Below, one piece after another: positions 1-54,562 of a stretch of 54,562 nt of DNA (positions are counted from its first letter, which is position 1; each line of letters opens with the position of its first letter). Location of the stretch: positions 1 through 54,562 of the forward strand of contig JAHFFR010000004.1 in NCBI GenBank assembly GCA_023247825.1, read 5' to 3'. This stretch comes from Candidatus Omnitrophota bacterium. Lineage in GTDB: Bacteria > Omnitrophota > Gorgyraeia > Gygaellales > Profunditerraquicolaceae. The notes beneath the pieces are model-generated. The model saw only the letters and a program-made list of their open reading frames with translations, had not been told where the DNA came from and searched no databases. The translations under genes and the position numbers were made by a program.

Positions 1-492
1 TTTAAGCAAGAATATGCTCGTAGAAAGCCCGACGTTAATCATGCACAAAATATAACCGATAGGGGTATTTCTTAAATGCAGCTTATTTAATAAAACATAA
101 AGCGCGACAAAGCTTCCCGGAACAGGAATCATCATTGCCGCCATAAACATAACAAATAAAAACTTTCTGCCCGCAAAACGCAAGCGGCTGAAAGCATAGG
201 CGGCCATAGAAGAAATGATAACTATCCCGAAAACTACTGAAACCGTATAAATAATGCTGTTAAAAAAGTTGCGCCCGAACCCGCCCTCTTTCCAGGCCAA
301 AACATAATTCTCCAAGCGAAACTGATGGGGAATTAACGAAATGTCTTTAAAAATCATACCCTGGGTTTTGAGGCTGGAAGAAACCATCCAGAGCAGCGGA
401 TAAAGGCAGATTATTGCTACGCTGATCAAAAAAAGATGGATCAGCGTATTAAGAATAATTTTTTTGCTTTTATAATAAAGCAGATGCTTCAT
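1..492 (-). CDS. Carbohydrate ABC transporter permease (second permease), 3' end truncated by the window edge
   Basis: Manual translation from ATG at 490-492 gives MKHLLYYKSKKIILNTLIHLFLISVAIICLYPLLWMVSSSLKTQ...ENYVLAWKEGGFGRNFFNSIIYTV...SMAAYAFSRLRF..., typical of MalG-type permeases. It starts 6 nt after the stop of the upstream permease and is not in the ORF track. Confidence 0.9.
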   Translation of the reverse strand, partial: MKHLLYYKSKKIILNTLIHLFLISVAIICLYPLLWMVSSSLKTQGMIFKDISLIPHQFRLENYVLAWKEGGFGRNFFNSIIYTVSVVFGIVIISSMAAYAFSRLRFAGRKFLFVMFMAAMMIPVPGSFVALYVLLNKLHLRNTPIGYILCMINVGLSTSIFLLK

Positions 493-498
493 TTTTAA

Positions 499-1374
499 TT
501 ATTGGGCTTTCTTGGAAAAACGGTACTGGATAAAAGATATTATAATTAATACCATGCCGAAAGTAATCCCCTGCGCGCAGGCATAACCGAAACGTGAGCC
601 GCGCATTGAAGCAAGTATCCTTAAAACCGGCACAGAGGTATGCCCGGCAAATTCACCTCCGACAAGGCTGATAATCAATACAAACACCTGCATCGTGCCC
701 AGTACCGTGAGGATGCCCACCAGCACCATAATCGGGATCATCAGCGGTATGGTTATTTTTTTAAATGACTGCCAGGCGCTTGCTCCGTCTACGCGCGCAG
801 CTTCATAGAGTTCGCGCGGTATGGTCTGCAGGCCGGCCAAAAATATGAGGAATCCCCAGCCAAAACCTTTCCAGCAGTGTATCACGGCAACAGTCGAGAG
901 GGCGGTGCTGGGATCCGACAACCAGTTATGCACCAGGTTTGGCAAACCTATCTGCGTAAGCGTGCGGTTAATTATATTTGCTCCGTCAATATCATTAATA
1001 ATAAAACGCCAGGCCATACCCACGACTACTTCCGATAAAACCGGGGGGATAAAAAAAATTACCCGGTAAAAATTCTTCATTTTTATTTCACGGTCGCATG
1101 CCCAGGCAAGCATAAAAGCCAGGATATTCTGCAAAGTTAAGGCGATCAAAGTAATGTAACCAGCATTCCACATTGCCTGCCACCAGTTTTTATCCTGCAG
1201 GAATATCTCTTTAAAATTTTGCAGGCCTACGAATACCCTGGTAAAAGAAATCCCATCCCAGTCAAAGAGCCCTAATTGAAAAATCCAGATAAACGGAATA
1301 ATATAAAATACGGAGAATATCGTTACTGCCGGCAGGACAAAAGCATAATTTTCTAAGCTATCTCTTATTCTCAT
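499..1374 (-). CDS. Carbohydrate ABC transporter permease (MalF/UgpA-like)
   Basis: Several TM helices, VGLQNF motif and EAA loop IPRELYEAARVDGAS. Confidence 0.93.
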   Translation of the reverse strand: MRIRDSLENYAFVLPAVTIFSVFYIIPFIWIFQLGLFDWDGISFTRVFVGLQNFKEIFLQDKNWWQAMWNAGYITLIALTLQNILAFMLAWACDREIKMKNFYRVIFFIPPVLSEVVVGMAWRFIINDIDGANIINRTLTQIGLPNLVHNWLSDPSTALSTVAVIHCWKGFGWGFLIFLAGLQTIPRELYEAARVDGASAWQSFKKITIPLMIPIMVLVGILTVLGTMQVFVLIISLVGGEFAGHTSVPVLRILASMRGSRFGYACAQGITFGMVLIIISFIQYRFSKKAQ

Positions 1375-1376
1375 TA

Positions 1377-2678
1377 TTACGCTTTTTTCTTGGCGATCTG
1401 GCGTTCCTTGACCTTCTGGACTTCGCCGGCTACCTGCTCGGGGGTTTTTTCTCCGATAATAATTGACTGGATGCCGCGGTCAAAGGCTTCCGTTACCAGG
1501 GGAAACTCCGAAACCCCCCAGATATTCGGGTGGGTGGCGTAATCCATGCCGCGGGCAAACTGGGCCAGTATTTCAGGAATTTTAGAGAGGCTGTTTTTAT
1601 TGGCGGGCAGATTATTCGTAGCCTGCGCAAGGTATGCCTGCTGGTCCTGACCGGTTAACCAGATTAAAAACTTGACCGCCTCTTCCTTGTTTTTAGAATT
1701 CGCGTTTACCATAAAAGAAGAACCTGCTCCGCCCCAAATAGCCATAGGATATTTATCAGACGCCTGCGGCGGAAGCATCGCCCCGTATTCAAGCGCAGGA
1801 TTCATCCCTTTATAAACATTTACGCACCATGAGCCGTTAAAAGCAAACACCGCTTTTTCATTGGCAAAAAGCTGCTCGGCGCTTTTATTAATCATCGTTA
1901 CCAGGCCTTGAGCCAGGAGGCCGGAATCCTTCATCTGTTTAAATATGGAAAATACCGTAACCCAATCCGGGTCAGTATAGGGGACTTCGCCTTTTATCGT
2001 GGCCAGCACCTTGTCTTTACCCATAATATTAAAGGCATAATTATTTGCCAGGCAGCGGATTAGCCATTCTTCTCCCCATCCGGAAACCAGCCCCTGCATC
2101 CCTGCTGTCCGGATTTTAGCTCCGATATCTAAAAATTCCTGCAGGGTTTTCGGAGGCCGGCCCGGATCTAAGCCCAGCCGGGAAAAAAGTTTTTTATTAT
2201 AGACCATCTGAATGGTCATAACATCTATCGGCACCCCGAATATTCCGGGATTTATCCCGTAGCTATTAGCCGCCGTAAACTCATCTACTGCCAGCGCCTT
2301 GGGAAAAAAACTATTCTTCCAGCTATTATTATTGGCCTCCATATAGGAGGTAAGATCTAAAATGTGATTGGCTTTAATAAAAGAGGCGAAATCCCTCTTT
2401 TCCCCTAAAATGCCAAAAACATCCGGAAGGTTTACGCCTTGCGCAGCCGCGCGGATTTTTTGGGAATAAGCTTCCGAAGGGGCATAAAGCTCAAAATTTA
2501 CTTTTATGCCGGAAAAGGCTTCATATTTCTTTGCTAATTCCTGGAAGGTTGCGTCGCGGTCAGTCATCCAGTGCCAGACGGTAATGATAGGCTTTGAAGC
2601 GTTTTTTTGGCCTGAACAACCTAAAATTGAAAAACACACAAAAATACCCAGAAGCGCGTTCTTAAACAATATCCTCAT
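1377..2678 (-). CDS. Sugar ABC transporter extracellular solute-binding lipoprotein
   Basis: Lipobox ILG-C, ITVWHW N-terminal motif, PDVF, NGSW, family-1 SBP layout; SD GAAGGAG upstream; directly upstream of two permeases. Confidence 0.92.
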   Translation of the reverse strand: MRILFKNALLGIFVCFSILGCSGQKNASKPIITVWHWMTDRDATFQELAKKYEAFSGIKVNFELYAPSEAYSQKIRAAAQGVNLPDVFGILGEKRDFASFIKANHILDLTSYMEANNNSWKNSFFPKALAVDEFTAANSYGINPGIFGVPIDVMTIQMVYNKKLFSRLGLDPGRPPKTLQEFLDIGAKIRTAGMQGLVSGWGEEWLIRCLANNYAFNIMGKDKVLATIKGEVPYTDPDWVTVFSIFKQMKDSGLLAQGLVTMINKSAEQLFANEKAVFAFNGSWCVNVYKGMNPALEYGAMLPPQASDKYPMAIWGGAGSSFMVNANSKNKEEAVKFLIWLTGQDQQAYLAQATNNLPANKNSLSKIPEILAQFARGMDYATHPNIWGVSEFPLVTEAFDRGIQSIIIGEKTPEQVAGEVQKVKERQIAKKKA

Positions 2679-2734
2679 ACTCCTTCATTTGTCGTGGGAG
2701 ATTTTATCCCGCAGGAATAGATTATAAAAATGGG

Positions 2735-3043
2735 TCAAGCCCGCAACAAACGGGAAATCCCCATAAGATCTGCTCTTTCCAGCTCAATACCTGAGTGCCA
2801 GCCCATTGCCCCTGCCAACCTTGACCAGACGACCTGCCCTCTTGTATATAGCGGATCAGTGCTGCCGGGAACATCCAGCCAAATCTCTAAAGGAGCCTGC
2901 GGTTCCAGCTCATTACCGGTTGATAACCCCAAGCCTTTTGCGCTCACATCAAAAGTCTGCGCTATCCCTTCTTTTCCGTCTAAACCTATAAATCGCGCGG
3001 AAAATTCTTTCCCGAATCTCTCAAAGATCCGACGATCGTTCAT
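2735..3043 (-). CDS. Standalone PilZ-domain protein (c-di-GMP receptor-like)
   Basis: RxxxR (DRRIFERF) and DxSxxG (DVSAKG) motifs, GQVVW; SD GAAGGGGG upstream. Confidence 0.88.
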   Translation of the reverse strand: MNDRRIFERFGKEFSARFIGLDGKEGIAQTFDVSAKGLGLSTGNELEPQAPLEIWLDVPGSTDPLYTRGQVVWSRLAGAMGWHSGIELERADLMGISRLLRA

Positions 3044-3163
3044 ATCCTATCCCCCTTCTTTTTTTCAACCCCTACAGTTCCCAGCCATAGTTTTTATTTC
3101 GCGCGGTTAAAGTTAACCTGCTGAACCGGATTAACTTACGTATATATTATCTCTCTTTATTGA

Positions 3164-3192
3164 ATTATTCAATATATTATTTGCGCCGTCAA
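3164..3192 (-). promoter_or_regulatory. Possible sigma70 promoter for the PilZ-sugar ABC operon
   Basis: TTGACG (3192-3187), 17-nt spacer, AATAAT (3169-3164); the -10 overlaps the near-palindrome ATTGAATTATTCAAT (3159-3173). Confidence 0.4.
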
Positions 3193-3306
3193 AGATCTTT
3201 ACGGAATCCAAGCCCATATAATTTTATTAACCTGCGCAATCTTTGGTTTTAACTTTTAGCCAATAAGAATGTTTTTCTTGAGAGAAGAATCCGTGGAAGG
3301 ATAACA

Positions 3307-6300
3307 TTATTTACCCTTATTCGCCTCTTTTACTGCTAATATGGCGGCATCTACCGGGGCAGACAGAGACGAAGGTTCAGGTAGTAGAGCAGAAATTTCT
3401 GCCGGTGTTCTTACGAGGCTCATATCTACGGGCGTTGTTATTAAAGGCCTCTCGTTAAAAAACTGGTTAAACTTTCTTAAAGAAGGTATTTTACCAATCG
3501 CTTCGGTAGCGATGTTAAGCTGCTTCACTGCTTCATTTACTACCTCCGGATGATTTTGATATTTTAATTTCACTTCTTCTATCGCTATGCCCGTTCCTTT
3601 CAATTTTATAAGATGCGCCAATTCGGATAAGACTTCCGAAACTTCTATCTTTTCTTGTGAAACAGTATTTTCTATCTGTTCGTCCAAAATAATGCCCTCG
3701 ATCTCTTCATCAGAAACTCCAAACCCCAGATAAATTCTCAATAACAATTCATCGGAAACTTTGGCTGCCGACAAGCCTCTGAGTTGCTTCAGATTAAGCT
3801 GAGCGTTAAAATTAATACCTAAATTTTTAGCTAAGATTTCCTCCTGCAAGCTCTGAATATTTTTATCTACTTTCCCATTTAATGTTTGAATATAAGACAA
3901 CATATGTTTTCTTAAAGCATCTTCATAACCAAATATCAACCTTGCATATTGTTTTATATCCGACTCTCTAAAATGTGTGGCAACAAATTCAGCCACACTC
4001 ATCTTTCCAGCAGCTAAATTCATTATTTCTCCTAATGAAATGGAGTTTCTATCCACCTTGTTATTTATTTCGCTGCTTAATAAAAACTTATCTACTCTTT
4101 CAACCGCGCCGAGCTCTTCATTGGTTATCTCATTCAAATTAGGAGCCAGTAAAAGAGCGAAATTTGCCGCTGAAAGTCCACTGACTTTATCTATATCAGC
4201 TAAGGTTATTGCCTTTACGCCTATCTCTGTTATCTTTTTTAAGCGACGTTCATAAAATTTAGAAGAAATCTTGTATTTTAGAATATTCAAATTATAGGAC
4301 GTATAGCTAAAAGGATTTCTGGAAAAACTCTGTTTGGGTTGCCGCATAATAGCTGATGAAATAGAGTTTATTTTCTGGTTAGTCCGGCTTAATTTATTTT
4401 CTGCTTCAATAACTGGCTCAAGCTGTTTCTTTAATTTCTGGGATAATACGGGTTTAGCCGTAGTTAACTTCCGGATGATTAAATTATACACAGCAAAATC
4501 AGATTTTACCGTATTGACTAAATAGCTTATTTCTTCGGGCTCAACTTTAATGCCAAAACTATTGATCAATCCTCCCACAGAAACAAGCCTGCCTAACTGC
4601 CCTTTTAATATCTCATTAGTATCGATATCAAAATACACTAAATCCTTCTGATATAAAAATTCAGCTATCTTAAGGGCTTGGCGCAATGATGGCCTGCCGT
4701 CTGCCGGAAGCCGATTATTTATGTTAGAAAAACCAAGATTTCTTAAGGCTATTTTTTCTTCCTTAGATAAACTCATCAATCTTTTCGCTAAATCAAATAA
4801 AGCCGCTCCTTCATGGTTAAGGACATTCGATCCAGGAATTACCCAACGATTAAATGTGCTTTTCAATAATCCTATATCTTCATCTTTCATGGCTTGCATT
4901 GCCGTAAAAACTGAATCAAAACTTACTGTCGTAGCTCCTGTTTTCTTATAATCCCATTTTGTCTTGCGGATAAAACTATTTACATTCCGTGCCGCTTCAA
5001 GAGGAGACATATCCGTATGTTTAACCTTATAAATATTCTGCAGGTTAATTTCCAGCTGTAATCTTTGAGATGCTTCAAATAAAATATCCTTCGCCTCCTG
5101 CTCAGTTTTCGCCCTGGATAAAGCATCTCTTTCTTTACTCGTTAACAGCAGGTCATCTAAACGAACTATCCATTTATACTCGCCCGTCATTCTTCGTCTG
5201 GCTACCGAAGGTATCATCCCCACCCTCTCTCCTGCCTGAAGCACATTAGCTTCGGGTTGAAGCCCAAAAAGAAACATCTTAGCCTCACTTTCATCTCCCG
5301 CGATCTTAGCCGCCACATTCGAGCCTTCAATCAACCCTTGCATCCAAAGTATGCGCTTTTGAGAAGGGTTATTCTTTCGGTCTGTGATGAATTTAATGTA
5401 TTGCTGCTGGTAATTGATGATATCCAAATCAGCGCCGAATTCCTTAAGCTTTGCTAAAGCTATATCTGGTTTACGCGTTATAAATTCTAAAGCTTCAGAG
5501 CGCGTCTTTATCTTAAGGGATCCTTTACCTCTGTCAGCCAATAGCATCTCGATAAACTTATCTTTTAAATCTTCCGGGAGCTGCGATATTTGCCGTATAT
5601 TTTGCACCGTGTTATAGGTGATTAAATTAACTTTTATATCCCGGGGCAATATTGTCTTATAATCCTTGGAAGCAAAATCAGAATCTAATTTAGTCTGCTT
5701 TTGCCAGTCAATAGACTGCTTATAAGCAGCGTTTAATTCTTTAGCATCGCTCGCAGACCCAAGCCGAAGAGAGGTTTTTGCGTCAGCCGCTACATCATCC
5801 CTGATGATTTCAGCATTAGAAGCTTCTTTAATATCCCCGGCGGTTTTATCTTTATTCACTTTTGGCGATGAAGTCCTATATTTAACCTTAACATCACCAG
5901 CATACTTCGGCCCTGAAATCGACTTATCAGGAAGAATAATATCAAATTTATCTAAGGTAACCTGTTTCGGCTTAGCCATGAGTTTCGGCTTAGCCATGGG
6001 GTCATTAACTGGAGAATGATCTCCGGCAGGCTGGATCTTGGCTAAAACGCTGGTTTTTTCTTTTACCATATCATTATAATTCCTTCCGATTTGCCTGACC
6101 GGAATCTTTAATCTGTCAAAGCTAAGCTCATAAGCAGGGGCTGTCCCGCTAAAACCGGAAACACTCTTTGCATCTTCCAAAGCCTGCACATAATTGGCCG
6201 CGTGTTTTGTTTTATCCATCAAAACTTCTTCAAACGACTTAAAATCCCAGCCATGTTTTACCGCCATCATCTGGGCCTGCAAATTGTTTAAGGCTCCTTC

Positions 6301-9300
6301 TCCTTGCCCGCCAAAATGAGTGCGCGGCCTTTGCGCCCCTGTATTAGCCTCACCTATACAATACTCGCCCACTTTATATATATAATAATCTTTGGCCATT
6401 TTCTTAGCGACCATACCCGCAAGGATATCCATAACATTACCCATATCTTCCCCGTAATCATAGTATCTTCTTGCACCTGTTTTATCAAGGTATGTGGATT
6501 TTTTATATTCTTCCATTATCATCTTTTTAACTTCAGAATTAAACACCAGCCTTCCATATCCTTCGTTTCTGATTATGCCTTTTTTTAATAATTCCGCGGT
6601 TATCTCATTGTTTTTCAATTCATTGAGAGAAATATCCCTGTTTAATTCCGCGCCAAGCTTACGCCTGGTGATTTCCCATAATCCGTTTACGCTCTTATAA
6701 ATATGCTCATTTCTTTGCCGGTAAACTAATTTCCAGAACGGCTGCAGTAAACCTTTATGGCTTTTGACTAAATCCGCGGACTGCATTGCCGCTTGAGGTT
6801 CATCGGTGAACAAATGCCGGCCCTTAATATAGCTTTTATAGCCATCCCGGCCAAGATATTTCGTGCTGGTCAACTCTAAAAGAGTATGATTATCAAAAAC
6901 GTTGATGCCCTCTTTATAAGGATAGCGCCGGGATGAGATTGTTCCCGGCTCAACCTTATTAACCTTGGCCCCGATAAAAATCGGCTTGGCAAGGAATTCA
7001 TTTACTAATTTATCTTCAGATGTATGGTAGAGTATCTCCTCCTTCGGAAAATTATCTGATAAGAACCTCATTACTATTGCCGCCTCTTCAGTTTTTCCGC
7101 CCGCGCAGGCCAAGTCATAGATTGTCTTGGAAGGATTGTTATTATTAGAAGATATCAAGTCTTTAACCTCGCTCCATCCCAGCCCTATTGAAAGCGGGTC
7201 ATACTCCAGAGGTTTTTCATTAATGCTTCTTCTTATCCTATTGTTCTCAATATGAATAGAGGCGAACGCCTCATATCTTTTAAGATTATCCGGCAGGGAT
7301 TGCCCTCTTTCCAATTTATGGATTGCCTCAACTATCTGGAAACCTTCGACTTCAGCTGCCCAAGCTCCTTTCCTCTCATAGATGCCCAAGTTAGCTATAA
7401 AGTTTTCAAAATCGCCGCCCATTGCCTTAAATTCATTCCTATGAAAACCATATTCATTATAAGCGTCCTGATTGACCCCGTATTTTTTAAATTTCTGCTG
7501 TAAAATTTCCGGAGAAGTTTCTTTTGTGATTTTCTCTTTCCGTTCCATCTGATAAATCTTCTGGAAATCCAAAAGTTTTTTTGTATATTTCGAGAGATCC
7601 TGGCCATTATTATTATAATTAAAAGCGGGCAAAGTCATGACCGGAATCAATATAATAGGTTCGCCGACCTTGGCATCAAGAAGTTGGGATGTAATCTTGA
7701 ATATATTATTATGAGATACCAGATTATCTTCTGGATATGCCGAAGGCCTCCCGGTTCTTTCAATGTTTTTGTTTAGAATGTTTTCTCTTCCTAATTCTTG
7801 CTCGAACAAACTAAGCGCGTTATCAAGACCAATGTCTTTTTCTTCTTTTATACCCTGAAGATTTATTGAAAAATCGCCCTGCTGAGAAGGCATAACTTTG
7901 TTCTTGATAAAAGAGGGGCCAAACAAAACCATTCCGGCAGCAGCCGGCTTGCCTAAACCTCCAATGCCTCCGTCCTGCCAACCTTGATAGGAAGCATATA
8001 CGGCTGGTATTCCCACCATTGCTGCCGTAGAAACTGCGGGCACAAAACTTGGATGCGTTACAACTTTATTAATCTGAGGATAATTAGCTAAAGATGAACT
8101 TACCTTCGGTTTAATATTATCAAGAAAAGAACCTGTATTTATTTTAATATCTCCGGCAACTCCTTTTGTCCCTCTGCCACCGCTCCATATAATAAAAGCA
8201 GTACCTAAGCCTCCTCCGATATCTCCAAAATTAGCATGATAATCCGGGCCCGTTGAATATCCAAAATAAGTTGGAATCGGCCCTAAGAAATTATGCGCAA
8301 GGCCGATAAAATCGCCTGTTGATAAACGGTCTATAGTTGACCCCTGGCGCAGCCCAATCGTTTTTTCGGGCATACCTGCCAAGAAACTCGCGATACCATT
8401 CCATCCCTGGGCGGGATCGCTGCCAATTGATGAGCCAATTGAAGGGCCGGTCAAAGGATTAAAAGAAGTTACCATTTTGACAAAACTAGCCGCGTTAGGG
8501 AAACCTAAACTATTTATCCCTCCACTGATTGTTTCTGAAATACCATATCCAATAGCAGGAATTGAAGGTATGGATAAGGAGGTATCTTTATACTTGACCG
8601 TAATATAATCCGGTATAAATAAAACCTTTTCAACAATGTTGACTTTACTTTTTAAGGCAGTGTTTTCATTATTCAACGAAGCTATTTTTGTAAGATCGGA
8701 TAATATCCTCTGATCATCGAACCTGATATCAGGGTATTTACTTTCTAAGAAAACCTTCACATCGTTTTGTGTAGCTGGATTAGCGGAAAATGTGTTTAAT
8801 AAATCACCGACCAGCGCTTCAGATCTTTGGGTATTAAGGCTTCCGAGAGTAAAAGAATTTTGTATTTTGCTAAAATCGTTAGTTAAATCACCAATCTGCC
8901 CATTATTGGAATTATACATTCTAAACTCAGGAGAACTAAAGAATAAACTATAAACGCCCGCGCCCAAAATAGTATATCCTGTATATTTAGCCAATGGCCT
9001 GACAATCCGGTTATCAAACAACAATTTCCTACCTTTGCTAAGATAATCAACACCTTGCTTGAACCCGATATTTTCAGTCAATTTTGTAATGCTGTTGATT
9101 TTTGTAGTATCACTTACTAAATCTGCCTCTCTTGCTATCTTTAATGAATCTCCCGTTATCCCCAAGGTTTTAATTTCTCCACCGCCAACAAATAAAGTAC
9201 CGATAAATCCAAGAGTTTCTTCTGTTGGCTTTACCGAATTATAATAATCTTTCTCTCCATATATTTTAATTTGAGGTTTATCAATATTATTTACTTTAAA

Positions 9301-10089
9301 ATGTCCATATAAGTTGGGAAGATAACTATTACTCTTTATTTTTTGATAAAAATTCCCTTGGCCTATTGCCCACCACTCAAGCCCCGCCAAAGCATCCATT
9401 CCTTCAACAAAACCCGTCAAGCCATGTGCCACACTACCCGCTATCATAACAGCCGGACTCCACAGCGGCAGTGGCTTTGAACGAGTAGTGTCCCCCAAAG
9501 GAATAGTCCTATCGGTAAATTGTTCCGGTCTTAATTTTGCATTAGTTAATTTAGGAACATTATCGAAATTATATACTATTCCATTGTTTAAAGAGGTGCC
9601 GGAAGAAAGCGTATTTTGAGTTGAAAGCGCGGGCAAAGAAGAAATGGAGGAATTTAAGGCTTGAGAACGTACGGGAGATTGTATAGGCGTAGATTGCTGA
9701 GAATACTTCTGAGGATTATTAGCCGGCAAATTCCTGTAGTTATTAATTGCGTTTATGCCTAACTTGCTGACGATAACGCTGGTTGGGGAAGAAATAAAAT
9801 CGCTTGGGGATATTCCAGTAACAGACTTGACTGCGCTATAGACATTAGTTGCGGCGGTATAGGTATTCTGGGCTTTGGAGACGTAAGACTGGGCGGTGGA
9901 ACTATAATATTCGGCCGCAGACTTAATGCTTAATTGACTAGGGGGCCGACCGGATTTAAGATCTTCGATAATCCCGGCGAAACACAACTGCTGAGGCAAA
10001 AAAACAGCCACTACTAATAAGGCAACTGGCCTCATCCAGAGTTTTCCCTGCCAGGCGCTTCTAAATCCTTTTTCTTCTTTCATAAACAA
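3307..10089 (-). CDS. Large exported protein (2,260 aa) with an S/T/N/G-rich N-terminal half and a divergent SecA-like helicase-motor domain
   Basis: N-terminal hydrophobic signal (RPVALLVVAVFLPQQLCFA); SecA-like motifs in colinear order (see domain feature). Start is TTG at 10089 or ATG at 10083. Confidence 0.85.
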   Translation of the reverse strand: MFMKEEKGFRSAWQGKLWMRPVALLVVAVFLPQQLCFAGIIEDLKSGRPPSQLSIKSAAEYYSSTAQSYVSKAQNTYTAATNVYSAVKSVTGISPSDFISSPTSVIVSKLGINAINNYRNLPANNPQKYSQQSTPIQSPVRSQALNSSISSLPALSTQNTLSSGTSLNNGIVYNFDNVPKLTNAKLRPEQFTDRTIPLGDTTRSKPLPLWSPAVMIAGSVAHGLTGFVEGMDALAGLEWWAIGQGNFYQKIKSNSYLPNLYGHFKVNNIDKPQIKIYGEKDYYNSVKPTEETLGFIGTLFVGGGEIKTLGITGDSLKIAREADLVSDTTKINSITKLTENIGFKQGVDYLSKGRKLLFDNRIVRPLAKYTGYTILGAGVYSLFFSSPEFRMYNSNNGQIGDLTNDFSKIQNSFTLGSLNTQRSEALVGDLLNTFSANPATQNDVKVFLESKYPDIRFDDQRILSDLTKIASLNNENTALKSKVNIVEKVLFIPDYITVKYKDTSLSIPSIPAIGYGISETISGGINSLGFPNAASFVKMVTSFNPLTGPSIGSSIGSDPAQGWNGIASFLAGMPEKTIGLRQGSTIDRLSTGDFIGLAHNFLGPIPTYFGYSTGPDYHANFGDIGGGLGTAFIIWSGGRGTKGVAGDIKINTGSFLDNIKPKVSSSLANYPQINKVVTHPSFVPAVSTAAMVGIPAVYASYQGWQDGGIGGLGKPAAAGMVLFGPSFIKNKVMPSQQGDFSINLQGIKEEKDIGLDNALSLFEQELGRENILNKNIERTGRPSAYPEDNLVSHNNIFKITSQLLDAKVGEPIILIPVMTLPAFNYNNNGQDLSKYTKKLLDFQKIYQMERKEKITKETSPEILQQKFKKYGVNQDAYNEYGFHRNEFKAMGGDFENFIANLGIYERKGAWAAEVEGFQIVEAIHKLERGQSLPDNLKRYEAFASIHIENNRIRRSINEKPLEYDPLSIGLGWSEVKDLISSNNNNPSKTIYDLACAGGKTEEAAIVMRFLSDNFPKEEILYHTSEDKLVNEFLAKPIFIGAKVNKVEPGTISSRRYPYKEGINVFDNHTLLELTSTKYLGRDGYKSYIKGRHLFTDEPQAAMQSADLVKSHKGLLQPFWKLVYRQRNEHIYKSVNGLWEITRRKLGAELNRDISLNELKNNEITAELLKKGIIRNEGYGRLVFNSEVKKMIMEEYKKSTYLDKTGARRYYDYGEDMGNVMDILAGMVAKKMAKDYYIYKVGEYCIGEANTGAQRPRTHFGGQGEGALNNLQAQMMAVKHGWDFKSFEEVLMDKTKHAANYVQALEDAKSVSGFSGTAPAYELSFDRLKIPVRQIGRNYNDMVKEKTSVLAKIQPAGDHSPVNDPMAKPKLMAKPKQVTLDKFDIILPDKSISGPKYAGDVKVKYRTSSPKVNKDKTAGDIKEASNAEIIRDDVAADAKTSLRLGSASDAKELNAAYKQSIDWQKQTKLDSDFASKDYKTILPRDIKVNLITYNTVQNIRQISQLPEDLKDKFIEMLLADRGKGSLKIKTRSEALEFITRKPDIALAKLKEFGADLDIINYQQQYIKFITDRKNNPSQKRILWMQGLIEGSNVAAKIAGDESEAKMFLFGLQPEANVLQAGERVGMIPSVARRRMTGEYKWIVRLDDLLLTSKERDALSRAKTEQEAKDILFEASQRLQLEINLQNIYKVKHTDMSPLEAARNVNSFIRKTKWDYKKTGATTVSFDSVFTAMQAMKDEDIGLLKSTFNRWVIPGSNVLNHEGAALFDLAKRLMSLSKEEKIALRNLGFSNINNRLPADGRPSLRQALKIAEFLYQKDLVYFDIDTNEILKGQLGRLVSVGGLINSFGIKVEPEEISYLVNTVKSDFAVYNLIIRKLTTAKPVLSQKLKKQLEPVIEAENKLSRTNQKINSISSAIMRQPKQSFSRNPFSYTSYNLNILKYKISSKFYERRLKKITEIGVKAITLADIDKVSGLSAANFALLLAPNLNEITNEELGAVERVDKFLLSSEINNKVDRNSISLGEIMNLAAGKMSVAEFVATHFRESDIKQYARLIFGYEDALRKHMLSYIQTLNGKVDKNIQSLQEEILAKNLGINFNAQLNLKQLRGLSAAKVSDELLLRIYLGFGVSDEEIEGIILDEQIENTVSQEKIEVSEVLSELAHLIKLKGTGIAIEEVKLKYQNHPEVVNEAVKQLNIATEAIGKIPSLRKFNQFFNERPLITTPVDMSLVRTPAEISALLPEPSSLSAPVDAAILAVKEANKGK
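5100..7150 (-). other. Divergent SecA-like (SF2 DEAD-motor) domain within the 2,260-aa protein
   Basis: Colinear matches to SecA: ACAGGKT (TGEGKT), LYHTSEDKLV (VVTVNDYLA), FTDEPQ (IVDEVD), DYYIYKVGEYCIGEANTG...LQAQMMAVKHG (DYIVKDGEVIIVDEFTG...LHQAIEAKEG), SGFSGTA (AGMTGTA), NVLQAGERVG...GEYKWIVRLDDLL (DNQLRGRAG...GSSRFYLSLEDDL). Confidence 0.7.
5964..5998. repeat. 18-bp-period tandem duplication (GTTTCGGCTTAGCCATG x2), encoding MAKPKL-MAKPKQ
   Basis: Two identical 17-mers at 5964-5980 and 5982-5998. Confidence 0.9.
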
Positions 10090-10139
10090 GGAACCCCATT
10101 TCCCGATTACCTGCGAAACAGTTTCCTGTATTCTTATTT

Positions 10140-13100
10140 TTAATCTTGAGTTTCAAACTGTGTTTTATCTGTTTTTAATGCTCCGGCTTCTTTTTCAATC
10201 GCTTTGGTTCTTTCAAAGACATCAATTGCTGCTAAACGATCTTCTTTGACCGCACGCACTGCCTGCACATGGTCTCCTGATTTTAGCGCGTAAGCATTCG
10301 TACCTGCGGCAAGCTCGGCAATAGAGACCTCATTCTCCTCGGGCCCGGCTTCTTTAGAGCGATGCGATACAACCCAATCTATGCCATGCTTTTTAGCCAT
10401 CCGGATTACTTCTAAAGTTCCCAAATAGCCTTTTTCCGGATCATCAATACCCGTGGTCAAAAATCCATTCTGATTCAACTTAATCAGGATCGCTAGATTT
10501 TTCGTAACCTTGCCTGTTTCGTCAATAAATCCTCTATCTTTCAGTAATTGAATGAATTTTTGTAACCGGCCGCCTTGAGTCACAAGAAGGTCATCCCCAA
10601 TTAGTAAGGTATCATCCCCGATTGCTCCAATGAGATTCATCCATCCTTCCCAATCGTTTTCGCCTAAACCATCTTCAATAGAATCAATCGGATATTTTTT
10701 AACCCAATCCCCGTATATTTTGACTAATTCTTCCGAAGTTATCTGGCGTCCCTCAAAATTGTAAAGGTTATTATTACCCTCAACTAACATAGAAGTAGAC
10801 GCGGCATCCAACGCCAATGCAGCAGTTCCGGCTTCTCCGGAAGTAGATGGTTCATAACCGGCATTTTGAATAGCGGCTAATAAACAATTTAGAACAAATT
10901 CATGGACACCAACATTTTGTTCTTTTAAAGCGGATATATCCAAATTTTCGATTTTGTAGCTATCCGCATGCGCATAAATGTCCACTAATTTTTCTAAAGT
11001 CAGATCCTCTATTTTATAACCGCCTTCTTTACCACGTAAACTCCCTACGCCCTTATCATCAGGGTCAGCCTTTAAACCCAAGGCCTGATAAATAAGGCCA
11101 AGTTGCCGATCTATCTCATCGCACATCTTGTTTGATTCAGCTGTAGTTTTACCTCTAGCAACAATCATAAATTCCTGCATATCTAAGCTATTGTCAGCGT
11201 GCGCACCACCGTTGGTGATATTATATTGTATCTTAGTAACCGGCACACCTTTAGAGGCAAGATCAGGAGCGAGTTCACGAATGAACTCATAAGGCTGCAA
11301 ACCTTTTTGACTGGCTGCTGCCCAAGCTGCGGCCATCTGAAAAGACAACGTGGCTTCTGCGCCTAATTGGTCTTTACCCATACTCAACATAAGTTGTCCA
11401 ATTTCAACTAATTGATCAGCCCTTAAGCCTTTCTTAGTTACTTCATTTTGAATTTTAACTAAATTCTCAAGAGCCTTTTCGACGCCGACAGTCTTTGCTT
11501 CGTCCTCGCCGGTAGAGGTTCCTGCCGGAACCACAAAATGGCCTTTTGCTCCGCCAGTTAATTCAACATCCAACCTGACTGTAGGAGAACCTAAGGCAGT
11601 AGTTTGAGAAGGAATGATTTTAGCAATGCTTAATGCTTCTTTCTTGCCCACTGCAGTATTTGACAACTTAGAATGTACCCTTGCTGACTCTTTTAATGCC
11701 GCAATAGCAGGACAATCTTCGCCTATCGGGCAGGTTAATGCATCAAGGAATGAGCCGCCATCGGTATACTGGGTGAATTTTCCTTCAACACCCGCTTTCT
11801 TATTGGCTTTTTGGCTATCAGATCCAACAGATACTTTTTCTGCCGCTAATTTCGCTAATCTTTGCTGGAATTCGTTACTACCTTCAGCAAGAAGATCATT
11901 CAGATCAAACGGCCCGACAGGCCCTGATTGTAAGACCAATTTAACGCTCCCGTCTCCAAGGATGTTGAATATTTCCGTAAGCGCTTGGCCATCGAGGTCG
12001 CCAATCACATAACCCTCAGGAATATTCCCGTCCTGAATAGTTAAAATATCCTCTTTTTTTGCCGTCTTTAAATCTTTCACTACCTTTAGAGCCTTGGGAT
12101 AATATATTTCAATGCCTTTAGCTTTTGCTGCCTGGACTACTTCTTTCCACATCTCCAGAGCGTCTTTTTTAATTTCCATTTTTCCGGTAGTTTTTCCTTC
12201 TGCGGCTAAAGGATAGGCGTTAATTGCTCCGGCAACAATTACTTTATCACCTTTAAGCAACACGTTGTTTATCGCGTTCAAAAGCAGTTCTATTTTATCT
12301 TTCTTTAAGCCGGAAACAACAAATGCCGCTGCGCCTTTTTTATGCGCTTCCTCAATTAATGCCCTGACTTTATTAACTCGGCCCACAAATTCAGCTACGT
12401 TTGGCCCGGTAGCTAAAAGTATATATTTACCCGCCGCGGTGATTCGCGCATCAAAACGATGCACGTCTGCGGTGCCAAAATTAAAACCGGTAGGACCAAC
12501 CAGTAACTCCTGCCCGCCGCGATAAAGCATATCTTTTATCGCCGCTTCACGTAATACAGGATCAGCCGTTGGATTTTCACCGGCTGGGTCGCCGGCTTGC
12601 TCGCGTATATCCATTCTGCGATTTTCGGCTATTGCCCAATCACCTGGTTTTAAGTCCTTGATTATTTGGGCGTCCCGAATAATACTTGCTTCATCGGTAT
12701 CCGGTAAGAACCATACTTTGACATCTCCTTTACCCCGGTAATTCTTAATAATCCAATAGCTGGCTTCAATAAACCTTCCATTGGCGTCTTTTTGACCGAT
12801 ATATTCTTCTATACCCTGGCCGTAAACTTGTGCCCTCTGAAAAGCATACCATTTTGCAATACCAAACAAGCCTAGTTTTTCTACATACTTACCCGCAGGC
12901 CTTCCATTATGCCCAAGAATATAAAGCGCATTATTTTTAGAAAGCCTTTCCAGATTATCATAACCTTCAATCAATTTCTTATCCTGCTTATCTGAAACCT
13001 TTTCCCCTTCAATATCACCAACATCCGTGTTTAAAGTAGCATAAACCGGTTTACCGTCAGGAGACTTGAAATCTTCTAATCCTTTATTGGTATACGTAAT

Positions 13101-16100
13101 CACTCCGGCTATAGCGGGTACTTCTGCCTCTTTAGATTCTTTGGCTTTTACGCGTGCGCTCTTAAGCGGAAGCGTGGATTCAATTGCCTGGGAGATTTCG
13201 GCTAACTGCATAACATCATTTACCAACCTTGTTGAAGCTTCTCTCTCATACAAACCGGTAAGCGCGTGGATACCGTTCATATTATTAGGTATAACTATAG
13301 ATTCCTGCGGAACCGCCATCGTAATTTTAACATCTCCGCTGGGTAAGTCTAAAACCTGAACTATCGGTGTAAAAGGATGAATAACCGAAAGTTTATTAAA
13401 TAAAATATCCAGCAGGAGCGTAGCGTCAAATTTATCTTTCTTAAAATCCACTAAAGCTATCCTTGACTCCTCGCTTAAAAATTTCTTCACGGTTTCGGCT
13501 GTTAATCTTTTATCCGTCTTTTTATCAAAACCGCTGATCCACATTTCTGTAATATGGAATTTTGTCAAATGAGTATTACTTGCGTCTGTGGTTAAGGAAG
13601 GTTTATTCTTAGCTCCCTTTCTGAATGCATTGATAATTTCAGAATACGCTTCCCGTCCTTCCAAATAATCTTCAGCGTGATGATAACCTGTCTCTACGGC
13701 AGTGCCATCAGGAGATAATTTGCCTTTTTGACCGGGATCGTTTGCTCTCCGGCCCGTGGTTACCCTTACCACTAAATCCTTACTATTAGCGGTTACCCTA
13801 TCCAAAATAAAACCTTGTCCGGTAGTATTACACGAAGGAAAGAAAAGGCTATTTACTCCTCCCATTATTTTCGAATAAGGAACTTTTAACACATTAAGCG
13901 TGCCGCTGTCAAAAAATTTATTGGCAATCTTAGGATCTTCCGCGCCTTCATACATTATTTTAATGTTTGGATATTTACTATAAATATATTTTGTATTATA
14001 GGCAGCTACCGTTATTTCTTCTTTTGTCTGGGGATCCTCTGTCTCTCCATCGGTAGCATCGGTAATTAAATCTACTTCTCCGCTTTTTAATAGATCTTCC
14101 AGTATACCTTCTGTCCCAACTTTTGCTTTATCAAAAGCCTTTTTATCATCCGGGCTCAATAAATAAAGAGGGATACCAAGGCTTTGGGCGTAGCCGGCTT
14201 TTTCATTGGCAGAACGGTTTACCGTCACAACATTAAATCCCAGCTCGCGGGACTTCTTTGCCACATCGCTGCCAATCGTGCCAAATCCGAATATTAAATG
14301 GGTATATTTTGGCTGGACAATAGCTGACCATCCCCGGGCTGATTTGTTTTTGCTCTTCTTAAAAGTTAACAGTGTCGGCCTGGCACCTTTCTGGGCTAAA
14401 CCGGATTTGAATTCAAATTGGAAAAATTCATCTTTGAGAAGCCCAGTGCCCATCCATCGTTTTATACCAATTAAATTTCCTAAAACAAAATTCTCTTCTA
14501 CGACATTGGGGCTATTTGGCCCTGTCTTTGCCGTAGGGCCTTTTCTGCTTAAGAAAGATTTCAATTTCAATTCTTCACCAGCAACGGTAATTAGCTCTAA
14601 ACCTTTTCCGGTCTTTGTAGTTAATATAGAAGTATATTCCAGTAAGTTAGCATAATATTCATCTTGCATTAGCGAATTATCTTTTAATTCTGCCGAAGGA
14701 ATAGTTATTAATGTCTGGTCGTTAGCATTTTCTTTGGCCAAGGCAAAAATTCTATCGCCTTTCTTTAAGAAAAGATAAGTGTCGCCTTCTTTAGTTTTTT
14801 CTTTGAAAAACTCTTCTAATTTATTATTAGAAACCAAAATATCTTTAGTATATCCAGAGCCCACCTCTTCAGCGGCTTTTGCAACTGTTGTGCCCAAAGA
14901 ATCCGGCGAGAATGTTGACGATGCCCCTGATTGGGTTAACTGCGCCATCCTCGATTTTACAACCGGAACCTGCGGCGTAGAAATAACAATCCGAACTTTG
15001 CTTAAATCTGTACTTTTAAATATTTTTTCGAACTCGGCTAGCGGCTTTAAACCAGTTTCCTGATCTTCGGCTTTCCAGTTCATCCCGATAGTCAGAACTT
15101 TACCCCTCTTTTGGCCCTGTTTTATCGCTTCCTTAATAACTTTACCAATTACCTCGGGATCTTTAGCCGCGCCTCCGATTAAACCGCCATCGAATATGGC
15201 CAGCATTTCCTCCGCGTTTTTAGCATTCAGGCTTCCGCCATAATCTAAATCTAAAACCAGATTATTTTGGAAAATACCGGACGAAGTATCTTTAATAAAC
15301 TTTTTCACATCTTTATTTTCTTGAGCAGAAGGAGTTAAACCGGTGTTAATCGCCCAACGCGGCTCATAAGCTATTCTTAAGCCAATCAGATCAGCATCTT
15401 CTTTTGTTATACCATCTAATATTTGAGTTAAATCCTCGGCCAGTATTTTCTTGGTATTTTCAGACAAATACTTGTCGTAAACTTCTTTTCCTTTTTCCCC
15501 TTTAAAAGTTCTATCCAGAAGATACTGCGCTTTCGTTTCTCCGACACAAAGAACAGTTTGCTTAATCGGGTAACCCTTTGCCTTACTGCGGGCGATTAAA
15601 TCTTTCAACTGCACATTTACAATCTTATTGACGAGGCTACGGGCTAATAATTCAATTTCTTTATCCTGATAATCATCAATCTCATTAACAATTGAATAAA
15701 TTTTTTCCAGATAGGACAAAACTTTATTCTTCTCGTTTTCAGGCAACTTTAACACATCCAGATTTGCCGCTACTTTCAGAGAACTAATGAAATTATTCTG
15801 TATTTTATCTTTTATTGCTTTTGCTTCTTCCTCTTTTTTGGTTAAATAAACAATCCCGGAATCACGCAATATGCTTTTCAGCAAATTTGACATTGACAGT
15901 TCCAGCCGCGCTCGCGGCTCGGAATGGTTATACAACGCGCCGTCAGCTTTATTGAGCATGGCATGCCCAATATTATGGGCGCCGGTATTTGCTCCGTTAA
16001 AAAGCGTGACTTCATTGTCCAACACTAAAATTTGAGGAACTAAGCTAACAGCGGCAGGAATTATTCGTGCCGGAATTGTAGCCGGAGCGGGTTTAACTGG

Positions 16101-17255
16101 AGCAGAAACCGGCGCAGCAGCAACGGCATCATTTAAAACCAGCACGTTACGAGCCTGAACTTCTACCGGAGCCAACTCTTTGAAAGCAGAGGCAAAAACG
16201 GGCCCAAAACCTTTTCCCTGCGTTAATTTTAAAAATGAGCTAAGTGTTTTGGCTTTGACTGCGTCACGAATAAGGCCGTACATAGGCACCTTATTGTCGA
16301 GCCCAATTTCAGAGATGCTCTCAATAGGAGTATTCAGTTTTAAAACAGCGGATGTACCGGCATAGCTGGGATTAGGGCGAAAGATAATTTTTCCATTTTC
16401 TTCTTCAATTAAATATGCATAGCCGTGTTTTTCTTCAATCTTAGCAAAAATAGGTTTGACCTTTGCTGAACCGGGAATACTATTTTTACCCCCCACATCA
16501 TTAGAAATCCAATTAGCCATAACTAAGTAAGTATTCCCTACATTAACTGTGCGGTGGGAATAGCCGGGAAGCAAAACAACCTTATCGCCTGCTTTGGCAA
16601 AAGTAGCTATAACCTCTAATTTACCTTCTTCATTTTTATTTATACTCTGCTGAACATATAGTGCCTCTCCATACATAACTTCATAAATCTCAGGATACGT
16701 ATCGCCTTGGGTTGATACCGGATGTTCATGGCCTTGAGTAGCGTTCAATTGTTTTCCAAAAGATTTTCCCGGAGGCAAAACCGTAATATCATACCTTAGC
16801 CCCAATTCATTTATTTTAGCTTCATCAGCCTTATTGAAAACATCGCGGAATCCGAAATATTGTTTTTGCGGATCGCTAAGAGTATTAATTGAATTTTCGG
16901 GAACAAAACTTATAGCTATATTTTTCTCGTTATAGACTTTTGTCCATTTACCTTCGCTTTTGAATCCTGATGGGAAAGTAAGCTTTCCGGTTTTTTGATT
17001 TATCTGTAAATCAAAACCAGCCCTCTTACTAAAATTAACTAGTTCGCCAAGCACTTCTACTTCGCTTGCATTTTCTAATTCTGCGCTAATTTTTTTAACG
17101 CTATCATCACGTTTTCCATCTGTTGCCGCCGATCTACGCAATTTATCCGAATTAGCATAGCTTCTCACCGGAACGCTTGTAATAATAAAACTTACCGCTA
17201 TAATCCCGGAAATGAGTTTCGAAAATAATGTTTTCTTGGGAAACTGTATAAACAT
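10140..17255 (-). CDS. Signal-peptide-bearing five-enzyme fusion: cupin PGI - permuted TIM - unknown - class II GAPDH - PGK - enolase (2,371 aa)
   Basis: Signal MFIQFPKKTLFSKLISGIIAVSFIITSVPVRSYA, then catalytic motifs of each enzyme in series; SD TAGGAGGAAGG. Confidence 0.92.
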   Translation of the reverse strand: MFIQFPKKTLFSKLISGIIAVSFIITSVPVRSYANSDKLRRSAATDGKRDDSVKKISAELENASEVEVLGELVNFSKRAGFDLQINQKTGKLTFPSGFKSEGKWTKVYNEKNIAISFVPENSINTLSDPQKQYFGFRDVFNKADEAKINELGLRYDITVLPPGKSFGKQLNATQGHEHPVSTQGDTYPEIYEVMYGEALYVQQSINKNEEGKLEVIATFAKAGDKVVLLPGYSHRTVNVGNTYLVMANWISNDVGGKNSIPGSAKVKPIFAKIEEKHGYAYLIEEENGKIIFRPNPSYAGTSAVLKLNTPIESISEIGLDNKVPMYGLIRDAVKAKTLSSFLKLTQGKGFGPVFASAFKELAPVEVQARNVLVLNDAVAAAPVSAPVKPAPATIPARIIPAAVSLVPQILVLDNEVTLFNGANTGAHNIGHAMLNKADGALYNHSEPRARLELSMSNLLKSILRDSGIVYLTKKEEEAKAIKDKIQNNFISSLKVAANLDVLKLPENEKNKVLSYLEKIYSIVNEIDDYQDKEIELLARSLVNKIVNVQLKDLIARSKAKGYPIKQTVLCVGETKAQYLLDRTFKGEKGKEVYDKYLSENTKKILAEDLTQILDGITKEDADLIGLRIAYEPRWAINTGLTPSAQENKDVKKFIKDTSSGIFQNNLVLDLDYGGSLNAKNAEEMLAIFDGGLIGGAAKDPEVIGKVIKEAIKQGQKRGKVLTIGMNWKAEDQETGLKPLAEFEKIFKSTDLSKVRIVISTPQVPVVKSRMAQLTQSGASSTFSPDSLGTTVAKAAEEVGSGYTKDILVSNNKLEEFFKEKTKEGDTYLFLKKGDRIFALAKENANDQTLITIPSAELKDNSLMQDEYYANLLEYTSILTTKTGKGLELITVAGEELKLKSFLSRKGPTAKTGPNSPNVVEENFVLGNLIGIKRWMGTGLLKDEFFQFEFKSGLAQKGARPTLLTFKKSKNKSARGWSAIVQPKYTHLIFGFGTIGSDVAKKSRELGFNVVTVNRSANEKAGYAQSLGIPLYLLSPDDKKAFDKAKVGTEGILEDLLKSGEVDLITDATDGETEDPQTKEEITVAAYNTKYIYSKYPNIKIMYEGAEDPKIANKFFDSGTLNVLKVPYSKIMGGVNSLFFPSCNTTGQGFILDRVTANSKDLVVRVTTGRRANDPGQKGKLSPDGTAVETGYHHAEDYLEGREAYSEIINAFRKGAKNKPSLTTDASNTHLTKFHITEMWISGFDKKTDKRLTAETVKKFLSEESRIALVDFKKDKFDATLLLDILFNKLSVIHPFTPIVQVLDLPSGDVKITMAVPQESIVIPNNMNGIHALTGLYEREASTRLVNDVMQLAEISQAIESTLPLKSARVKAKESKEAEVPAIAGVITYTNKGLEDFKSPDGKPVYATLNTDVGDIEGEKVSDKQDKKLIEGYDNLERLSKNNALYILGHNGRPAGKYVEKLGLFGIAKWYAFQRAQVYGQGIEEYIGQKDANGRFIEASYWIIKNYRGKGDVKVWFLPDTDEASIIRDAQIIKDLKPGDWAIAENRRMDIREQAGDPAGENPTADPVLREAAIKDMLYRGGQELLVGPTGFNFGTADVHRFDARITAAGKYILLATGPNVAEFVGRVNKVRALIEEAHKKGAAAFVVSGLKKDKIELLLNAINNVLLKGDKVIVAGAINAYPLAAEGKTTGKMEIKKDALEMWKEVVQAAKAKGIEIYYPKALKVVKDLKTAKKEDILTIQDGNIPEGYVIGDLDGQALTEIFNILGDGSVKLVLQSGPVGPFDLNDLLAEGSNEFQQRLAKLAAEKVSVGSDSQKANKKAGVEGKFTQYTDGGSFLDALTCPIGEDCPAIAALKESARVHSKLSNTAVGKKEALSIAKIIPSQTTALGSPTVRLDVELTGGAKGHFVVPAGTSTGEDEAKTVGVEKALENLVKIQNEVTKKGLRADQLVEIGQLMLSMGKDQLGAEATLSFQMAAAWAAASQKGLQPYEFIRELAPDLASKGVPVTKIQYNITNGGAHADNSLDMQEFMIVARGKTTAESNKMCDEIDRQLGLIYQALGLKADPDDKGVGSLRGKEGGYKIEDLTLEKLVDIYAHADSYKIENLDISALKEQNVGVHEFVLNCLLAAIQNAGYEPSTSGEAGTAALALDAASTSMLVEGNNNLYNFEGRQITSEELVKIYGDWVKKYPIDSIEDGLGENDWEGWMNLIGAIGDDTLLIGDDLLVTQGGRLQKFIQLLKDRGFIDETGKVTKNLAILIKLNQNGFLTTGIDDPEKGYLGTLEVIRMAKKHGIDWVVSHRSKEAGPEENEVSIAELAAGTNAYALKSGDHVQAVRAVKEDRLAAIDVFERTKAIEKEAGALKTDKTQFETQD
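10200..11640 (-). other. eno: Enolase domain
   Basis: GSPTV, VPAGTSTG, NGGAHADN, QEFMI, KEGGY, LDAAS, SIEDG, GDDL, LIKLNQ, SHRS, LKSG; all catalytic and metal residues are recognisable. Confidence 0.93.
11690..13050 (-). other. pgk: Phosphoglycerate kinase domain (divergent)
   Basis: LNTDV, GHNGRP, ENRRM, FGTADVHR, SGLKKDK, SGPVGPFD, GSDS, TDGGSFL are colinear with PGK motifs but several are substituted. Confidence 0.82.
13190..14310 (-). other. gap: Class II (archaeal-type) phosphorylating GAPDH domain
   Basis: GFGTIG, LITDAT, YEGAE, catalytic SCNTT, RRANDP, HH, QESIVIPNN: the class II signature rather than class I. Confidence 0.88.
14950..16040 (-). other. tpiA: Triosephosphate isomerase domain, circularly permuted, with a helical insertion
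   Basis: GANTG, HSE, VLCVGET, IAYEPRWAINTG, YGGS, LIGGA, followed by the normally N-terminal GMNWK segment. Confidence 0.88.
16350..16900 (-). other. pgi: Cupin-type (archaeal-type) glucose-6-phosphate isomerase domain
   Basis: TQGHEH...YPEIYEV.YGEA...LPGYSHRTVNVG...NPSY; metal ligands H-x-H, E and H are present. Confidence 0.85.
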
Positions 17256-17286
17256 TTTTCCTTCCTCCTATTTATAATTTTTTACT

Positions 17287-20200
17287 CTACCCGCTGATGC
17301 CTACGGCTTCAAGGGCTATTTCGTATTTTTCCTGCAATTGGGCTACTTCCTCAATCGCCTTTATCGATGGAATCACGGATATCTGCCCACTTAAATCAAG
17401 AAGTTGATTATATTTATTTTTATCGGCAATCTGCATAGTTTGTTGTTCGATAAAATCATTATATCTTTCCACCACCGTGGATTCCTTCTGAAAAATACGC
17501 GCAGTTGCTTTAGCAAAAACAATGGACATTGGATTAATTTTGGCTTCTCCATTCTTTATGGTTTCTTCAGTTACATTTGGCGCATCTACGGTCACTGCTC
17601 TTAAACCGGGGTTTAACCCAACCGCTTTAGATACCTCATCTTGCAGTTCTATCTTAGAAGTTATTATCATAATCCGGTCAAAACCAATCCCGTATCCGGT
17701 GTTTAATTTCTCCAACGCGGCATCAACTCCTATTATGATAATATCTGCCAAGTTCCCAAGGCGTATAATTTTGTCCAATTCAGATTTATCTTTTGCGTAC
17801 ACTGCGATTTTAAATTCAGGATTTACCCCTTTCCATTCTTTAAGCGCAGCAATGCTTCCTGCATTTTCAATAATTACACCTGCTTTTATAAGCAAGGCGC
17901 CTTTACCGCCTTCATCTTTATCTTTTAAATCTTTTACTGCTCCCACCACATCAGCATAACCTGTCCCGAAGTTATTATGGGACTTAGTATCCGCATAAAA
18001 AACTTTGTTAAATGCATAAACATTTTGTATTGTATTTGTTGGATTTTCAGTTAAATAAAGGGTTACGCCATATTCTGCAGCGGCAGTTTTAGTTACCGGG
18101 ATAGTTACAGCAGCTAAAGATTTATCCACGTCTTTATCGGTAATCAGTTCCGCGTTTATATTATCCCATTCTGTGCCTCTTTTTGCCTCAGCTAACTCCC
18201 TTTTTGCTTCCCTATCTAAAAGCAGAAAACTAACTCCTCTTTCTTTAGCGAGATAATAATCGTAAGCGAAAATATTATTGGGGCTATTAATAACCATTCC
18301 CAAAGGAAGGCCCGTTATCCCCAATTCATTCAGAAGAGAACGCGTATCATCGATTTCAGATGGCTCGCGTACCTTGGATAAAGCAAGCGCGATATTATCA
18401 AAGCCTTCATCTCTCAATTCCTTAATCGCCTCTAACTCCCACAGAAAGATATTCTTATCGGGATTAAGCACCTTTTTCATTCCGCGATTGCCTAAATCAG
18501 GGTTTGGCTCTTTGGGTAATTCGTATCTTTCTCCGCCTAATTTAAGCTTAAGATAATCACCGGGTTCTTTAGAGGTTTCAATAATAAACTTCTCGCCTCT
18601 GGCTCTTGCTTCTGAAGCCTGCTGCCTCCAGTATTTCTTTAAAGATGCAACATAGAATTTTTTTCCTGCGTCAACTTGGCTGATATCTGCGCCTACACCC
18701 TCCAAATAACCCTCAACTGTTTTTCTTAAGGCAATACTCGATAGATTGTATTCCGCATCTTTTATTTCCTTGTTAATCCCCTGGATTTTAGTTGCTATCG
18801 CATCCAGTCCCTTTTCTATCTCTTCGCCATCCGTCTTTGATTGTTCCTTAAGCTGGTCAAATTCTGCTTTATATTGTTTATTTTGTGCCTTTAACTTGGC
18901 AATCTTTTCATAAAGGCTATTTTCTGAATCAGTAACAAACAAATCGCCTTTTGATCCCTTATCATATTCAGCAAAAAGCTGATAATGAAACGGGAGCTGT
19001 AAATGAAACGCCGAAATTGAACCCTTAGCAAAAGCTGTCTTAATATCCGGCTTGGCACCGGGATTTATTTGCTTGTATATCTCAAAGTCCCTGTTATCCA
19101 GAACCAATTTCAGGAAAGGAAGCATATCCACCAGATTTTTAGGCAGCCCCTCCTGTTTAGATTTATCGGCTATCAATTCATACAGGCTATTAACCAATGC
19201 TTCCTTATTCTCCGGCTCATTTAGTAATCCTGATTCATCGTGGCCAAGAAGATGGTTGAGCAACGTATAAAGATCATTGGTAGTCCTGTCTATGCTCGGG
19301 ATAGTAATAGAAGCAGAATCATACCCCAACAGATAAAGCACCAACGCTCCGGCTGGGTCAACTGCCGGCCAGTTACCGCAAAAACCAATAGTAAATGGCT
19401 TAAGCCCTTTGGGAATTCTTACTTCCTGGTTATACCTTTTAATCGTATTAACCAAACTAATCAGGGCGCGTATACTCTGGATGCTGCGTTCGCTGATGCT
19501 ATTAAAATATACCGCGGCATTTTGTCTATCTACTTCAAAGTTAAACTGGGTCAAATCATTGGAACCAACCGAACCAAAATCTATACCTGCCTCCAAAAGA
19601 TCCCATAATTCCACGGATTGAGGTGTTTCAATCATACTTCCACGCAGGATACGGTCTGAGGTCAAACCGGACTCATCGCAAATTTTATTCATTTGCTCTA
19701 CATGTCCAGCATCATAAACCATCGGCGCAAAAATCCCTATCCTGAATTTTCCCGGTCCAATAGGATTACCGTTTTCATCGCGGCGCGCCCCTAAATCCAC
19801 TACTTTTTTTATTGCCTTCAACTGCATACGTGTGACTTTAGGATTATCCACAAAGCTGTTAATTCCCCGATAGCCAGCCATCGAGTTTCTGCTTTTCTTT
19901 TTCGCGGAACCGGGAATCTTATCATATTCATCATCTTTAAGGTCATCTAAACGGAACAAGAATACTCCGTAAAAATGCCGCCTGATCATATCAGTAACTT
20001 TAATATCTTTTTTAGAAACTTTATCTTTATAAGATTTAATTAGCTCTTCTGTCTTCTTAAGAAGCTCGTTGGTGGATAGGGCGCCTTCTGCCTCATCAAA
20101 TGTCTGTTTATACGCATCGGCAATATCCAACAAGTTCTTTCTTAATTCGACATCCTGAATACTCTGTGCCAATTCAAGTATCTCTAACGGCTCTACTACC

Positions 20201-23200
20201 AAAGAGTTAACCACCGACTTAATACCTCCGGACATCAGGTTAACATACCTCTCTTCTCCCAATAAATACCCTTTAGTCATTTCATCGAATATTTTGATTA
20301 ACTTAAGGTCCGCGGGATTCTGCGTATCATAACGCGGATTCTGCGCATCTTCTATATAAGCCTTATAAAATTCAAGCCCGGTTCCATAAACACGCTCTTT
20401 ACCATCAATAAATACGCTGATAGTATTACCTTTATTTATATTGGGCTTAAGATACTCAGTGTCGCCTTTATACTTGAGCATTTTGTTTAAGAGCATCTTT
20501 TCAGCAAGGCTCGCCTGGCCCTTATCCAATTTTTCTATCAAAGTGTATATTTTATAAGCGTCATACCTTAGCAGGCCTTCTCCGGCGGCTCCGATTAAAT
20601 CGGCAAGGAATAATTCAAGCCGGCCTAAACCCACTCTATAAAAATCAGGCTTGTTGCGGAAAGCCCTTGCCTTATGGGCAAGCTGCGTGGAATTAATATT
20701 CAAGCCTATATAAAAATCTGAAGGCAATATACCTAAATCCTTAACATTATAACTTCTACCGGCATCAACCAAATCATAATCCCAGCCGTCTAAAATAAGC
20801 CCTGCTTCGGCATCAACGGTAACCTTACGGCCGTCCCATAATTTATCGAGATTGCCTATGCCGCTTATAGCAATAAGGCCGTATTCGGTAGCTACAATCA
20901 TGGTATGAGAATTTCTCCCGCCAACTGCCGCGATTACTGCCAAAGCCTCTTTCATAATTTCGTTCATGTCGGGATCGCTCTGCATAGTCGCCATGATCCT
21001 GCCTACTGTTTTACCCCAAGTTTCCGGATGCTCCTTATCCACAATATATATTCTTCCCTTTACAGCTCCTTGGGTATGCGCCTGAGGATTCTCATATAAA
21101 ACCTTTCCTCCTGCTCTTGCCTTCTTTATTGAATCTTCTGTTACCTGCTTATAATTTAACTCAATGATATTGGGATCCATAAAATTGAACTTGGTTTCCG
21201 GCCTAATCTGGGTCATAAACTGAATATATTGATAACGCGGCTTGCCTAAATGATCCTTGGCAATACCGTCAGGTTCAGAAAGATCTTCAACAAAGACTGG
21301 ATTCCCAAGCTTATCTCTTCTTATAATTAATCCTCCCTCCATGTCGCTAAACATACCGAAAGAATTGCTTAAGGTGGTAAGAGCGCGGCCGATATTAGTA
21401 AGTAAAAGTCTATCACTTACCGCGGGGGTACCTTTTAATTCAGAGGGAAAAGGTAAAATAAAGACCCCTTTATCCATTTCGCCGCTTTTTAGCTTTTCTT
21501 TTAAAGTATTTATATCAAACATTATCCCTGGAACATGCCAAGTGCTGCTGCCTTCTTCAGGGGCTTTATAACGCCTATGAGGTTTACTGCCTTGAAGCTC
21601 CACATAAAATAAATCTCCGGTGCCGTTGCCGGAAACAAGGGGATTCGTTTGTCCTTTTATTATTTCTCCTTCAATTTCCGCATATCCTGATGCCCGATTT
21701 ACTGAAAACGCCACAAATCCGAATTCGGTCAAAGCCATCTGCTGGAATAACGAGCTCATAGCCGCTTTTTCCGTAAATATGGGAATTTTCATTTCCAGCC
21801 TATACTCTATGGAACGCTCATTGAATAAAGACCTCTGATTAGCCAGCCATTCTTTGATAAAAATCTCATACATATCATCATTTAATTCCTGCTCTCCCAC
21901 TTCCTGACGTAATCTGTTCAGGATATCATACCAGGGAAAAACTTCCTTACTTAACTGTTCCCAAGTATATCCGAATCTTTCAGGAGTTGTATCAATCTTC
22001 TTAAATAGTTCCCTTAAATACGACACGAACAAAGACGTATCCTGCCTTCCGGCAAAAGAAGCTGTTTCGCTGTCTTCGCCTACCGCGGAACTTCGTATAG
22101 CCAACATCAACTGGTATATGGGTACGCCTAAACTCTTTGCCAATATATCCAAGTTGTCTCTTATCTCTTTGGCTAATTGCGGAGGGATCTCGGCTTTTCC
22201 CCAATCCAGGCTATCCTGAAAGTTAGCCGCGATTCTTGCAACCAAATCCTTTTTTTCCTGGACATATCGGCTTTTACGCGCGTCAAAAGCATCCTGTTTA
22301 CCTTGAAGATACTTTATATCTTCGTTATATTCTTTTTCCATCTTAGCTAAAGTATTCACAAGCTCTTTATCATATTCGGTAAATTTGCCCTTTAAATTAT
22401 TGTATTCTACCAGATCCATAAAACAGCGCCCGGCAGTAGCAAACATCTGCATAGTGATCGCACCAGGCAACCACTGCATCATGCCCGTATAAGCGGTCTT
22501 TCCGCCGAATAATGAGGTATCACGGTCACTGACAATATAATCCGGAATTATATTACGCCCCTGTATCAAACTCGCATCGGCTAAATGTTCTCCGCTTAAC
22601 CTGAAAACAGGCGGTTTCTTTTTATCTTTTGCATCTATTTCCATTACTACTTCCGAAACATGACTTTCAAGAATCTTTCTTAAATCCTTTTCCGCTTCCA
22701 AAGCAGTTACCTTAGCCCAATAGCCAAGCTTCTTGCCATCCCCAATCTCTGCCTTTTCTAATAATTCAGCTGCCTTACGACCGTCAAGTCCGCGATTCCG
22801 TTCCATAACATCGATTAAAAAATACTGCCTCTCTGCCGCGGTCAGCTTCCGCGCTCCTTCAGTGCGCGATAAACGGTTAACCTCTTTTATAAGATTAAAA
22901 ATATATATCGCGTCCTCCAAACGGTTTTTACCCGTAAGGCTTACCTGGGCAATCCTATTCATTATTTTCTCTGCTTCTTCCTGAGAGATATTCTTATCAC
23001 TTAATTGAATCGCCGCTGCAGCAAAAAGCCCCATGCCAACGCGTTTCTGTCCACCCTGCATAAGATAATCTAAGAAATCTTTCTCTATTTTTATGGTTCT
23101 TGTAGCTTTATCCGCGCTAAAATGCTTGTCGCCTAAAGTACCGGAAGGGACTAATAGAACTTTTGAGTTGGCAATAACATCACTTATCCATTTAAATTCT

Positions 23201-23751
23201 CCGTTAAGGCTATAAAGTTTAAAAAAATTATACGTTAAAGGGATAACTTTAGCGTAACGGTTAAGAACAACATTATCATAGGGGACATCTTCATTGGTAG
23301 GATAAGTAATCCTCCCGGAAATAAGCAAGTCGCCATTCTTCGTAACAGGCGCCCCTTCAACCTTACGCGCCCAGATATATTGCCCGGGATTTTCTTCATC
23401 TTCAATAAGGCCAACCTGGTCTCTTATCAAAAGTTTCTCTAACGCTTCTTTATTTATAGAAGTTACATCATAGCCGCCTTTTTTCTTATCATAATTATAG
23501 ACCTTAACAATATTTACTTTGGGCATAGTAGCAATAACCTGCCTTGCCCGATCATGTAAATCTATGTGAAAAACATCAAATATACTTTTCTCTTTAGGAT
23601 CCACGTTTTTAAAAGCCGCCGAACCCCTAAGTTTATCATTACTGGCATAAACCCCTCTAATAGGCAGACTGGTAAAAACAAAGCTTCCCAAAACAACGCT
23701 TATAATTAACTTTGAGAACCTTGCCTTTTTCGCGAGCGATTTAATAAACAT
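17287..23751 (-). CDS. ppsA: Signal-peptide-bearing PEP synthase (pyruvate,water dikinase) fusion with an unknown N-terminal domain, a degenerate second PEP-binding barrel and the shared C-terminal domain (2,154 aa)
   Basis: GGK, RSSAVGEDSETASFAGRQDT, QIRPET, phospho-His GGRNSHTMIVATEYG, GLGRLE, NSMAGYRG, MIETP, GSNDLTQ, catalytic-type Cys in GFCG (core ~19290-22560); signal peptide; SD GGAGGG. Confidence 0.9.
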   Translation of the reverse strand: MFIKSLAKKARFSKLIISVVLGSFVFTSLPIRGVYASNDKLRGSAAFKNVDPKEKSIFDVFHIDLHDRARQVIATMPKVNIVKVYNYDKKKGGYDVTSINKEALEKLLIRDQVGLIEDEENPGQYIWARKVEGAPVTKNGDLLISGRITYPTNEDVPYDNVVLNRYAKVIPLTYNFFKLYSLNGEFKWISDVIANSKVLLVPSGTLGDKHFSADKATRTIKIEKDFLDYLMQGGQKRVGMGLFAAAAIQLSDKNISQEEAEKIMNRIAQVSLTGKNRLEDAIYIFNLIKEVNRLSRTEGARKLTAAERQYFLIDVMERNRGLDGRKAAELLEKAEIGDGKKLGYWAKVTALEAEKDLRKILESHVSEVVMEIDAKDKKKPPVFRLSGEHLADASLIQGRNIIPDYIVSDRDTSLFGGKTAYTGMMQWLPGAITMQMFATAGRCFMDLVEYNNLKGKFTEYDKELVNTLAKMEKEYNEDIKYLQGKQDAFDARKSRYVQEKKDLVARIAANFQDSLDWGKAEIPPQLAKEIRDNLDILAKSLGVPIYQLMLAIRSSAVGEDSETASFAGRQDTSLFVSYLRELFKKIDTTPERFGYTWEQLSKEVFPWYDILNRLRQEVGEQELNDDMYEIFIKEWLANQRSLFNERSIEYRLEMKIPIFTEKAAMSSLFQQMALTEFGFVAFSVNRASGYAEIEGEIIKGQTNPLVSGNGTGDLFYVELQGSKPHRRYKAPEEGSSTWHVPGIMFDINTLKEKLKSGEMDKGVFILPFPSELKGTPAVSDRLLLTNIGRALTTLSNSFGMFSDMEGGLIIRRDKLGNPVFVEDLSEPDGIAKDHLGKPRYQYIQFMTQIRPETKFNFMDPNIIELNYKQVTEDSIKKARAGGKVLYENPQAHTQGAVKGRIYIVDKEHPETWGKTVGRIMATMQSDPDMNEIMKEALAVIAAVGGRNSHTMIVATEYGLIAISGIGNLDKLWDGRKVTVDAEAGLILDGWDYDLVDAGRSYNVKDLGILPSDFYIGLNINSTQLAHKARAFRNKPDFYRVGLGRLELFLADLIGAAGEGLLRYDAYKIYTLIEKLDKGQASLAEKMLLNKMLKYKGDTEYLKPNINKGNTISVFIDGKERVYGTGLEFYKAYIEDAQNPRYDTQNPADLKLIKIFDEMTKGYLLGEERYVNLMSGGIKSVVNSLVVEPLEILELAQSIQDVELRKNLLDIADAYKQTFDEAEGALSTNELLKKTEELIKSYKDKVSKKDIKVTDMIRRHFYGVFLFRLDDLKDDEYDKIPGSAKKKSRNSMAGYRGINSFVDNPKVTRMQLKAIKKVVDLGARRDENGNPIGPGKFRIGIFAPMVYDAGHVEQMNKICDESGLTSDRILRGSMIETPQSVELWDLLEAGIDFGSVGSNDLTQFNFEVDRQNAAVYFNSISERSIQSIRALISLVNTIKRYNQEVRIPKGLKPFTIGFCGNWPAVDPAGALVLYLLGYDSASITIPSIDRTTNDLYTLLNHLLGHDESGLLNEPENKEALVNSLYELIADKSKQEGLPKNLVDMLPFLKLVLDNRDFEIYKQINPGAKPDIKTAFAKGSISAFHLQLPFHYQLFAEYDKGSKGDLFVTDSENSLYEKIAKLKAQNKQYKAEFDQLKEQSKTDGEEIEKGLDAIATKIQGINKEIKDAEYNLSSIALRKTVEGYLEGVGADISQVDAGKKFYVASLKKYWRQQASEARARGEKFIIETSKEPGDYLKLKLGGERYELPKEPNPDLGNRGMKKVLNPDKNIFLWELEAIKELRDEGFDNIALALSKVREPSEIDDTRSLLNELGITGLPLGMVINSPNNIFAYDYYLAKERGVSFLLLDREAKRELAEAKRGTEWDNINAELITDKDVDKSLAAVTIPVTKTAAAEYGVTLYLTENPTNTIQNVYAFNKVFYADTKSHNNFGTGYADVVGAVKDLKDKDEGGKGALLIKAGVIIENAGSIAALKEWKGVNPEFKIAVYAKDKSELDKIIRLGNLADIIIIGVDAALEKLNTGYGIGFDRIMIITSKIELQDEVSKAVGLNPGLRAVTVDAPNVTEETIKNGEAKINPMSIVFAKATARIFQKESTVVERYNDFIEQQTMQIADKNKYNQLLDLSGQISVIPSIKAIEEVAQLQEKYEIALEAVGISG

Positions 23752-23860
23752 TTTCCCTCCGTATTAGTTTGAATGTAGTTTTTTGCTGATTTAGATTTAT
23801 TAAATTATGAAGGCATTTTTTGTTCTTATTATGCGCCATATTGATTTTATTCTTTGTACC

Positions 23861-23899
23861 GGGGCCGGATTTATTTCTCGCGAAAATAAACCCGGCCCC
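23861..23899. other. Long intergenic inverted repeat (GGGGCCGG-ATTTATTT...AAAATAAA-C-CCGGCCCC); no U-tract, so a stabilising/processing hairpin or atypical terminator
   Basis: Read directly from the sequence, between the FBP aldolase/phosphatase fusion and the ppsA fusion. Confidence 0.6.
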
Positions 23900-23920
23900 A
23901 TGCTTAAAAAGATAAACTAA

Positions 23921-26900
23921 TTAAATTGCAATACCAGCTGTTGTAATTTCAGTTTTGTATCTGTTAACGGAAGCTTCAACTTCAGTTACGGATTGACCTG
24001 CTCCTACATGGAAATTACCAGTTGTCGTGTCCTTAGAGAAAAGCCCATCCAACTTATTCACATCTTCATTGGATACTTCTTTACCCTCTTCAGCCGCAGG
24101 AATAAGTTCTAAACCCAGCTTTAAAGCTTTGGCCACTGATATTGCATCCGACGTCCCGGCATCTTTAGCCGAGTCAATGGCTATGCGCGTTACCATTTTA
24201 CCTTCAAACTGATTAACATACTCCTCGGGACCAATTACCTGATAAATAGCCGTATTAAGTTTTTCTCTAACTTGATTGGCTATTATCTCCGGATTGGTTC
24301 CCACCACAACTGCCGCAAACATATCTCGTTTTATTTCAGCGTAACCTCCATTTATCTTATTTATCTTCTCTAAATCCGCAGCCACTGCCTGCTCTACTTC
24401 TTCCGGCTTTATATCATCGCGATTAATATGCAGGACTATTTTTATATTTCCCTGCCCAAGCTGCTCGGAGATATTCTGCAAAGCCATAATACCAGCAGGG
24501 CTATTTTTAAGCAAAGTTTCATGATCCACGAGAATAGTATAAACTTTACCGTCTTTAGCTTTGTTTATTTCTAACCCCTTAGCTGATATCCCGAAATTGA
24601 TATCTGCAGGAAACGACTTTGCAATAGGCGCTAAATCCTTACCCCAAGTTAACTCTTGAGCCACCGCAAGCATTGCCCTTCCTTTATTCGCCGTAACCTT
24701 TTTTCCAATTTCAATAAATTCAGCATCTACAGCTTTTTGCTTCGCAATTTCTATATTATCTTCACTTACATAATTTTCCCATCGATCTTTAAGTCTTTTT
24801 TCAATTATTTCTGGGCCCTTTTGATACTCTATTTCAGTTGCTGGCAATCTCAATCCTCCCTCACCAAACCCTTCTTCCAGCTGTCTTAAAGCTGCTGCAG
24901 CTCGCCGATCTTGAATATACCTGATTGCGGGATTAGCGGCCATTAAATCATAAAAACCCTCTAATCTTCCATTATTCAAATTAAAACTCCACATTGACAG
25001 AAGAGGAGGCCCATCATAAATACCAATCTTTGCATCAGTTAATGCTACTGGAAAGAAAGGGCCTTTATTAGAACCCCTCATCCAGCCAGGAACCATATAT
25101 TCTCCCTTTAAAAATGCAGAAGTAATTTCTCCTACAGCAGGAAATTTTTTCTGCGACCTCATCATAAACATTGGATCATCTTTTCCTACATATTCTCCGG
25201 CTATTTTACCTAAACGCTGAGCTGTAACCGCAGCCATTTCTTCTTCGCCTACTTTGATAAGATCATAGGTGTACCTATCCGGTTCCCCACCAAACCAATA
25301 AGCATCAGCATAATCGTTGTTTTTTAACCAAATATGCCTGCCAGCACTATTGTTATGATCAAAATCCAGCATACCAGCATTTATATCTACTGAATTTCCG
25401 GGACCCAGCGGACGCCAGGTAGTATCTGGGCCAAAAATAATATTCCAGATACCTTTATTAAACGCGCCCGGAGCGGTTTTATCTGCTTGAGTAAAAATCA
25501 CCACTTCGGCTGCTTGTTCTCTTATCACCATTTCCGCAACACTGGGACCGGCGCCTTTTACATTACCTGAAAACGCATCCGCTAAAAGATCCTGGCCGGC
25601 TCCATAAAAACCATGGTCCTTAGCGACAACTGCTCCCTGCACAAAACCATCCCAGATATTTTGGTGAATATATTCATTATCTTTACCCTTATCATGAGTA
25701 ATTGTTACCGATATATCATCTCCAACTCTAGTGATAAAGAAGTCCACTATCTCGCCTCTTTCCGCGGCTTTCATCCATTTTTCCGCGACAGCCTCAAGCA
25801 TAATCCCAGGCGCGGTTCCATGCCCGCCAGAAGAACCTACATCCGCTTTAGCAATAGTTATAGTAAGCAGCTGCCCTTTCGGCACTCCCGGATGAATTTT
25901 ACTGGAACCTTTAATAGCAAAAGTATCTTTTTTACCCAAGTCGTTGATAAGACGGAATTTCTCTATTTTCACTTTATCGTTACTTGCGATAACAGAGCCT
26001 TCCTCGGTAACTTCAGTTATAACATTATTGAAGTTTTTATTAATCTTATCGTTTATCTTGCTAAGCTTAGCAGATACGTCTTTAGCTACGTCAACATGCT
26101 TGCCCCGCGCCATATCCATAAACTCATGCAGCATCATCTCCTGATACAAGGCGACACCCTCATCACCCTCTTCTTCAAAACTATTTATTCTAGCTAAAGA
26201 AGAATAAATAGTCCTTGCCCCACCCTCGATATTTTTGCTTCCCTCATAGGCAAAGGTGCCGACGTGCGCGATCAATGTTCTATGTTCGCTGGATAAAATA
26301 TCGCCTACACTAGAAAGAGAAGGATCTAACCCTTTTTCGCCAAAAAGAAATGTAACAAATCTTGTATCATTAACTATGGCTTTTCTTGCTTCTTTAGTTC
26401 TTTCGCTAGCATCTTTAATTGCCGCAATAGCTTTAATCTTCTTTAGGAAAGCTGTCGCGGTTTTTTTAGCTGATTTTCCCTCTATAGCTTTCTGGACTCC
26501 GTTTTCATCGATTTTAGATATTTCAGACACTACTTTATTAATAAAATCATCGGTAAAAACTTTATTATCCAAAAAGCTGCGGGCAGAAAAAAGCTTCTGG
26601 CTTATCTCGCCTTTCAGAATATCAATCTCTCCGCTTTTTTGAATAAATTCAGATGCGCTCTTATCCAAATCATTTACAGCATTATGCCCGAATATCTCTA
26701 CTGCCCTGCCTTCAACAAAAGCTTTTGCTGCCTTTACTTTAAAGATTTTATCATGCGCCAAAACCTTTCCCGGCTCACTTAAAAATCCGGAGCTAAACAT
26801 GCTTGCTAAATCACCATCTCGAGCAGTTGCGCTTTGTGTTCTTAAAGTATCGGTGTTATTTACCGAATCGACTTTAGTTGAAGCAAAACCCGCGGTTATC

Positions 26901-26980
26901 CCGCTAAACGCTACTATTCCTACTATTGTGAAACAAATCAGTGCTAAAACCATTCTGCCGCTTAAAAATTTCTTTAACAT
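23921..26980 (-). CDS. fbp: Signal-peptide-bearing bifunctional fructose-1,6-bisphosphate aldolase/phosphatase (FBPase class V) fusion with extra N- and C-terminal domains (1,019 aa)
   Basis: KADVGSSGGH, VGDD, YGAGQDLLADAFSGNVKGAGP, ADKTAPGAFN, EYVGKDDP (Tyr and Schiff-base Lys), GWMRGS, DGPP (core ~24780-25870); SD CAGGAGG. Confidence 0.93.
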   Translation of the reverse strand: MLKKFLSGRMVLALICFTIVGIVAFSGITAGFASTKVDSVNNTDTLRTQSATARDGDLASMFSSGFLSEPGKVLAHDKIFKVKAAKAFVEGRAVEIFGHNAVNDLDKSASEFIQKSGEIDILKGEISQKLFSARSFLDNKVFTDDFINKVVSEISKIDENGVQKAIEGKSAKKTATAFLKKIKAIAAIKDASERTKEARKAIVNDTRFVTFLFGEKGLDPSLSSVGDILSSEHRTLIAHVGTFAYEGSKNIEGGARTIYSSLARINSFEEEGDEGVALYQEMMLHEFMDMARGKHVDVAKDVSAKLSKINDKINKNFNNVITEVTEEGSVIASNDKVKIEKFRLINDLGKKDTFAIKGSSKIHPGVPKGQLLTITIAKADVGSSGGHGTAPGIMLEAVAEKWMKAAERGEIVDFFITRVGDDISVTITHDKGKDNEYIHQNIWDGFVQGAVVAKDHGFYGAGQDLLADAFSGNVKGAGPSVAEMVIREQAAEVVIFTQADKTAPGAFNKGIWNIIFGPDTTWRPLGPGNSVDINAGMLDFDHNNSAGRHIWLKNNDYADAYWFGGEPDRYTYDLIKVGEEEMAAVTAQRLGKIAGEYVGKDDPMFMMRSQKKFPAVGEITSAFLKGEYMVPGWMRGSNKGPFFPVALTDAKIGIYDGPPLLSMWSFNLNNGRLEGFYDLMAANPAIRYIQDRRAAAALRQLEEGFGEGGLRLPATEIEYQKGPEIIEKRLKDRWENYVSEDNIEIAKQKAVDAEFIEIGKKVTANKGRAMLAVAQELTWGKDLAPIAKSFPADINFGISAKGLEINKAKDGKVYTILVDHETLLKNSPAGIMALQNISEQLGQGNIKIVLHINRDDIKPEEVEQAVAADLEKINKINGGYAEIKRDMFAAVVVGTNPEIIANQVREKLNTAIYQVIGPEEYVNQFEGKMVTRIAIDSAKDAGTSDAISVAKALKLGLELIPAAEEGKEVSNEDVNKLDGLFSKDTTTGNFHVGAGQSVTEVEASVNRYKTEITTAGIAI

Positions 26981-27013
26981 CTCATTCCTCCTGTTTTATT
27001 AATTTCCATTTTT

Positions 27014-28564
27014 TTATTCCAGCTTATTTTCATCTATATTATCACTCCCCTGATTTTTCCTTTCGCCTCTTAAGACGGAAAGGTAAATACTGGAGTCGGT
27101 TTTTTTCGTGATCGCCGGGGTTACCACTGCGTAGGAATACCCCTTATCTCTAAACATCTGGGTCATGCCGGGAGTATGAAACCCGCCGGCAATAAACACC
27201 GCTAATTTTTCACCGGAATCATTCATTTTATTGACGATATTCTTAATAAATGCCTGCTCCCGGTCCGAGCCCAATTTATAAAACTCATCGAATTTACTCA
27301 AGTTCTCATCGATTACGCCGGAGGCGGATGGCTGCACCGCTAAACTGTATTTGGCGCAATTCTCCTTTAAAAAATCAAGCCAGGAAGCGGTTAAAAATTC
27401 CTGGCGATGTGCTTTAAAATATTCAAAATCCTCGGGGGTCATCTCTAAACTCACCAGCCCTTTGAGGATGTTAATTGATTTTGAGAGTTCATATAATTTC
27501 TTCTGGTCGGTATTGGCAAAAAGCGCCTCTTTTATTTTTTCTTCCAGCGAGCCAACTTCTTTTAAAAGCGCTGCCACATCTATCTTTGTATTTTCATTTA
27601 TGTAGCGGATATAAGCGGCCAGCTGAGGATAATTTTGCTCAAGGTTTATTCTTTTCTTCGCCGCCAGTTCCTTCAAAAATGAATAATATTCCTGGGGCTT
27701 AATACCGCCTGACTTAAATTCCTGGCTCTTATCAATTACCGTCTTTACCTGTTTTTCATTAAGCACGCTGCCCAAACTCTTGATGAATTCATTTCTTTGC
27801 GCTTCCGCCTGTTTAAAATCAACCGCTTTTTCCAGCCGGGCTAATTCAGCAAAAGCGCTTAAATATGGATAATCCTTAAGGTCAAAACCTTTGCTGGAAG
27901 CAATATTCTTAAGATACCCGCAGTAATCGCCTAAAGAGAGCGTTTTACCTTCGTAATTCTTCTTTGCGCTTTCCATATATCCCAATTCTTCACTATATAT
28001 CTTCGGCTTCAAAACGCTGACAATTTTGGATAAATCATCCAGATATTTTAATCCCTCGTCCCGGACAGAATCCACCTTATGAAAGGCCTCTAAATGCGCG
28101 TTATACAGCGCTTCATCCTCTATGCCATACAGGTCAAGAGGATAATCGGAAATGATATCCAGATACTCTTCGCCTGAAATTTTGCCTAATTTTAAGTATT
28201 TGTCGGCAACTTCCTGCCTGGCCTTTTTATCCGCGTAGTTGCGCAGAAAGTCAAGGTTAACATTACCGCTGCCGCCCTCAACCATAATCAATTTAAGGCC
28301 GTAGTCCTTGACCAAAAAATCCAATAACTGCGCCATATTCTTCTGGGCTTCGTAATTGCAATGGGCATCCTGGAGATGAATAATGGTTTTGGCGCTATTT
28401 TGCATGGCGCTCTGTGCTTCGAATGTATCCTTAATATTGCCAAACTGGGTGGGAATTTGCAGGGTTTTGACTAAAGAGGCGAAAGCAGAAGAATCCAAAG
28501 TGGAAAGTAAAAGGAATACAACAATGAGTAAGGGAATTTTTTTCAGGTAATGAGGTTTTTTCAT
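27014..28564 (-). CDS. Exported TIKI/TraB/ChaN(EreA)-like fold protein, standalone
   Basis: Signal MKKPHYLKKIPLLIVVFLLLSTLDSSAFA; motifs IIHLQDAH..YEAQ, MVEGG, DRE..F..NI, FIAGGFH..G. Start placed at ATG 28564; the track's extension to 28621 lies inside the structured leader. Confidence 0.65.
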   Translation of the reverse strand: MKKPHYLKKIPLLIVVFLLLSTLDSSAFASLVKTLQIPTQFGNIKDTFEAQSAMQNSAKTIIHLQDAHCNYEAQKNMAQLLDFLVKDYGLKLIMVEGGSGNVNLDFLRNYADKKARQEVADKYLKLGKISGEEYLDIISDYPLDLYGIEDEALYNAHLEAFHKVDSVRDEGLKYLDDLSKIVSVLKPKIYSEELGYMESAKKNYEGKTLSLGDYCGYLKNIASSKGFDLKDYPYLSAFAELARLEKAVDFKQAEAQRNEFIKSLGSVLNEKQVKTVIDKSQEFKSGGIKPQEYYSFLKELAAKKRINLEQNYPQLAAYIRYINENTKIDVAALLKEVGSLEEKIKEALFANTDQKKLYELSKSINILKGLVSLEMTPEDFEYFKAHRQEFLTASWLDFLKENCAKYSLAVQPSASGVIDENLSKFDEFYKLGSDREQAFIKNIVNKMNDSGEKLAVFIAGGFHTPGMTQMFRDKGYSYAVVTPAITKKTDSSIYLSVLRGERKNQGSDNIDENKLE

Positions 28565-28760
28565 AGTAATAAAAAAAGCCACGATTTTTTTAATTATACT
28601 AGCTGAACTCCCATAATACATTCAGCTAGCGTAATTAAAAACCGTGGCCGATTTTAATTATACTATCTAGTTACCTAATCTTTTAAACTTTTGAAAAGTC
28701 CTTAGAAAGCGCTTTCCTTTAATTCTTCTACAAGTATACTGTATTATAGAGCTTTGTCAA
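28565..28760 (-). promoter_or_regulatory. Leader copy 1: sigma70 promoter + palindromic operator + alternative-hairpin attenuator
   Basis: TTGACA (28760-28755)-16 nt-TATACT (28738-28733); GAAAGCGCTTTC (28705-28716); hairpin TAATTAAAA-TCGGCCACGGT-TTTTAATTA; long stem GCCACGGTTTTTAATTA...TAATTAAAAAAATCGTGGC followed by a T-run. Confidence 0.75.
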
Positions 28761-28800
28761 GATTTTTTTCACTTTTTTAAAGCAAAAAAGCGAGTTTACG

Positions 28801-31800
28801 TTATATAAACTTATTTATAAAATTAGCCACTAAATCAGCGTCGGCTTTGGTTGCCTCGGATACCCCCTGAACAGGCTCTATATCCGGCAAATCAAGTCCC
28901 AAAAACACCTGACTATAAGTATTTTTATAGGTCTCTTTAGAAATAATCCCCTGGCGCTCCATATTTCCATAAAATTCTTTGAACCTATCTAAAATAATTC
29001 CGCTGTAAGATCTCCCTTCTGAATTTGCGCCTGCAAGAACTTGCATCGCCTTGGCAAGCGCAACAATACTGATCGTCTTATCTGAAAATCCCACTTGTTT
29101 AACTTTTAAATCTATCTTTTCTCCTGCCGGCTTCAGTATCACAACATTCTCTTGAAGATTAACCTGCCGATTTTCTAATTCTGACTTTAATTCGCCTGCT
29201 GTTTTTACTGCAATAATGTTGCTGTTTTCGCTAAACAAAGCCCTTATCTTATCCGCGCCTTCTCCATAAATATCAAGCATAATACGTACGCCATGGCGTG
29301 GCTGCAATCTAATAATCGCGTTCAATGCGTCTATGGCGCCGGGCTTCTTAAAAAAGCTTGAATGAACAACTAAAGCTAATTTTAAATCTTCAAGGCGGAA
29401 TGTTTTAGAATACAAAACTTCAAACTGCCCCCATATATCGTCAAGATATCCGGGCAATAGTGCCTCTGCGCCTACGGCTTTAAAGAATCTGCTGTTAGCA
29501 TTTAAGAAATTTTTTAACTTTTCTGCATTGCCATCATCAAAGCCTATTTTAACAGGTATGCCTTCCCCATTAACCCATAGCCTGTAAGCTGGTTTAAAAC
29601 GCTCCTGCCAGAGTTTTCCTGCTTTTTCACGGGAAGAAACTGCTTCTTTTAACAATTTTCCTGCTTCGGTTCCTTCCTTTTGAGCAGCTAATTTCTCTTT
29701 TTTGTCTGCATCTTGGTCGCGGTTAACTGCGTCCCTATCCATAGCAAAATTCCTGCCCACAACTCCGGCAAGCTGGATGTTACCTGAATTAAGTTCCTTT
29801 ATCTTATCTTCAATCTGTTTTAAATAATGGATCCCGTTTTCATCGGGTATGCGCGTCATCACATCCCGGCCATCAAGTATCGGCCAGATATTGACTTTAA
29901 TATCGCTGCCTAAATTCATTTGTTTTGCCATTTCCATTAATGCCAGAAAATATCTATTATCGGAATGGATGCCGCCGCTGGAATAAAGCCCCATTATGTG
30001 GATATTATGGTTTCCCTGTCTGGCCAATTCAAATACCTGGCGTAAAACCGGATTTTCAAAAAAAGTTTTATCATTAATTTTATCTATAATCTGTTTATAA
30101 AGCGTAGGCGGATTGTAACCTGTCCCGATGACACGGTGTCCATTGTCTGAATCTCCCATTTGATAATCCGGAAGCCCAACCGCATCTCCATGAGCCTTAA
30201 GAGCTGTAAAAGGACAGTTCGTAAGAAGATCCAAGTAAACCGGCGGCTTGGCTAATTCAATACCGTTATATTCATTTGCCTCAGGGTTATTATATTTATT
30301 CACCCCCCAGCCATCGCGGATCACTACAACTACCGGCCCTTGAATATCCTGATATTTATAATCTTCCAATAAACTTTCACTCATTTCTTCAGGCTTAGGA
30401 ATGCCTAATATTTCTAATAAAGTTGCGGCTATATTAGAAAGCCCCTTGCCCTTTTTTAATTTTATATCCTTTCCCAATCCATCAACTATAAAATTAACCG
30501 GATTAGTAGTGTGCTGATCAAAAGGGATTACACCATATTTATCAGATAAAGGCATGCCTTTCTCGTCTAAGGTTACCAACTGCTCAATATTGCCATGGTC
30601 TGATATTTCAATATAAACACCTTTCTGACGCAGAGTTTCCTCGCGAATTCTTCCAGCTTCCTTATCCGCGGCTAAAACCGTCTTCTTGGCCCGCTCCCGG
30701 TCAACCTTGATATTATGCCCCTGGATATCCACAGGCAAATTAACAACGACCATTTTCTTTTTGGGCGTTTCTTTAATTTCATCCAGATAATTAATTACAT
30801 TATCAGTTATCTCTGCATATTTCATTTGCGGAGCTTTCTTATTATCTTCAACGCTTTCGGAAGGAACAATTGATACCTTTATGCCCAAAGCCGCATAATC
30901 CAGGTTTCTCTGTCCGGCAAAGAAATAGGTAACGTGCTGGCCCTTATCCGATTCTGTAAAATAACCTTGAATCACGCCTGCATCTTTCAAAACTTCTATG
31001 ATACTTTTATACTTAGGCAAAGTAAACTCGGAAGTAAATGCGGCTTGAATTCCGTAAGCTTTAAAATGCTTCTCATCGTAAGTAGTAAAAGGTACAAAAG
31101 TGAGCCCTAAATCATCGATACCAAAACGATTACCATGCCGGTTGAAATTCGGATCCGTAAAAGCAATCATTGCTCCTAATGAACGGTCGGTCCGATGATT
31201 CGTCCAGATAACTATATCGCCTTTCTTTATTTTACCTACGGGCTCGCCTTTAGGATCAGTTACTATCAAAGGGGGCACATAATAATCATCCATACTTGCC
31301 CCACTTTTCGTGTAAATTTTTTCCAACTGCTCAAAAATTGTAGGCAGAGGTTCCTTCGCTTTTAATTGAATAAATCCGATAGACCTGCCTTCAGGAGGAT
31401 AAAAAACTCTTTCTCCAGTGACTATATCCTCATCATTAAACTTGAAATCAACAAATTTTTCTTTTAAATCTTCTTGGGAAAAATAATGGACAAGTTTTTC
31501 ATCTCTTACAAAAGTATTTTTTTCTATCTTTTCGCCTTTGCCATAGGTTTTGTCGTTCACTGATTGAGCAATGAAATATATGCGGCCGCCTGGTTTTAAA
31601 ACTCGGTATATTTCCTTAATAGCCCTAGCAATGTCGACATCTTTCATAAAATTTAAGCTTAAGTGACTGTAAACCACATCAAAGGATTCATCTGAAAAAG
31701 CAAAAGTTTTGGTAAGATCTTGAACCTTGGTTGTCAAATTTTTTATATTTTCTTTATTAATTTTACCACTTAATTCACTAATTGCAGATTCAACAAAATC

Positions 31801-32172
31801 TGTAGCAATTACGGTATGCCCGGCTTTTGCAAAAGATTCTTCGTCTAATCCTGCTCCACAACCTAGAGAAAGAATCGTTGATCCCGGTATCATATCTTCG
31901 AGTACTTCTTTAGCAAATTGGTGTATTTCTATCTGTTTAGCTTTTCTGGCATCTTTTAAATCTTTCTTCCAGACTAAATGTTGATCAATTAACTCTTCCG
32001 AAATCTCTTTTACTCTTCCATCTTCTTTTGTTGCCGCCTCTCTCCTTAAATTATCCGAAACGAATATACCGGCATAACTCCTTATCGGAACGCCGGTAAA
32101 AATAAAACTGGTTAAAGCAACGCCGGAAATGAATTTTACGAATTGAGTTTTTTTAGGAAATCGTGTGTACAT
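28801..32172 (-). CDS. gpmI: Signal-peptide-bearing fusion: class I SAM methyltransferase - circularly permuted 2,3-BPG-independent phosphoglycerate mutase - shared C-terminal domain (1,123 aa)
   Basis: Start reassigned to ATG 32172 (SD GAGGAG; leader homologous to the other fusions). MTase SLGCGAG, FDVV, RVLKPGG; iPGM NHRTDR, ESDKGQHVT, DIQGH, SDHGN, HTTNPV, then RDGWG, GDSDNGH, GGIHS, DGRD, GRNFAMDRD. Confidence 0.9.
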   Translation of the reverse strand: MYTRFPKKTQFVKFISGVALTSFIFTGVPIRSYAGIFVSDNLRREAATKEDGRVKEISEELIDQHLVWKKDLKDARKAKQIEIHQFAKEVLEDMIPGSTILSLGCGAGLDEESFAKAGHTVIATDFVESAISELSGKINKENIKNLTTKVQDLTKTFAFSDESFDVVYSHLSLNFMKDVDIARAIKEIYRVLKPGGRIYFIAQSVNDKTYGKGEKIEKNTFVRDEKLVHYFSQEDLKEKFVDFKFNDEDIVTGERVFYPPEGRSIGFIQLKAKEPLPTIFEQLEKIYTKSGASMDDYYVPPLIVTDPKGEPVGKIKKGDIVIWTNHRTDRSLGAMIAFTDPNFNRHGNRFGIDDLGLTFVPFTTYDEKHFKAYGIQAAFTSEFTLPKYKSIIEVLKDAGVIQGYFTESDKGQHVTYFFAGQRNLDYAALGIKVSIVPSESVEDNKKAPQMKYAEITDNVINYLDEIKETPKKKMVVVNLPVDIQGHNIKVDRERAKKTVLAADKEAGRIREETLRQKGVYIEISDHGNIEQLVTLDEKGMPLSDKYGVIPFDQHTTNPVNFIVDGLGKDIKLKKGKGLSNIAATLLEILGIPKPEEMSESLLEDYKYQDIQGPVVVVIRDGWGVNKYNNPEANEYNGIELAKPPVYLDLLTNCPFTALKAHGDAVGLPDYQMGDSDNGHRVIGTGYNPPTLYKQIIDKINDKTFFENPVLRQVFELARQGNHNIHIMGLYSSGGIHSDNRYFLALMEMAKQMNLGSDIKVNIWPILDGRDVMTRIPDENGIHYLKQIEDKIKELNSGNIQLAGVVGRNFAMDRDAVNRDQDADKKEKLAAQKEGTEAGKLLKEAVSSREKAGKLWQERFKPAYRLWVNGEGIPVKIGFDDGNAEKLKNFLNANSRFFKAVGAEALLPGYLDDIWGQFEVLYSKTFRLEDLKLALVVHSSFFKKPGAIDALNAIIRLQPRHGVRIMLDIYGEGADKIRALFSENSNIIAVKTAGELKSELENRQVNLQENVVILKPAGEKIDLKVKQVGFSDKTISIVALAKAMQVLAGANSEGRSYSGIILDRFKEFYGNMERQGIISKETYKNTYSQVFLGLDLPDIEPVQGVSEATKADADLVANFINKFI

Positions 32173-32185
32173 CTTTCTCCTCACA

Positions 32186-32334
32186 AAACAAAAAAACCAC
32201 GAATTTTCTAATTGGGATAACTGAACTCTTCTGCCGAATTCAGTCAACTCAATTAAAAACCGTGGCCGTTTTTAATAGAAACCGCTTTCCTTAAATTTCT
32301 GCTATAAGTATGCTATATAATAAAATTTTGTCAA
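32186..32334 (-). promoter_or_regulatory. Leader copy 2: sigma70 promoter + palindromic operator + alternative-hairpin attenuator
   Basis: TTGACA (32334-32329)-16 nt-CATACT (32312-32307); GAAAGCGGTTTC (32289-32278); hairpin ATTAAAAA-CGGCCACGG-TTTTTAAT; long stem CCACGGTTTTTAATTG...CAATTAGAAAATTCGTGG followed by a T-run. Confidence 0.75.
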
Positions 32335-32421
32335 GTTTTTTTAAGTTTCCCCTTAACAAAATCTTGCTTCCTTCTACATTTTGTCAATTCGATTATCAAT
32401 CTGTAAAATATCACGCCTATT

Positions 32422-32766
32422 CTATGAATTTAAAGGAATGTTCCGCAGCTTATTGCTCGCCCTTAAAAGCCGCGAAATACCCATTAAATCCGGCCGCTCC
32501 AAATGAATACCGGCTTTGTATTTATTGGAGTCCATCGTCTTTGACCAGACAACTTCTCCCTTGGCATATAGAAGATCGCTATTGTCGGGCATCTTAAACC
32601 ACATCTCCAAAGAATTACGCGGCTGCAGCTCCTCGCTGGTGACTACACCTATGCCGTTTGCGCTGACATCAAAGGTTGTTGCCTCTCCCTCCTTGTTTTC
32701 TTCGCGGTTAAGAAACCTCATTGGGAACTCTACCACAAACCTGGTGAACATCCTGCGGTCATCCAT
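32422..32766 (-). CDS. Standalone PilZ-domain protein, paralog of 2735-3043
   Basis: DRRMFTRF (RxxxR), DVSANG (DxSxxG), GEVVW, shared C-terminal LERxDLMGISRLLRA; SD AAAGGAGGGG. Confidence 0.88.
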   Translation of the reverse strand: MDDRRMFTRFVVEFPMRFLNREENKEGEATTFDVSANGIGVVTSEELQPRNSLEMWFKMPDNSDLLYAKGEVVWSKTMDSNKYKAGIHLERPDLMGISRLLRASNKLRNIPLNS

Positions 32767-32844
32767 TGTCCCCCTCCTTTCTCTCTAGCTAATTGCATTT
32801 TGACACAAATTATTTTTTTGTCAATTATTCCGGTGAATAAAATA

Positions 32845-32961
32845 TTAGATACGCATCTCCATCGTTACAATCAAATCACTCAACTCTTCTACTTCTTCCT
32901 GCCTGTCATCATCTTCCTCATCCCCCACCCCGCCGTCGGTTGGAATAGACCTGCTGCCGAA
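32845..32961 (-). pseudogene. In-frame relic module downstream of the giant gene's stop codon
   Basis: After TAA at 32962-32964 the same frame reads FGSRSIPT-DGG-VGDEEDDDRQEEVEELSDLIVTMEMRI*, with DGG encoded GACGGCGGG like the internal junctions. Confidence 0.5.
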
Positions 32962-47900: not shown

Positions 47901-50900
47901 TAGAAAATACATTCTGGATCTCTGCTAAGGTTCCTGCGATGCCATACGAATTTCTCTTTAAAACCTCTAATGTCTGTTCTACTGTGGCATCAGGGCCGTA
48001 TTTTCTTTCAAGTAAATATGATTCAAAGGCAATGTTAATGGCATTAATAAACGCATTCCTAATAATCGCTTTTTGATCTTCTAAAAGTGGTATTGTCTTA
48101 ACTATGCCATCTATACTCCCTATAAATTCATTTAACAATTCAATGCGATTCCCGCCGCTGAAAATGTATTTATTAGCTTTTAACTTACTCAATGCCGCGT
48201 TATCCACTCCTCGCTTCGCAAATTCTTCTTTTTCCGGCAGAGTAACTGCTGCTCCATTCCTTACCGCCTTCTGGAAGCGCTCTTCCAACTCCTGAAGGGT
48301 AAATCTGTCGCCAAATTCATCAAGAATATCATCTCCTAATTCTATAATATAAATTAAAAACCCCGCTAATAATTGATATATTTGGTACTTGCGCATATCC
48401 TTTAGAGAAAGCCCAATTAAATTGGTAATAGTATAAATATAAAGCTTATTATGAAACATTAAATTTATTCCCATATTTCTATCCGATTCATCTTCTTCTA
48501 CAATATCTCTAAAGTAACTTAAGATGCTTAAGGTATTCTTTAATCTCATAATTAATCTCGTACTCTTTCCATACCTTGCAGAAATTCCGCCGTCTTTTTC
48601 TTTAGGAGGGGCCTTGCCGGTTACCCTCTCAAAATCTTCTTTTATTTTCTCTGCGGGTAGGAATTCAGATTTATCTTGGTTATTTTCCTTTGTATTTCTT
48701 AATTTTAATAACTGGCAGATAATGTATACCGCAACTGCAGACCACAACGCAATCTCGGTAACAATATCCCGCTCTCCGAAAAATTCTTCTTTGTTTCTCG
48801 TAGGGGCGGGAGTAGCTTGCGGAGTAACAGTAACTTCTATTTCGGGAGTTTTTAGAGGAGCTGCCCTTGTTATCCCTAATTCCTGCGGAGTCTTGCCAAT
48901 CATCTGGTACCATTTGTATTTTTGAGAATAAAGCAGTTTACTACCGGTTGGAGGAATCGCGGACCCTGCCTCCGGGTCAAGAGGAACTTCTCCGTTTTTA
49001 GTCTTTAGTAAAAGGATAAAACGCTCTGGTTTGCCATCATTGTTTGTATCCAAGCCGACAATCTCGCTATCAACCCAAGGTAAATATAGGCAGCTCAAGA
49101 ACACCAGAAGCTCTTCAGGAGTTGCGGATCCGGGCGCTTTTTGAGTCAGATTGTCAAATGTTTTATCCGGTGTCTGAATCGGTTTATTAACATCGTCTCT
49201 GGAGATTAAAGACTTGAAGCCTCCGGATTTTTCTCTTATTTCCGCATAAAGGACGATTAATGGGTGTTTGCTGTATTTAAGAGTAAAGCTTATTGTTTTA
49301 ACACATTCATCAAGAGGGAAATTGGGTGGGATTTCTTGGCCGGCCGCTCTCTCTTTATTTATATAATCTTCAATAATCTCTAATGCTTTATAATCCAACC
49401 CTTCATTGCTTAACGCCGCTGCCGCTTTTATTGCCCCGGCTATGCCTATAGATGAAGCAAGCACCCCTAACCCAAGATATTTTGTGATCTCTTCCATAAA
49501 TTTTCTACGCTTTAACATAATAATGCCATCTTTCTGCTCCCCGCCATCCCTGCCCTGCCTGGATAATTCCTCGAATAACTGTTTCGGGATATCCTTTTTT
49601 GAAATAAGACCCATTGTTAGTAATATACCTCCCAGCGCTTTTAGCCGCGCAATCTCTGTAATATAATGAAGAGAGAAAATATCGTAACCAACATCAGAAC
49701 CTAACTTATACCTAGTAATAATTTCCGGAATTGTTTCCTTGTTTTTTATCATTTCTTCACCCAACCGAAGTACCGCAGGTAATAAACAATCCATTATGAT
49801 TTCTAATTCTTTCATCTCTTCTTCACTGTATTTTATTTTTTTTGCGCCGAAACCAAAAATAGTTTTTACTAGTTGGTGCCCGCGATTAATTGTATAGAAT
49901 AGCAGTTGTTCAAAATTATTCGGTGCCGGATCTCCTAAAAGTGCGCTATCCAGCATTGGAAAGCTTGTAATATCCTTTTGCGCGTCCACATCGCCCGCCA
50001 GCGCTTTTTTCAGCAGATTATCTATCGTTAAAAATCTCTCTATCGCTTTGACCTTTTCAATTGCTGCTTTATAATCAGGATAGGCTTCTAACAGCCGGCT
50101 GTAATTTTCTTCTAATTTTCCGTCGCTTTCCCAATCATTTAACTGCCGGTAAATTTCCTCTTCGGGCTTTCCTTCTTTATTTTTTAATAGTATCCGTATT
50201 ATATATTTGAAATATTTATTCTTTACTTCGCCGGGAAGCTTTTCCAATAAATCATCAGCGCCGCCGTCAAATAATCCAGAAACACCTAACTTTTGTTCTC
50301 CGGCCTTCACAACATCGTCAAGTGTTGATTTCTCAATTAGAAGCATTGAAATCTCATATTCAGAAACATTGGTTGTCTGTAATCTTTTAATAATATCGAC
50401 AACCTCCTTGGTTTTTTTCAGAAGTCCTGGAATCTCAGAGTAGTCAATCCATTTCTTCTGTGCATAGATTGGCAAGTAAAATTTTTCAAACTTCTCGATT
50501 ACTTCATTCCAAACCCAAGTACCGTTACGCACATCATCTCTAAAGGCAAATATTTCGTATATTATTCCTTCTTCTGCGGTTAACATAGAAATTACTAATT
50601 TTCCTGAAGGTTTTAATCTGGTTTTAGTTTTTTCGGGATGGAATCCTCCGATCAGGTATTTATACAGAAAATACGCCCTGTGCAGATCTTCATGCACTGT
50701 CACCCCAGCATCTTCTGATAAAATACTAATAGATACATTATTAAAAGGAGCAGGAAGGATACCGGGATGTATGGTAATCCCGAGAATGCTTGTGGGAAGC
50801 CCCAATTTGCCCTGAAGACCGCTGCCATACCACTTTTTATTTGAGACTACAATTGTAGGAGTTAATGCTTCTAATCCATATATCTCTTTTAAAATTCTAT

Positions 50901-53900
50901 ACTTGTCGTAACCAATTTTTGCCCCTTCAAAATCAGATGTTTTTATAGAAGATACGTTAGGAGCATCGTACTCTCTTAATGCCTCTACAAGTTTATTTAG
51001 ATTTTCCGGGCTATTTATATTCCCTATGATTTCCCTTGCTTTATTCTCTTTTTTCTTTAATTCCTCTATCTTTTGGTCATTTATATTTTGTCTTGTTTTA
51101 TAAGCAACTTCACATTTCGTAAGCGCTTCAAGCGCATCAACCAAAATCATTGGTTTATCTTCGGGATATCCACTATTATCTTTTTTAACTATTATTCCAA
51201 TCCTATTTTTAAATTCTTCCCTCCAATCCAACCACTTCTGAACTCCTTTATCATTAAATAACCAAAGAAGATGACGAGTAGCGCTATATACCAAATCCTG
51301 CCATTTAGCATATCTTACCCATCGTTTCACATCTTTTCCTTTTATCTGTTCTAATATATTATTTTGAAATGCCTGTACTTTTTTATAATCAGCTTGATAC
51401 ATCCATAAATATTTTATAATTTTCTTAAGTAATCCCTCTTTTTCTTCTATCGCCAACTTCTTCATAGCAGTCTCTGTAATCAGAGAAGAATCCTGCTTGG
51501 TTACCGCTGTAATTATTTTCCTTGCCTGTTCGGATAATATACTATCAATGAAACTTTCTATCTTAGGTACATCTACTCCGCTAATAACTTTTACCAGTAT
51601 ATTTTGAATTTCCCATAATGCTCTTGCGCCTATAACTCTGGGATATATCTCCTTGCCAGTGGAATCTATAAATATAAAAGTAGGGGTTGCATTAACATGG
51701 TATAGATACCATGTTGGCATATCTTCATAATCCTTGATTTTTACACACACAAAGTTATCTTTAAAGAATTCTTGCAGTTTTGTGTCTGAGAAGACCTCTT
51801 GCACCATAATTTTACAAGCAGAACATTCGTTTATATCTTTACCAAAATAAATCAGCATTTTTCTTCCGGTTTTTTCAGCTTCTTTTCTTGCTTCTTCCAC
51901 AGAGGTATACCACCATTTCATTATTTCTTGCTCATCTGCAAAAATTGGCTCTTCAGGTATAGATTTTTCTTCTTCAATTTTACCTTCGGGGACAATAATC
52001 CGAGTAAGGCTATCGAAATCAATGACGCGATCGGCAGATTTTTCTTCTTTACGCCTCTTTCTAAAAAATCTATCAAAAATACCAAGAATGGAAAAAGAAA
52101 TGAGAAAACTTTCCGCTTTTCCTGTCCTGCCGCCGTCAGTAGAATCATAATTTTTCTTAAATTTAGAATTCTGTCTTATTAATTGCTTAAGTAACCACAA
52201 AGTTGCTTCTGGCCCTCTTAAGCCAATTATCATCGGGACACAAATCTGTTTTGGATTGTTGGAGTCGCACTTATCAACAGAAAAACTACCTTCTTCTTTA
52301 AGAAATTCGTAGTCATTTCCTTTGGCGTCGCCGCGATCCCCAAATTTTCCCATATCACGGATTTTAATCTTAAGCCGCTTGGCCAAGTTAGACAGCGGTA
52401 TTGACTTATCTACTCCAATTAAAGTTAACTCTACAGCAATACTTGAAGCTGTTGCATTCAATCCTAAATTATGCTGCTCGACAAATTCTGTTAAAGTCTC
52501 CTGATATTTGGGTATAAGTTTATTATCTTTGAAATCAGTAAAGTTAATTTTATATTCGGTAAATCTACTGGTGCATATCCCTCTTACATCCAAAGGATAA
52601 AGGTATTTTTCTTCTTCAAAATAAGAGCGCCACTCTTCTTTGAAACAAACTACATTCGGATTATTTTCTTGCGCATCCCACTCCCAATTAATAAACTTTG
52701 CGACTTGTTTGCGTATATCATCGGGGAATTTAATTTCGTAATAGATTTCACCAGTGCCAACATTATATCCGGAAGCGCCTCCAGAATGATATACATGAAT
52801 CCGCTTAAAGCTATCCGGAGTCAACCGCGGATGTTCTCTTAATTTGGAAACTAAACGGTCTTCTATATATTCCTGCCTGCCGTGGGTAATAATCGCCAAA
52901 TGCATTCCTAATTTCACAACAATATCTACCAAAGCCTCAATCATCTCCTTTGTCGGCTCTTTATCATCGTAAATCGTCCCATCACCATCTACAGCTACCA
53001 CTTTATAATCCCGACTAAGCGCTTCAAGCAATTTTACTTTTAATATACTAGGCTGCCCAACATCTTTAAAAACAGGAGTGATTGGGACTCTATTTCCCGT
53101 GCCGCCGTCACTTTTTCCTTTTTTATCAGAATATTCATTTTTATATAAAGCAGTAAGGTATTTTCTTAACCATTCTTCCTGGGCTTTCCTGCGGTCAGCT
53201 ATAGATTCACCTAAACAAAACGTCTCAAATGATAATCTATCTTTTCCCCGGATTATCAAGCCCTTTTGTTTCTTCCTAAATGCGCCGGTCACTCTGCCGA
53301 TATCGGACTTCTTAATTTCAACCAAATCAAGTTCTCCTTGGTTATATTTATCGATGAGCAAGTCCAATACTCCATCAACGTGAATCCGTTCTGATTCGGG
53401 CCTTTTTTCATTAATAACATCGGTGATCTCTTCGGGAATAAACGGGGTATTGAAATCTCTGGCTGCCAAATAATTGTCTATTTCCATAACAATCTTTTGC
53501 TTATACAATCCGCGCATTGCCTTTATTGCCTGCTCTCTTAATACCAGCCAATAAGATATTTCCTGAGAATATTCTTTTTGACTATTGCTAATAACATAAA
53601 ATCGACTGTGATCATTTTGTTCCTCATTGACTATTATTGCAATATCTGCGAAAGTCTTATTTTGACCGGAGAATATTGTGCTATTTTGCAAGTTTGCCCT
53701 TTTTACTGATTTTTCCATGACATGTCCATAATCTTCCTTCGAAAGGACAATAACTTCCCAGTCCTCAGGCGGGATACTTTTTTCAACAACGGCTTCGTCA
53801 GGAGCTAAAAATGTTTTTCTACTGCCAAAAATATTTATTCTTTCAGTTAAGAAAGATTCGGGGGCTATCTTTTTGTGCGGCTCAATCTTAAAATCTTTCT

Positions 53901-54562: not shown

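What the first reader, a model, noticed from the sequence alone, without database searches (positions are those of the whole stretch)
10140..17255. Five-enzyme polyprotein PGI-TIM-(X)-GAPDH-PGK-enolase
Seen: one uninterrupted 2,371-aa ORF holds five central-carbon enzymes, with TIM-GAPDH-PGK in pathway order and a P/A-rich linker (AAAPVSAPVKPAPATIPA) after PGI. Established: two-enzyme fusions such as PGK-TIM and TIM-GAPDH are known; I do not know of a five-enzyme bacterial fusion. Inference: fusion fixes stoichiometry and allows co-delivery as one export substrate. The natural oligomers (TIM and enolase dimers, GAPDH tetramer) would cross-link it into a large assembly.
Basis: partly seen in the sequence, partly recalled or inferred. 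Interest (0 to 1): 0.8.

Follow-up and report, generated by a model that had tools for sequence, protein, structure and literature searches.

The report
Leader-tagged five-enzyme gluconeogenic fusion protein
An uncultured Omnitrophota nanobacterium encodes, besides its ordinary glycolysis genes, a second set of sugar-phosphate enzymes as a few huge fusion proteins with secretion-type leaders; this 2,371-residue gene joins five of them, and where such ATP- and NAD-dependent enzymes work is still open.

Summary
Window 10140-17255 (-) is one uninterrupted 2,371-codon ORF with a strong ribosome-binding site. It encodes a Sec-type leader, a cupin glucose-6-phosphate isomerase, a circularly permuted TIM, a rare unknown domain X, an archaeal-type GAPDH, PGK and enolase. 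All catalytic motifs are kept and every module is under purifying selection (dN/dS 0.05-0.24).

It is a second enzyme set: the same 1.4-Mb genome has a leaderless gap-pgk-tpi operon, enolase, PPDK, PFK and PGM. With its neighbours (PPDK, FBP aldolase/phosphatase, iPGM), the cluster covers pyruvate to glucose-6-phosphate. These four ORFs share a leader with an invariant Ala (-1) and a following L-R motif.

In eight genomes of the same family this leader always heads fused EMP enzymes, but the order, the number and even the enzyme type differ. The PGK-enolase junction is specific to this lineage.

Export is predicted from sequence only; the site of action is unknown.

Glycolytic domains in Omnitrophota giant proteins are already noted in two preprints. 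This scan has also met the same kind of locus in other Omnitrophota genomes. I class it as a new variant of a known kind.

The parts
10140..17255 (-). Whole 2,371-aa ORF (P0001): leader, PGI, cpTIM, X, GAPDH, PGK, enolase
17121..17255 (-). Leader, residues 1-45. Lys-rich n-region, 17-residue uncharged h-region, S-Y-A cleavage-type site, then the D-K-L-R-R-S-A-A-T motif.
   Evidence: dN/dS 0.16
16131..17120 (-). N-domain plus cupin-type glucose-6-phosphate isomerase (residues 46-375). Metal ligands GHEH...E-I-Y and SHRTVN are present.
   Evidence: Pfam PF06560, 87.8 bits. Nearest PDB: Thermococcus/Pyrococcus cupin PGIs. Motifs.
16062..16130 (-). Pro/Ala-rich flexible linker (residues 376-398)
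   Evidence: 31% identity to the orthologue and dN/dS 0.55
14916..16061 (-). Circularly permuted triosephosphate isomerase (residues 399-780). The beta3-beta8 part comes first (NHSEPR, YEPRWAI, YGGS, LIGGAA) with a roughly 100-residue helical insert. The beta1-beta2 part follows (GMNWK at 724, VRIVISTP).
14316..14915 (-). Domain X (residues 781-980), unknown fold
   Evidence: No Pfam or PDB relative. Only 21 representatives among 1.84 billion proteins, nearly all 1,000-4,100 aa long. dN/dS 0.15-0.24. AF2 confidence was low here.
13176..14315 (-). Type II (archaeal-type) glyceraldehyde-3-phosphate dehydrogenase (residues 981-1360), with the catalytic SCNTT at 1141
   Evidence: NCBIfam NF003251, 103 bits. 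Only archaeal GAPDHs hit in the PDB. dN/dS 0.05-0.07.
11670..13058 (-). Phosphoglycerate kinase (residues 1400-1862)
   Evidence: Pfam PF00162; best PDB hit 1vpe; motifs; dN/dS 0.08
11631..11669 (-). PGK-enolase junction (residues 1863-1875), specific to this lineage. Relative to L004, the PGK tail, the stop codon, the spacer, a leader and a second permuted TIM (about 375 residues) are missing.
   Evidence: no repeated 21-mers
10206..11630 (-). Enolase (residues 1876-2350). All metal and acid/base residues are present.
   Evidence: Pfam PF03952 and PF00113; PDB alignment; motifs; dN/dS 0.17
17287..23751 (-). Upstream partner: leader-bearing 2,154-aa ORF with pyruvate,phosphate dikinase. The gap to the five-enzyme ORF is 31 nt.
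23921..26980 (-). Leader-bearing 1,019-aa ORF with bifunctional FBP aldolase/phosphatase
27014..28621 (-). Conserved 535-aa signal-peptide protein of unknown function. It is the first gene of such clusters.
28801..32172 (-). Leader-bearing ORF with a methyltransferase and a (permuted) cofactor-independent phosphoglycerate mutase
3307..10089 (-). Downstream 2,260-aa signal-peptide protein with no recognisable domain. It is syntenic in L003, L004 and L053.
1..2678 (-). Carbohydrate/UgpB-like ABC transporter (binding lipoprotein and two permeases). It sits in the same position in L003 and L055.

Best explanation
The ORF is a real, catalytically competent multi-enzyme protein. It is one of four leader-tagged fusion proteins that together encode a second, accessory gluconeogenic route: PPDK, enolase, iPGM, PGK, GAPDH, TIM, FBP aldolase/phosphatase and PGI, that is pyruvate to glucose-6-phosphate. 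This route exists alongside the cell's ordinary cytoplasmic glycolysis.

Each polypeptide starts with the same cleavable Sec-type signal peptide, followed by a conserved [D/N]-x-L-R-x-x-[A/S]-A motif. Inferred sequence of events: the leader takes each chain across the cytoplasmic membrane as one unfolded substrate, and the motif then serves a second sorting or processing step. Also inferred: the enzymes act where ATP/ADP, PPi and NAD(P)H are available, most plausibly at or inside the host or prey cell to which these host-dependent nanobacteria attach. There they would interconvert C3 and C6 sugar phosphates.

Fusion is a packaging device: one address label per chain. It is evolutionarily fluid, because modules are gained, lost, permuted and replaced by non-homologous enzymes while the pathway theme stays.

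Shown: the anatomy, selection on each module, the second-set status, and conservation of leader, cargo and cluster. Inferred: export, destination and direction of flux. The confidence given (0.45) is for the whole chain including export; that this is a real, catalytic, accessory, leader-tagged fusion I hold at about 0.9.
For: Anatomy and intact catalytic motifs.

Purifying selection on every module but not on the linker.

Second-set status. Leaderless copies exist elsewhere in the genome: the gap-pgk-tpi operon on C29, enolase on C13, PPDK on C50, PFK, PGM and a PGI fragment.

Leader features:
- The leader occurs only on these ORFs in the genome.
- Ala(-1) and the Arg of the L-R motif are invariant across 12 divergent leaders.
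- The n-flank is always more positive than the stretch after a roughly 17-residue hydrophobic span. That is the pattern of a cleavable signal peptide with N-in/C-out topology.
- No other hydrophobic segment follows in the chain.

Leader and cargo in relatives. A leader profile gives full-length hits in 8 of 60 genomes of the same family, always 1-4 clustered ORFs of 1,000-3,300 aa. Their cargo is always EMP enzymes, in other orders and of other types: type I instead of type II GAPDH, GlpX plus class II aldolase or PPi-type PFK instead of FBP aldolase/phosphatase.

One leader per polypeptide: the enolase ORF of L004 has its own leader, which is absent in the fused state here.

The cluster frame is conserved: 535-aa protein, enzyme ORFs, 2,260-aa-like protein, sugar ABC transporter.

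Literature: TIM, PGI, FBPase, aldolase and PPDK domains are reported in regions of Omnitrophota giant proteins predicted to be extracellular (10.1101/2023.11.21.568195).
Against: - No experiment or proteome supports export, and SignalP or DeepTMHMM could not be run.
- PGK, GAPDH and PPDK need ATP/ADP, NAD(P)H and PPi, which a periplasm is not known to supply.
- West-Roberts et al. themselves warn that localisation may be mispredicted.
- A later check inside this scan priced the reading 'these enzymes work beyond the membrane' at only 20/100 for a sister locus.
- Basic residues (K-L-R-R) just after the predicted cleavage site are unusual for efficient Sec export in E. coli (established knowledge).
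- Direction of flux is not conserved: relatives carry PPi-type PFK.
- The trait is patchy: 13 of 401 Omnitrophota genomes, and 2 of 16 in the genus, for the TIM-X-GAPDH segment.
Confidence: 0.45

Rival explanations
1. Membrane-tethered cytoplasmic metabolon. The hydrophobic N-terminus is an uncleaved anchor. The enzyme chain stays on the cytoplasmic face next to the co-located sugar ABC transporter and channels imported sugar or C3 units.
For: Cofactor logic favours the cytoplasm. An ABC sugar transporter is syntenic in the window, L003 and L055. The 2026 preprint assigns about half of the long Omnitrophota proteins to inner-membrane-anchored forms with cytoplasmic domains. West-Roberts et al. 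caution about overlooked topology. The internal later check gave low odds to the export reading.
Against: The n-flank carries +2 to +6 net charge and is always more positive than the C-flank, which predicts C-out. The hydrophobic span is about 17 residues, with a helix-breaking Pro and an invariant small residue at -1, which is typical of cleaved signal peptides rather than anchors. A full leaderless cytoplasmic pathway already exists.
Confidence: 0.25
2. The enzyme folds are used non-catalytically, as surface-exposed 'moonlighting' adhesins or sugar-phosphate-binding modules of the giant-protein coat.
For: Surface display of enolase, GAPDH, PGK and TIM as adhesins is well known in other bacteria (established knowledge). 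Giant Omnitrophota proteins are proposed to act as adhesins (PMC10066038).
Against: Every catalytic and metal-binding motif is retained in all five modules and in their relatives. dN/dS is as low as 0.05-0.08. The cluster is pathway-complete. The FBP step is filled by three unrelated enzyme solutions in different genomes, which argues for selection on the reaction rather than on a surface.
Confidence: 0.07
3. Assembly artefact: the five-enzyme ORF, in particular the PGK-enolase join, is a chimera of two strains or loci, or hides a sequencing error.
For: The PGK-enolase junction is not seen in the closest relatives, where enolase is a separate ORF. Reads could not be mapped.
Against: An identical sequence sits in a separately assembled ENA contig. 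There are no repeated 21-mers in the ORF. The join is in frame and cleanly removes a leader plus one module. Other genomes have independent PGK-enolase fusions (G179 TIM-PGK-enolase; P0006, P0008 and P0009).
Confidence: 0.05
4. True polyprotein: the chain is cut after export into free enzymes, possibly by the co-encoded 535-aa protein. In that case fusion matters only for delivery.
For: There is a flexible P/A linker and there are short linkers between modules. The conserved 535-aa signal-peptide partner has invariant His/Glu motifs. West-Roberts et al. propose autocatalytic processing of giant proteins. Earlier scan notes report junction motifs in sister families.
Against: No recurrent junction motif was seen in this ORF. 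The 535-aa model has no significant structural match to any protease. No protease domain lies in the chain.
Confidence: 0.2

Closest known systems
Omnitrophota giant 'Archaeovorin' and 'multi-enzyme metabolic' proteins (West-Roberts et al. 2023, bioRxiv 10.1101/2023.11.21.568195; bioRxiv 10.64898/2026.06.07.730766)
   Same: Same phylum. TIM, PGI, FBPase, aldolase and PPDK domains sit in very long, signal-peptide- or TM-bearing proteins predicted to lie outside the cytoplasm. The present cluster lies directly downstream of a giant ORF of more than 7,166 aa.
   Different: Here the enzymes are in four separate ORFs of 1,000-2,400 aa. Each has one N-terminal leader and no further TM segment. Together they are pathway-complete and share a leader plus L-R motif. 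Neither paper describes a defined chain, the leader motif, the permuted TIM or the parallel leaderless pathway.
TPI-GAPDH fusion proteins with N-terminal mitochondrial targeting signals in stramenopiles (PMC3527533, PMC6198282)
   Same: A second copy of the C3 part of glycolysis is relocated by an N-terminal targeting peptide. TIM is fused upstream of GAPDH, so one signal serves two enzymes.
   Different: Those are eukaryotic and use the mitochondrial import route. They join two enzymes, use type I GAPDH and have an unpermuted TIM. Their localisation was shown experimentally, which is not the case here.
Bifunctional PGK-TIM of Thermotoga maritima (reviewed in PMC7729029; NCBIfam NF010569)
   Same: A bacterial covalent fusion of two consecutive-pathway enzymes. 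The PGK module's best PDB hit is T. maritima PGK 1vpe.
   Different: It is cytoplasmic and has no leader. The order is PGK then TIM, and only two enzymes are joined. The NF010569 score is 128 bits against a cut-off of 883.
Archaeal gluconeogenic enzymes: cupin PGI, type II GAPDH, FBP aldolase/phosphatase
   Same: Three of the cluster's enzymes belong to these mainly archaeal families, with catalytic residues kept.
   Different: They are very divergent (E 1e-9 and 7e-5 to the nearest structures). They are fused and leader-tagged. They are mixed with bacterial-type TIM, PGK, enolase and iPGM.

Membership tests
Cupin-type glucose-6-phosphate isomerase (PF06560) | Pfam score above the gathering cut-off, and the metal ligands His-x-His, Glu and His | tested here: met
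   87.8 bits against a cut-off of 20.7. GHEH...EIY at 175 and SHRTVN at 233 align with the ligands of 1j3p.
Triosephosphate isomerase (PF00121) | Catalytic Asn/Lys (beta1), His95 and Glu165 plus the phosphate-binding loops, in the canonical beta1-to-beta8 order | tested here: inconclusive
   All residues are present: GMNWK 724, NHSEPR 443, YEPRWAI 630, YGGS 672, LIGGAA 692. The order is permuted. Pfam matches only profile positions 127-244. A weak match places MNWK... against TIM residues 7-54. Foldseek aligns about 170 of 250 TIM columns. So the fold and residues are met, and the canonical topology is not.
Type II (archaeal) phosphorylating GAPDH (NF003251 / TIGR01546) | Score above the equivalog cut-off; catalytic Cys in the SCNTT motif | tested here: inconclusive
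   103 bits against a cut-off of 185, and 58 against 233: below both. SCNTT is present at 1141 and aligned to 2czc. The module is a divergent relative. Activity and cofactor were not tested.
Phosphoglycerate kinase (PF00162) | Pfam gathering score; the basic patch of the 3-PG site and the nucleotide-binding motifs | tested here: met
   83.2 bits against a cut-off of 27. HNGRP, ENRRM, ADVHR and GPVGPF are present. Some Gly-rich loops are altered (GGG to DGG, GGGD to GSDS).
Enolase (PF03952 + PF00113; TIGR01060) | Both domains, and all metal ligands (D246, E295, D320) and acid/base residues (E211, K345, H373, K396) | tested here: met
   Both Pfam domains are above cut-off. TIGR01060 scores 206 against 300, that is below. 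All residues are present.
Sec-type cleavable signal peptide | Basic n-region, a 10-20 residue hydrophobic h-region, and small residues at -3 and -1 | tested here: met
   K7, K8 and K13; a 17-residue uncharged span; S-Y-A; Ala(-1) invariant in 12 leaders. This was read by rule only. No SignalP was run and cleavage has not been shown.
Archaeovorin-type giant proteins (West-Roberts et al. 2023) | A single ORF of tens of thousands of residues with many TM helices | tested here: not met
   The ORF has 2,371 aa and one N-terminal hydrophobic segment. It is adjacent to a giant ORF of more than 7,166 aa, not part of it.
Thermotoga-type bifunctional PGK/TIM (NF010569) | PGK followed by TIM; equivalog score of at least 883 | tested here: not met
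   128 bits. The order is TIM...PGK with X and GAPDH between them.

The most novel reading that the evidence does not exclude
A host-dependent nanobacterium exports a whole, self-contained EMP/gluconeogenic pathway as a handful of giant fusion proteins into its host or prey, or into a sealed contact compartment. This would be a 'portable metabolism' effector system. It could funnel the victim's C3 pool, ATP and reducing power into hexose phosphate for uptake by the adjacent ABC transporter. Alternatively it could set up ATP-wasting futile cycles (PPDK against pyruvate kinase, FBPase against PFK) that collapse the victim's energy metabolism. The shared L-R motif would be the second-step delivery signal.
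Probability: 0.2. Interest if true: 0.9.

Novelty: new variant of a known kind. Interest (0 to 1): 0.6.

Why it matters
If the leaders really export these chains, core ATP- and NAD-linked sugar chemistry would be operating outside a bacterial cytoplasm. That would change how the parasitic or predatory lifestyle of Omnitrophota is understood, and it would be a new class of effector.

The locus is informative whatever the location turns out to be:
- It is a natural experiment in enzyme fusion: 2-5 enzymes per chain, free reshuffling, two or three circular permutations, and non-orthologous replacement within one pathway.
- It offers ready-made designs for synthetic metabolons.
- It gives a compact, testable case (four ORFs and one leader) for the open question raised by the giant-protein papers: are the metabolic domains of Omnitrophota megaproteins inside or outside the cell?

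Tried and rejected
- Metagenome scan with the family alignment: the patterns were too degenerate, and only two distant cupin loci came back.
- Showing the TIM permutation by phmmer against the genome's own TIM, with native and 'de-permuted' sequences: single-sequence sensitivity was too low and the two scores were the same.
- Domain X: no Pfam hit, no PDB sequence or profile hit. The AF2 model was poor in that part, pLDDT 40-55.
- 'SecA-like motor' in the 2,260-aa neighbour (a first-reader note and earlier scan note e1-1134158): not reproduced by Pfam, by phmmer, or by a three-sequence profile against the PDB. It was not tested by structure.
- A shared C-terminal domain of the three other fusions: no phmmer similarity at E <= 0.01.
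- The 535-aa partner as a Tiki/TraB/erythromycin-esterase-like hydrolase: the AF2 model is confident (pLDDT 89). Foldseek gives only non-significant hits to that fold, probability 0.1-0.35, and the profile search against the PDB is empty. I keep this as a lead only.
- Promoter and terminator scan: no more sites than chance.
- 'The pathway is archaeal in origin': rejected as a whole. Only PGI, GAPDH and FBP aldolase/phosphatase are archaeal-type. TIM, PGK, enolase and iPGM are bacterial-type.
- 'Always gluconeogenic': rejected for the family, because relatives carry PPi-type PFK.
Full report
**1. Observation**

The window is contig C64 of a 1.41-Mb, 85-contig, about 90% complete genome. Its closest database relatives are all labelled Candidatus Omnitrophota.

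- The minus-strand ORF 10140..17255 is open for 2,371 codons. An AGGAGG site lies 9-14 nt upstream of the ATG, only 31 nt after the stop of the preceding ORF.
- Pfam finds cupin-type glucose-6-phosphate isomerase (131-256), TIM (593-709), PGK (1529-1840) and both enolase domains (1889-1992, 2116-2344), all above gathering cut-offs.
- NCBIfam adds type II, archaeal-type GAPDH (987-1354). All equivalog scores are far below their cut-offs, so the domains are divergent.

So the five-enzyme statement and the unnamed '(X)' are correct.

**2. Is it an assembly artefact?**

The substitutes were these:

- An ENA MEGAHIT contig of a different length (17,879 bp) is 100% identical over 10,355 bp, including the entire ORF.
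- No 21-mer of the ORF recurs anywhere in the genome, so there is no repeat to mis-join.
- Four other proteins from other assemblies (P0002-P0005, 69-77% identical) are collinear through leader-(PGI)-TIM-X-GAPDH-PGK.

The PGK-enolase join is specific to this genome. In the nearest relative with an enolase (L004), PGK ends with a 25-residue tail and a stop. Fourteen nucleotides later a separate 877-aa ORF starts. That ORF has its own leader, a second permuted TIM-like module and the enolase. The window has lost exactly tail, stop, spacer, leader and TIM-like module, and remains in frame. Independent PGK-enolase fusions exist elsewhere (G179; P0006, P0008 and P0009). I put the artefact reading at about 5%.

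**3. Anatomy**

Module boundaries were defined by which pieces travel together in homologues:

| Residues | Module |
|---|---|
| 1-45 | leader |
| 46-375 | N-domain plus cupin PGI |
| 376-398 | P/A linker |
| 399-780 | TIM |
| 781-980 | X |
| 981-1360 | GAPDH |
| 1400-1862 | PGK |
| 1876-2350 | enolase |

Catalytic signatures, all present:

| Module | Signatures (position where given) |
|---|---|
| PGI | GHEH...EIY, SHRTVN |
| TIM | NHSEPR, YEPRWAI, YGGS, LIGGAA, GMNWK |
| GAPDH | SCNTT |
| PGK | HNGRP, ENRRM, ADVHR, GPVGPF |
| Enolase | GTSTG, NGGAHADNSLDMQEFM, KEGGY, ALDAA, SIEDG, GDDLLVT, IKLNQ, SHRS, LKSGD |

The TIM is circularly permuted:
- The chain begins at the beta3 equivalent and carries a roughly 100-residue helical insert.
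- It ends with the normally N-terminal GMNWK (Asn/Lys) strand and a beta2-like VRIVISTP.
- HMMER places that tail against TIM residues 7-54, though weakly.
- An AlphaFold model is confident over this part (pLDDT about 85) with eight strands.
- Foldseek returns only TIMs, aligned over about 170 of 250 columns. A sequential aligner would give that result on a permuted barrel.

Domain X stays unknown. It has no PDB profile hit and low model confidence. Only 21 relatives turn up among 1.84 billion representative proteins, nearly all 1,000-4,100 residues long. In one of them X precedes PPDK instead of GAPDH, so it is a free module of this protein world.

**4. Selection**

Codon comparisons with the L003 and L004 orthologues give these dN/dS values:

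| Module | dN/dS |
|---|---|
| GAPDH | 0.05-0.07 |
| PGK | 0.08 |
| TIM | 0.15-0.20 |
| PGI | 0.18 |
| Enolase | 0.17 |
| X | 0.15-0.24 |
| Leader | 0.16 |
| P/A linker | 0.55 |

Every module, including the leader, is constrained. The linker is not.

**5. Context**

The same strand carries, in this order:
1. a giant ORF of more than 7,166 aa;
2. a 1,148-aa ORF with a methyltransferase and cofactor-independent PGM;
3. a 535-aa unknown;
4. a 1,019-aa ORF with FBP aldolase/phosphatase;
5. a 2,154-aa ORF with PPDK;
6. the five-enzyme ORF;
7. a 2,260-aa unknown;
8. a carbohydrate/UgpB-like ABC transporter.

Together the four enzyme ORFs cover every step from pyruvate to glucose-6-phosphate.

This is not the cell's only pathway. 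A leaderless gap-pgk-tpi operon (C29), enolase (C13), PPDK and PFK (C50), a PGM (C9) and a PGI fragment at a contig edge (C73) are present. The cluster is therefore a second, accessory set.

**6. The leader**

- All six ORFs of the cluster have a single N-terminal hydrophobic segment and no other.
- The four enzyme ORFs share a homologous leader found nowhere else in the genome.
- In an alignment of 12 leaders from paralogues and distant relatives, Met1, the Ala at the predicted -1 position and the Arg of a following L-R are invariant.
- The n-flank is always more basic than the stretch after the roughly 17-residue uncharged span.

These are the features of a cleavable Sec signal peptide with N-in/C-out topology, followed by a conserved post-cleavage motif [D/N]-x-L-R-x-x-[A/S]-A. 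No dedicated predictor could be run and nothing is known experimentally.

**7. Comparative picture**

The TIM-X-GAPDH segment is found in 13 of 401 sampled Omnitrophota genomes, and in 2 of 16 of the same genus. It always lies inside open frames of 800-3,000 aa.

The leader profile gives full-length matches in eight of 60 genomes of the same family. They come as clusters of 1-4 long ORFs. Their cargo is always EMP enzymes, arranged differently:

| Genome | Leader-bearing ORFs |
|---|---|
| G127 | TIM-GAPDH(type I)-PGK; PPDK; class II aldolase + GlpX FBPase |
| G321 | PFK-...-GAPDH-PGK; PPDK |
| G179 | aldolase-PFK-GAPDH; PPDK; TIM-PGK-enolase |
| G326 | PGK-TIM; PPDK; aldolase-PFK-GAPDH |
| G236 | aldolase-cupin PGI-PFK-PPDK (3,298 aa); TIM-GAPDH-PGK |

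- The PFK modules carry the GGDD/PKTMDND signature of PPi-dependent, reversible enzymes (the interpretation rests on established knowledge of PFK specificity residues).
- The address label and the pathway theme are therefore conserved. Enzyme order, enzyme number per chain and even enzyme family are not.
- The same reaction (FBP to or from F6P) is supplied by three unrelated solutions. That is hard to explain unless the reactions themselves are selected.
- Wider database hits extend the repertoire to transaldolase, transketolase, aminotransferase and class II aldolase, fused to the same divergent enolase module (P0010, P0012, P0013).
- The cluster frame recurs: 510-535-aa protein first, enzyme ORFs, a 2,260-aa-like protein, then the ABC transporter.

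**8. Mechanism**

Best reading (confidence about 0.45 for the whole chain of inference, about 0.9 for 'real, catalytic, accessory, leader-tagged fusion'):

- Each chain is taken through the Sec translocon as one substrate. Fusion economises on address labels.
- The L-R motif serves a second sorting or processing step.
- The enzymes work where nucleotides and NAD(P)H exist, which for an attached, host-dependent nanobacterium points to the host or prey interface or the host cytoplasm.
- In this genome the FBP aldolase/phosphatase makes the route gluconeogenic. In relatives it may run either way.

The main rival (0.25) is a cytoplasmic, membrane-tethered metabolon beside the sugar transporter. 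Cofactor logic and an internal later check of a sister locus favour it. The charge distribution, the short h-region and the invariant -1 Ala argue against it.

Non-catalytic 'moonlighting' (0.07) conflicts with sections 3, 4 and 7. Proteolytic processing into free enzymes (0.2) is compatible with either location and is untested.

**9. What is known**

- West-Roberts et al. (bioRxiv 10.1101/2023.11.21.568195) list TIM, PGI, FBPase, phosphohexomutase, aldolase and PPDK domains in 'Archaeovorin' giant proteins. They predict them to be extracellular and warn about topology errors.
- A 2026 preprint (10.64898/2026.06.07.730766) defines a 'multi-enzyme metabolic' class of giant proteins that is mostly SP/TM-bearing.
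- Neither describes defined chains, the shared leader motif, the permutations or the parallel leaderless pathway.
- The nearest conceptual analogue is the stramenopile TPI-GAPDH fusion with a mitochondrial presequence (PMC3527533, PMC6198282).
- The nearest bacterial fusion is Thermotoga PGK-TIM (PMC7729029).
- This scan has already reported the same kind of locus in other Omnitrophota genomes. These include the G127 TPI-GAPDH-PGK protein and the L003 neighbour.

The present ORF, with five enzymes, is the longest such chain I saw. It is a new variant, not a new kind.

**10. Verdict**

Novelty: new variant of a known kind. Interest: 0.6.

Noticed in passing
window 27014-28621 (-): The 535-aa signal-peptide protein has invariant QDAHxN, VEGG and GGFHT motifs. 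At least 228 sequence clusters exist, all 'hypothetical' and all from Omnitrophota. It is always the first gene of the leader-ORF clusters. The AF2 model is confident (pLDDT 89), but Foldseek finds no significant match. There are only weak hits to erythromycin-esterase/ChaN-like folds and to HopBA1.
   Followed up: partly
window 14316-14915 (-): Domain X is a very rare module: 21 representatives among 1.84 billion proteins. It is confined to long multi-enzyme proteins. In a 3,298-aa relative it precedes PPDK rather than GAPDH.
   Followed up: partly
window 28801-32172 (-): In the iPGM ORF, the C-terminal half of the metalloenzyme domain (residues 411-617) precedes the N-terminal half (638-872). 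This suggests a second circular permutation in the cluster. A SAM methyltransferase is fused in front.
   Followed up: partly
L005:8828-13207 (+): In a related 1,459-aa ORF, Enolase_C (449-750) precedes Enolase_N (781-911). This may be a permuted enolase.
   Followed up: no
window 3307-10089 (-): The 2,260-aa signal-peptide protein has an S/T/Q-rich head and Gly-rich hydrophobic patches. It is syntenic in L003, L004 and L053. The 'SecA-like motor' reading was not reproduced by Pfam, by phmmer or by a three-sequence profile against the PDB.
   Followed up: partly
L054:976-6027 and L056:7120-12699: The PFK modules inside leader-bearing fusions of related genomes carry GGDD, and in one case PKTMDND. 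That is the signature of PPi-dependent PFK and fits the ever-present PPDK.
   Followed up: partly
L004:21991-23061: A DDE transposase (DUF772/DDE_Tnp_1) sits at the edge of the related enzyme cluster. The trait is patchy even within the genus, which suggests a mobile or hypervariable locus.
   Followed up: no
window 28733-28760 (-): The best sigma-70-like promoter match of the region (TTGACA-16-TATACT, 11 of 12) lies just upstream of the 535-aa ORF. A G+C-rich hairpin lies in the 169-nt gap after the FBP aldolase/phosphatase ORF (23752-23920).
   Followed up: no

Follow-up and report, generated by a model that had tools for sequence, protein, structure and literature searches.

The motif behind the signal peptides of four Omnitrophota enzyme fusions is probably the neck of a modular head-payload protein system

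Four clustered genes of an Omnitrophota genome encode enzyme fusions in which a signal peptide is followed by the same short motif, and this raises the question of what the motif is for. The window analysed here, a stretch of 54,562 nucleotides, comes from a 1.41-Mb Omnitrophota MAG. A preliminary description of this DNA had noted D-x-L-R-x-x-[A/S]-A in all four proteins, with a VKxISxEL continuation in two, and had taken it for a second-step targeting or processing signal of a dedicated export or injection route. The translations yield exactly the strings noted. The motif lies 2–11 residues past an AXA-type signal-peptidase site in all four leader-bearing fusions (Table 1), and the helix-like segments VKKISAEL and VKEISEEL follow it in two. 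The motif of the 1019-aa protein has a near-identical counterpart, ATDTLRTQSTAKDGG, in the L047 protein, which belongs to the same FBPase_3 family and is of similar length. The four fusions, here called payloads, consist of sugar-pathway enzymes of one common pathway; ATP-dependent enzymes outside the cytoplasm are hard to explain.

Table 1. Positions of neck motifs, leaders, head gene and payload genes in the window
Feature	Coordinates	Strand	Basis
Payload gene 1, 2371 aa: GPI-cupin, TIM, unknown ~800 aa, PGK, enolase	10140..17255	(-)	
Neck motif DKLRRSAA, aa 37-44 of 2371-aa GPI/TIM/PGK/enolase fusion	17124..17147	(-)	translation
Sec-type leader MFIQFPKKTLFSKLISGIIAVSFIITSVPVRSYA of 2371-aa fusion	17154..17255	(-)	sequence, BLAST
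Payload gene 2, 2154 aa: PPDK_N, PEP-utilizers, PEP-utilizers_C	17287..23751	(-)	
Neck motif DKLRGSAA, aa 39-46 of 2154-aa PPDK-like protein	23614..23637	(-)	translation
Leader of 2154-aa protein, homologous to FPKKT leaders	23644..23751	(-)	sequence, BLAST
Payload gene 3, 1019 aa: FBPase_3 (FBP aldolase/phosphatase)	23921..26980	(-)	
Neck motif DTLRTQSA, aa 44-51 of 1019-aa FBP aldolase/phosphatase fusion	26828..26851	(-)	translation
Leader of 1019-aa protein, non-homologous to other three	26882..26980	(-)	sequence, BLAST
Stand-alone "QDAHC" head protein, 535 aa, own leader	27014..28621	(-)	translation, homology
Payload gene 4, 1123 aa: SAM methyltransferase + cofactor-independent PGM	28801..32172	(-)	
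Neck motif DNLRREAA, aa 40-47 of 1123-aa methyltransferase + iPGM fusion	32032..32055	(-)	translation
Leader MYTRFPKKTQFVKFISGVALTSFIFTGVPIRSYA of 1123-aa fusion	32071..32172	(-)	sequence, BLAST

Ahead of each motif come a positively charged n-region and a hydrophobic core, then an AXA-like site (SYA, VYA, GFA and SYA). On inspection the leaders have what a Sec signal peptide for signal peptidase I should have, namely the positive n-region, the hydrophobic core and small residues at −3/−1, and the four payloads have neither the lipobox Cys of a lipoprotein after the leader nor a twin-arginine RR of a Tat substrate in the n-region. The 1123-aa gene is likely to start at ATG 32172 rather than at TTG 32247. 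Three of the leaders had been described as mutually homologous, and BLAST bears this out (59% identity over 63 aa, E 1.5e-11; 54% over 46 aa). Their DNA is only partly identical and contains many synonymous differences, so the homology reflects old paralogy rather than recent gene conversion.

Within the genome the motif is rare. The regular expression D.LR..[AS]A has six matches in 642,088 ORF residues, of which four are the window payloads and the remaining two are internal to cytosolic-type proteins (residues 319 and 74). A scoring matrix, trained exclusively on payloads of other genera, ranks the four window proteins 1, 3, 4 and 7 among 1,803 ORFs, the interlopers being short ORFs without a leader. 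By both methods no further leader-bearing protein of the MAG carries the motif, and the 535-aa and 2260-aa proteins of the window lack it, as had been stated. The wider cargo set that a motif scan of the genome and related MAGs was expected to give did not materialise: here it consists of the four clustered proteins alone, and elsewhere of large genes that adjoin a gene for a stand-alone relative of the 535-aa protein, which we call the head.

Conservation in relatives, on which the preliminary description had made its reading depend, was found. In other MAGs homologues with different enzyme fusions have retained SYA(ALGx)ADKLR[PRSA]. Of 56 large ORFs adjoining stand-alone heads, which represent many families, 46 have an L-R no more than 32 aa from the hydrophobic core, as against just 32 of the 212 leader-like ORFs in this genome (Fisher p = 4e-21, for related genomes that are not independent); the other 10 of the 56 payloads have no L-R. 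The consensus of the 46 is D-[NK]-L-R-P-x-[AS]-[AV], with D at −2 in 24, P at +2 in 20, [AS] at +4 in 26 and [AV] at +5 in 25 of them, and the motif starts 0–9 aa past the nearest AXA-like site. In one family (f1) strong leader matches are confined to the seven genomes that also carry a stand-alone head, and always adjoin its gene. Conservation past the signal-peptidase site is selected and phylum-wide, and the motif is limited, in the genomes examined, to payloads beside stand-alone heads.

The head itself belongs to an unannotated family of at least 9,287 clusters, present in 217 of 401 Omnitrophota genomes. It is a domain of ~470 residues with the pattern QDAHC...VEGG...GGFH and a helical insert of ~300 residues, and is usually found N-terminally in proteins of 1,000–14,000 aa; in proteins of 1,000–5,500 aa it occupies residues ~40–530. 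The window protein, whose true start is probably ATG 28564, consists of the head alone, and payload gene 3 starts 33 nt past its gene. In most members a single polypeptide carries an N-terminal leader, the head, a neck, a junction and the payload enzymes in that order, the neck being hydrophobic-L-[R/A]-x0-2-P followed by a lineage-specific junction (here DGG) and an amphipathic helix. Neck, DGG junction and helix are clear in relatives (NLRKPDAKDGGAAQEIENELLG and others); in the window payloads the junction is degenerate (DGK, DGR or DGD), and it is absent from the PPDK protein.

The fused proteins have the matching neck (ENLRQIP, GQLRQP..KDGG, GMLAP) at a fixed distance behind the head, and stand-alone heads terminate just short of its position. 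The pattern [MLIF]L[AGS]P occurs at +47 to +71 from GGFH in 47 of 114 fused representatives compared with 0.9% of control windows; about half of these representatives show nothing more than a looser variant of the neck. In a profile search with the stand-alone head, the fused proteins with the best scores carry ENLRQIP, ENLRPMP or GQLRQPTAEKDGG. Three syntenic loci (L095–L097) contain one payload both ways, either fused behind head and neck (P0168) or as a separate gene, with 41–42% identity between the forms (E 8e-53 and 2e-48). One separate payload begins "...AAYPSWAALNDTLRPGQ...EDGG", with signal peptide and neck, and in the other the neck is degenerate, "AQNTLSTP...KDGA". The gene that follows P0168 begins "PAWGAPAEDHYRPPMAEKDGGLMQNLQNDL", which is almost identical to the neck module of P0168, "GQLRQPTAEKDGGLMQNLQDEI". 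Judged from these sequences, the post-signal motif very probably corresponds to the neck in a system of modular proteins that is typical of Omnitrophota, an equivalence that is new with this analysis. The window is a split version of this system, in which one gene encodes the head alone and four payloads each have a Sec-type leader joined directly to the neck. The suggestion that the motif tells cargo and machinery apart also holds, with the four payload fusions as cargo and the 535-aa protein as machinery, because the motif is the neck that lies behind a homologous head domain in the fused relatives.

Since the motif is the same as the neck between head and payload in thousands of relatives, it probably serves the head as a handle for recognising or clipping its payloads. 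A recognition or processing site of the head, used in trans in this genome, is the best overall explanation of the data, to which we give a probability of about 0.55; recognition of payloads by the head through the neck is likewise slightly favoured. The head would bind the neck of each payload behind its leader, and cutting of the neck would free the payload from the membrane-bound leader, in trans in the split locus and in cis in the fused proteins. One head gene serves four payload genes, and a catalyst therefore fits better than a one-to-one scaffold. In an AlphaFold2 model of a natural fusion LRQP lies in a loop with a pLDDT of ~58 between confident helices, which makes it look exposed. 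Actual cleavage of the neck, rather than mere docking, is more doubtful. The Pro that comes right after the Arg in 20 of the 46 sequences counts against it, since many proteases accept Pro poorly at P1′; if signal peptidase I has already taken off the leader, a further cut of 2–11 residues would have no obvious purpose; and the head could act on another substrate, the neck being a mere linker.

What the head might do can be considered from its conserved residues. The 535-aa protein has the invariant residues D85-x-H87, where x is Ala, with E115 at +28, and R454, with H482 at +28. Across 58 head sequences, down to 22% identity, H, E, R and H do not vary, and the leading acidic position is mostly Asp, with Glu in a few members. 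The corresponding residues are E3900-x-H3902, E3930, R4001 and H4030 in RRSP, and H85 and E113 in Bcr135, so that the head has the 2His/2Glu (+Arg) constellation at a spacing that agrees with published values for the Tiki superfamily (PMC6254334). Similarity is weak and sub-threshold throughout. An hhalign comparison of the head with four TraB proteins aligned an R...GGFH...GY block, locally only (P = 8e-4, probability 24%). Among 34 head members three matched the Pfam "Tiki superfamily" entry PF04187 ChaN (best E 0.0037) and one matched PF01963 TraB (E 0.01), all below the gathering score, and none reached it for PF01963, PF04187 or PF05139. A profile search of the PDB gave no matches. The fold of the superfamily is alpha/beta, with helices on either side of a parallel beta-sheet core; AlphaFold2 models (pLDDT 84; >95 for the head) show a large helical insert and six short strands. 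Foldseek found nothing for them at E < 0.1 and superfamily matches at E 0.6–1.5, with EreC (6xcq/6xcs) and Bcr135 (3b55/2rad) recurring at ranks 3–38 for two independent models. From the residue pattern we infer a putative active hydrolase of the Tiki/EreA/ChaN type, and the strictly invariant D-x-H/E/R/H would point to catalysis.

The same evidence could be accommodated by a neck that is never cut but binds a membrane-anchored head non-covalently, holding the four fusions together as a metabolon at the cell surface or periplasmic face, an end that the fused relatives would reach covalently. This fits the equivalence of fusion and fission equally well, co-localisation would be sensible for payloads of one pathway, and the amphipathic helix after the neck, predicted with a pLDDT of 82, could be the true interface. 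We consider it rather unlikely, however, given that the invariant residues suggest catalysis, that the Tiki-fold PMT without these residues is inactive (PMC6254334), that four payload genes share one head gene, and that LRQP is modelled as a low-confidence loop and not as a docked element.

The remaining alternatives leave the head out. If a separate machine for export or injection, for instance type II secretion or a prey-targeting route, read the motif as a second-step sorting signal, this would explain a PEXEL/RxLR-like arrangement in which an x-L-R core and then an acidic stretch stand just behind the signal peptide; passages of one report describe Omnitrophota as thought to be host-dependent and giant-gene loci as lying near T2SS genes (10.1101/2023.11.21.568195), and in L095–L097 the fourth gene upstream of the head is a T2SSE gene. 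This reading is nevertheless improbable, since the motif of the fused proteins is internal, right behind the head, and cannot be an N-terminal sorting signal there, there is no cargo set beyond the neighbours of the head gene, and no secretion genes were found within the window. Of the original proposal, then, conservation stands and processing is the leading reading, but a link to a dedicated export or injection route was not found. The residues might instead be kept for Sec targeting, signal-peptidase I cleavage or the early folding of very large exported proteins, with no dedicated partner, as their distance of 0–9 residues from the AXA-like site and the small residues at motif positions +4/+5, which resemble a second AXA-like site, would allow; the lack of the motif in other leader-bearing proteins of the genome and its occurrence in fused proteins at a depth of ~520 residues, nowhere near a signal peptide, make this highly improbable. 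Mere shared ancestry of duplicated 5′ gene ends, with a functionless motif, would agree with three of four leaders being paralogous, but is already disfavoured and has very little left to commend it: the fourth leader is unrelated yet bears the motif, the leader DNA has many synonymous differences, and L-R is invariant while flanks and leaders diverge across families and classes.

Comparison with known systems helps to place the proposal. The motif shares with the PEXEL of Plasmodium and the RxLR-dEER of oomycetes its shortness, its place a little way behind a signal peptide, an x-L-x or x-L-R core and acidic residues thereafter; PEXEL is a protease site. The analogy to host-targeting motifs drawn earlier is formal only, however: those motifs work in a eukaryotic ER pathway and are needed for delivery into host cells, the organism here is a bacterium, its consensus is D-[NK]-L-R-P and not RxLxE/Q/D or RxLR, and the motif goes together with a linked head domain and is also internal in fused proteins. 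Sortase and LPXTG, exosortase and PEP-CTERM, and C39 peptidase and double-glycine leader are likewise pairs in which a short motif on few proteins co-occurs in genomes, often in gene neighbourhoods, with one dedicated enzyme; here the motif is N-terminal and post-signal, the enzyme class differs and the head–neck pair alternates between fused and split. MARTX toxins are also large exported proteins made up of independent modules, which a protease within the protein sets free by cutting at short sites between them. A C80 cysteine protease does this processing and RRSP is cargo, whereas here the Tiki-like domain forms the N-terminal head and is the candidate processor; in the window it is a separate gene and candidate processor of four separate proteins. 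RRSP is the Tiki-fold endopeptidase included in MARTX-type proteins (PMC6254334).

A precedent for the proposed trimming is that of mature Wnt by TIKI1/TIKI2, in which a membrane-tethered Tiki-fold enzyme acts a few residues past the signal-peptide site, TIKI1 taking eight N-terminal residues off secreted Wnt3a (PMC8191133); the His/Glu/Arg/His spacing of the head, shared with RRSP and Bcr135, adds to the likeness. Unlike in that system, similarity of the head is sub-threshold, cleavage is a proposal, the head has its large helical insert, the putative substrates are giant bacterial enzyme fusions, the [D]-x-L-R-P motif is unrelated to the Wnt N-terminus, and enzyme and substrate form one polypeptide in most Omnitrophota relatives. 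For the giant proteins of Omnitrophota ("Archaeovorins", very long proteins), passages of two reports propose post-translational cleavage, with C39/S8 peptidases, call the N-terminal regions domain-poor and describe a similar locus order of giant gene, pilZ, and PPDK and sugar-metabolism domains with signal peptides; the keyword-matched passages of these reports make no mention of a Tiki-like head, a neck motif or a split arrangement (10.1101/2023.11.21.568195; 10.64898/2026.06.07.730766). A literature search paired Omnitrophota neither relevantly with Tiki nor with "polyprotein".

We tentatively suggest that the 535-aa protein might act in trans as the maturation protease of a new bacterial polyprotein system; it would cut the D-x-L-R-P neck and release leader-anchored gluconeogenic mega-enzymes from the membrane, with self-release in cis in thousands of giant Omnitrophota proteins. 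If this is true, the split locus of the window would be the smallest experimentally tractable protease–substrate pair for the question of whether, and in what way, giant proteins are processed in Omnitrophota.

Payloads here are the four leader-bearing enzyme fusions, the head is the stand-alone 535-aa protein encoded among them, and the neck is the D-x-L-R-x-x-[AS]-A motif behind the payload leaders or the L-R-type element that follows the head in fused relatives. The genes lie on contig C64 of an Omnitrophota MAG of 1.41 Mb (85 contigs, 89.9% complete) and are listed below.

Genes of the head/payload cluster and its flanks, in minus-strand order
Order	Feature	Window position	Strand	Remark
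1	Giant protein, 7,166 aa	32962-54462	(-)	
2	PilZ protein	32422-32766	(-)	after the giant
3	Methyltransferase + iPGM fusion, 1,123 aa		(-)	payload
4	535-aa protein (head)	27014-28621	(-)	no credible Pfam match, one sub-threshold hit
5	FBP aldolase/phosphatase fusion, 1,019 aa		(-)	payload
6	PPDK-like protein, 2,154 aa		(-)	payload
7	GPI/TIM/PGK/enolase fusion, 2,371 aa		(-)	payload
8	2,260-aa protein		(-)	without Pfam domain
9	Second PilZ protein	2735-3043	(-)	after the 2,260-aa gene
10	ABC sugar importer	1-2678 region	(-)	last in order

In all four payloads a positively charged n-region is followed by a hydrophobic core and an AXA-like site, behind which stand DKLRRSAA, DKLRGSAA, DNLRREAA and DTLRTQSA. 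These strings are where the preliminary description had placed them, and the homology that it saw among three of the leaders holds at the protein level, the fourth leader being unrelated. The DNA of the three homologous leaders has accumulated many synonymous differences, which indicates old paralogy under selection. Lipoprotein, Tat, pilin-type and double-glycine leaders were ruled out by inspection. Across all genomic ORFs there are six occurrences of the exact motif pattern, two of them inside cytosolic-type proteins. Using a scoring matrix built solely from payloads of other genera, the four payloads rank 1, 3, 4 and 7 among 1,803 ORFs, and the other top-ranked ORFs are short and leaderless. 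Because regex and matrix scans of all MAG ORFs added no members, the suggested genome-wide cargo set does not extend beyond the cluster, and the four clustered payloads make up the whole motif-bearing set of this genome. The 2,260-aa protein does lack the motif, as had been claimed. Behind its leader (window 10089 region) we observed AGIIEDLKSGRPPSQ, a faint neck look-alike (D-L-K...R-P-P) that gets no matrix score; its orthologues have ITDEITSRLPS.

Homologues of the 2,371-aa fusion in other Omnitrophota MAGs carry a near-identical leader and ADKLR[PRSA] or ADHLRP on differently composed fusions. A leader HMM searched against 401 Omnitrophota genomes gave strong matches in only seven, all of the same family (f1), with one to three per genome, in every case adjacent and within ORFs of 1,300-3,300 aa. 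The HMM is specific only for this family, and weaker matches were to generic hydrophobic cores. Syntenic neighbourhoods contain a giant gene, a ~510-555-aa homologue of the head, leader-bearing fusions, PilZ and the ABC importer. The motif is kept while the leaders diverge (GTDNLRPAPV, AASNLRPAAA, SSSNLRPKAV, ADSRLRPSSV, SQSNLRKPDAKDGG, ATDTLRTQSTAKDGG), and in classes further away, large genes that follow a stand-alone head homologue start PAWALRPGIEG, PSYALRPLAAG, NSTLRPESA, YQTTLRPAAT or FDALRPLSL. An L-R pair at most 32 residues from the hydrophobic core was found in 46 of 56 large proteins beside stand-alone heads, compared with only 32 of this genome's 212 leader-like ORFs (p = 4e-21, related genomes not being independent). 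The anchored consensus reads D-[NK]-L-R-P-x-[AS]-[AV], beginning 0-9 residues behind the AXA-like site. An argument from concerted evolution of necks within a genome was dropped, as the neck of the FBPase payload is closest to a same-family protein in a distant genome and not to its neighbours. In genomes of family f18 (loci L054, L057, L060 and L061) the neck abuts the leader (PAWALRP, PSYALRP), and a recurring G-L-E-E at the place of the DGG or RSExR of other lineages may be another such lineage-specific junction motif.

Where head and payload are fused, the head stops ~45 residues past GGFH; a short variable linker comes next and then the conserved element hydrophobic-L-[R/A]-x-P. The neck of one large clade reads GMLAP, SLLAP or NMLAP, and a neck of this type is present at +47 to +71 in 47 of 114 representatives versus 0.9% of control windows. 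The fused proteins that score best in a profile search with stand-alone heads have the necks ENLRQIP, ENLRPMP, QLRIP, SHLRPRP, STLRPP and GQLRQPTAEKDGG; stand-alone heads terminate just short of this element. Three syntenic loci provide a fusion/fission set. At one, the 848-aa protein P0168 joins a head to the neck GQLRQPTAEKDGGLMQNLQDEI and a payload of ~300 aa, while the other two encode separate head proteins of 526 or 565 aa with the homologous payload as its own gene (41-42% identity to the P0168 payload, E 8e-53 and 2e-48). Of the two separate payloads, one opens with a signal peptide followed by ALNDTLRPGQ...EDGG; in the other, the neck is degenerate (AQNTLSTP...KDGA). The gene after P0168 begins PAWGAPAEDHYRPPMAEKDGGLMQNLQNDL, nearly the same module as the P0168 neck. 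Together, the necks of fused proteins and this set of loci show, at the level of sequence comparison, that the post-signal motif and the head-payload neck are the same element. VKxISxEL is part of the helix behind the neck.

The head belongs to a well-conserved unannotated family with the invariant blocks Q-D-A-H-C-N-Y-E-A-Q, V-E-G-G and G-G-F-H-T, which comprises at least 9,287 clusters at 50% identity and was found in 217 of 401 sampled Omnitrophota genomes. In most lineages it is no separate protein; the domain occupies residues ~40-530, just behind the leader, of proteins of 1,000-14,000 aa, and is therefore the usual N-terminal head of the very large proteins of the phylum. In the passages searched of two Omnitrophota giant-gene papers the N-terminal regions are called domain-poor (10.1101/2023.11.21.568195; 10.64898/2026.06.07.730766). 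Within the genus the head was found in only 3 of 16 other genomes, and within the family in 10 of 59; the whole head/payload cluster is accessory. The probable true start of the head ORF is the internal ATG at 28564 (MKKPHYLKK...; window 28564-28621, minus strand), because orthologues begin there and genome search matches run from it, and the protein is ~516 residues long. A promoter and terminator scan gave no result above shuffles, its best promoter-like site, TTGACA-16-TATACT (28760-28733), lying upstream of the head gene.

The head residues D85-x-H87, E115 (+28), R454 and H482 (+28) match the Tiki superfamily signature of RRSP (E3900-x-H3902, E3930, R4001, H4030) and Bcr135 (H85, E113) (PMC6254334), and the H, E, R and H stay unchanged in sequences sharing as little as 22% identity. 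In hhalign, the R...GGFH...GY block aligned locally, below threshold, with genuine TraB proteins (P = 8e-4), and the N-terminal half gave nothing against TraB. Pfam gave weak sub-threshold matches to ChaN 'Tiki superfamily' and TraB, a PF04187 search of five genomes did not match the head genes, and a profile search of PDB sequences found nothing. Foldseek returned no significant match for two independent predicted models, although EreC and Bcr135 recur near the top of both non-significant lists. Because of the matching signature and the sub-threshold hhalign, Pfam and Foldseek support, we regard the head as a very divergent, probable candidate member of the Tiki/EreA/ChaN-type hydrolases.

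Since the head and all payloads carry export-type leaders, they would be expected to meet at the outer face of the inner membrane. What the four payloads share is the neck alone (the leader of one is unrelated), and the neck is also what comes after the head in fused relatives. In the simplest model the neck would be recognised by the head, and its cleavage would free the payload from the leader or from the head. Several points favour this putative processing: the catalytic-type residues of the head are invariant, a single head gene accompanies four genes for payloads, the model shows the neck in an exposed loop, and TIKI1, which takes off eight N-terminal residues of Wnt3a (PMC8191133), is a precedent. 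The proline behind the arginine of the neck would be an awkward P1' residue, which counts against cleavage. Non-covalent docking of the neck on the head accounts for the comparative data equally well; when AF2 was asked about docking in a natural head-neck-payload fusion, the neck appeared only as a low-confidence loop (pLDDT ~58). The dedicated export or injection route first proposed for the motif found no support. The same motif is internal in fused proteins, which argues against an N-terminal sorting signal.

The giant gene has ~18 [K/S/R]-x-DGG junctions between modules. Relatives have (K/R)DGG 5-10 residues behind the neck, and the window payloads have degenerate DGK, DGR or DGD. The 7,166-aa giant and the C14 giant (10,627-aa ORF) share blocks of 68-88% identity in a different order, with aa 3177-3457 of the former mapping upstream of aa 2744-3170, which suggests cassette shuffling between giant genes. 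At L039/L040 (G326:C39:14462-30139) the giant that lies upstream of the head gene (5,225 aa) has, by eye, an apparent response-regulator-like start and no obvious leader, so some of the giants in these loci do not look exported. In the passages searched, the two giant-gene papers propose C39 or S8 peptidases and name no cut sites (10.1101/2023.11.21.568195; 10.64898/2026.06.07.730766).

The two PilZ paralogues (53% identity) flank the cluster on both sides, and pilZ after giant genes is also reported in the literature (10.1101/2023.11.21.568195). Downstream synteny, shared with loci L031-L044 and L052, comprises a sugar-type solute-binding protein, two permeases and then proteins of ~770, ~383, ~450 and ~530 aa, and has the look of a module for uptake and utilisation that travels with the cluster. 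As gap-pgk-tpi (C29:18430-20910) and enolase (C13:6162-7268) genes of ordinary type sit on other contigs of the genome, the fusions are a second, divergent enzyme set; PGK scores are 536 bits for the ordinary copy versus 84 bits for the fusion. Between TIM and PGK of the 2,371-aa fusion, ~800 residues (aa 710-1529; 12669-15128, minus strand) have no family match, the sole hint being a weak Rossmann one at aa 985-1020. PF02800 did not detect the expected GAPDH in this fusion.

A literature look-up found no paper tying Omnitrophota to Tiki in a relevant way, or to polyproteins. The new results are that the post-signal motif proved on testing to be equivalent to the neck found in fused proteins, that a fusion/fission pair exists, that the motif has a consensus across the phylum, and that the motif-bearing set of this genome is limited to the four clustered payloads. 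For annotation, a leader followed by x-L-R-P in a gene beside a stand-alone head gene marks a payload protein, and the cluster shows a seemingly complete second set of gluconeogenic enzymes that is probably handled by the head/neck system. The locus bears on whether, and by what, the giant multi-enzyme proteins of Omnitrophota are cut, and as a natural split version, with its separate head and four candidate substrates sharing only an 8-residue post-leader motif, it makes that question experimentally simple.

Follow-up and report, generated by a model that had tools for sequence, protein, structure and literature searches.

ChaN, which binds haem, is a non-enzymatic member of the superfamily that also includes Tiki, EreA and TraB. 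TraB and PrgY work on the outer side of the membrane, on peptides that originate from signal peptides. Among the members characterised as enzymes, Tiki and RRSP hydrolyse peptide bonds and Ere hydrolyses an ester. Tiki trims residues from the N-terminus of secreted Wnt, RRSP is an endopeptidase, and other members, such as the C2 domain of PMT, are not enzymes (PMC6254334). Tiki/TraB proteins have also been predicted to serve as leader peptidases in graspetide loci (PMC8939145). The active site of RRSP comprises E3900-x-H3902, E3930, R4001 and H4030, and Bcr135 has the active-site pair H85/E113 (PMC6254334).

The gene described here lies in a window of 54,562 nucleotides, the whole stretch of DNA that was analysed, from an uncultured Omnitrophota bacterium. 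The positions of the gene and its elements are collected in Table 1. Its frame is open over positions 27014-28621 of the minus strand (ORF list), and the ATG at 28564 gives a product of 516 residues. A start at 28621, 19 codons further upstream, was rejected; because this extension is not shared by the homologues and falls within the leader hairpin described below, the ATG at 28564 is the likely start of translation. The leader has a basic n-region and a hydrophobic core of 14 residues, with A-F-A ahead of the site at which the sequence predicts cleavage. A hydropathy scan finds a leader with a basic n-region and hydrophobic core in all 37 orthologues, which bears out the signal peptide proposed in the first-pass annotation and marks it as Sec-type. 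The leader contains no cysteine, hence no lipobox, and is therefore not a lipoprotein signal; the scan finds no second hydrophobic segment elsewhere in the 516-residue protein. Homologues were found in at least 254 clusters, at 45-77% identity, every one of them named as a hypothetical protein of Candidatus Omnitrophota. The gene is single-copy in its own assembly.

Table 1. Positions in the window of the gene, its structural elements, the adjoining spacers and the downstream fusion gene.
Feature	Position	Strand	Basis
Exported Tiki-like protein (putative), CDS, 516 aa	27014..28564	-	ORF list and translation; stop codon 27014-27016
Sec-type signal peptide, residues 1-29, predicted cut after A-F-A	28478..28564	-	Hydropathy scan
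N-terminal half of α/β core, residues 37-150	28115..28456	-	AF2 secondary structure, invariant columns
D66-x-H68 site, after strand 60-65	28349-28372	-	Conservation, AF2 model
E96 site, end of strand 92-95	28271-28291	-	Conservation, AF2 model
All-helical insert, residues 151-420, about 270-300 aa	27305..28114	-	AF2 model, pLDDT about 90 there
C-terminal half of core, residues 421-505	27050..27304	-	hhalign against TraB/GumN, Pfam ChaN matches
R435-E436	27257-27262	-	C-terminal half of core
G460-G-F-H463-T	27173-27187	-	C-terminal half of core
Upstream spacer, 236 nt, with promoter-like site and long hairpin/U-run	28565..28800	-	Promoter scan, folding, repeat copy
33-nt spacer with GGAGG, ahead of FBPase_3 fusion gene	26981..27013	-	Sequence
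FBPase_3 fusion, 1,019 aa, class V fructose-1,6-bisphosphatase domain	23921-26980	-	Pfam FBPase_3, E = 1.6e-89

The four motifs noted in the first-pass annotation, QDAH (residues 65-68), VEG (95-97), DRE (434-436) and AGGFH (459-463), hold up when the family is aligned. Conservation reaches 99-100% at Q65, D66, H68, E96, R435, G460, G461 and H463, in the 149 stand-alone homologues as well as in the 111 fused ones. Across these 260 modules D66 is conserved at 99%, H68 at 99-100%, and E96, R435 and G460-G-F-H463 at 100%; the mean column identity of the family is 32%, and the conservation of the four motifs is far beyond chance. Both in an alignment of the 37 orthologues (A1) and in one of 31 stand-alone relatives that spans more diversity (A2), D66, H68, E96, R435, G460, G461 and H463 are invariant, as are four tyrosines (Y154, Y321, Y429 and Y494).

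The placement and spacing of these residues follow those of the solved enzymes. As in RRSP and Bcr135/EreB, an acid-x-His element follows a strand and a glutamate stands 28 residues further on at the end of a strand (PMC6254334); here D66-x-H68 follows strand 60-65 of the AF2 model, in the manner of the E-x-H of RRSP, and E96 ends strand 92-95. The spacing of 28 from H68 to E96 is that of H3902/E3930 in RRSP and of H85/E113 in Bcr135. The arginine lies 28-29 residues before the second histidine, which belongs to a G-x-x-His turn: the distance is 28 residues here (R435 to H463) and 29 in RRSP (R4001 to H4030). On the AF2 model, a core of a parallel sheet flanked by helices, with extra domains appended or inserted, would likewise be common to these proteins. 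RRSP differs in having a glutamate rather than an aspartate two residues before the first histidine, and in separating the glutamate and the arginine by about 70 residues, compared with an insert of about 300 here. The setting is also different, as ours is a Sec-exported bacterial protein whereas the others act as a toxin effector or as a resistance enzyme of the cytoplasm, and there is no direct sequence match to them. By their identity and spacing, the invariant residues are shown to correspond to the catalytic set of the Tiki/EreA/ChaN/TraB superfamily.

Searches with single sequences are silent on this relationship: the 516-residue protein has no match in Pfam, NCBIfam or the PDB sequences, and its N- and C-terminal core pieces searched alone gave nothing relevant. 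A profile search of the PDB with A1 and A2 returned a myosin light chain at E = 0.017, within the insert, and one further match at 1.8, which were rejected as helical coincidence; the insert gives weak PAH/EF-hand-like sequence matches. The C-terminal half is more informative. When it was compared by hhalign with an alignment of 30 true TraB/GumN proteins (A3), the match had an E-value of 1.9e-4, against 0.18 for a mismatched control, with R435 on the invariant arginine, GGFH on GAGH, and the following G-Y also aligned; the hhalign probabilities are low (2-47%) and the match covers the C-terminal half only. In this register R435 and G460-G-F-H463 fall on R269 and G292-x-G-H295 of TraB/GumN. 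The N-terminal half gives no significant hhalign match to TraB or ChaN profiles. When the comparison was made with three compact ChaN-like domains from other Omnitrophota proteins, the C-terminal half cross-matched their N-terminal half, which is no test of the relationship but fits an internal two-fold repeat of the domain.

The likeness to the TraB/PrgY/GumN family (PF01963) thus extends through the pattern F/Y..R[DN]....M/F, a strand, G-x-G/x-H and then G..L...GY. It also includes the location of a helical insert between the glutamate strand and the arginine helix (E94 to R269 in TraB/GumN). The insert is about twice as long in our protein, which has no C-terminal membrane segments and whose N-terminal half is not detectably similar. 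PF01963 has no match in the protein or in its own genome, and among the 37 orthologues one matches, at E = 0.01; a true TraB is present in only one of 81 sampled Omnitrophota genomes.

The Pfam model matched most often among family members is that of ChaN (Cofac_haem_bdg, PF04187), and always on the R...GGxH part. Matches to this model in Omnitrophota genomes lie mostly inside large open frames; nine of the twelve best fall on the Arg...GGxH part of the module (profile positions of about 135-205), and one scores 28.0 bits, compared with the Pfam cut-off of 27.7. Of the 67 distinct family members scanned (E ≤ 1), 9 give weak matches to ChaN or TraB, while the protein of the window itself does not reach E = 1 against PF04187. 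ChaN is a small lipoprotein with a compact domain of about 250 residues; our protein is twice that size and has no lipobox, and its module, of about 480 residues with an insert of about 300, keeps the full set of catalytic-type residues. No Pfam or NCBIfam profile covers the module.

The AF2 model has a mean pLDDT of 85. Each of the motifs lies at the C-terminal end of a β-strand, and strands and helices follow one another in the order expected for the Tiki superfamily, a parallel sheet flanked by helices. The helical insert, which holds the invariant Y154 and Y321, sits between the glutamate strand and the arginine helix. A Foldseek search of the whole model against 350,542 chains places 3b55, 2rad and 5t09 (two Bcr135 entries and HopBA1) among the top 30, with weak scores (E of 0.5-1.7, TM of about 0.1-0.25), the search being dominated by the insert. 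The list is headed by long-helix proteins (ClyA-type pore formers, BAR domains and chemoreceptors, E of 0.1-3). A pore-forming function was rejected: the long-helix matches are read as non-specific matches to the insert, and the insert has no hydrophobic segment.

It could be argued that the protein does not have a Tiki fold at all, that the four motifs have arisen convergently on another α/β fold, and that the weak matches are due to chance. The lack of any significant database match, the low hhalign probabilities confined to the C-terminal half, and Foldseek E-values above 0.1 would all fit this explanation. However, independent weak signals agree on both the superfamily and the register: hhalign picks out TraB, Pfam picks out ChaN in dozens of members (one of them above the cut-off), three Tiki-fold PDB entries are in the top 30, and the residue spacing is identical to that of the solved enzymes. 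A different fold is therefore quite improbable in our view. Membership of the Tiki/EreA/ChaN/TraB superfamily is well supported, if not settled, and we regard it as very probable. The fold guess of the first-pass annotation (EreA/ChaN/TIKI) has thus withstood the comparisons made here, through the residue set and its spacing, the TraB/GumN and ChaN matches of the C-terminal half, and the Bcr135 and HopBA1 structures. The same high confidence attaches to the description of the module as an exported Tiki-superfamily module with an intact active site. The gene is a strongly diverged new branch of a known superfamily, new also in its architecture and in its biological setting.

The architecture bears on the question of the substrate. 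The nearest one known, a core with a large helical insert, is that of the Ere-like esterases, which act on small-molecule substrates, and the Bcr135 entries are the best Tiki-fold matches of the Foldseek search, with 206-211 aligned columns. The protein might accordingly be an exported, Ere-like hydrolase whose substrate is not a protein but an envelope lipid, a glycan or an acyl or acetyl ester. Such an enzyme could act on the cell's own surface or on a prey or host cell, preparing the site where the giant protein is inserted or acts. The four invariant tyrosines, which suggest a lined small-molecule pocket, would suit it, as would the cargo of relatives that acts on carbohydrate or the envelope (PIG-L deacetylase, GH5 cellulase and hexapeptide transferases). 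Yet scans of family members gave no signal for Erythro_esterase (PF05139), which is absent among the families listed for 67 distinct members (E ≤ 1; 25 families listed per scan), and the cargo as a whole is too diverse to hint at any single substrate. The tight linkage to exported proteins with a common motif after the signal peptide, described below, is more easily read as a protein-directed function. We consider an esterase-like activity a real possibility, though an unlikely one.

The module is far more widespread than the stand-alone gene. Its profile, searched against 1.84 billion cluster representatives, matches 9,277 of them at E ≤ 0.001 and 5,936 at E ≤ 1e-30. Among the 150 matches listed, which are proteins of 440 to 5,568 residues, the module starts within the first 120 residues or so in nearly all, most often at 40-120. 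It is present in 220 of 401 sampled Omnitrophota genomes, usually in several copies and with a strongly lineage-dependent pattern, and the longest open frame with a module in this sample is of 14,309 residues. In six frames of 9,228-14,309 residues, the alignment to the module profile, leader included, begins 12-52 residues past the preceding stop; the module therefore directly follows a hydrophobic segment in these frames. These architectures show the module to be, in the normal case, the first domain after the leader in large or giant multi-enzyme proteins. Behind it the cargo is diverse, with PIG-L deacetylase, PP2C, hexapeptide transferases and GH5 cellulase among the domains found. Outside the Omnitrophota it is seen only in a few metagenome-assembled genomes with other labels, which may reflect label or binning issues. 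This very large, unannotated family is apparently confined to the phylum. The earlier description of the protein as standalone and without cargo is correct for this gene, whose frame stops 11 residues past the end of the module with no cargo domain, but not for the family, where the module heads thousands of cargo-bearing proteins.

A position at the extreme N-terminus, always directly after the leader, is what would be expected of a targeting or anchoring domain. The module could then be a non-catalytic head, docking, anchoring or chaperone-like, that keeps large exported proteins attached by their N-terminus to the membrane or a secretion apparatus. Its polar residues would bind a ligand or metal as in haem-binding ChaN, and the stand-alone copy would serve as an adaptor or assembly factor without cargo. 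In favour of this, oligomerisation could be mediated by the long helical hairpins, the module matches the Pfam family ChaN, and a non-enzymatic use of the fold is known from the C2 domain of PMT (PMC6254334). However, the non-enzymatic PMT domain has lost the catalytic set (PMC6254334), whereas here the full set of two histidines, acid and arginine is kept almost without exception in a family of low overall identity, which is the pattern of an active site. The lack of a lipobox and of a second membrane segment also argues against an anchor. On balance we judge a purely structural role to be improbable, though less so than a different fold.

The stand-alone form is not a recent derivative of its neighbour. 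In a FastTree phylogeny of 265 modules, the protein belongs to a clade of 123 sequences, all of them stand-alone, with a support of 95. The solo or fused state changes 14 times on the tree, compared with about 84 times when the labels are shuffled; the sample over-represents solo proteins, since the first search was limited by length. Judging from this tree, the stand-alone form is of old descent. Recent fission from the downstream gene was considered as the origin of the gene studied here and rejected, as the downstream protein has its own signal peptide and the stand-alone clade comprises 123 sequences. Within the genus, a copy is present in only 3 of 16 sampled genomes.

The surroundings of stand-alone genes are similar from locus to locus. 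In about 12 of 16 such loci the gene lies beside, and in the same direction as, open reading frames that extend over the entire 10-kb flank (more than 2,800 residues); in two loci the upstream called gene encodes 31,973 and 32,476 residues, and in several the stop of the stand-alone gene overlaps the start of the next large open reading frame. The usual arrangement is a stand-alone gene placed co-directionally between a giant gene and genes for large enzyme fusions. The large neighbours regularly open with a signal peptide, after which comes [D/N]xLR or a motif close to it; D-G-G often follows within a few residues.

The window follows this arrangement. All of its large genes are on the minus strand. 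The first in the order of transcription is a giant open reading frame of more than 7,199 residues that runs off the contig, and the second encodes a fusion of a methyltransferase and a phosphoglycerate mutase (1,148 residues). The gene under study is third, between this fusion and the FBPase fusion, beyond which lie a PPDK-type fusion of 2,154 residues and a GPI/TIM/PGK/enolase fusion of 2,371 residues. Further on are a protein of 2,260 residues without a Pfam domain and a sugar ABC transporter. Each of the four enzyme fusions in the window opens with a signal-peptide-like leader and then D-x-L-R. Glycolytic domains have been reported inside Omnitrophota giant proteins (bioRxiv 10.1101/2023.11.21.568195). 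A co-occurrence search within the family and genus, with the FBPase fusion and with its C-terminal tail as queries, was uninformative, as its sole match was the query itself.

The distance of 33 nt to the FBP-A/P fusion, given in the first-pass annotation, is confirmed by the start of the FBPase_3 fusion gene at 26980; the gap contains a GGAGG ribosome site. On the other side of the gene, the upstream spacer has a promoter-like site at 28733-28760 (11 of 12 matches in the promoter scan). A long hairpin with a U-run behind it lies at 28577-28649; it ends about 10 nt ahead of the start codon and folds with a z-score of -5.05 relative to shuffled sequence. A copy of the hairpin element, with 79% identity, precedes the preceding gene (28801-32247). 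An Rfam search of the spacer returned noise only and matched no family. The claim that the gene has its own regulated leader is therefore borne out in part, by the promoter-like site, the hairpin with its U-run and the repeated copy; the regulation is putative.

That the protein is a hydrolase is inferred from the export signals, the constrained set of Tiki-type residues, the position of the module as a head, and the linkage to giant and large exported proteins. Once exported and freed of its signal peptide, it would be an active hydrolase outside the cytoplasmic membrane. The His-Glu pair would activate a water molecule, as proposed for the Ere enzymes and RRSP, the arginine would bind the substrate, and the helical insert may serve as a substrate-binding lid. 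The most likely substrates would be the N-terminal regions of the large co-exported proteins encoded nearby, in this window the four fusions that open with a signal peptide and D-x-L-R. The stand-alone protein might thus do in trans what the fused heads would do in cis, the step being a trimming or release during maturation of exported giant proteins. As the best single model we tentatively propose a maturation peptidase of the neighbouring exported proteins, a reading that is quite possible without being probable. The more specific suggestion of the first-pass annotation, that the stand-alone protein may cleave the DxLR leader or the DGG junctions, has circumstantial support in the position of stand-alone copies beside giant genes and beside large proteins that open with a signal peptide and [D/N]xLR.

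Known enzymes offer partial precedents for a maturation peptidase of this kind. The vertebrate Wnt-trimming metalloproteases TIKI1/2 belong to the same superfamily, and share with the present proposal an extracytoplasmic trimming of N-termini after removal of the signal peptide. They are, however, eukaryotic type I membrane proteins without detectable direct sequence similarity to our protein, and the metal dependence and proteolysis that are known for TIKI are putative here. LapG-type periplasmic proteases release giant adhesins by cutting their N-terminal part, and are encoded near the gene for the giant surface protein. LapG is a transglutaminase-like cysteine protease that serves another secretion system and is controlled by c-di-GMP through LapD. 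It is a functional analogue only: the likeness is that of a periplasmic enzyme encoded beside a giant surface-protein gene, and its fold is unrelated to that of the Tiki-like protein.

If the fused heads acted in cis at a fixed sequence, that sequence might be sought behind the module. The motif [DENST]xLR[PQTKRG] is found there in 17 of the 109 fused proteins, a three-fold enrichment, and the LR dipeptide shows no positional peak behind the module in the fused proteins. A universal site for cleavage in cis after the module is therefore not evident in these 109 proteins. This result, together with an architecture closest to that of the Ere-like esterases, weakens a simple maturation-peptidase model. 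A broader scheme is conceivable as a phylum-specific route, in which every giant exported protein either carries its own Tiki-like head, which would trim or release the cargo in cis after Sec export, or has only a signal peptide and a short [D/N]xLR tag and would be processed in trans by the stand-alone enzyme, encoded between the giant gene and the enzyme fusions. We put this forward as speculation, and think it somewhat less likely than an esterase-like activity.

A hallmark of the Omnitrophota is their giant proteins (10,000 to more than 100,000 residues); whether these undergo export, cutting and assembly, and in what way, is a question posed in the two preprints that catalogue them. These preprints discuss C39 and S8 peptidase domains, not the module described here, and in the Omnitrophota literature that could be searched we found no mention of a Tiki-, ChaN- or TraB-like domain. 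What is newly defined here is a conserved, enzyme-like first domain, present in at least 9,277 protein clusters, with a Tiki-type active site that is intact. Because no profile in Pfam or NCBIfam represents it, the family merits a curated one, and the module can serve to recognise, by sequence, the true N-termini of giant genes where assemblies are fragmented. In its stand-alone form it is one small, soluble protein of 55 kDa, tractable for expression, assay and crystallisation. The module may help to explain how the giant proteins of the Omnitrophota mature; if the scheme of cis-acting heads and trans-processed tags were true, a processing enzyme and its recognition tag would for the first time be defined for these proteins.

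The PPDK-type fusion is 79% identical between the window (10140-32247) and the Omnitrophota locus L003 (GCA_040961635.1 contig JBFOMZ010000029.1), and the FBPase fusion is 61% identical; the Tiki-like protein, which is sited between the two, shares only 51% identity over the same comparison. The genes of the cluster have either evolved at very unequal rates or had differing histories. In six other Omnitrophota loci (L036, L037, L038, L044, L047 and L048), the stand-alone Tiki-like gene and the large ORF that comes after it leave no gap, the stop codon of the first either abutting or overlapping the start of the second. This arrangement suggests translational coupling, or a recent fusion or fission at these sites.

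Two consecutive genes of the window each carry, closely 5′ of the start codon, a copy of a long hairpin with a U-run after it. The element matches no family in Rfam, and resembles a terminator or attenuator set in a leader. Within the Tiki-like protein itself, the helical insert, the all-helical stretch that splits the module core, contains an internal repeat, in which Y-P-x-L-x-x-[FY], with a helix and I-D after it, occurs twice. PF23202, a paired-amphipathic-helix model, matches the insert weakly in 27 of the 37 orthologues, and the match to the window's own protein falls below the cut-off.

Coordinates of the repeat and hairpin elements in the window
Feature	Position	Strand	Detail
Internal repeat of helical insert	27600-27900		residues ~225-320
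Long hairpin then U-run, copy 1	28577-28649	-	z = -5.05
Long hairpin then U-run, copy 2	about 32190-32270	-	79% identical to copy 1

In one subfamily of fused proteins (P0129, P0131, P0132 and P0135), E-N-L-R-[QP] is found about 50 residues past the module, followed by D-G-G or E-G-G and then by ..E-L-T. The window's enzyme fusions show the identical order, an xLR tag and then a DGG junction, after their signal peptides. Many paralogues (P0125, P0137, P0138, P0144, P0147, P0158, P0197, P0228 and P0239; loci L013, L023, L028 and L030) feature a short conserved motif in the interval between leader and module, (R)NIFQ(K/R)K or (T)FWE(K/Q)(R/H), which may be a second type of post-signal tag; neither form is present in the orthologue group of the window's protein.

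A compact ChaN/Tiki-like domain, which does not contain the insert, occurs in other large Omnitrophota proteins, at L056 (G135:C1), L060 (G057:C28) and L062 (G069:C37), in open frames of 216 to 1,733 aa, the one at L060 being broken by a stop. All three reach the Pfam cut-off for PF04187 (ChaN), at L060 and L062 only when neighbouring matches within the same frame are counted, and none is matched by the A2 profile, built from 31 diverse stand-alone relatives of the Tiki-like protein. The domain has G-E-x-H, a Glu at +27 to +29, R-D-E and G-x-x-H. The compact domain represents a second Tiki-type domain family, separate from the module, in large proteins of Omnitrophota.

What the first reader, a model, noticed from the sequence alone, without database searches (positions are those of the whole stretch)
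28565..32276. Repeated, covarying 5' leader with mutually exclusive hairpins: candidate new attenuator/riboswitch
Seen: two copies (28565-28660; 32186-32276). P1 is an A/U stem closing the conserved loop CGGCCACGG. The same CCACGG-UUUUUAAUU strand can instead pair with a downstream AAUUA..AAA.UCGUGG to form a long stem followed by a U-run (terminator-like). Compensatory changes occur between copies (AAUUA/UAAUU vs AAUUG/CAAUU; AGCUGAA/UUCAGCU vs GACUGAA/UUCAGUU) while the inner loops differ completely. I do not recognise it as a known Rfam family. Inference: a ligand- or protein-controlled antitermination switch governing the exported gluconeogenesis genes.
Basis: partly seen in the sequence, partly recalled or inferred. 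Interest (0 to 1): 0.8.

Follow-up and report, generated by a model that had tools for sequence, protein, structure and literature searches.

The report
Omnitrophota GCCACGG leader terminator hairpin
The two repeats are real RNA hairpins that look like transcription stop signals, placed between a strong promoter and the genes for exported enzyme-fusion proteins; they belong to an uncatalogued family of such leaders, built on an invariant GCCACGG, that recurs across the uncultured phylum Omnitrophota and whose controlling factor is unknown.

Summary
Observation confirmed. The genes lie on the minus strand. Each copy is: sigma70-type promoter, 5' leader, a ~71-nt hairpin, a U7 tract, then the start codon. 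No Rfam family matches.

The copies are not a local oddity. They are elongated members of an Omnitrophota-wide class of promoter-proximal leader hairpins. The 5' strand is an invariant GCCACGG, the 3' strand is (C)CGUGGY, the inner stem is free to vary, and the tail is UUUUUWWUU.
- 26 standalone orthologs of the 516-aa gene were checked, and all carry the hairpin.
- 24 of 30 orthologs of a PilZ gene carry it.
- One relative (G127) has 13 real copies, all in leaders.
- G·U pairs favour the sense strand (85 against 27 in the inner stems), so the constraint acts on RNA.

It is absent from most members, and in some the hairpin starts at or within a few bases of the predicted transcription start. 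A self-contained riboswitch is therefore unlikely.

Best reading: a factor-dependent leader attenuator. The factor was not identified.

New lead: GCCACGG is exactly the 5' strand of the second hairpin (P3) of c-di-GMP-I riboswitches, and the genes behind these hairpins include c-di-GMP receptors.

This scan had already met the family in three other genomes.

The parts
28733..28760 (-). Promoter of copy A: TTGACA, 16-nt spacer, TATACT
   Evidence: Scores 11 of 12 in the promoter scan. Conserved upstream of all orthologs.
28705..28716 (-). Palindrome GAAAGCGCTTTC (cre/LacI-operator-like) early in leader A
   Evidence: Found upstream of 22 of 95 family members. Each genome checked has one LacI-family regulator.
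28650..28659 (-). 5' strand of the alternative hairpin P1, copy A (AAUUAAAAUC). It pairs with 28632-28641.
   Evidence: Constrained fold gives -3.9 kcal/mol.
28578..28648 (-). Leader hairpin A. Base is GCCACGG/CGUGGC, then an AU-rich lower stem and a variable upper stem.
   Evidence: -33.4 kcal/mol. Covariance-model hit at 97.9 bits, E = 8e-19.
28568..28577 (-). U-tract A (UUUUUUUAUU), ending 3 nt before the ATG
   Evidence: The family tail consensus is UUUUUWWUU.
27014..28564 (-). Gene behind copy A: a 516-aa protein with an N-terminal signal peptide and no Pfam match. It is the first gene of a ~25-kb run of giant genes (down to 3307).
   Evidence: Orthologs in 35 of 234 genomes of the order.
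32307..32334 (-). Promoter of copy B: TTGACA, 16-nt spacer, CATACT
   Evidence: Scores 10 of 12 in the promoter scan.
32278..32289 (-). Palindrome GAAAGCGGTTTC in leader B
   Evidence: As RNA it would be a 4-bp hairpin with hexaloop AGCGGU.
32268..32276 (-). 5' strand of P1, copy B (AUUAAAAAC). It pairs with 32252-32260.
   Evidence: Constrained fold gives -7.2 kcal/mol.
32196..32266 (-). Leader hairpin B. Base is GCCACGG/CGUGGU.
   Evidence: -31.3 kcal/mol. Covariance-model hit at 98.1 bits, E = 8e-19.
32185..32195 (-). U-tract B (UUUUUUGUUUU), followed by SD GGAG and the ATG at 32170-32172
28801..32172 (-). Gene behind copy B: a 1123-aa fusion of a methyltransferase domain with BPG-independent phosphoglycerate mutase domains
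   Evidence: Pfam hits: iPGM_N 4.5e-39, Metalloenzyme 5e-28, Methyltransf_11 2.6e-19.

Best explanation
Each copy is a cis-acting RNA element in the 5' leader of its operon. Both are elongated members of an Omnitrophota-wide family of promoter-proximal hairpins.

Anatomy of the family:
- The 5' strand is invariably GCCACGG.
- The 3' strand is (C)CGUGGY.
- The upper stem varies freely in sequence and length.
- A U-tract (UUUUUWWUU) follows directly.

Proposed mechanism (inferred, not shown). The hairpin plus U-tract acts as an intrinsic terminator that stops most transcripts before the coding region. Read-through needs a trans-acting factor that recognises the sequence-constrained 5' strand GCCACGG before or instead of hairpin closure. 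In the clade of this window an AU-rich lower stem was added. That addition lets the upstream A-rich flank form the alternative hairpin P1, which displays GCCACG in its loop and holds the next part of the terminator's 5' arm. P1 would help such a factor.

What is shown: conservation, the RNA-level constraint, the position in leaders, and terminator-like anatomy.

What is inferred: that termination happens, that it is regulated, and which factor does it.
For: Family and conservation:
- A covariance model built from the copies finds the element in 4 sister species, always upstream of the 516-aa ortholog.
- All 26 standalone orthologs checked (33-77% protein identity) have GCCACGG, a hairpin, then a U-rich tail in the same place. 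Hairpin length runs from 20 to 73 nt.
- A pattern scan matched 79 of 204 family genomes and 148 of 401 sampled genomes of the phylum. Most listed matches are clean hairpins. The reversed-pattern control matched far less often in the family scan and less clearly so at phylum level; neither was totalled.

Position in leaders:
- 89 of 98 instances have a promoter scoring at least 10 of 12 within 6-95 nt upstream.
- All 13 real copies in G127 have a promoter-like sequence upstream and a start codon 7-83 nt downstream, most with an SD-like purine run.
- 24 of 30 PilZ orthologs carry the hairpin.

The constraint acts on RNA, not DNA:
- Inner stems hold 85 G·U pairs on the sense strand against 27 on the antisense strand.
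- 77 of 95 hairpins are more stable as sense RNA.
- Mean folding energy is -20.6 kcal/mol, against -11.7 when the inner part is shuffled.

Sequence constraint on the 5' strand:
- In the 27 leaders of the 516-aa gene, found through the gene and not through any hairpin pattern, the 5' strand is GCCACGG in every one.
- The 3' strand varies in those leaders: CGUGGC, CGUGGU, CGCGGC (an A·C mismatch), UGUGGC, AGUGGC and GGUGGC.

Terminator style:
- G000 has ordinary intrinsic terminators with diverse stems and the same TTTTTTAT-type tail.
- Tail positions 8-9, which the search pattern did not force, are U in 68 and 81 of 95 instances.

P1:
- Mean own-flank/own-arm pairing energy is -2.0 kcal/mol, against -0.99 when flanks are permuted among loci (z = -6.3).
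- 9 loci reach -6 kcal/mol or better, against 1.8 expected.
Against: - There are no transcript data.
- No factor was identified.
- The known antiterminator systems either lack their protein or their RNA signature is not met:
  - Only one NusG per genome.
  - No CAT_RBD protein.
  - No CsrA.
  - ANTAR proteins are present, but their dual-hexaloop RNA signature is found in 0 of 95 leaders.
- P1 is weak compared with the terminator (-4 to -7 against -31 to -33 kcal/mol) and is absent from most members.
- A strong terminator directly after a near-consensus promoter is costly if it is never relieved.
- Members whose hairpin begins at about +1 also fit a 5'-terminal stabiliser.
Confidence: 0.5

Rival explanations
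1. A non-terminating 5'-UTR structure. The hairpin stabilises the mRNA as a 5'-terminal stem-loop that blocks 5'-end-dependent decay, or it is a processing site. The ~33-bp stems of this clade could be RNase III substrates. The U-rich tract would then act as a ribosome/S1 landing site upstream of the SD.
For: - In 9 of 89 members the hairpin starts 6-12 nt after the -10 box, that is, at about +1. This is the classic position of stabiliser hairpins (established knowledge: ompA, aprE and ermC leaders).
- The start codon follows within 7-83 nt.
- The long, near-perfect duplexes in the G000 clade are of RNase III substrate length.
Against: - A stabiliser needs neither an invariant heptamer nor a strictly conserved U-tract immediately 3' of the stem.
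- In most members, including both window copies, the hairpin lies 40-95 nt from the -10 box.
- One leader carries two such hairpins in tandem (G144, L121), an arrangement known for terminators.
Confidence: 0.2
2. An evolutionary derivative of the second hairpin (P3) of the c-di-GMP-I riboswitch that lost the aptamer. It now acts as a constitutive partial terminator that sets a fixed low expression level and is not regulated.
For: - GCCACGG is the Rfam consensus 5' strand of that hairpin (AAgCcAcGG...AGCCggGcU).
- It is present verbatim in 7 of 12 GEMM-I hits in G127 and G012.
- The leader family keeps an A-rich 5' flank and a purine-rich bulge on the 3' side, as P3 does.
- Both kinds of leader precede PilZ genes in this phylum (earlier notes of this scan).
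Against: - With no present function for the heptamer, it should have drifted through compensatory changes as the inner stems did. It is instead invariant in 27 of 27 leaders of the 516-aa gene.
- No ortholog set was found in which a riboswitch and the hairpin replace each other.
- Identity of a heptamer alone could be chance.
Confidence: 0.12
3. A self-contained riboswitch. A small ligand binds the leader RNA and shifts the balance between P1 and the terminator.
For: - P1 and the terminator are mutually exclusive in both copies, and P1 covaries across a subset of loci.
- The heptamer is shared with a c-di-GMP aptamer.
Against: - There is no conserved structure beyond one hairpin.
- The upper stem and loop vary freely.
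- P1 is absent in most members, and there is no upstream RNA where the hairpin starts at about +1.
- The c-di-GMP-I covariance model does not match: no hit at all in G000, and none on the hairpin leaders in G127.
Confidence: 0.07
4. A DNA-level palindromic operator or cruciform bound by a transcription factor.
For: The arms are an inverted repeat. Other palindromes in the same leaders (GAAAGCGCTTTC) probably are DNA operators.
Against: - The spacing between the arms varies from 6 to about 59 nt.
- G·U pairs are far commoner on the sense strand, which a DNA site would not show.
- The two half-sites are unequally conserved.
Confidence: 0.03

Closest known systems
Protein-dependent leader attenuators (BglG/SacY/LicT with RAT, PyrR, TRAP, ANTAR regulators such as EutV/NasR/AmiR)
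   Same: - An intrinsic terminator sits in a 5' leader.
- There are several such leaders per genome.
- A sequence-constrained segment overlaps the 5' half of the terminator.
- In this clade a weak alternative hairpin would need stabilising.
- A GAF-ANTAR protein is encoded in 182 of 204 family genomes.
   Different: - No CAT_RBD protein.
- The ANTAR dual-hexaloop RNA signature is absent (0 of 95).
- The recognition element here is the base of the terminator stem itself.
- Some members have no RNA upstream of the hairpin.
c-di-GMP-I (GEMM-I) riboswitch, Rfam RF01051 / RF03167
   Same: - The heptamer GCCACGG with an A-rich 5' flank is the 5' strand of its second hairpin.
- It occurs in the same phylum and precedes the same kinds of genes (PilZ, secreted proteins).
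- G127 has both kinds of leader, one of each within about 800 nt of the other.
   Different: - There is no first hairpin, no closing helix and no tetraloop/receptor.
- The A that is bulged in the riboswitch is paired with U here.
- The covariance models do not match.
- G000 has no GEMM-I hit at all.
RfaH/ops and LoaP leader elements upstream of long operons for exported products
   Same: A short conserved leader element sits in front of very long operons encoding exported or surface products. The constraint lies on the RNA/non-template strand.
   Different: Only one NusG-family gene per genome in the five genomes tested. There is no sequence likeness to ops.
GCCACGG leader family noted earlier by this scan (e1-1102787, e1-989664, e1-1079991)
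   Same: The same invariant heptamer, terminator-like hairpin, Omnitrophota hosts and giant-protein operons. One earlier case was also an 'elongated copy of a clade-wide element'.
   Different: Those notes are unpublished AI notes on other genomes. This report adds the strand-asymmetry test, the P1 permutation test, the genes behind the hairpins in G127, the PilZ ortholog series and the identity with GEMM-I P3.

Membership tests
Intrinsic terminator in a 5' leader (transcription attenuator) | G+C-rich stem base directly followed by a U-tract | tested here: met
   GCCACGG/CGUGGY followed by U7 in both copies. Family tail is UUUUUWWUU. Same tail style as ordinary terminators in G000.
Intrinsic terminator in a 5' leader (transcription attenuator) | Lies between the promoter and the start codon of the regulated gene | tested here: met
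   Predicted promoters lie 84 and 40 nt upstream of the hairpins. 89 of 98 family instances have a strong promoter 6-95 nt upstream. Promoters are predicted, not mapped.
Intrinsic terminator in a 5' leader (transcription attenuator) | Transcripts actually end at the U-tract and read-through is conditional | not testable with these tools
Riboswitch (ligand-binding aptamer plus expression platform) | Conserved aptamer-sized structure with invariant unpaired nucleotides | tested here: not met
   Only one hairpin is conserved, and its loops and upper stems vary freely. Some members start at about +1.
c-di-GMP-I riboswitch (RF01051) | Score at or above the Rfam gathering threshold; three-helix architecture | tested here: not met
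   No hit in the window or in the G000 genome. No hit on the G127 hairpin leaders.
c-di-GMP-I riboswitch (RF01051) | P3 5' strand reading AA-GCCACGG | tested here: met
   Consensus alignment. 7 of 12 local GEMM-I hits carry it. One shared strand is not membership.
ANTAR-regulated leaders | Two tandem stem-loops with hexaloops (A at position 1, G at position 4), the second overlapping the terminator | tested here: not met
   0 of 95 leaders have the dual arrangement. Single A..G.. hexaloop hairpins are enriched (27 against 11.2 expected), largely through the cre-like box and its partial matches.
ANTAR-regulated leaders | ANTAR-domain protein encoded in the genome | tested here: met
   GAF-like N-terminus plus ANTAR protein at G000:C21:1515-2516. 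Present in 182 of 204 family genomes.
BglG/LicT RAT-terminator leaders | CAT_RBD antiterminator protein present | tested here: not met
   0 of 4 genomes.
RfaH/LoaP-type processive antitermination | Specialised NusG paralog present | tested here: not met
   One NusG per genome in 5 genomes.
MITE / REP / uptake-sequence repeats | Many dispersed copies, or genome-wide over-representation of the core | tested here: not met
   Two copies in G000. GCCACGG occurs 79 times against 71 expected. The position is conserved across orthologs.
Omnitrophota GCCACGG leader hairpin family (undescribed) | Invariant 5' GCCACGG, 3' (C)CGUGGY, variable inner stem, U-tract, promoter-proximal position | tested here: met

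The most novel reading that the evidence does not exclude
The GCCACGG hairpin is the shared cis-element of a phylum-wide regulon tied to c-di-GMP. The regulon would comprise PilZ and MshEN receptors together with the giant exported enzyme-fusion proteins. The element would descend from, or be co-opted from, the P3 hairpin of the c-di-GMP-I riboswitch. It would be read not by the ligand directly but by a signal-responsive RNA-binding protein that relieves termination. The near-universal GAF-ANTAR protein and a PilZ protein are the candidates.
Probability: 0.15. Interest if true: 0.8.

Novelty: new variant of a known kind. Interest (0 to 1): 0.6.

Why it matters
Omnitrophota are uncultured bacteria with tiny cells and enormous genes, and nothing is known about how they control those genes.

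A single short RNA element marks the leaders of their giant exported proteins and of c-di-GMP receptors across much of the phylum. That defines a regulon by sequence alone and gives a direct handle for finding its regulator, for example by pull-down with a 40-nt RNA.

The identity of its invariant core with one strand of the c-di-GMP-I aptamer suggests a concrete, testable evolutionary or functional link between a riboswitch and a protein-dependent attenuator.

Tried and rejected
- **MITE/REP or uptake sequence.** Rejected. G000 has only two copies, the heptamer is not over-represented, and the position is syntenic.
- **tRNA acceptor-stem mimic.** Rejected. None of the 45 tRNAs of G000 starts with GCCACGG.
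- **RfaH/LoaP-type control.** Rejected. There is a single NusG.
- **BglG/LicT-type control.** Rejected. No CAT_RBD protein.
- **CsrA.** Absent, and GGA follows the core in fewer than half of the members.
- **Canonical ANTAR target.** The dual-hexaloop signature is absent. The protein is present almost everywhere, so its distribution says nothing about which genomes have the hairpin.
- **Membership in GEMM-I.** Rejected by the covariance model.
- **Orthologous replacement of a riboswitch by the hairpin.** Not seen in 30 PilZ orthologs.
- **Terminator of the upstream gene.** Rejected, because the conserved promoter lies upstream of the hairpin.
- **Metagenome pattern scan.** Returned only false positives inside an unrelated protein-coding gene.
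- **The look-up of encoding contigs for the 516-aa protein.** Nothing on record.


Full report
**What is there**

The genes in this part of the window run on the minus strand. Read on that strand, each copy has the same order of parts.
- A near-consensus sigma70-type promoter. Copy A has TTGACA, a 16-nt spacer, then TATACT at 28760-28733. Copy B has TTGACA, a 16-nt spacer, then CATACT at 32334-32307.
- A palindrome, GAAAGCG[C/G]TTTC.
- An A-rich run.
- A long hairpin of 71 nt.
- A run of seven U.
- The start codon.

Copy A precedes a 516-aa protein that has a signal peptide and no Pfam match. That gene heads a ~25-kb run of giant genes. Copy B precedes a 1123-aa fusion of a methyltransferase with phosphoglycerate mutase domains.

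The two leaders align from the -35 box to the U-run, except for a 45-nt stretch that is present only in A. The leaders fold far better than shuffled sequence, with z-scores of -5.5 and -5.0. Rfam has no match at gathering score or at E<=5. The 1.41-Mb genome, a Candidatus Omnitrophota MAG to judge from the record titles of its sister genomes, holds only these two copies.

**It belongs to a large family**

A covariance model built from the copies found the element in four sister species, each time upstream of the ortholog of the 516-aa gene.

More distant orthologs decided the matter. All 26 standalone orthologs checked in the order (33-77% identity) have the same leader plan. In every one, a hairpin begins with GCCACGG, ends with (C)CGUGGY and is followed by a U-rich tail. 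The part in between ranges from a 6-nt loop to about 59 nt of unrelated but self-complementary sequence. The long AU-rich stem of the window's copies is therefore a clade-specific elongation of a short, ancient core.

A pattern scan matched 79 of 204 genomes of the family and 148 of 401 sampled genomes of the phylum. One relative (G127) has 14 matches.

I fetched about 100 instances with their flanks.
- 89 of 98 have a strong promoter 6-95 nt upstream.
- In G127, all 13 real copies have a promoter-like sequence upstream and a start codon 7-83 nt downstream, most with an SD-like purine run.
- The genes behind the G127 hairpins are two PilZ proteins, an MshEN protein, five paralogous exported proteins of more than 800 aa (one with an enolase domain), an exported TPR protein and the 516-aa ortholog.
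- A second ortholog series, a small PilZ protein, carries the hairpin in 24 of 30 genomes.

This scan had already met the family in three other Omnitrophota genomes. I re-derived it independently before looking those notes up.

**RNA or DNA, and which strand**

- Shuffling only the inner part of each hairpin raises the mean folding energy from -20.6 to -11.7 kcal/mol.
- 68 of 95 hairpins beat all 50 of their own shuffles.
- Inner stems contain 85 G·U pairs when read on the sense strand and 27 when read on the antisense strand.
- 77 of 95 hairpins are more stable as sense RNA.
- The spacing between the arms varies about tenfold.

These results point to a hairpin in the transcript of the downstream gene, not a DNA operator.

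**What is constrained**

The inner stems change completely between genera through compensatory changes. The 5' strand GCCACGG never changes in the 27 leaders of the 516-aa gene, which were found through the gene and not through any hairpin pattern. All variation is on the 3' strand. It is mostly wobble-compatible, and in three cases it gives an A·C mismatch. So the 5' strand is under direct sequence constraint and the 3' strand is constrained by pairing to it.

The tail is U-rich out to position 9, beyond what my search pattern forced. G000 has ordinary intrinsic terminators with diverse stems and the same tail style, and none of them contains GCCACGG. The leader hairpin therefore has the anatomy of a working terminator of this organism, plus a recognition sequence.

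P1 pairs the A-rich flank with the U-rich stretch that follows GCCACGG, so that GCCACG sits in a loop.

I tested whether each locus's own flank pairs with its own inner arm better than with the arms of other loci. It does.
- Mean energy is -2.0 kcal/mol for own pairs and -0.99 for permuted pairs (z = -6.3).
- Nine loci reach -6 kcal/mol or better, against 1.8 expected.
- Watson-Crick G-C pairs covary in unrelated loci, for example AAUUAAGAA/UUCUUAAUU, UAAAGGA/UCCUUUA and AUCAAGAA/UUCUUGAU.

P1 is therefore real in roughly a fifth of the family, including this window.

It is still weak: -4 to -7 kcal/mol against -31 to -33 for the terminator. It is absent from most members. It cannot exist where the hairpin starts 6-12 nt after the -10 box (9 of 89). 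No other part of the leader is complementary to the core. A self-contained riboswitch is therefore unlikely. A trans-acting factor that binds the 5' strand, helped by P1 where P1 exists, fits better.

**Search for the factor**

- Each of five genomes has a single NusG.
- There is no CAT_RBD protein and no CsrA.
- No tRNA has this acceptor stem.
- A protein of about 243 aa, with a GAF-like N-terminal half (judged by eye from the sequence) and an ANTAR domain, is encoded in 182 of 204 family genomes. In several genomes it lies next to the PilZ gene or about 5 kb upstream of a hairpin locus.
- The defining ANTAR RNA signature, two tandem hexaloop hairpins, is absent from all 95 leaders.
- The only enriched hexaloop hairpin is the GAAAGCGCUUUC box and its partial matches. 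That box may equally be the operator of the single LacI-family regulator found in each genome checked.

The factor remains unknown.

**A new lead**

The c-di-GMP-I riboswitch consensus reads AAgCcAcGG...AGCCggGcU in its second hairpin. Seven of twelve such riboswitches in G127 and G012 read AAA-GCCACGG exactly.

The leader hairpin looks like that hairpin with three differences. The bulged A is now paired to an inserted U. The purine-rich bulge on the 3' side is kept. The 3' continuation is replaced by a U-tract.

Both kinds of leader precede PilZ genes in this phylum. In G127 a riboswitch and a GCCACGG hairpin sit about 800 nt apart in front of successive genes.

The covariance models do not recognise the leader hairpins, G000 has no GEMM-I at all, and I found no ortholog series in which one replaces the other. 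This is therefore a resemblance of one strand plus an overlap in the genes controlled. It is not membership.

**Verdict**

The element is a clade-elongated member of an uncatalogued, phylum-wide leader-terminator family. Its conservation, its RNA nature and its position in leaders are shown. Termination, its regulation and its link to c-di-GMP are inferred and need transcript data or biochemistry.

Noticed in passing
window 28705-28716 and 32278-32289 (minus strand): A cre/LacI-operator-like palindrome, GAAAGCG[C/G]TTTC, lies 16-17 nt after each -10 box. It occurs upstream of 22 of 95 family leaders. The flanks sometimes keep complementarity through G·U, and as RNA it would form a hexaloop A[GA]CG[CU]U hairpin. 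Each genome checked has exactly one LacI-family regulator.
   Followed up: partly
window 28676-28690 (minus strand); many related loci: A second recurring leader motif, ACTTT-N4-5-AAAGT (for example GACTTTTCAAAAGTT, CTTTATAAAG). It lies before the hairpin in leaders of the 516-aa gene and after the hairpin in many other leaders. Its function is unknown. It could be a DNA site.
   Followed up: no
G000:C21:1515-2516 (minus strand), outside the window: A protein of about 243 aa with a GAF-like N-terminal half and an ANTAR domain. It is present in 182 of 204 genomes of the family. It lies directly upstream of a PilZ gene in G133 and G167-G169, and about 5 kb upstream of a GCCACGG hairpin locus in G127, G110, G111 and G146.
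   Followed up: partly
window 32422-32766 (minus strand): A 114-aa PilZ gene sits between the 7166-aa gene and copy B. It has its own promoter-like site (32797-32824) and no GCCACGG hairpin, although PilZ genes are the commonest genes behind the hairpin elsewhere.
   Followed up: partly
L077 (G127:C7) 3312-3401 and about 2500-2543, minus strand: A c-di-GMP-I riboswitch precedes a small exported-protein gene. About 800 nt further on, the next gene (a giant exported paralog) has its own promoter plus a GCCACGG hairpin. The two kinds of leader sit in tandem in one locus.
   Followed up: partly
L121 (G144:C71): Two GCCACGG hairpins, each with its own U-tract, stand in tandem 58 nt apart in a single leader.
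   Followed up: no
L004 about 318-360 and L005 (G012, G030): Between the U-tract and the real start codon lies a short ORF (ATGAGCCGCGAGAAAAAAGGAGAAAATGTTGGAAAATAA). It overlaps the SD and the start of the 516-aa ortholog. The GCCGCGAGAAA part is conserved in G067 and G068, but without the ATG.
   Followed up: no
window 499-2678 (minus strand): At the far end of the giant-gene run lie an ABC-transporter solute-binding protein (SBP_bac_8, SBP_bac_1) and a permease (BPD_transp_1).
   Followed up: no

What the first reader, a model, noticed from the sequence alone, without database searches (positions are those of the whole stretch)
29560..31300. Circularly permuted 2,3-BPG-independent phosphoglycerate mutase
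Seen: the C-terminal half of iPGM comes first (DDYYVPP...NHRTDR...ESDKGQHVT...DIQGH...SDHGN...HTTNPV...EEMSESLL, ~31290-30370), joined directly to the N-terminal half (VVVIRDGWG...GDSDNGH with the phospho-Ser...GGIHS...DGRD...GRNFAMDRD, ~30336-29560). A charged insertion follows MDRD. All metal and catalytic residues are recognisable. Two independent permutations (TIM and iPGM) in one cluster suggest selection on termini placement or folding kinetics in exported fusions (inference).
Basis: partly seen in the sequence, partly recalled or inferred. Interest (0 to 1): 0.75.

Follow-up and report, generated by a model that had tools for sequence, protein, structure and literature searches.

The report
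Circularly permuted phosphoglycerate mutase module
One large, probably exported protein of an uncultured Omnitrophota bacterium carries a complete glycolytic enzyme (cofactor-independent phosphoglycerate mutase) with its two sequence halves swapped. The swap is real and keeps the whole active site, but it comes from an older, widespread and unpublished permuted lineage and did not arise in this gene cluster.

Summary
Observation confirmed. The gene at 28801-32172 (-) encodes 1123 aa. Residues equivalent to iPGM 214-505 come first. A 13-residue linker joins them to residues equivalent to iPGM 5-193. A 38-residue helical insertion follows, then the helix equivalent to 194-212 (HMM E 2e-46 and 2e-35). 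All 16 metal, nucleophile and substrate residues of the Geobacillus enzyme (PDB 1EJJ) are kept. AlphaFold gives a confident fold (pLDDT 86), and only iPGM structures match it.

It is not an assembly artefact. Nine homologues from independent assemblies have the same order, and their genes sit beside PGK, TIM and enolase megaproteins or are fused to PGK or PFK.

Stand-alone 506-602 aa enzymes have the same cut point (Aminicenantes, a cultured Butyricicoccus, others). A single origin of all permuted forms is not rejected (AU p 0.99). Canonical-order iPGMs also occur inside giant Omnitrophota proteins.

Most likely this is an active 3PG/2PG mutase. It would be one cargo of a cysteine-poor "leader-cargo-tail" protein in a second, accessory set of gluconeogenic enzymes. 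The genome also has an ordinary GpmA, enolase and TIM.

I found no paper describing the permutation. This scan has already met it on other DNA (48 notes, at least 44 genomes). Class: new variant of a known kind; moderate interest.

The parts
28801..32172 (-). Whole gene, 1123 aa (database protein P0002). Order: leader, SAM methyltransferase, permuted iPGM, shared C-terminal tail.
   Evidence: ORF. ATG preceded by GGAGA. An identical 1123-aa protein is on record.
32071..32172 (-). Sec-type signal peptide or signal anchor (P0002 1-34). It has Lys7, Lys8 and Lys13, a hydrophobic core from 14 to 29, then SYA|G. This is an inference from the sequence.
   Evidence: Sequence. Homologous leaders occur on the 2371-aa and 2154-aa fusions (tblastn) and on homologues P0003-P0007.
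32032..32055 (-). Conserved motif after the leader, D-x-L-R-x-x-A-A (DNLRREAA).
   Evidence: It is shared by the window's fusions and by P0003-P0007. Its function is unknown.
31438..31941 (-). Class I SAM-dependent methyltransferase domain (P0001 103-270).
   Evidence: Pfam Methyltransf_11/25/31 with E 1e-15 to 3e-19. Nearest PDB entries are 2P8J and phosphoethanolamine N-methyltransferases.
30376..31344 (-). Permuted iPGM, first segment (P0001 302-624). It equals canonical residues about 214-505: the second half of the transferase domain plus the C-terminal part of the phosphatase domain. It holds R352, R355, K435, D507, H511, D550, H551 and H579.
30337..30375 (-). 13-residue linker (SLLEDYKYQDIQG) that joins the ancestral C-terminus to the ancestral N-terminus.
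   Evidence: The linker is conserved in homologues, and pLDDT there is 88-94.
29728..30336 (-). Permuted iPGM, second segment (P0001 638-840). It equals canonical residues 5-193: the N-terminal part of the phosphatase domain plus the first half of the transferase domain. It holds D645, the nucleophile S700, H704, H761, R794, D795, R832 and R838.
29614..29727 (-). 38-residue charged insertion after MDRD, predicted as one arm of a helical hairpin. Its length varies among homologues: absent in P0009-P0011 and about 130 aa in P0008.
   Evidence: Alignment. AF2 helices 544-562 and 565-599 of P0012.
29560..29613 (-). Last helix of the module, LWQERFKPAYRLWVNGEG. It equals canonical residues 194-212, so the new C-terminus sits at the cut point.
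   Evidence: Stand-alone permuted enzymes end on the same motif.
28804..29505 (-). Tail domain of about 235 aa. It is shared clearly with the other cp-iPGM fusions and only weakly with the window's PpsA/PPDK and FBP aldolase/phosphatase fusions. It is an alpha/beta fold with no known relative.
   Evidence: Alignment. AF2 gives pLDDT 86.3 and pTM 0.88. The best Foldseek PDB match has E 5e-3 and TM below 0.3. A profile search against PDB gives only a weak CheY-like match, E 0.007.

Best explanation
Residues 277-871 of the 1123-aa protein form a complete, catalytically competent, Mn-dependent cofactor-independent phosphoglycerate mutase. It is written in circularly permuted order.

The ancestral chain is cut in a surface helix-loop-helix of the transferase domain, between residues about 212 and 214 of the Geobacillus enzyme. 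The ancestral termini are joined by a 13-residue linker. As a result the phosphatase domain is now one contiguous stretch nested inside the transferase domain, the reverse of the canonical nesting. Both inter-domain hinges are kept.

The enzyme should still work through a phospho-serine intermediate on S700 (P0001 numbering; S675 in the 1123-aa protein), interconverting 3-phosphoglycerate and 2-phosphoglycerate.

The permutation was not invented here. The module belongs to an older permuted lineage that also has stand-alone members in other phyla.

In this organism the module is one swappable cargo. It sits between a Sec-type leader with a DxLRxxAA motif and a shared tail domain. The gene belongs to an accessory cluster whose megaproteins together cover pyruvate to glucose-6-phosphate, and the cp-iPGM supplies the step missing between the PGK and enolase modules of the neighbouring 2371-aa fusion.

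Shown: the permutation, residue conservation, a confident fold, the conserved neighbourhood and the lineage membership. Inferred: mutase activity, the substrate, export and where the enzyme works.
For: Permuted order with E 2e-46 and 2e-35 and matches to 1EJJ.

All 16 metal, nucleophile and substrate residues are conserved in the window protein and in all 17 representatives of the Omnitrophota permuted clade.

AF2 gives pLDDT 85.8 and pTM 0.82. The 21 significant Foldseek PDB hits are all iPGMs, each aligned over only about 300 columns, as expected for a permutation.

Nine homologues from NCBI, ENA, JGI and Logan assemblies have the same order.

Fusion partners or neighbours are PGK (P0011, P0014), PFK (P0010), PGM/PMM (P0005), and TIM-PGK and enolase megaproteins.

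The window encodes a cupin PGI-TIM-GAPDH-PGK-enolase fusion, a PpsA/PPDK fusion and an FBP aldolase/phosphatase fusion, but no other PGM.

Stand-alone permuted enzymes share the cut point. A single clade is not rejected, p-AU 0.987.
Against: There is no biochemical evidence.

The genome already has a canonical GpmA at 448 bits against a cut-off of 305, plus an ApgM-family protein. This mutase is therefore not needed for housekeeping glycolysis.

TIGR01307 scores 273, below its equivalog cut-off of 330.65. That is expected when the two halves cannot be scored as one collinear match.

Other partner domains do not all point to glycolysis: methyltransferase, GDPD, HAD and ARMT1 phosphatase.

If the protein is truly exported, it is unclear where the substrate would come from.

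The cluster was not found in 5 same-genus genomes (iPGM query) or in a further 20 same-family genomes (FBP fusion query). The composition of contig C64 is slightly atypical for the bin.
Confidence: 0.7

Rival explanations
1. The module is a neofunctionalised phosphomutase or phosphatase of the iPGM fold. It would act on another phosphorylated substrate, for example a sugar phosphate or a lipid-headgroup-derived phosphoester from prey or host material, and not on phosphoglycerate.
For: The genome has its own GpmA. Partner domains include a phosphoethanolamine-methyltransferase-like MTase, GDPD, HAD and PGM/PMM. Other permuted sublineages have a changed pocket, with D154 replaced by G or S in the Aminicenantes type. 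Earlier scan notes suggest non-glycolytic roles for some stand-alone forms.
Against: In this clade every substrate-contact residue of 1EJJ is unchanged in 17 of 17 representatives: H123, R153, D154, R185, R191, R261, R264 and K336. Fusion to, or adjacency with, PGK and enolase recurs.
Confidence: 0.2
2. One reading: the permutation arose within these exported fusions and is maintained there, because moving the termini helps export, folding or domain packing. It would be parallel to the TIM permutation next door.
For: All 17 representatives of the Omnitrophota permuted clade are embedded in proteins longer than 900 aa. Permutation places both connections side by side on the transferase domain, whereas the canonical N-terminus lies 7 residues before metal ligand D12. 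A TIM with permuted motif order lies in the adjacent gene.
Against: Leaderless stand-alone enzymes in other phyla have the same cut point. One origin for all permuted forms is not rejected. Canonical-order iPGMs are also embedded in giant Omnitrophota proteins.
Confidence: 0.08
3. The order is an assembly or gene-calling artefact (swapped fragments or a chimeric contig), or the gene is a decaying pseudogene.
Against: There is a single 3.4-kb open frame with no stops. The order and the junction linker are identical in nine homologues from independent assemblies and sources at 42-78% identity. The catalytic residues are invariant. The fold prediction is confident.
Confidence: 0.01

Closest known systems
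Canonical bacterial cofactor-independent phosphoglycerate mutase (GpmI/GpmM; TIGR01307; PDB 1EJJ, 1O98, 1O99, 2IFY, 5VPU)
   Same: The two domains are the same: an alkaline-phosphatase-like phosphatase domain and a transferase domain. All 16 metal, nucleophile and substrate residues are kept. Identity over each half is about 28-29% in the Foldseek alignments. The expected mechanism is the same, through a phospho-serine with two Mn ions.
   Different: The chain order is rotated, with the cut at about residue 212/214 and the old termini joined by 13 residues. The nesting of the two domains is therefore inverted. There is a 38-aa helical insertion after MDRD. The nucleophile motif reads GDSDNGH where the canonical enzyme has GNSEVGH. 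The module is embedded in a 1123-aa leader-bearing protein. The whole-protein TIGR01307 score is below the equivalog cut-off.
Stand-alone circularly permuted iPGM lineage. I found no description in the searched literature; databases name these 'alkaline phosphatase family protein' or iPGM. Examples: Aminicenantes MAGs (P0083, P0246), NIS61405.1, MCK5535057.1, Butyricicoccus pullicaecorum ET57 (L023)
   Same: The cut point and the linker length are the same: 22-24 residues between EM and DGWG. The catalytic metal ligands and the serine are kept. Monophyly with the Omnitrophota modules is not rejected.
   Different: These are 506-602 aa single-domain-set proteins without leader, tail or partner domains. 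The large Aminicenantes/Butyricicoccus-type subclade has D154 replaced by G or S and other pocket changes. Cysteine content is ordinary: 0.61% against 0.19% in the Omnitrophota modules.
Giant multi-enzyme proteins of Omnitrophota ('Archaeovorins'; West-Roberts et al. 2023, bioRxiv 10.1101/2023.11.21.568195)
   Same: The phylum is the same. Normally cytoplasmic sugar-phosphate enzymes (TIM, GPI, FBPase, PGM/PMM, FBA, PPDK) sit inside very long proteins predicted to be extracytoplasmic.
   Different: The paper mentions neither iPGM nor any permutation. The protein here is mid-sized at 1123 aa and has a defined leader-cargo-tail layout.
Other natural circular permutations of enzymes. These are from general knowledge and were not tested here: GH70 glucansucrases versus GH13 amylases, transaldolase versus class I aldolases, and DNA methyltransferase motif orders
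   Same: A conserved fold and active site are kept under a rotated sequence order.
   Different: The fold and the chemistry differ. Here the cut lies inside one domain of a two-domain hinge enzyme and inverts which domain is nested in the other.

Membership tests
Cofactor-independent phosphoglycerate mutase (iPGM, GpmI) | Both Pfam signatures (Metalloenzyme PF01676 and iPGM_N PF06415) score above their gathering cut-offs | tested here: met
   PF06415 scores 134.5 bits (cut-off 27) and PF01676 scores 98.6 bits (cut-off 24.3).
Cofactor-independent phosphoglycerate mutase (iPGM, GpmI) | Nucleophilic Ser62 and the two-metal site (D12, D403, H407, D444, H445, H462 in 1EJJ numbering) | tested here: met
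   The equivalents are S700, D645, D507, H511, D550, H551 and H579 in P0001. They are invariant in the Omnitrophota clade.
Cofactor-independent phosphoglycerate mutase (iPGM, GpmI) | Phosphoglycerate-binding residues H66, H123, R153, D154, R185, R191, R261, R264 and K336 | tested here: met
   All are present: H704, H761, R794, D795, R832, R838, R352, R355 and K435.
Cofactor-independent phosphoglycerate mutase (iPGM, GpmI) | NCBIfam equivalog score (TIGR01307, at least 330.65 bits) and collinear domain order | tested here: not met
   The score is 273.1 bits in two non-collinear stretches. The order is the C-terminal half followed by the N-terminal half.
Cofactor-independent phosphoglycerate mutase (iPGM, GpmI) | Two-domain iPGM fold | tested here: met
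   The AF2 model has pLDDT 85.8. The top 21 Foldseek PDB hits are all iPGMs with probability 1.00. Each is aligned over about half the chain, because the aligner is sequence-order dependent.
Cofactor-independent phosphoglycerate mutase (iPGM, GpmI) | Mn-dependent 3PG/2PG mutase activity | not testable with these tools
   This needs an enzyme assay or genetic complementation.
Circularly permuted iPGM lineage (unnamed) | Chain starts at canonical residue about 214 and ends at about 212 (...W..R...AY...V.GEG), with the old termini joined by a short linker | tested here: met
   The boundaries match those of stand-alone P0017, P0022, P0023, P0083, P0115, P0151 and L023.
Circularly permuted iPGM lineage (unnamed) | Common descent with the other permuted sequences | tested here: inconclusive
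   The free quick tree needs 4 changes, but well-supported branches force only 1. The tree constrained to one clade is not rejected, p-AU 0.987. The tree is unrooted and covers 96 rows under LG+G4.
Omnitrophota leader-cargo-tail megaproteins | Shared Sec-type leader plus a post-leader motif, a shared C-terminal tail, and cysteine depletion | tested here: met
   Leader homology was found by tblastn and by alignment. Cys is 0.18% against a genome median of 1.15%. Export itself was not tested.

The most novel reading that the evidence does not exclude
The permuted mutase is one working part of a complete second gluconeogenic/glycolytic pathway. That pathway comprises a cupin PGI-cpTIM-GAPDH-PGK-enolase fusion, an FBP aldolase/phosphatase fusion, a PpsA/PPDK fusion and this iPGM fusion. 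Omnitrophota would send it out of their own cytoplasm through a dedicated leader, processing motif and tail system, to the cell surface, to the periplasm or into a prey or host cell. On this reading, permuted modules (iPGM, TIM) are favoured as cargo because their termini suit plug-in assembly.
Probability: 0.15. Interest if true: 0.85.

Novelty: new variant of a known kind. Interest (0 to 1): 0.55.

Why it matters
iPGM is a textbook glycolytic enzyme and a drug target in nematodes and trypanosomatids. Its catalysis depends on hinge motion between a phosphatase domain and a transferase domain nested inside it.

A natural, widespread lineage in which that nesting is inverted while every catalytic residue is kept is a ready-made test. 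It asks how chain connectivity affects domain closure, folding and stability in a hinge enzyme.

Automated annotation does not flag it. These proteins are named 'alkaline phosphatase family protein' or plain iPGM, and they fall under the equivalog cut-off.

This particular copy has a fully canonical pocket and sits among fused PGK, enolase, TIM, GAPDH, FBP aldolase/phosphatase and PpsA modules behind export-type leaders. It adds the missing step to the puzzling second set of sugar-phosphate enzymes of Omnitrophota. Where those enzymes work is an open question about the biology of these ultra-small, possibly predatory bacteria.

Tried and rejected
(1) Assembly artefact: rejected, because independent homologues show the same order.

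(2) 'Only PGM of the genome': rejected. A canonical GpmA lies on C50, and an ApgM/proposed homoserine kinase lies next to aspartokinase on C9.

(3) 'Permutation specific to exported fusions': rejected on the stand-alone permuted enzymes and the AU test.

(4) Searches for tandem-duplication intermediates among the top 150 representatives found none.

(5) Four literature searches on circular permutation of iPGM or the alkaline phosphatase superfamily, and on Omnitrophota glycolytic fusions, found nothing relevant. Two Omnitrophota giant-protein papers do not mention it.

(6) The genome-contig scan with a permuted alignment was mostly swamped by canonical iPGMs, because the conserved motifs are shared. 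Only the top hits were informative, and I verified L023 alone.

(7) The genomic context of the Aminicenantes stand-alone enzyme was uninformative: peptidases and ABC transporters.

(8) The tail domain has no convincing sequence or fold relative.

Full report
THE OBSERVATION

The minus strand carries one open frame from 32247 to 28801. The real start is the ATG at 32172, which is preceded by GUGAGGAGAAAG. This gives the 1123-aa protein that is already on record as P0002. Residue numbers below use P0001, the 1148-aa translation from the upstream TTG; subtract 25 for the real protein.

NCBIfam TIGR01307 (iPGM) matches the genome at only one significant place, in two pieces in swapped order. Window 30370-31329 matches profile positions 216-503 (E 1.8e-35). 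Window 29695-30336 matches profile positions 2-202 (E 2.1e-46). phmmer against the PDB gives the same picture with the Geobacillus stearothermophilus enzyme 1EJJ. P0001 305-624 aligns to 1EJJ 214-505, and P0001 638-840 aligns to 1EJJ 5-193. Pfam iPGM_N and Metalloenzyme are far above their cut-offs.

After MDRD (836-839) comes a 38-residue charged insertion (841-878). It is followed by LWQERFKPAYRLWVNGEG (879-896), which corresponds to RWDRVEKAYRAMVYGEG, residues 194-212 of the canonical enzyme. The module therefore runs from canonical residue about 214 to 505, through a 13-residue linker (SLLEDYKYQDIQG), to canonical residue 5 and on to 212. This is a clean circular permutation, cut in a helix-loop-helix of the transferase domain.

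IS IT INTACT?

I rebuilt the 1EJJ numbering from the alignment and aligned 96 re-ordered sequences. All 16 residues that I know from the iPGM structural literature as metal ligands, nucleophile or substrate contacts are present in the window protein. They are D12, S62, H66, H123, R153, D154, R185, R191, R261, R264, K336, D403, H407, D444, H445 and H462. All are also present in all 17 representatives of its clade; the only exceptions are three gaps at D12 in alignments truncated at the N-terminus.

AlphaFold2 on the 615-residue module with a 10-sequence alignment gives mean pLDDT 85.8 and pTM 0.82. The linker is ordered (pLDDT 88-94), and the insertion forms a helical hairpin. Foldseek against the PDB returns 21 hits with E below 0.001, and all are iPGMs. 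Each is aligned over only about 300 columns with TM about 0.4, which is what a sequence-order-dependent aligner gives for a permuted protein.

IS IT AN ARTEFACT?

No. Nine homologues share the order, the linker and the catalytic residues. They range from 42 to 78% identity, span 900-1790 aa, and come from NCBI, ENA, JGI and Logan assemblies.

WHAT LINEAGE IS IT?

A full HMMER search of 1.84 billion representatives gave 4572 hits. I split a canonical iPGM into its N and C parts and mapped both onto the top 150 hits. About 28 representative clusters are permuted.

Besides Omnitrophota megaproteins of up to 7967 aa, these include stand-alone proteins of 506-602 aa: P0017, P0022, P0023, P0024, P0077, P0083, P0115 and P0151. 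They begin and end at the same cut point. The P0083 type is abundant in Aminicenantes MAGs, with more than 120 clusters at 66% identity or above, named 'alkaline phosphatase family protein' or iPGM. The P0151 cluster includes a Pseudomonadota MAG protein. A P0115-type gene sits in cultured Butyricicoccus pullicaecorum ET57 (L023).

On a tree of re-ordered halves the Omnitrophota modules form a clade of 17 (support 100) and the Aminicenantes type forms a clade of 10 (support 98). Six other permuted sequences are unresolved on the backbone. Holding all 33 permuted rows together gave a tree of higher likelihood than the free quick search found, and that tree is not rejected (p-AU 0.987). A single old origin is therefore compatible with the data, although it is not proven because the tree is unrooted.

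In a sample of 200 other Omnitrophota species genomes, 20 hold an iPGM. Five of these are permuted, and all five lie in ORFs of 1224-4355 aa. Fifteen are in canonical order, one of them inside a 44,145-aa ORF.

CONTEXT AND LIKELY FUNCTION

The window, which is a whole contig, is a row of minus-strand giant genes.

- The 2371-aa protein holds a cupin-type PGI, TIM, a GAPDH-like region with SCNTTG, PGK and enolase.
- The 2154-aa protein holds PpsA/PPDK domains.
- The 1019-aa protein holds an FBP aldolase/phosphatase (FBPase_3).

Phosphoglycerate mutase is the only step missing between PGK and enolase, and this gene supplies it.

Elsewhere the permuted module is fused to PGK (P0011, P0014), PFK (P0010) or PGM/PMM (P0005). 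It also lies next to TIM-PGK and enolase megaproteins in two independent assemblies. Together with the unchanged substrate pocket, this makes ordinary 3PG/2PG mutase chemistry the best reading.

The gene is not the housekeeping enzyme. The genome has a canonical GpmA (448 bits), an ApgM-family gene beside aspartokinase, and separate canonical enolase and TIM genes.

The cluster looks accessory. No iPGM match was found in the 5 same-genus genomes searched. The FBP fusion was not found in 20 other same-family genomes. Contig C64 is somewhat atypical in composition: GC 0.387 against 0.423, and tetranucleotide correlation 0.959 against a median of 0.986.

EXPORT-TYPE FEATURES

The protein starts with a Sec-type leader (KK, hydrophobic core, SYA|G) and a conserved DxLRxxAA motif. 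Both are shared with the neighbouring fusions and with homologues.

The leader-bearing fusions hold 0.10-0.25% cysteine, against a genome median of 1.15%. The Omnitrophota permuted modules hold 0.19%, against 0.81% in canonical iPGMs.

The tail of about 235 residues gives a confident alpha/beta model (pLDDT 86) with no structural relative in the PDB.

Whether the protein really leaves the cytoplasm, and where it would find substrate and its partner enzymes their cofactors, remains open. Earlier notes of this scan reached the same impasse.

COMPARISON WITH WHAT IS KNOWN

The module has the chemistry and fold of iPGM. It fails the collinearity implicit in the family's equivalog model: 273 bits against a cut-off of 330.65.

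I found no paper that describes a permuted iPGM. West-Roberts et al. 2023 list TIM, GPI, FBPase, PGM/PMM, FBA and PPDK domains in Omnitrophota giant proteins, but neither iPGM nor any permutation.

This scan has already recorded permuted iPGMs 48 times in at least 44 genomes. The present case is therefore a further member of an unpublished variant already noted within the scan. It is notable for its fully canonical pocket and its place in a complete fused pathway.

VERDICT

Novelty class: new variant of a known kind. Interest: moderate (0.55).

Noticed in passing
window 10140-17255 (-): A 2371-aa leader-bearing protein fuses five enzymes of one pathway, listed here in their order along the chain: cupin-type PGI (131-256), TIM (about 408-765), an archaeal-type GAPDH-like region with SCNTTG (about 985-1350), PGK (1529-1840) and enolase (1889-2344). 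It lacks only PGM.
   Followed up: partly
window about 14960-16030 (-), residues about 408-765 of the 2371-aa protein: TIM motifs appear in permuted order: beta3 to beta8 (NHSEPR, VGETK, YEPRWAINTG, YGGS, LIGGAA), followed by beta1 (IGMNWK) and beta2. Only the C-terminal half is statistically supported (profile 127-244, E 8e-19). The relocated beta1-beta2 piece scores 1 bit.
   Followed up: partly
window 3307-32172 (-): The leader-bearing megaproteins are strongly depleted in cysteine, at 0.10-0.25% against a genome median of 1.15%. The neighbouring 7166-aa polyprotein-like ORF is not (0.71%).
   Followed up: partly
window 28804-29505 (-); also 17290-18069 and 23924-24703: The C-terminal tail domain of about 235 aa is shared clearly among cp-iPGM fusions and only weakly (18-24% identity) with the PpsA and FBP fusions. 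The AF2 model is a confident alpha/beta fold, with no PDB relative (best Foldseek E 5e-3).
   Followed up: partly
window 32962-54561 (-): An ORF of more than 7199 aa runs off the contig end. It is made of many unrelated modules separated by recurrent D-G-G junctions, which looks like a polyprotein.
   Followed up: no
window 32422-32766 (-); L021 12935-13630: A small PilZ-domain gene lies next to the cp-iPGM gene here. A PilZ gene also lies next to it in an independent assembly (GCA_041643255.1), followed there by sugar ABC transporter, MFS and glycoside hydrolase genes.
   Followed up: no
G000 contig C9 (L003 655-1851) and C50 (L005 1480-2238): The genome has a canonical GpmA. It also has an ApgM-family protein that scores equally well for 'cofactor-independent PGM' and 'proposed homoserine kinase'. 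That gene sits directly upstream of aspartokinase, which favours the homoserine kinase reading.
   Followed up: partly
G091:C1:359753-361369 (L013): A canonical-order iPGM module lies inside a 44,145-aa open frame of another Omnitrophota genome.
   Followed up: no
L023 3001-4527 (Butyricicoccus pullicaecorum ET57, JAFBIW010000009.1): A cultured gut Firmicute encodes a stand-alone permuted iPGM of the subtype with a changed pocket (FDGRS where the canonical enzyme has LDGRD). It is a tractable organism for testing the lineage.
   Followed up: partly
whole window (contig C64): The fusion cluster appears accessory. The cp-iPGM was absent from the 5 same-genus genomes searched, and the FBP fusion was absent from 20 other same-family genomes. 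GC and tetranucleotide usage are among the four most deviant of 40 contigs over 10 kb. A binning error cannot be excluded.
   Followed up: partly

What the first reader, a model, noticed from the sequence alone, without database searches (positions are those of the whole stretch)
48595..49539. An apparently complete standalone exported gene is embedded as one module
Seen: right after a DGG comes M-LKRRKFMEEITKYLGLGVLASSIGIAGAIKAAAA (twin-arginine-like signal, Met at 49518), then a globular domain with a DTNNDGKPE Ca-binding-like loop, a P/T-rich linker (TPEIEVTVTPQATPAPT) and a C-terminal TM with a basic tail (IALWSAVAVYIICQLLKLR), then the next DGG. An internal Tat signal cannot work mid-protein unless released. 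The previous Trx module likewise starts with a relic-like GIFDRFFRKRRK. Inference: modules are captured whole genes, or are functional after cleavage or internal initiation.
Basis: partly seen in the sequence, partly recalled or inferred. Interest (0 to 1): 0.62.

Follow-up and report, generated by a model that had tools for sequence, protein, structure and literature searches.

The report
Internal membrane-insertion cassette in giant protein
One unit of a giant, Asp-Gly-Gly-punctuated protein of an uncultured Omnitrophota bacterium has the complete layout of an exported, membrane-anchored protein, but it is best read as a built-in membrane-insertion cassette that works inside the chain, not as a captured gene or a twin-arginine (Tat) export substrate.

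Summary
In the giant ORF (32962-54561, minus strand, 5' end off the contig), residues 1642-1959 lie between two DGG tripeptides. They comprise a basic KRRKF stretch, a 17-residue Gly/Ala-rich hydrophobic stretch, KAAAA, a roughly 185-residue conserved domain, a Pro/Thr stalk, a second hydrophobic helix and a basic tail.

The interpretation mostly fails:
- TatA and TatC were not found in any of 18 genomes of the genus. SecY and signal peptidase I are present.
- There is no Shine-Dalgarno site, promoter or conserved Met.
- No free-standing homologue turned up in 1.84 billion representative proteins, 400 Omnitrophota genomes or two contig collections.
- The only relative is a 74%-identical copy inside a second DGG giant ORF of the same assembly. 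It is under purifying selection (dN/dS 0.25), lacks both DGGs and has Ile for the Met.

DNA homology between the two copies runs exactly from the basic stretch to the end of the second helix.

My best reading is an exchangeable Sec/SRP-type hairpin cassette that puts a small domain outside the cell membrane and keeps both flanks cytoplasmic, whether or not DGG sites are cut.

The scan has noted DGG junctions and internal export signals before in other Omnitrophota genomes. I found neither described in the papers I searched. Cutting, export and function remain untested.

The parts
32962..54561 (-). Giant ORF of at least 7,199 codons. The 5' end runs off the contig, and the first ATG at 54462 has no Shine-Dalgarno site. 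It carries 17 DGG junctions plus one DGG inside the M50 protease motif.
49540..49548 (-). Upstream DGG junction (GAT GGC GGG).
49519..49539 (-). Seven-residue head (EQKDGII) between the DGG and the Met. Only its last codon falls inside the DNA homology block with the paralogue, which starts at 49521.
49480..49518 (-). Basic n-region MLKRRKFMEEITK. The Met is at 49516-49518. LKRRKFME is identical in the paralogue, where the Met is Ile.
49429..49479 (-). First hydrophobic segment YLGLGVLASSIGIAGAI (17 residues, Gly/Ala/Ser-rich). I read it as a signal or signal-anchor h-region.
49414..49428 (-). KAAAA, a candidate signal peptidase I site (Ala at -3 and -1), identical in both copies.
   Evidence: the -3/-1 rule is from established knowledge
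48856..49413 (-). Conserved domain of about 185 residues, predicted to lie outside the cytoplasm. It is 86% identical to the paralogue, with dN/dS 0.25. It has no family or fold assignment.
49024..49050 (-). DTNNDGKPE loop (DTNEDGKPE in the paralogue). In the low-confidence model it is the turn of a beta-hairpin. Calcium binding is not shown.
48766..48855 (-). Pro/Thr-rich stalk (LKTPEIEVTVTPQATPAPTRNKEEFFGERD), the least conserved part of the cassette.
48706..48765 (-). Second hydrophobic segment IVTEIALWSAVAVYIICQLL, a candidate stop-transfer helix.
48595..48705 (-). Basic tail (KLRNTK...) and a 37-residue spacer running to the next junction. Apart from its first few codons (homology ends at 48695) it is not homologous to the paralogue at the DNA level.
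48586..48594 (-). Downstream DGG junction (GAC GGC GGA).
48695..49521 (-). Block of DNA homology (84% identity) with contig C14:20601-21515. It runs from just before the basic stretch to the end of the second hydrophobic helix, and it defines the exchangeable cassette.
35230..37170 (-). M50 (site-2 protease) module of the same ORF, multi-pass membrane, with HEMAH and ..PAFPMDGG. It is relevant only to the speculative membrane-coupled processing idea.

Best explanation
Residues 1642-1959 are a self-contained membrane-insertion cassette inside an Omnitrophota giant modular protein.

Proposed mechanism (inferred):
- A basic stretch (KRRK) and a short Gly/Ala-rich hydrophobic segment act as an internal Sec/SRP-type signal or signal-anchor, with the N side in the cytoplasm.
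- The next roughly 215 residues, a conserved orphan domain plus a Pro/Thr stalk, are threaded to the outer side of the cytoplasmic membrane.
- The second hydrophobic helix stops transfer, and its basic tail returns the chain to the cytoplasm.
- The two helices therefore form a hairpin that tethers the chain to the membrane and displays one small domain outside. The cofactor-dependent enzyme modules on both sides (methyltransferase, GNAT, nucleotidyltransferase and others) stay cytoplasmic.

The cassette does not need to be cut out to work. It is an exchangeable unit of these proteins, not a recently captured gene, and it is not a Tat substrate. In this copy the flanking DGG sites, if they are cleavage sites, would additionally free it as a 318-residue membrane protein.

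What is shown: the sequence layout, the paralogue and its context, purifying selection, the failure to detect Tat, and the lack of start signals.

What is inferred: membrane insertion, topology and any cleavage.
For: - Layout and hydropathy: there are exactly two hydrophobic peaks in the module.
- Charge distribution: Lys+Arg counts in the 15-residue flanks are 5 and 4 on the proposed cytoplasmic sides against 2 and 3 on the outer sides. The paralogue gives 5 and 3 against 2 and 2.
- The paralogue on C14 (74% identical) lies inside a 1,275-residue DGG-to-DGG segment. It sits between a 145-residue conserved domain and an Amidohydro_2 domain, with no DGG within 554 residues upstream or 414 downstream, and it has Ile in place of the Met.
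- DNA homology between the two copies spans window 48695-49521, from the basic stretch to the end of helix 2.
- Selection: dN/dS is 0.25 for the domain and 0.31 for the whole cassette, with dS 0.26-0.36. LKRRKFME and KAAAAL are identical in both copies.
- Export machinery: TatC and TatA were found in 0 of 18 genomes of the genus. SecY and signal peptidase I are present in the own genome.
- Bona fide N-terminal leaders of neighbouring genes have the same build: a Lys-rich n-region, a hydrophobic core, then small residues at -3/-1.
- Other modules of DGG giant ORFs also carry one or two hydrophobic helices. One pair lies 4-6 residues after a DGG and is conserved in two species.
Against: - Both helices are only marginally hydrophobic. 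Summed Hessa-type values recalled from memory are +1.3 to +3.3 kcal/mol for 17-residue windows. No dedicated signal or TM predictor was available.
- The first segment (15-17 uncharged residues, then KAAAA) looks more like a cleavable signal than a stable anchor. A hairpin that stays intact is therefore not assured.
- There is only one paralogue, and it may come from a co-binned strain and not from the same genome.
- The structure models are poor (pLDDT 35 and 54), so the fold and function of the domain are unknown.
- In this copy the two DGGs bracket the cassette neatly, 21 residues before helix 1 and 38 after helix 2. That is also what a released protein would look like.
Confidence: 0.6

Rival explanations
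1. Release first, export second. The giant chain is cut at DGG in the cytoplasm. The freed 318-residue protein then has an N-terminal Sec signal, is exported, loses the signal at AAA|, and stays anchored by its C-terminal helix as a type I membrane protein. On this reading the cassette needs excision.
For: - DGG is enriched 12- to 18-fold and sits at module borders.
- Modules shared with another species (G127) align from DGG to DGG.
- In this copy DGGs flank the cassette closely.
- The signal-like build, with a short h-region and KAAAA, fits a cleavable N-terminal signal.
Against: - The paralogue is under purifying selection yet has no DGG on either side. There the 'signal' lies 574 residues into its DGG-bounded segment.
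- No cleavage has been shown.
- No C39-type double-glycine peptidase was found in the roughly 90%-complete genome.
- This rival and the best explanation predict the same topology. They differ only on whether excision is required.
Confidence: 0.22
2. The segment is not a membrane element at all. The two hydrophobic stretches are buried or amphipathic helices of a cytoplasmic module, and the resemblance to signal plus anchor is coincidental.
For: Hydrophobicity is borderline (Kyte-Doolittle 1.6-1.9, positive Hessa-type sums). Helix 2 carries a Glu in both copies. A hydrophobic core strand of the HAD module is flagged by the same scan, which shows that false positives occur.
Against: The ordered combination is conserved in both copies: basic cluster, hydrophobic stretch, KAAAA, domain, Pro/Thr stalk, hydrophobic stretch, basic tail. 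The charge bias follows the positive-inside rule. The cassette boundaries coincide with the two helices.
Confidence: 0.12
3. A captured gene that is still expressed on its own, by internal initiation at Met 49518, as a Tat- or Sec-exported protein.
For: An in-frame ATG lies directly before KRRKF. In C14 a Met lies at the very start of the homologous block (EA-M-QKYDF). The module has the highest G+C of the ORF, 0.418, equal to the genome mean.
Against: - The Met is Ile in the paralogue.
- The only GGAG lies 18 nt upstream, whereas real starts in the window have GGAGG at 4-9 nt.
- There is no promoter-like or terminator-like site on the coding strand.
- Met is not enriched after DGG: 14 of 80 junctions against about 13 expected.
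- No Tat genes were found in the genus.
- No free-standing homologue was found anywhere searched.
- GC3 is barely raised (0.377 against up to 0.375 in other modules), so the G+C excess comes from amino-acid composition.
Confidence: 0.04

Closest known systems
Internal signal and stop-transfer sequences of viral polyproteins (flavivirus, pestivirus, alphavirus structural and bunyavirus glycoprotein precursors)
   Same: Signal-like and anchor-like hydrophobic segments lie in the middle of a very long multi-unit chain. They decide which units face which side of the membrane. The signal-like segment ends in a small-residue (Ala-x-Ala type) site that a membrane signal peptidase could cut.
   Different: Those are eukaryotic ER systems with proven cleavage by host signal peptidase. 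Here the host is a bacterium, nothing has been shown to be cut, and the other junctions carry a DGG motif with no counterpart in those viruses. The comparison rests on established knowledge, not on a test run here.
Giant proteins of Omnitrophota (West-Roberts et al., bioRxiv 10.1101/2023.11.21.568195; also noted in eLife 10.7554/eLife.108061 as gigantic proteins with many domains and TM segments)
   Same: Same phylum. ORFs run to thousands or tens of thousands of codons, mixing enzymes, peptidases and transmembrane segments. Post-translational cutting is suspected but the sites are unknown. Homologues of several modules of this ORF lie in ORFs of 3,769 to 81,822 codons in other genera.
   Different: Neither 'DGG' nor 'polyprotein' occurs in the text of the two Omnitrophota giant-gene preprints. 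The eLife paper was searched only for other terms. Two related giant ORFs lack it: G238 has 0 DGG and G207 has 9 against 16 expected. This cassette itself has no homologue outside this assembly.
Bitopic and hairpin inner-membrane proteins inserted by SRP/SecYEG/YidC (signal-anchor plus stop-transfer topogenesis, positive-inside rule)
   Same: A basic cluster precedes helix 1 and another follows helix 2, with a less basic loop between them. SecY and signal peptidase I are encoded in the genome.
   Different: The first helix is short, Gly-rich and followed by KAAAA, so it may be cleaved and not retained. At least 1,660 residues lie upstream, which is unusual for a first topogenic element.
Tat (twin-arginine) signal peptides, consensus S/T-R-R-x-F-L-K
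   Same: R-R-K-F-M matches R-R-x-F-hydrophobic. The h-region is weakly hydrophobic, and a Lys stands in the c-region before AAA.
   Different: There is no Ser/Thr before the RR, and Glu replaces the final Lys. The element is not N-terminal. TatA and TatC were not found in the genus.
MARTX-type multi-effector toxins released by an internal protease domain
   Same: Strings of unrelated enzyme modules (here GNAT, nucleotidyltransferase, methyltransferase, and Fic on C14) sit in one chain and are exchanged between copies.
   Different: No RTX repeats, no CPD domain and no demonstrated processing. The comparison is by architecture only.

Membership tests
Tat (twin-arginine) export substrate | The Tat machinery (TatC and TatA/B/E) is encoded by the organism. 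| tested here: not met
   PF00902 and PF02416 were found in 0 of 18 genomes of the genus, own genome (90% complete) included. The same searches rang in 11 of 14 control genomes.
Tat (twin-arginine) export substrate | S/T-R-R-x-F-L-K motif in the n-region. | tested here: inconclusive
   The sequence is L-K-R-R-K-F-M-E. RR, Phe and a hydrophobic residue fit. The Ser/Thr and the final Lys do not.
Tat (twin-arginine) export substrate | The signal lies at the N-terminus of the translated protein. | tested here: not met
   The signal lies at least 1,648 residues into the ORF. There is no Shine-Dalgarno site or promoter, and the Met is not conserved.
Sec-type cleavable signal peptide or signal-anchor | Positively charged n-region, hydrophobic h-region, and small residues at -3/-1. 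| tested here: met
   KRRK, then 17 uncharged residues (15 in the paralogue), then K-AAA-A. The check was manual, because no SignalP-type predictor was available.
Sec-type cleavable signal peptide or signal-anchor | SecYEG and signal peptidase I are present. | tested here: met
   SecY scored 377 bits and Peptidase_S26 scored 180 bits in the own genome.
Sec-type cleavable signal peptide or signal-anchor | Actual translocation and cleavage. | not testable with these tools
   This needs topology reporters or N-terminal proteomics.
DGG-punctuated giant proteins of Omnitrophota (seen repeatedly in this scan; not found in the papers searched) | DGG is strongly over-represented and placed between unrelated modules. 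| tested here: met
   18 against 1.5 expected (C64), 39 against 2.2 (C14) and 23 against 1.6 (G127). DGG is the most enriched tripeptide in C64 and C14.
DGG-punctuated giant proteins of Omnitrophota (seen repeatedly in this scan; not found in the papers searched) | Modules are evolutionary units bounded by DGG. | tested here: inconclusive
   This holds for five modules shared with G127. It does not hold for this cassette in C14, which has no DGG on either side. It also fails for module 10, which is split by DGGs in C14.
DGG-punctuated giant proteins of Omnitrophota (seen repeatedly in this scan; not found in the papers searched) | Cleavage at DGG. | not testable with these tools
   No C39 peptidase was found in the genome. 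Proteomics is needed.
Captured free-standing gene | Free-standing homologues of similar length exist. | tested here: not met
   - phmmer against 1.84 billion representative proteins gave one spurious repeat-protein hit.
- 400 Omnitrophota genomes searched in six frames gave only the two copies in the own assembly.
- The metagenome and genome contig collections gave none.
- The HAD and GNAT modules likewise had no hit among proteins of comparable (free-standing) length.
Captured free-standing gene | Relic start signals (ATG plus ribosome-binding site) are conserved. | tested here: not met
   Met is replaced by Ile in the paralogue. There is no GGAGG at 4-9 nt. Met is not enriched after DGG.

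The most novel reading that the evidence does not exclude
The internal signal is a membrane-coupled cutting point of a bacterial polyprotein. On this reading, signal peptidase I cuts after KAAA on the outer face, as host signal peptidase does in flavivirus polyproteins. The remaining Gly-rich N-in helix would then be a substrate for the M50 site-2 protease module encoded in the same chain, freeing the upstream cytoplasmic enzymes. The giant protein would thus be dismantled by two routes, DGG sites in the cytoplasm and signal-type sites at the membrane. That would explain how the C14 copy can do without DGGs.
Probability: 0.1. Interest if true: 0.8.

Novelty: new variant of a known kind. Interest (0 to 1): 0.45.

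Why it matters
Whether the giant proteins of Omnitrophota work as single chains or are cut into many proteins is an open question stated in the founding preprint. This cassette gives a natural comparison. The same export-type unit occurs once bracketed by the candidate cutting motif and once fused seamlessly into a larger segment, and both copies are under purifying selection.

That argues that at least some sorting signals in these proteins act from inside the chain. It also offers a small, clonable test object of about 830 bp for topology and cleavage assays in a laboratory host. Finally, it corrects a tempting but wrong reading, that an RR motif means Tat, for a genus in which no Tat genes were found.

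Tried and rejected
- Tat export: rejected. No TatA or TatC in 18 genomes of the genus.
- C39 double-glycine peptidase as the DGG protease: not found in the own genome.
- Homology of the module: nothing usable in Pfam, NCBIfam or PDB sequences. phmmer against 1.84 billion representatives gave only a spurious EF-hand-repeat hit. No hit in 400 Omnitrophota genomes, nor in the metagenome and genome contig scans.
- Structure: AlphaFold2 on the whole module gave pLDDT 35. On the domain with a 2-row alignment it gave pLDDT 54 and pTM 0.43. Foldseek against the PDB gave nothing below E 0.6. Neither a fold nor a calcium site can be claimed.
- Free-standing relatives of other modules: the HAD and GNAT modules gave no hit among proteins of comparable length.
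- Relic start codons: Met is not enriched after DGG.
- Foreign origin by composition: G+C is raised, but GC3 is not clearly raised.
- The 145-residue H-E...H domain upstream of the C14 copy as a general delimiter or protease: there is only one copy in this genome and it has no family match. I left this open.
- Contig-end overlap between C14 and C64: none. There is only a weak protein-level hint that they are consecutive.
- The phylum-wide search with residues 3001-6000 was swamped by TPR hits and added little.
Full report
**What is there**

The window is a whole contig (C64) of a 1.41-Mb, about 90%-complete Omnitrophota assembly. On the minus strand an ORF runs from the contig end (54561) to a stop at 32962-32964, at least 7,199 codons. 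The first ATG (54462) lacks a ribosome-binding site, whereas neighbouring genes carry GGAGG 4-9 nt before their ATG. The true start is therefore probably off the contig.

The tripeptide DGG occurs 18 times against 1.5 expected (Poisson P about 5e-14). It is the most enriched tripeptide in the ORF. One copy (residue 6295) belongs to the conserved motif of the M50 protease fold. The other 17 separate segments of 114-652 residues. These include HAD, thioredoxin-like, TPR, methyltransferase, GNAT, nucleotidyltransferase and M50 domains, and many segments with no family match.

**The flagged module**

Residues 1642-1959 (window 48586-49539) read as follows:
- EQKDGII, then M-LKRRKFMEEITK.
- A first hydrophobic stretch, YLGLGVLASSIGIAGAI, followed by KAAAA.
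- A domain of about 185 residues containing DTNNDGKPE.
- A Pro/Thr-rich stalk.
- A second hydrophobic stretch, IVTEIALWSAVAVYIICQLL, followed by KLRNTK, a 31-residue spacer and DGG.

The similar remark about the thioredoxin module does not hold up. There the short hydrophobic run comes before the basic cluster and stays under the threshold.

**Is it Tat?**

No. TatC (PF00902) and TatA/B/E (PF02416) were not found in any of 18 genomes of the genus, including this one. The same searches rang in 11 of 14 control genomes. SecY and signal peptidase I are present.

Genuine N-terminal leaders of neighbouring genes in the window have the same general build as the internal element. The RR pair is therefore best read as the basic n-region of a Sec/SRP-type element.

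**Is it a captured gene or an internal start?**

- The ATG at 49516-49518 has no Shine-Dalgarno sequence at a usable distance. The only GGAG is 18 nt upstream.
- No promoter-like or terminator-like site lies on the coding strand.
- Over 80 DGG junctions in three giant ORFs, a Met within the next 12 residues is no more frequent than at random positions: 14 observed against about 13 expected.
- phmmer of the module against 1.84 billion representative proteins gave one hit, a eukaryotic EF-hand repeat protein, which is spurious.
- A six-frame search of 400 other Omnitrophota genomes (16 of the same genus, 59 of the family) gave nothing.
- Pattern scans of the metagenome and genome contig collections gave nothing.
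- For comparison, the HAD and GNAT modules also had no hit among proteins of comparable (free-standing) length.
- Non-generic modules with relatives elsewhere find them inside ORFs of 3,769 to 81,822 codons.

**The one relative and what it shows**

The same assembly holds contig C14 (31,888 nt), a single frame open at both ends: 10,628 codons with 39 DGG. It shares six module types with the window ORF at 38-95% identity, in a different order.

The flagged module matches C14 residues 6867-7173 at 73-74% identity. That copy lies inside a 1,275-residue DGG-to-DGG segment:
- There is no DGG for 554 residues upstream or 414 residues downstream.
- Upstream is a 145-residue conserved domain. Downstream is an Amidohydro_2 domain.
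- The Met is Ile (IILKRRKF).
- LKRRKFME and KAAAAL are identical in the two copies.

At the DNA level the homology (84%) runs from window 49521 to 48695. That is from just before the basic stretch to the end of the second hydrophobic helix. The head after the DGG and the tail before the next DGG are unrelated.

Nei-Gojobori estimates give dN/dS 0.25 for the domain (dS 0.26), 0.15 for helix 2 and 0.31 overall. Both copies are therefore maintained by selection.

The conserved, exchangeable unit is thus the stretch from helix 1 to helix 2, not the DGG-to-DGG module. It is kept in a context where it cannot become N-terminal by DGG cutting.

**Best explanation**

The unit is an internal topogenic cassette:
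- The basic stretch and first hydrophobic segment start translocation, with the N side in the cytoplasm.
- The domain and stalk end up outside the cytoplasmic membrane.
- The second helix and its basic tail bring the chain back in.

Lys+Arg counts in the 15-residue flanks are 5 and 4 on the proposed inner sides against 2 and 3 on the outer sides. The paralogue shows the same bias. A pair of helices is what an internal membrane element needs if the cofactor-dependent enzymes on both sides are to stay in the cytoplasm.

Other modules of these ORFs also carry one or two hydrophobic helices. One pair lies 4-6 residues after a DGG and is conserved between two species.

Insertion, topology and the role of the outer domain are inferences. 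The domain has no family, no PDB relative and no confident model. In the weak model the DTNNDG motif is simply the turn of a beta-hairpin, so calcium binding is unsupported.

**Caveats**

- Both helices are only marginally hydrophobic (using a scale recalled from memory).
- The first is short and followed by KAAAA, so it may be cut by signal peptidase I and not retained.
- If DGG sites are cut, this copy would also exist as a free 318-residue membrane protein. That rival predicts the same topology and differs only on whether excision is needed.
- The paralogue might come from a co-binned strain. That would not change the argument.

**Context on DGG**

I found DGG punctuation in one other species of the genus (G127: 6,966 codons, 23 DGG against 1.6 expected). 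It is absent from two related giant ORFs: G238 (14,247 codons, 0 DGG) and G207 (59,091 codons, 9 DGG against 16 expected, with PTPT linkers instead). Five modules shared between G127 and this genome align from DGG to DGG.

The junction codons favour GAC-GGC (75% and 81% over 80 junctions). But in ordinary genes of this genome Asp before Gly is already GAC in 54.5% of cases, against 23.6% overall. Ordinary DGGs use GAC 49% and GGC 57% of the time. The excess at junctions is therefore about three-fold in odds (P about 0.007), much less than a comparison with bulk codon usage suggests.

No C39 double-glycine peptidase was found in the genome. The two Omnitrophota giant-gene preprints suspect cleavage of the giant proteins, but the words 'DGG' and 'polyprotein' do not occur in either. 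The eLife paper notes gigantic Omnitrophota proteins with many domains and TM segments; I searched it only for other terms.

Earlier notes of this scan report DGG junctions in at least 20 other genomes. They also report internal export signals in giant Omnitrophota genes, including one case where a relative keeps the signal but not the ATG. I reached the same pattern here independently from the C14 copy.

**Verdict**

The Tat, captured-gene and internal-start readings are not supported. The 'self-contained exchangeable unit' part is supported. The most likely reading is a Sec/SRP-type membrane hairpin cassette that works inside the chain (confidence about 0.6). It is a new variant of known topogenic elements in a still poorly understood class of giant bacterial proteins.

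Noticed in passing
G000 contig C14:1-31888 (loci L036, L037): The whole contig is one frame open at both ends: 10,628 codons with 39 DGG. It carries Fic, transglutaminase-like, Amidohydro_2, TPR and methyltransferase domains, and it shares six module types with the window ORF in a different order.
   Followed up: partly
L037:2172-2606 (C14 residues about 6724-6868); alignment A2: An uncatalogued domain of about 145 residues (GxFxNL..RAPP..IYFS..H-E-x8-H..Q) lies directly upstream of the paralogous cassette. It is found in giant ORFs (1,673-20,993 codons) of 8 other genera of the family, with up to three copies in one ORF. It has no Pfam or PDB match, and its homology ends about where the cassette begins (one alignment runs some 20 residues further). 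It could be a small metalloprotease-like unit.
   Followed up: partly
whole genome; junctions in window 32962-54561: There is a codon-context effect. Asp followed by Gly is GAC in 54.5% of 873 cases in ordinary ORFs, against 23.6% GAC overall. Ordinary DGGs use GAC 49% and GGC 57% of the time. This explains much of the apparent DNA-level conservation of the GACGGCGG junctions. The remaining excess is about three-fold in odds (P about 0.007).
   Followed up: yes
window 43279-44925 (module 10) against C14 modules 30-33: The kinase-like plus methyltransferase module is one DGG-free unit in the window. In C14 its two halves are separated by DGG, a 50-residue module, DGG, the TPR module and DGG. 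Junctions therefore appear or vanish with rearrangements.
   Followed up: partly
C14 residues 321-599 and G127:C3 (L034, L035) residues 1646-1877: A module with two hydrophobic helices starting 4-6 residues after a DGG is conserved (35% identity) between two species of the genus.
   Followed up: partly
G127:C3 (L034, L035); G238:C20 (L031-L033); G207:C2 (L013-L025): Among giant ORFs of relatives, 23 DGG occur in 6,966 codons (G127, same genus), 0 in 14,247 codons (G238, same genus), and 9 against 16 expected in 59,091 codons (G207, another genus, which uses PTPT linkers). The junction motif is specific to particular lineages or genes.
   Followed up: partly
window 54462-54561 and the C14 3' end: A module of G127 aligns across an artificial join of the C14 end and the start of the window ORF. 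The two contigs may therefore be consecutive pieces of one gene of more than 17,800 codons. There is no nucleotide overlap at the contig ends, so the evidence is weak.
   Followed up: partly
window 32929-32937: An in-frame GACGGCGGG (DGG) lies 9 codons past the stop codon of the giant ORF, as another first-stage note said. It is the only copy of the octamer in the window outside the ORF.
   Followed up: partly
G000 contig C68: Two further long frames (4,871 and 1,970 codons, separated by a run of N) have 32 DGG. All of them lie in the motif YSTDGG of a roughly 95-residue repeat domain, which is a different thing from module junctions.
   Followed up: no
window 44926-46077 (module 9, residues 2930-2948 of the ORF): A hydrophobic segment (LSLCSVISQLGYILLVGLF) lies in the N-terminal part of the TPR module. 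It is conserved in C14, and the surrounding domain has relatives in giant ORFs of other genera. If it spans the membrane, it would put the downstream cofactor-dependent enzymes outside, so it is probably a buried helix.
   Followed up: no
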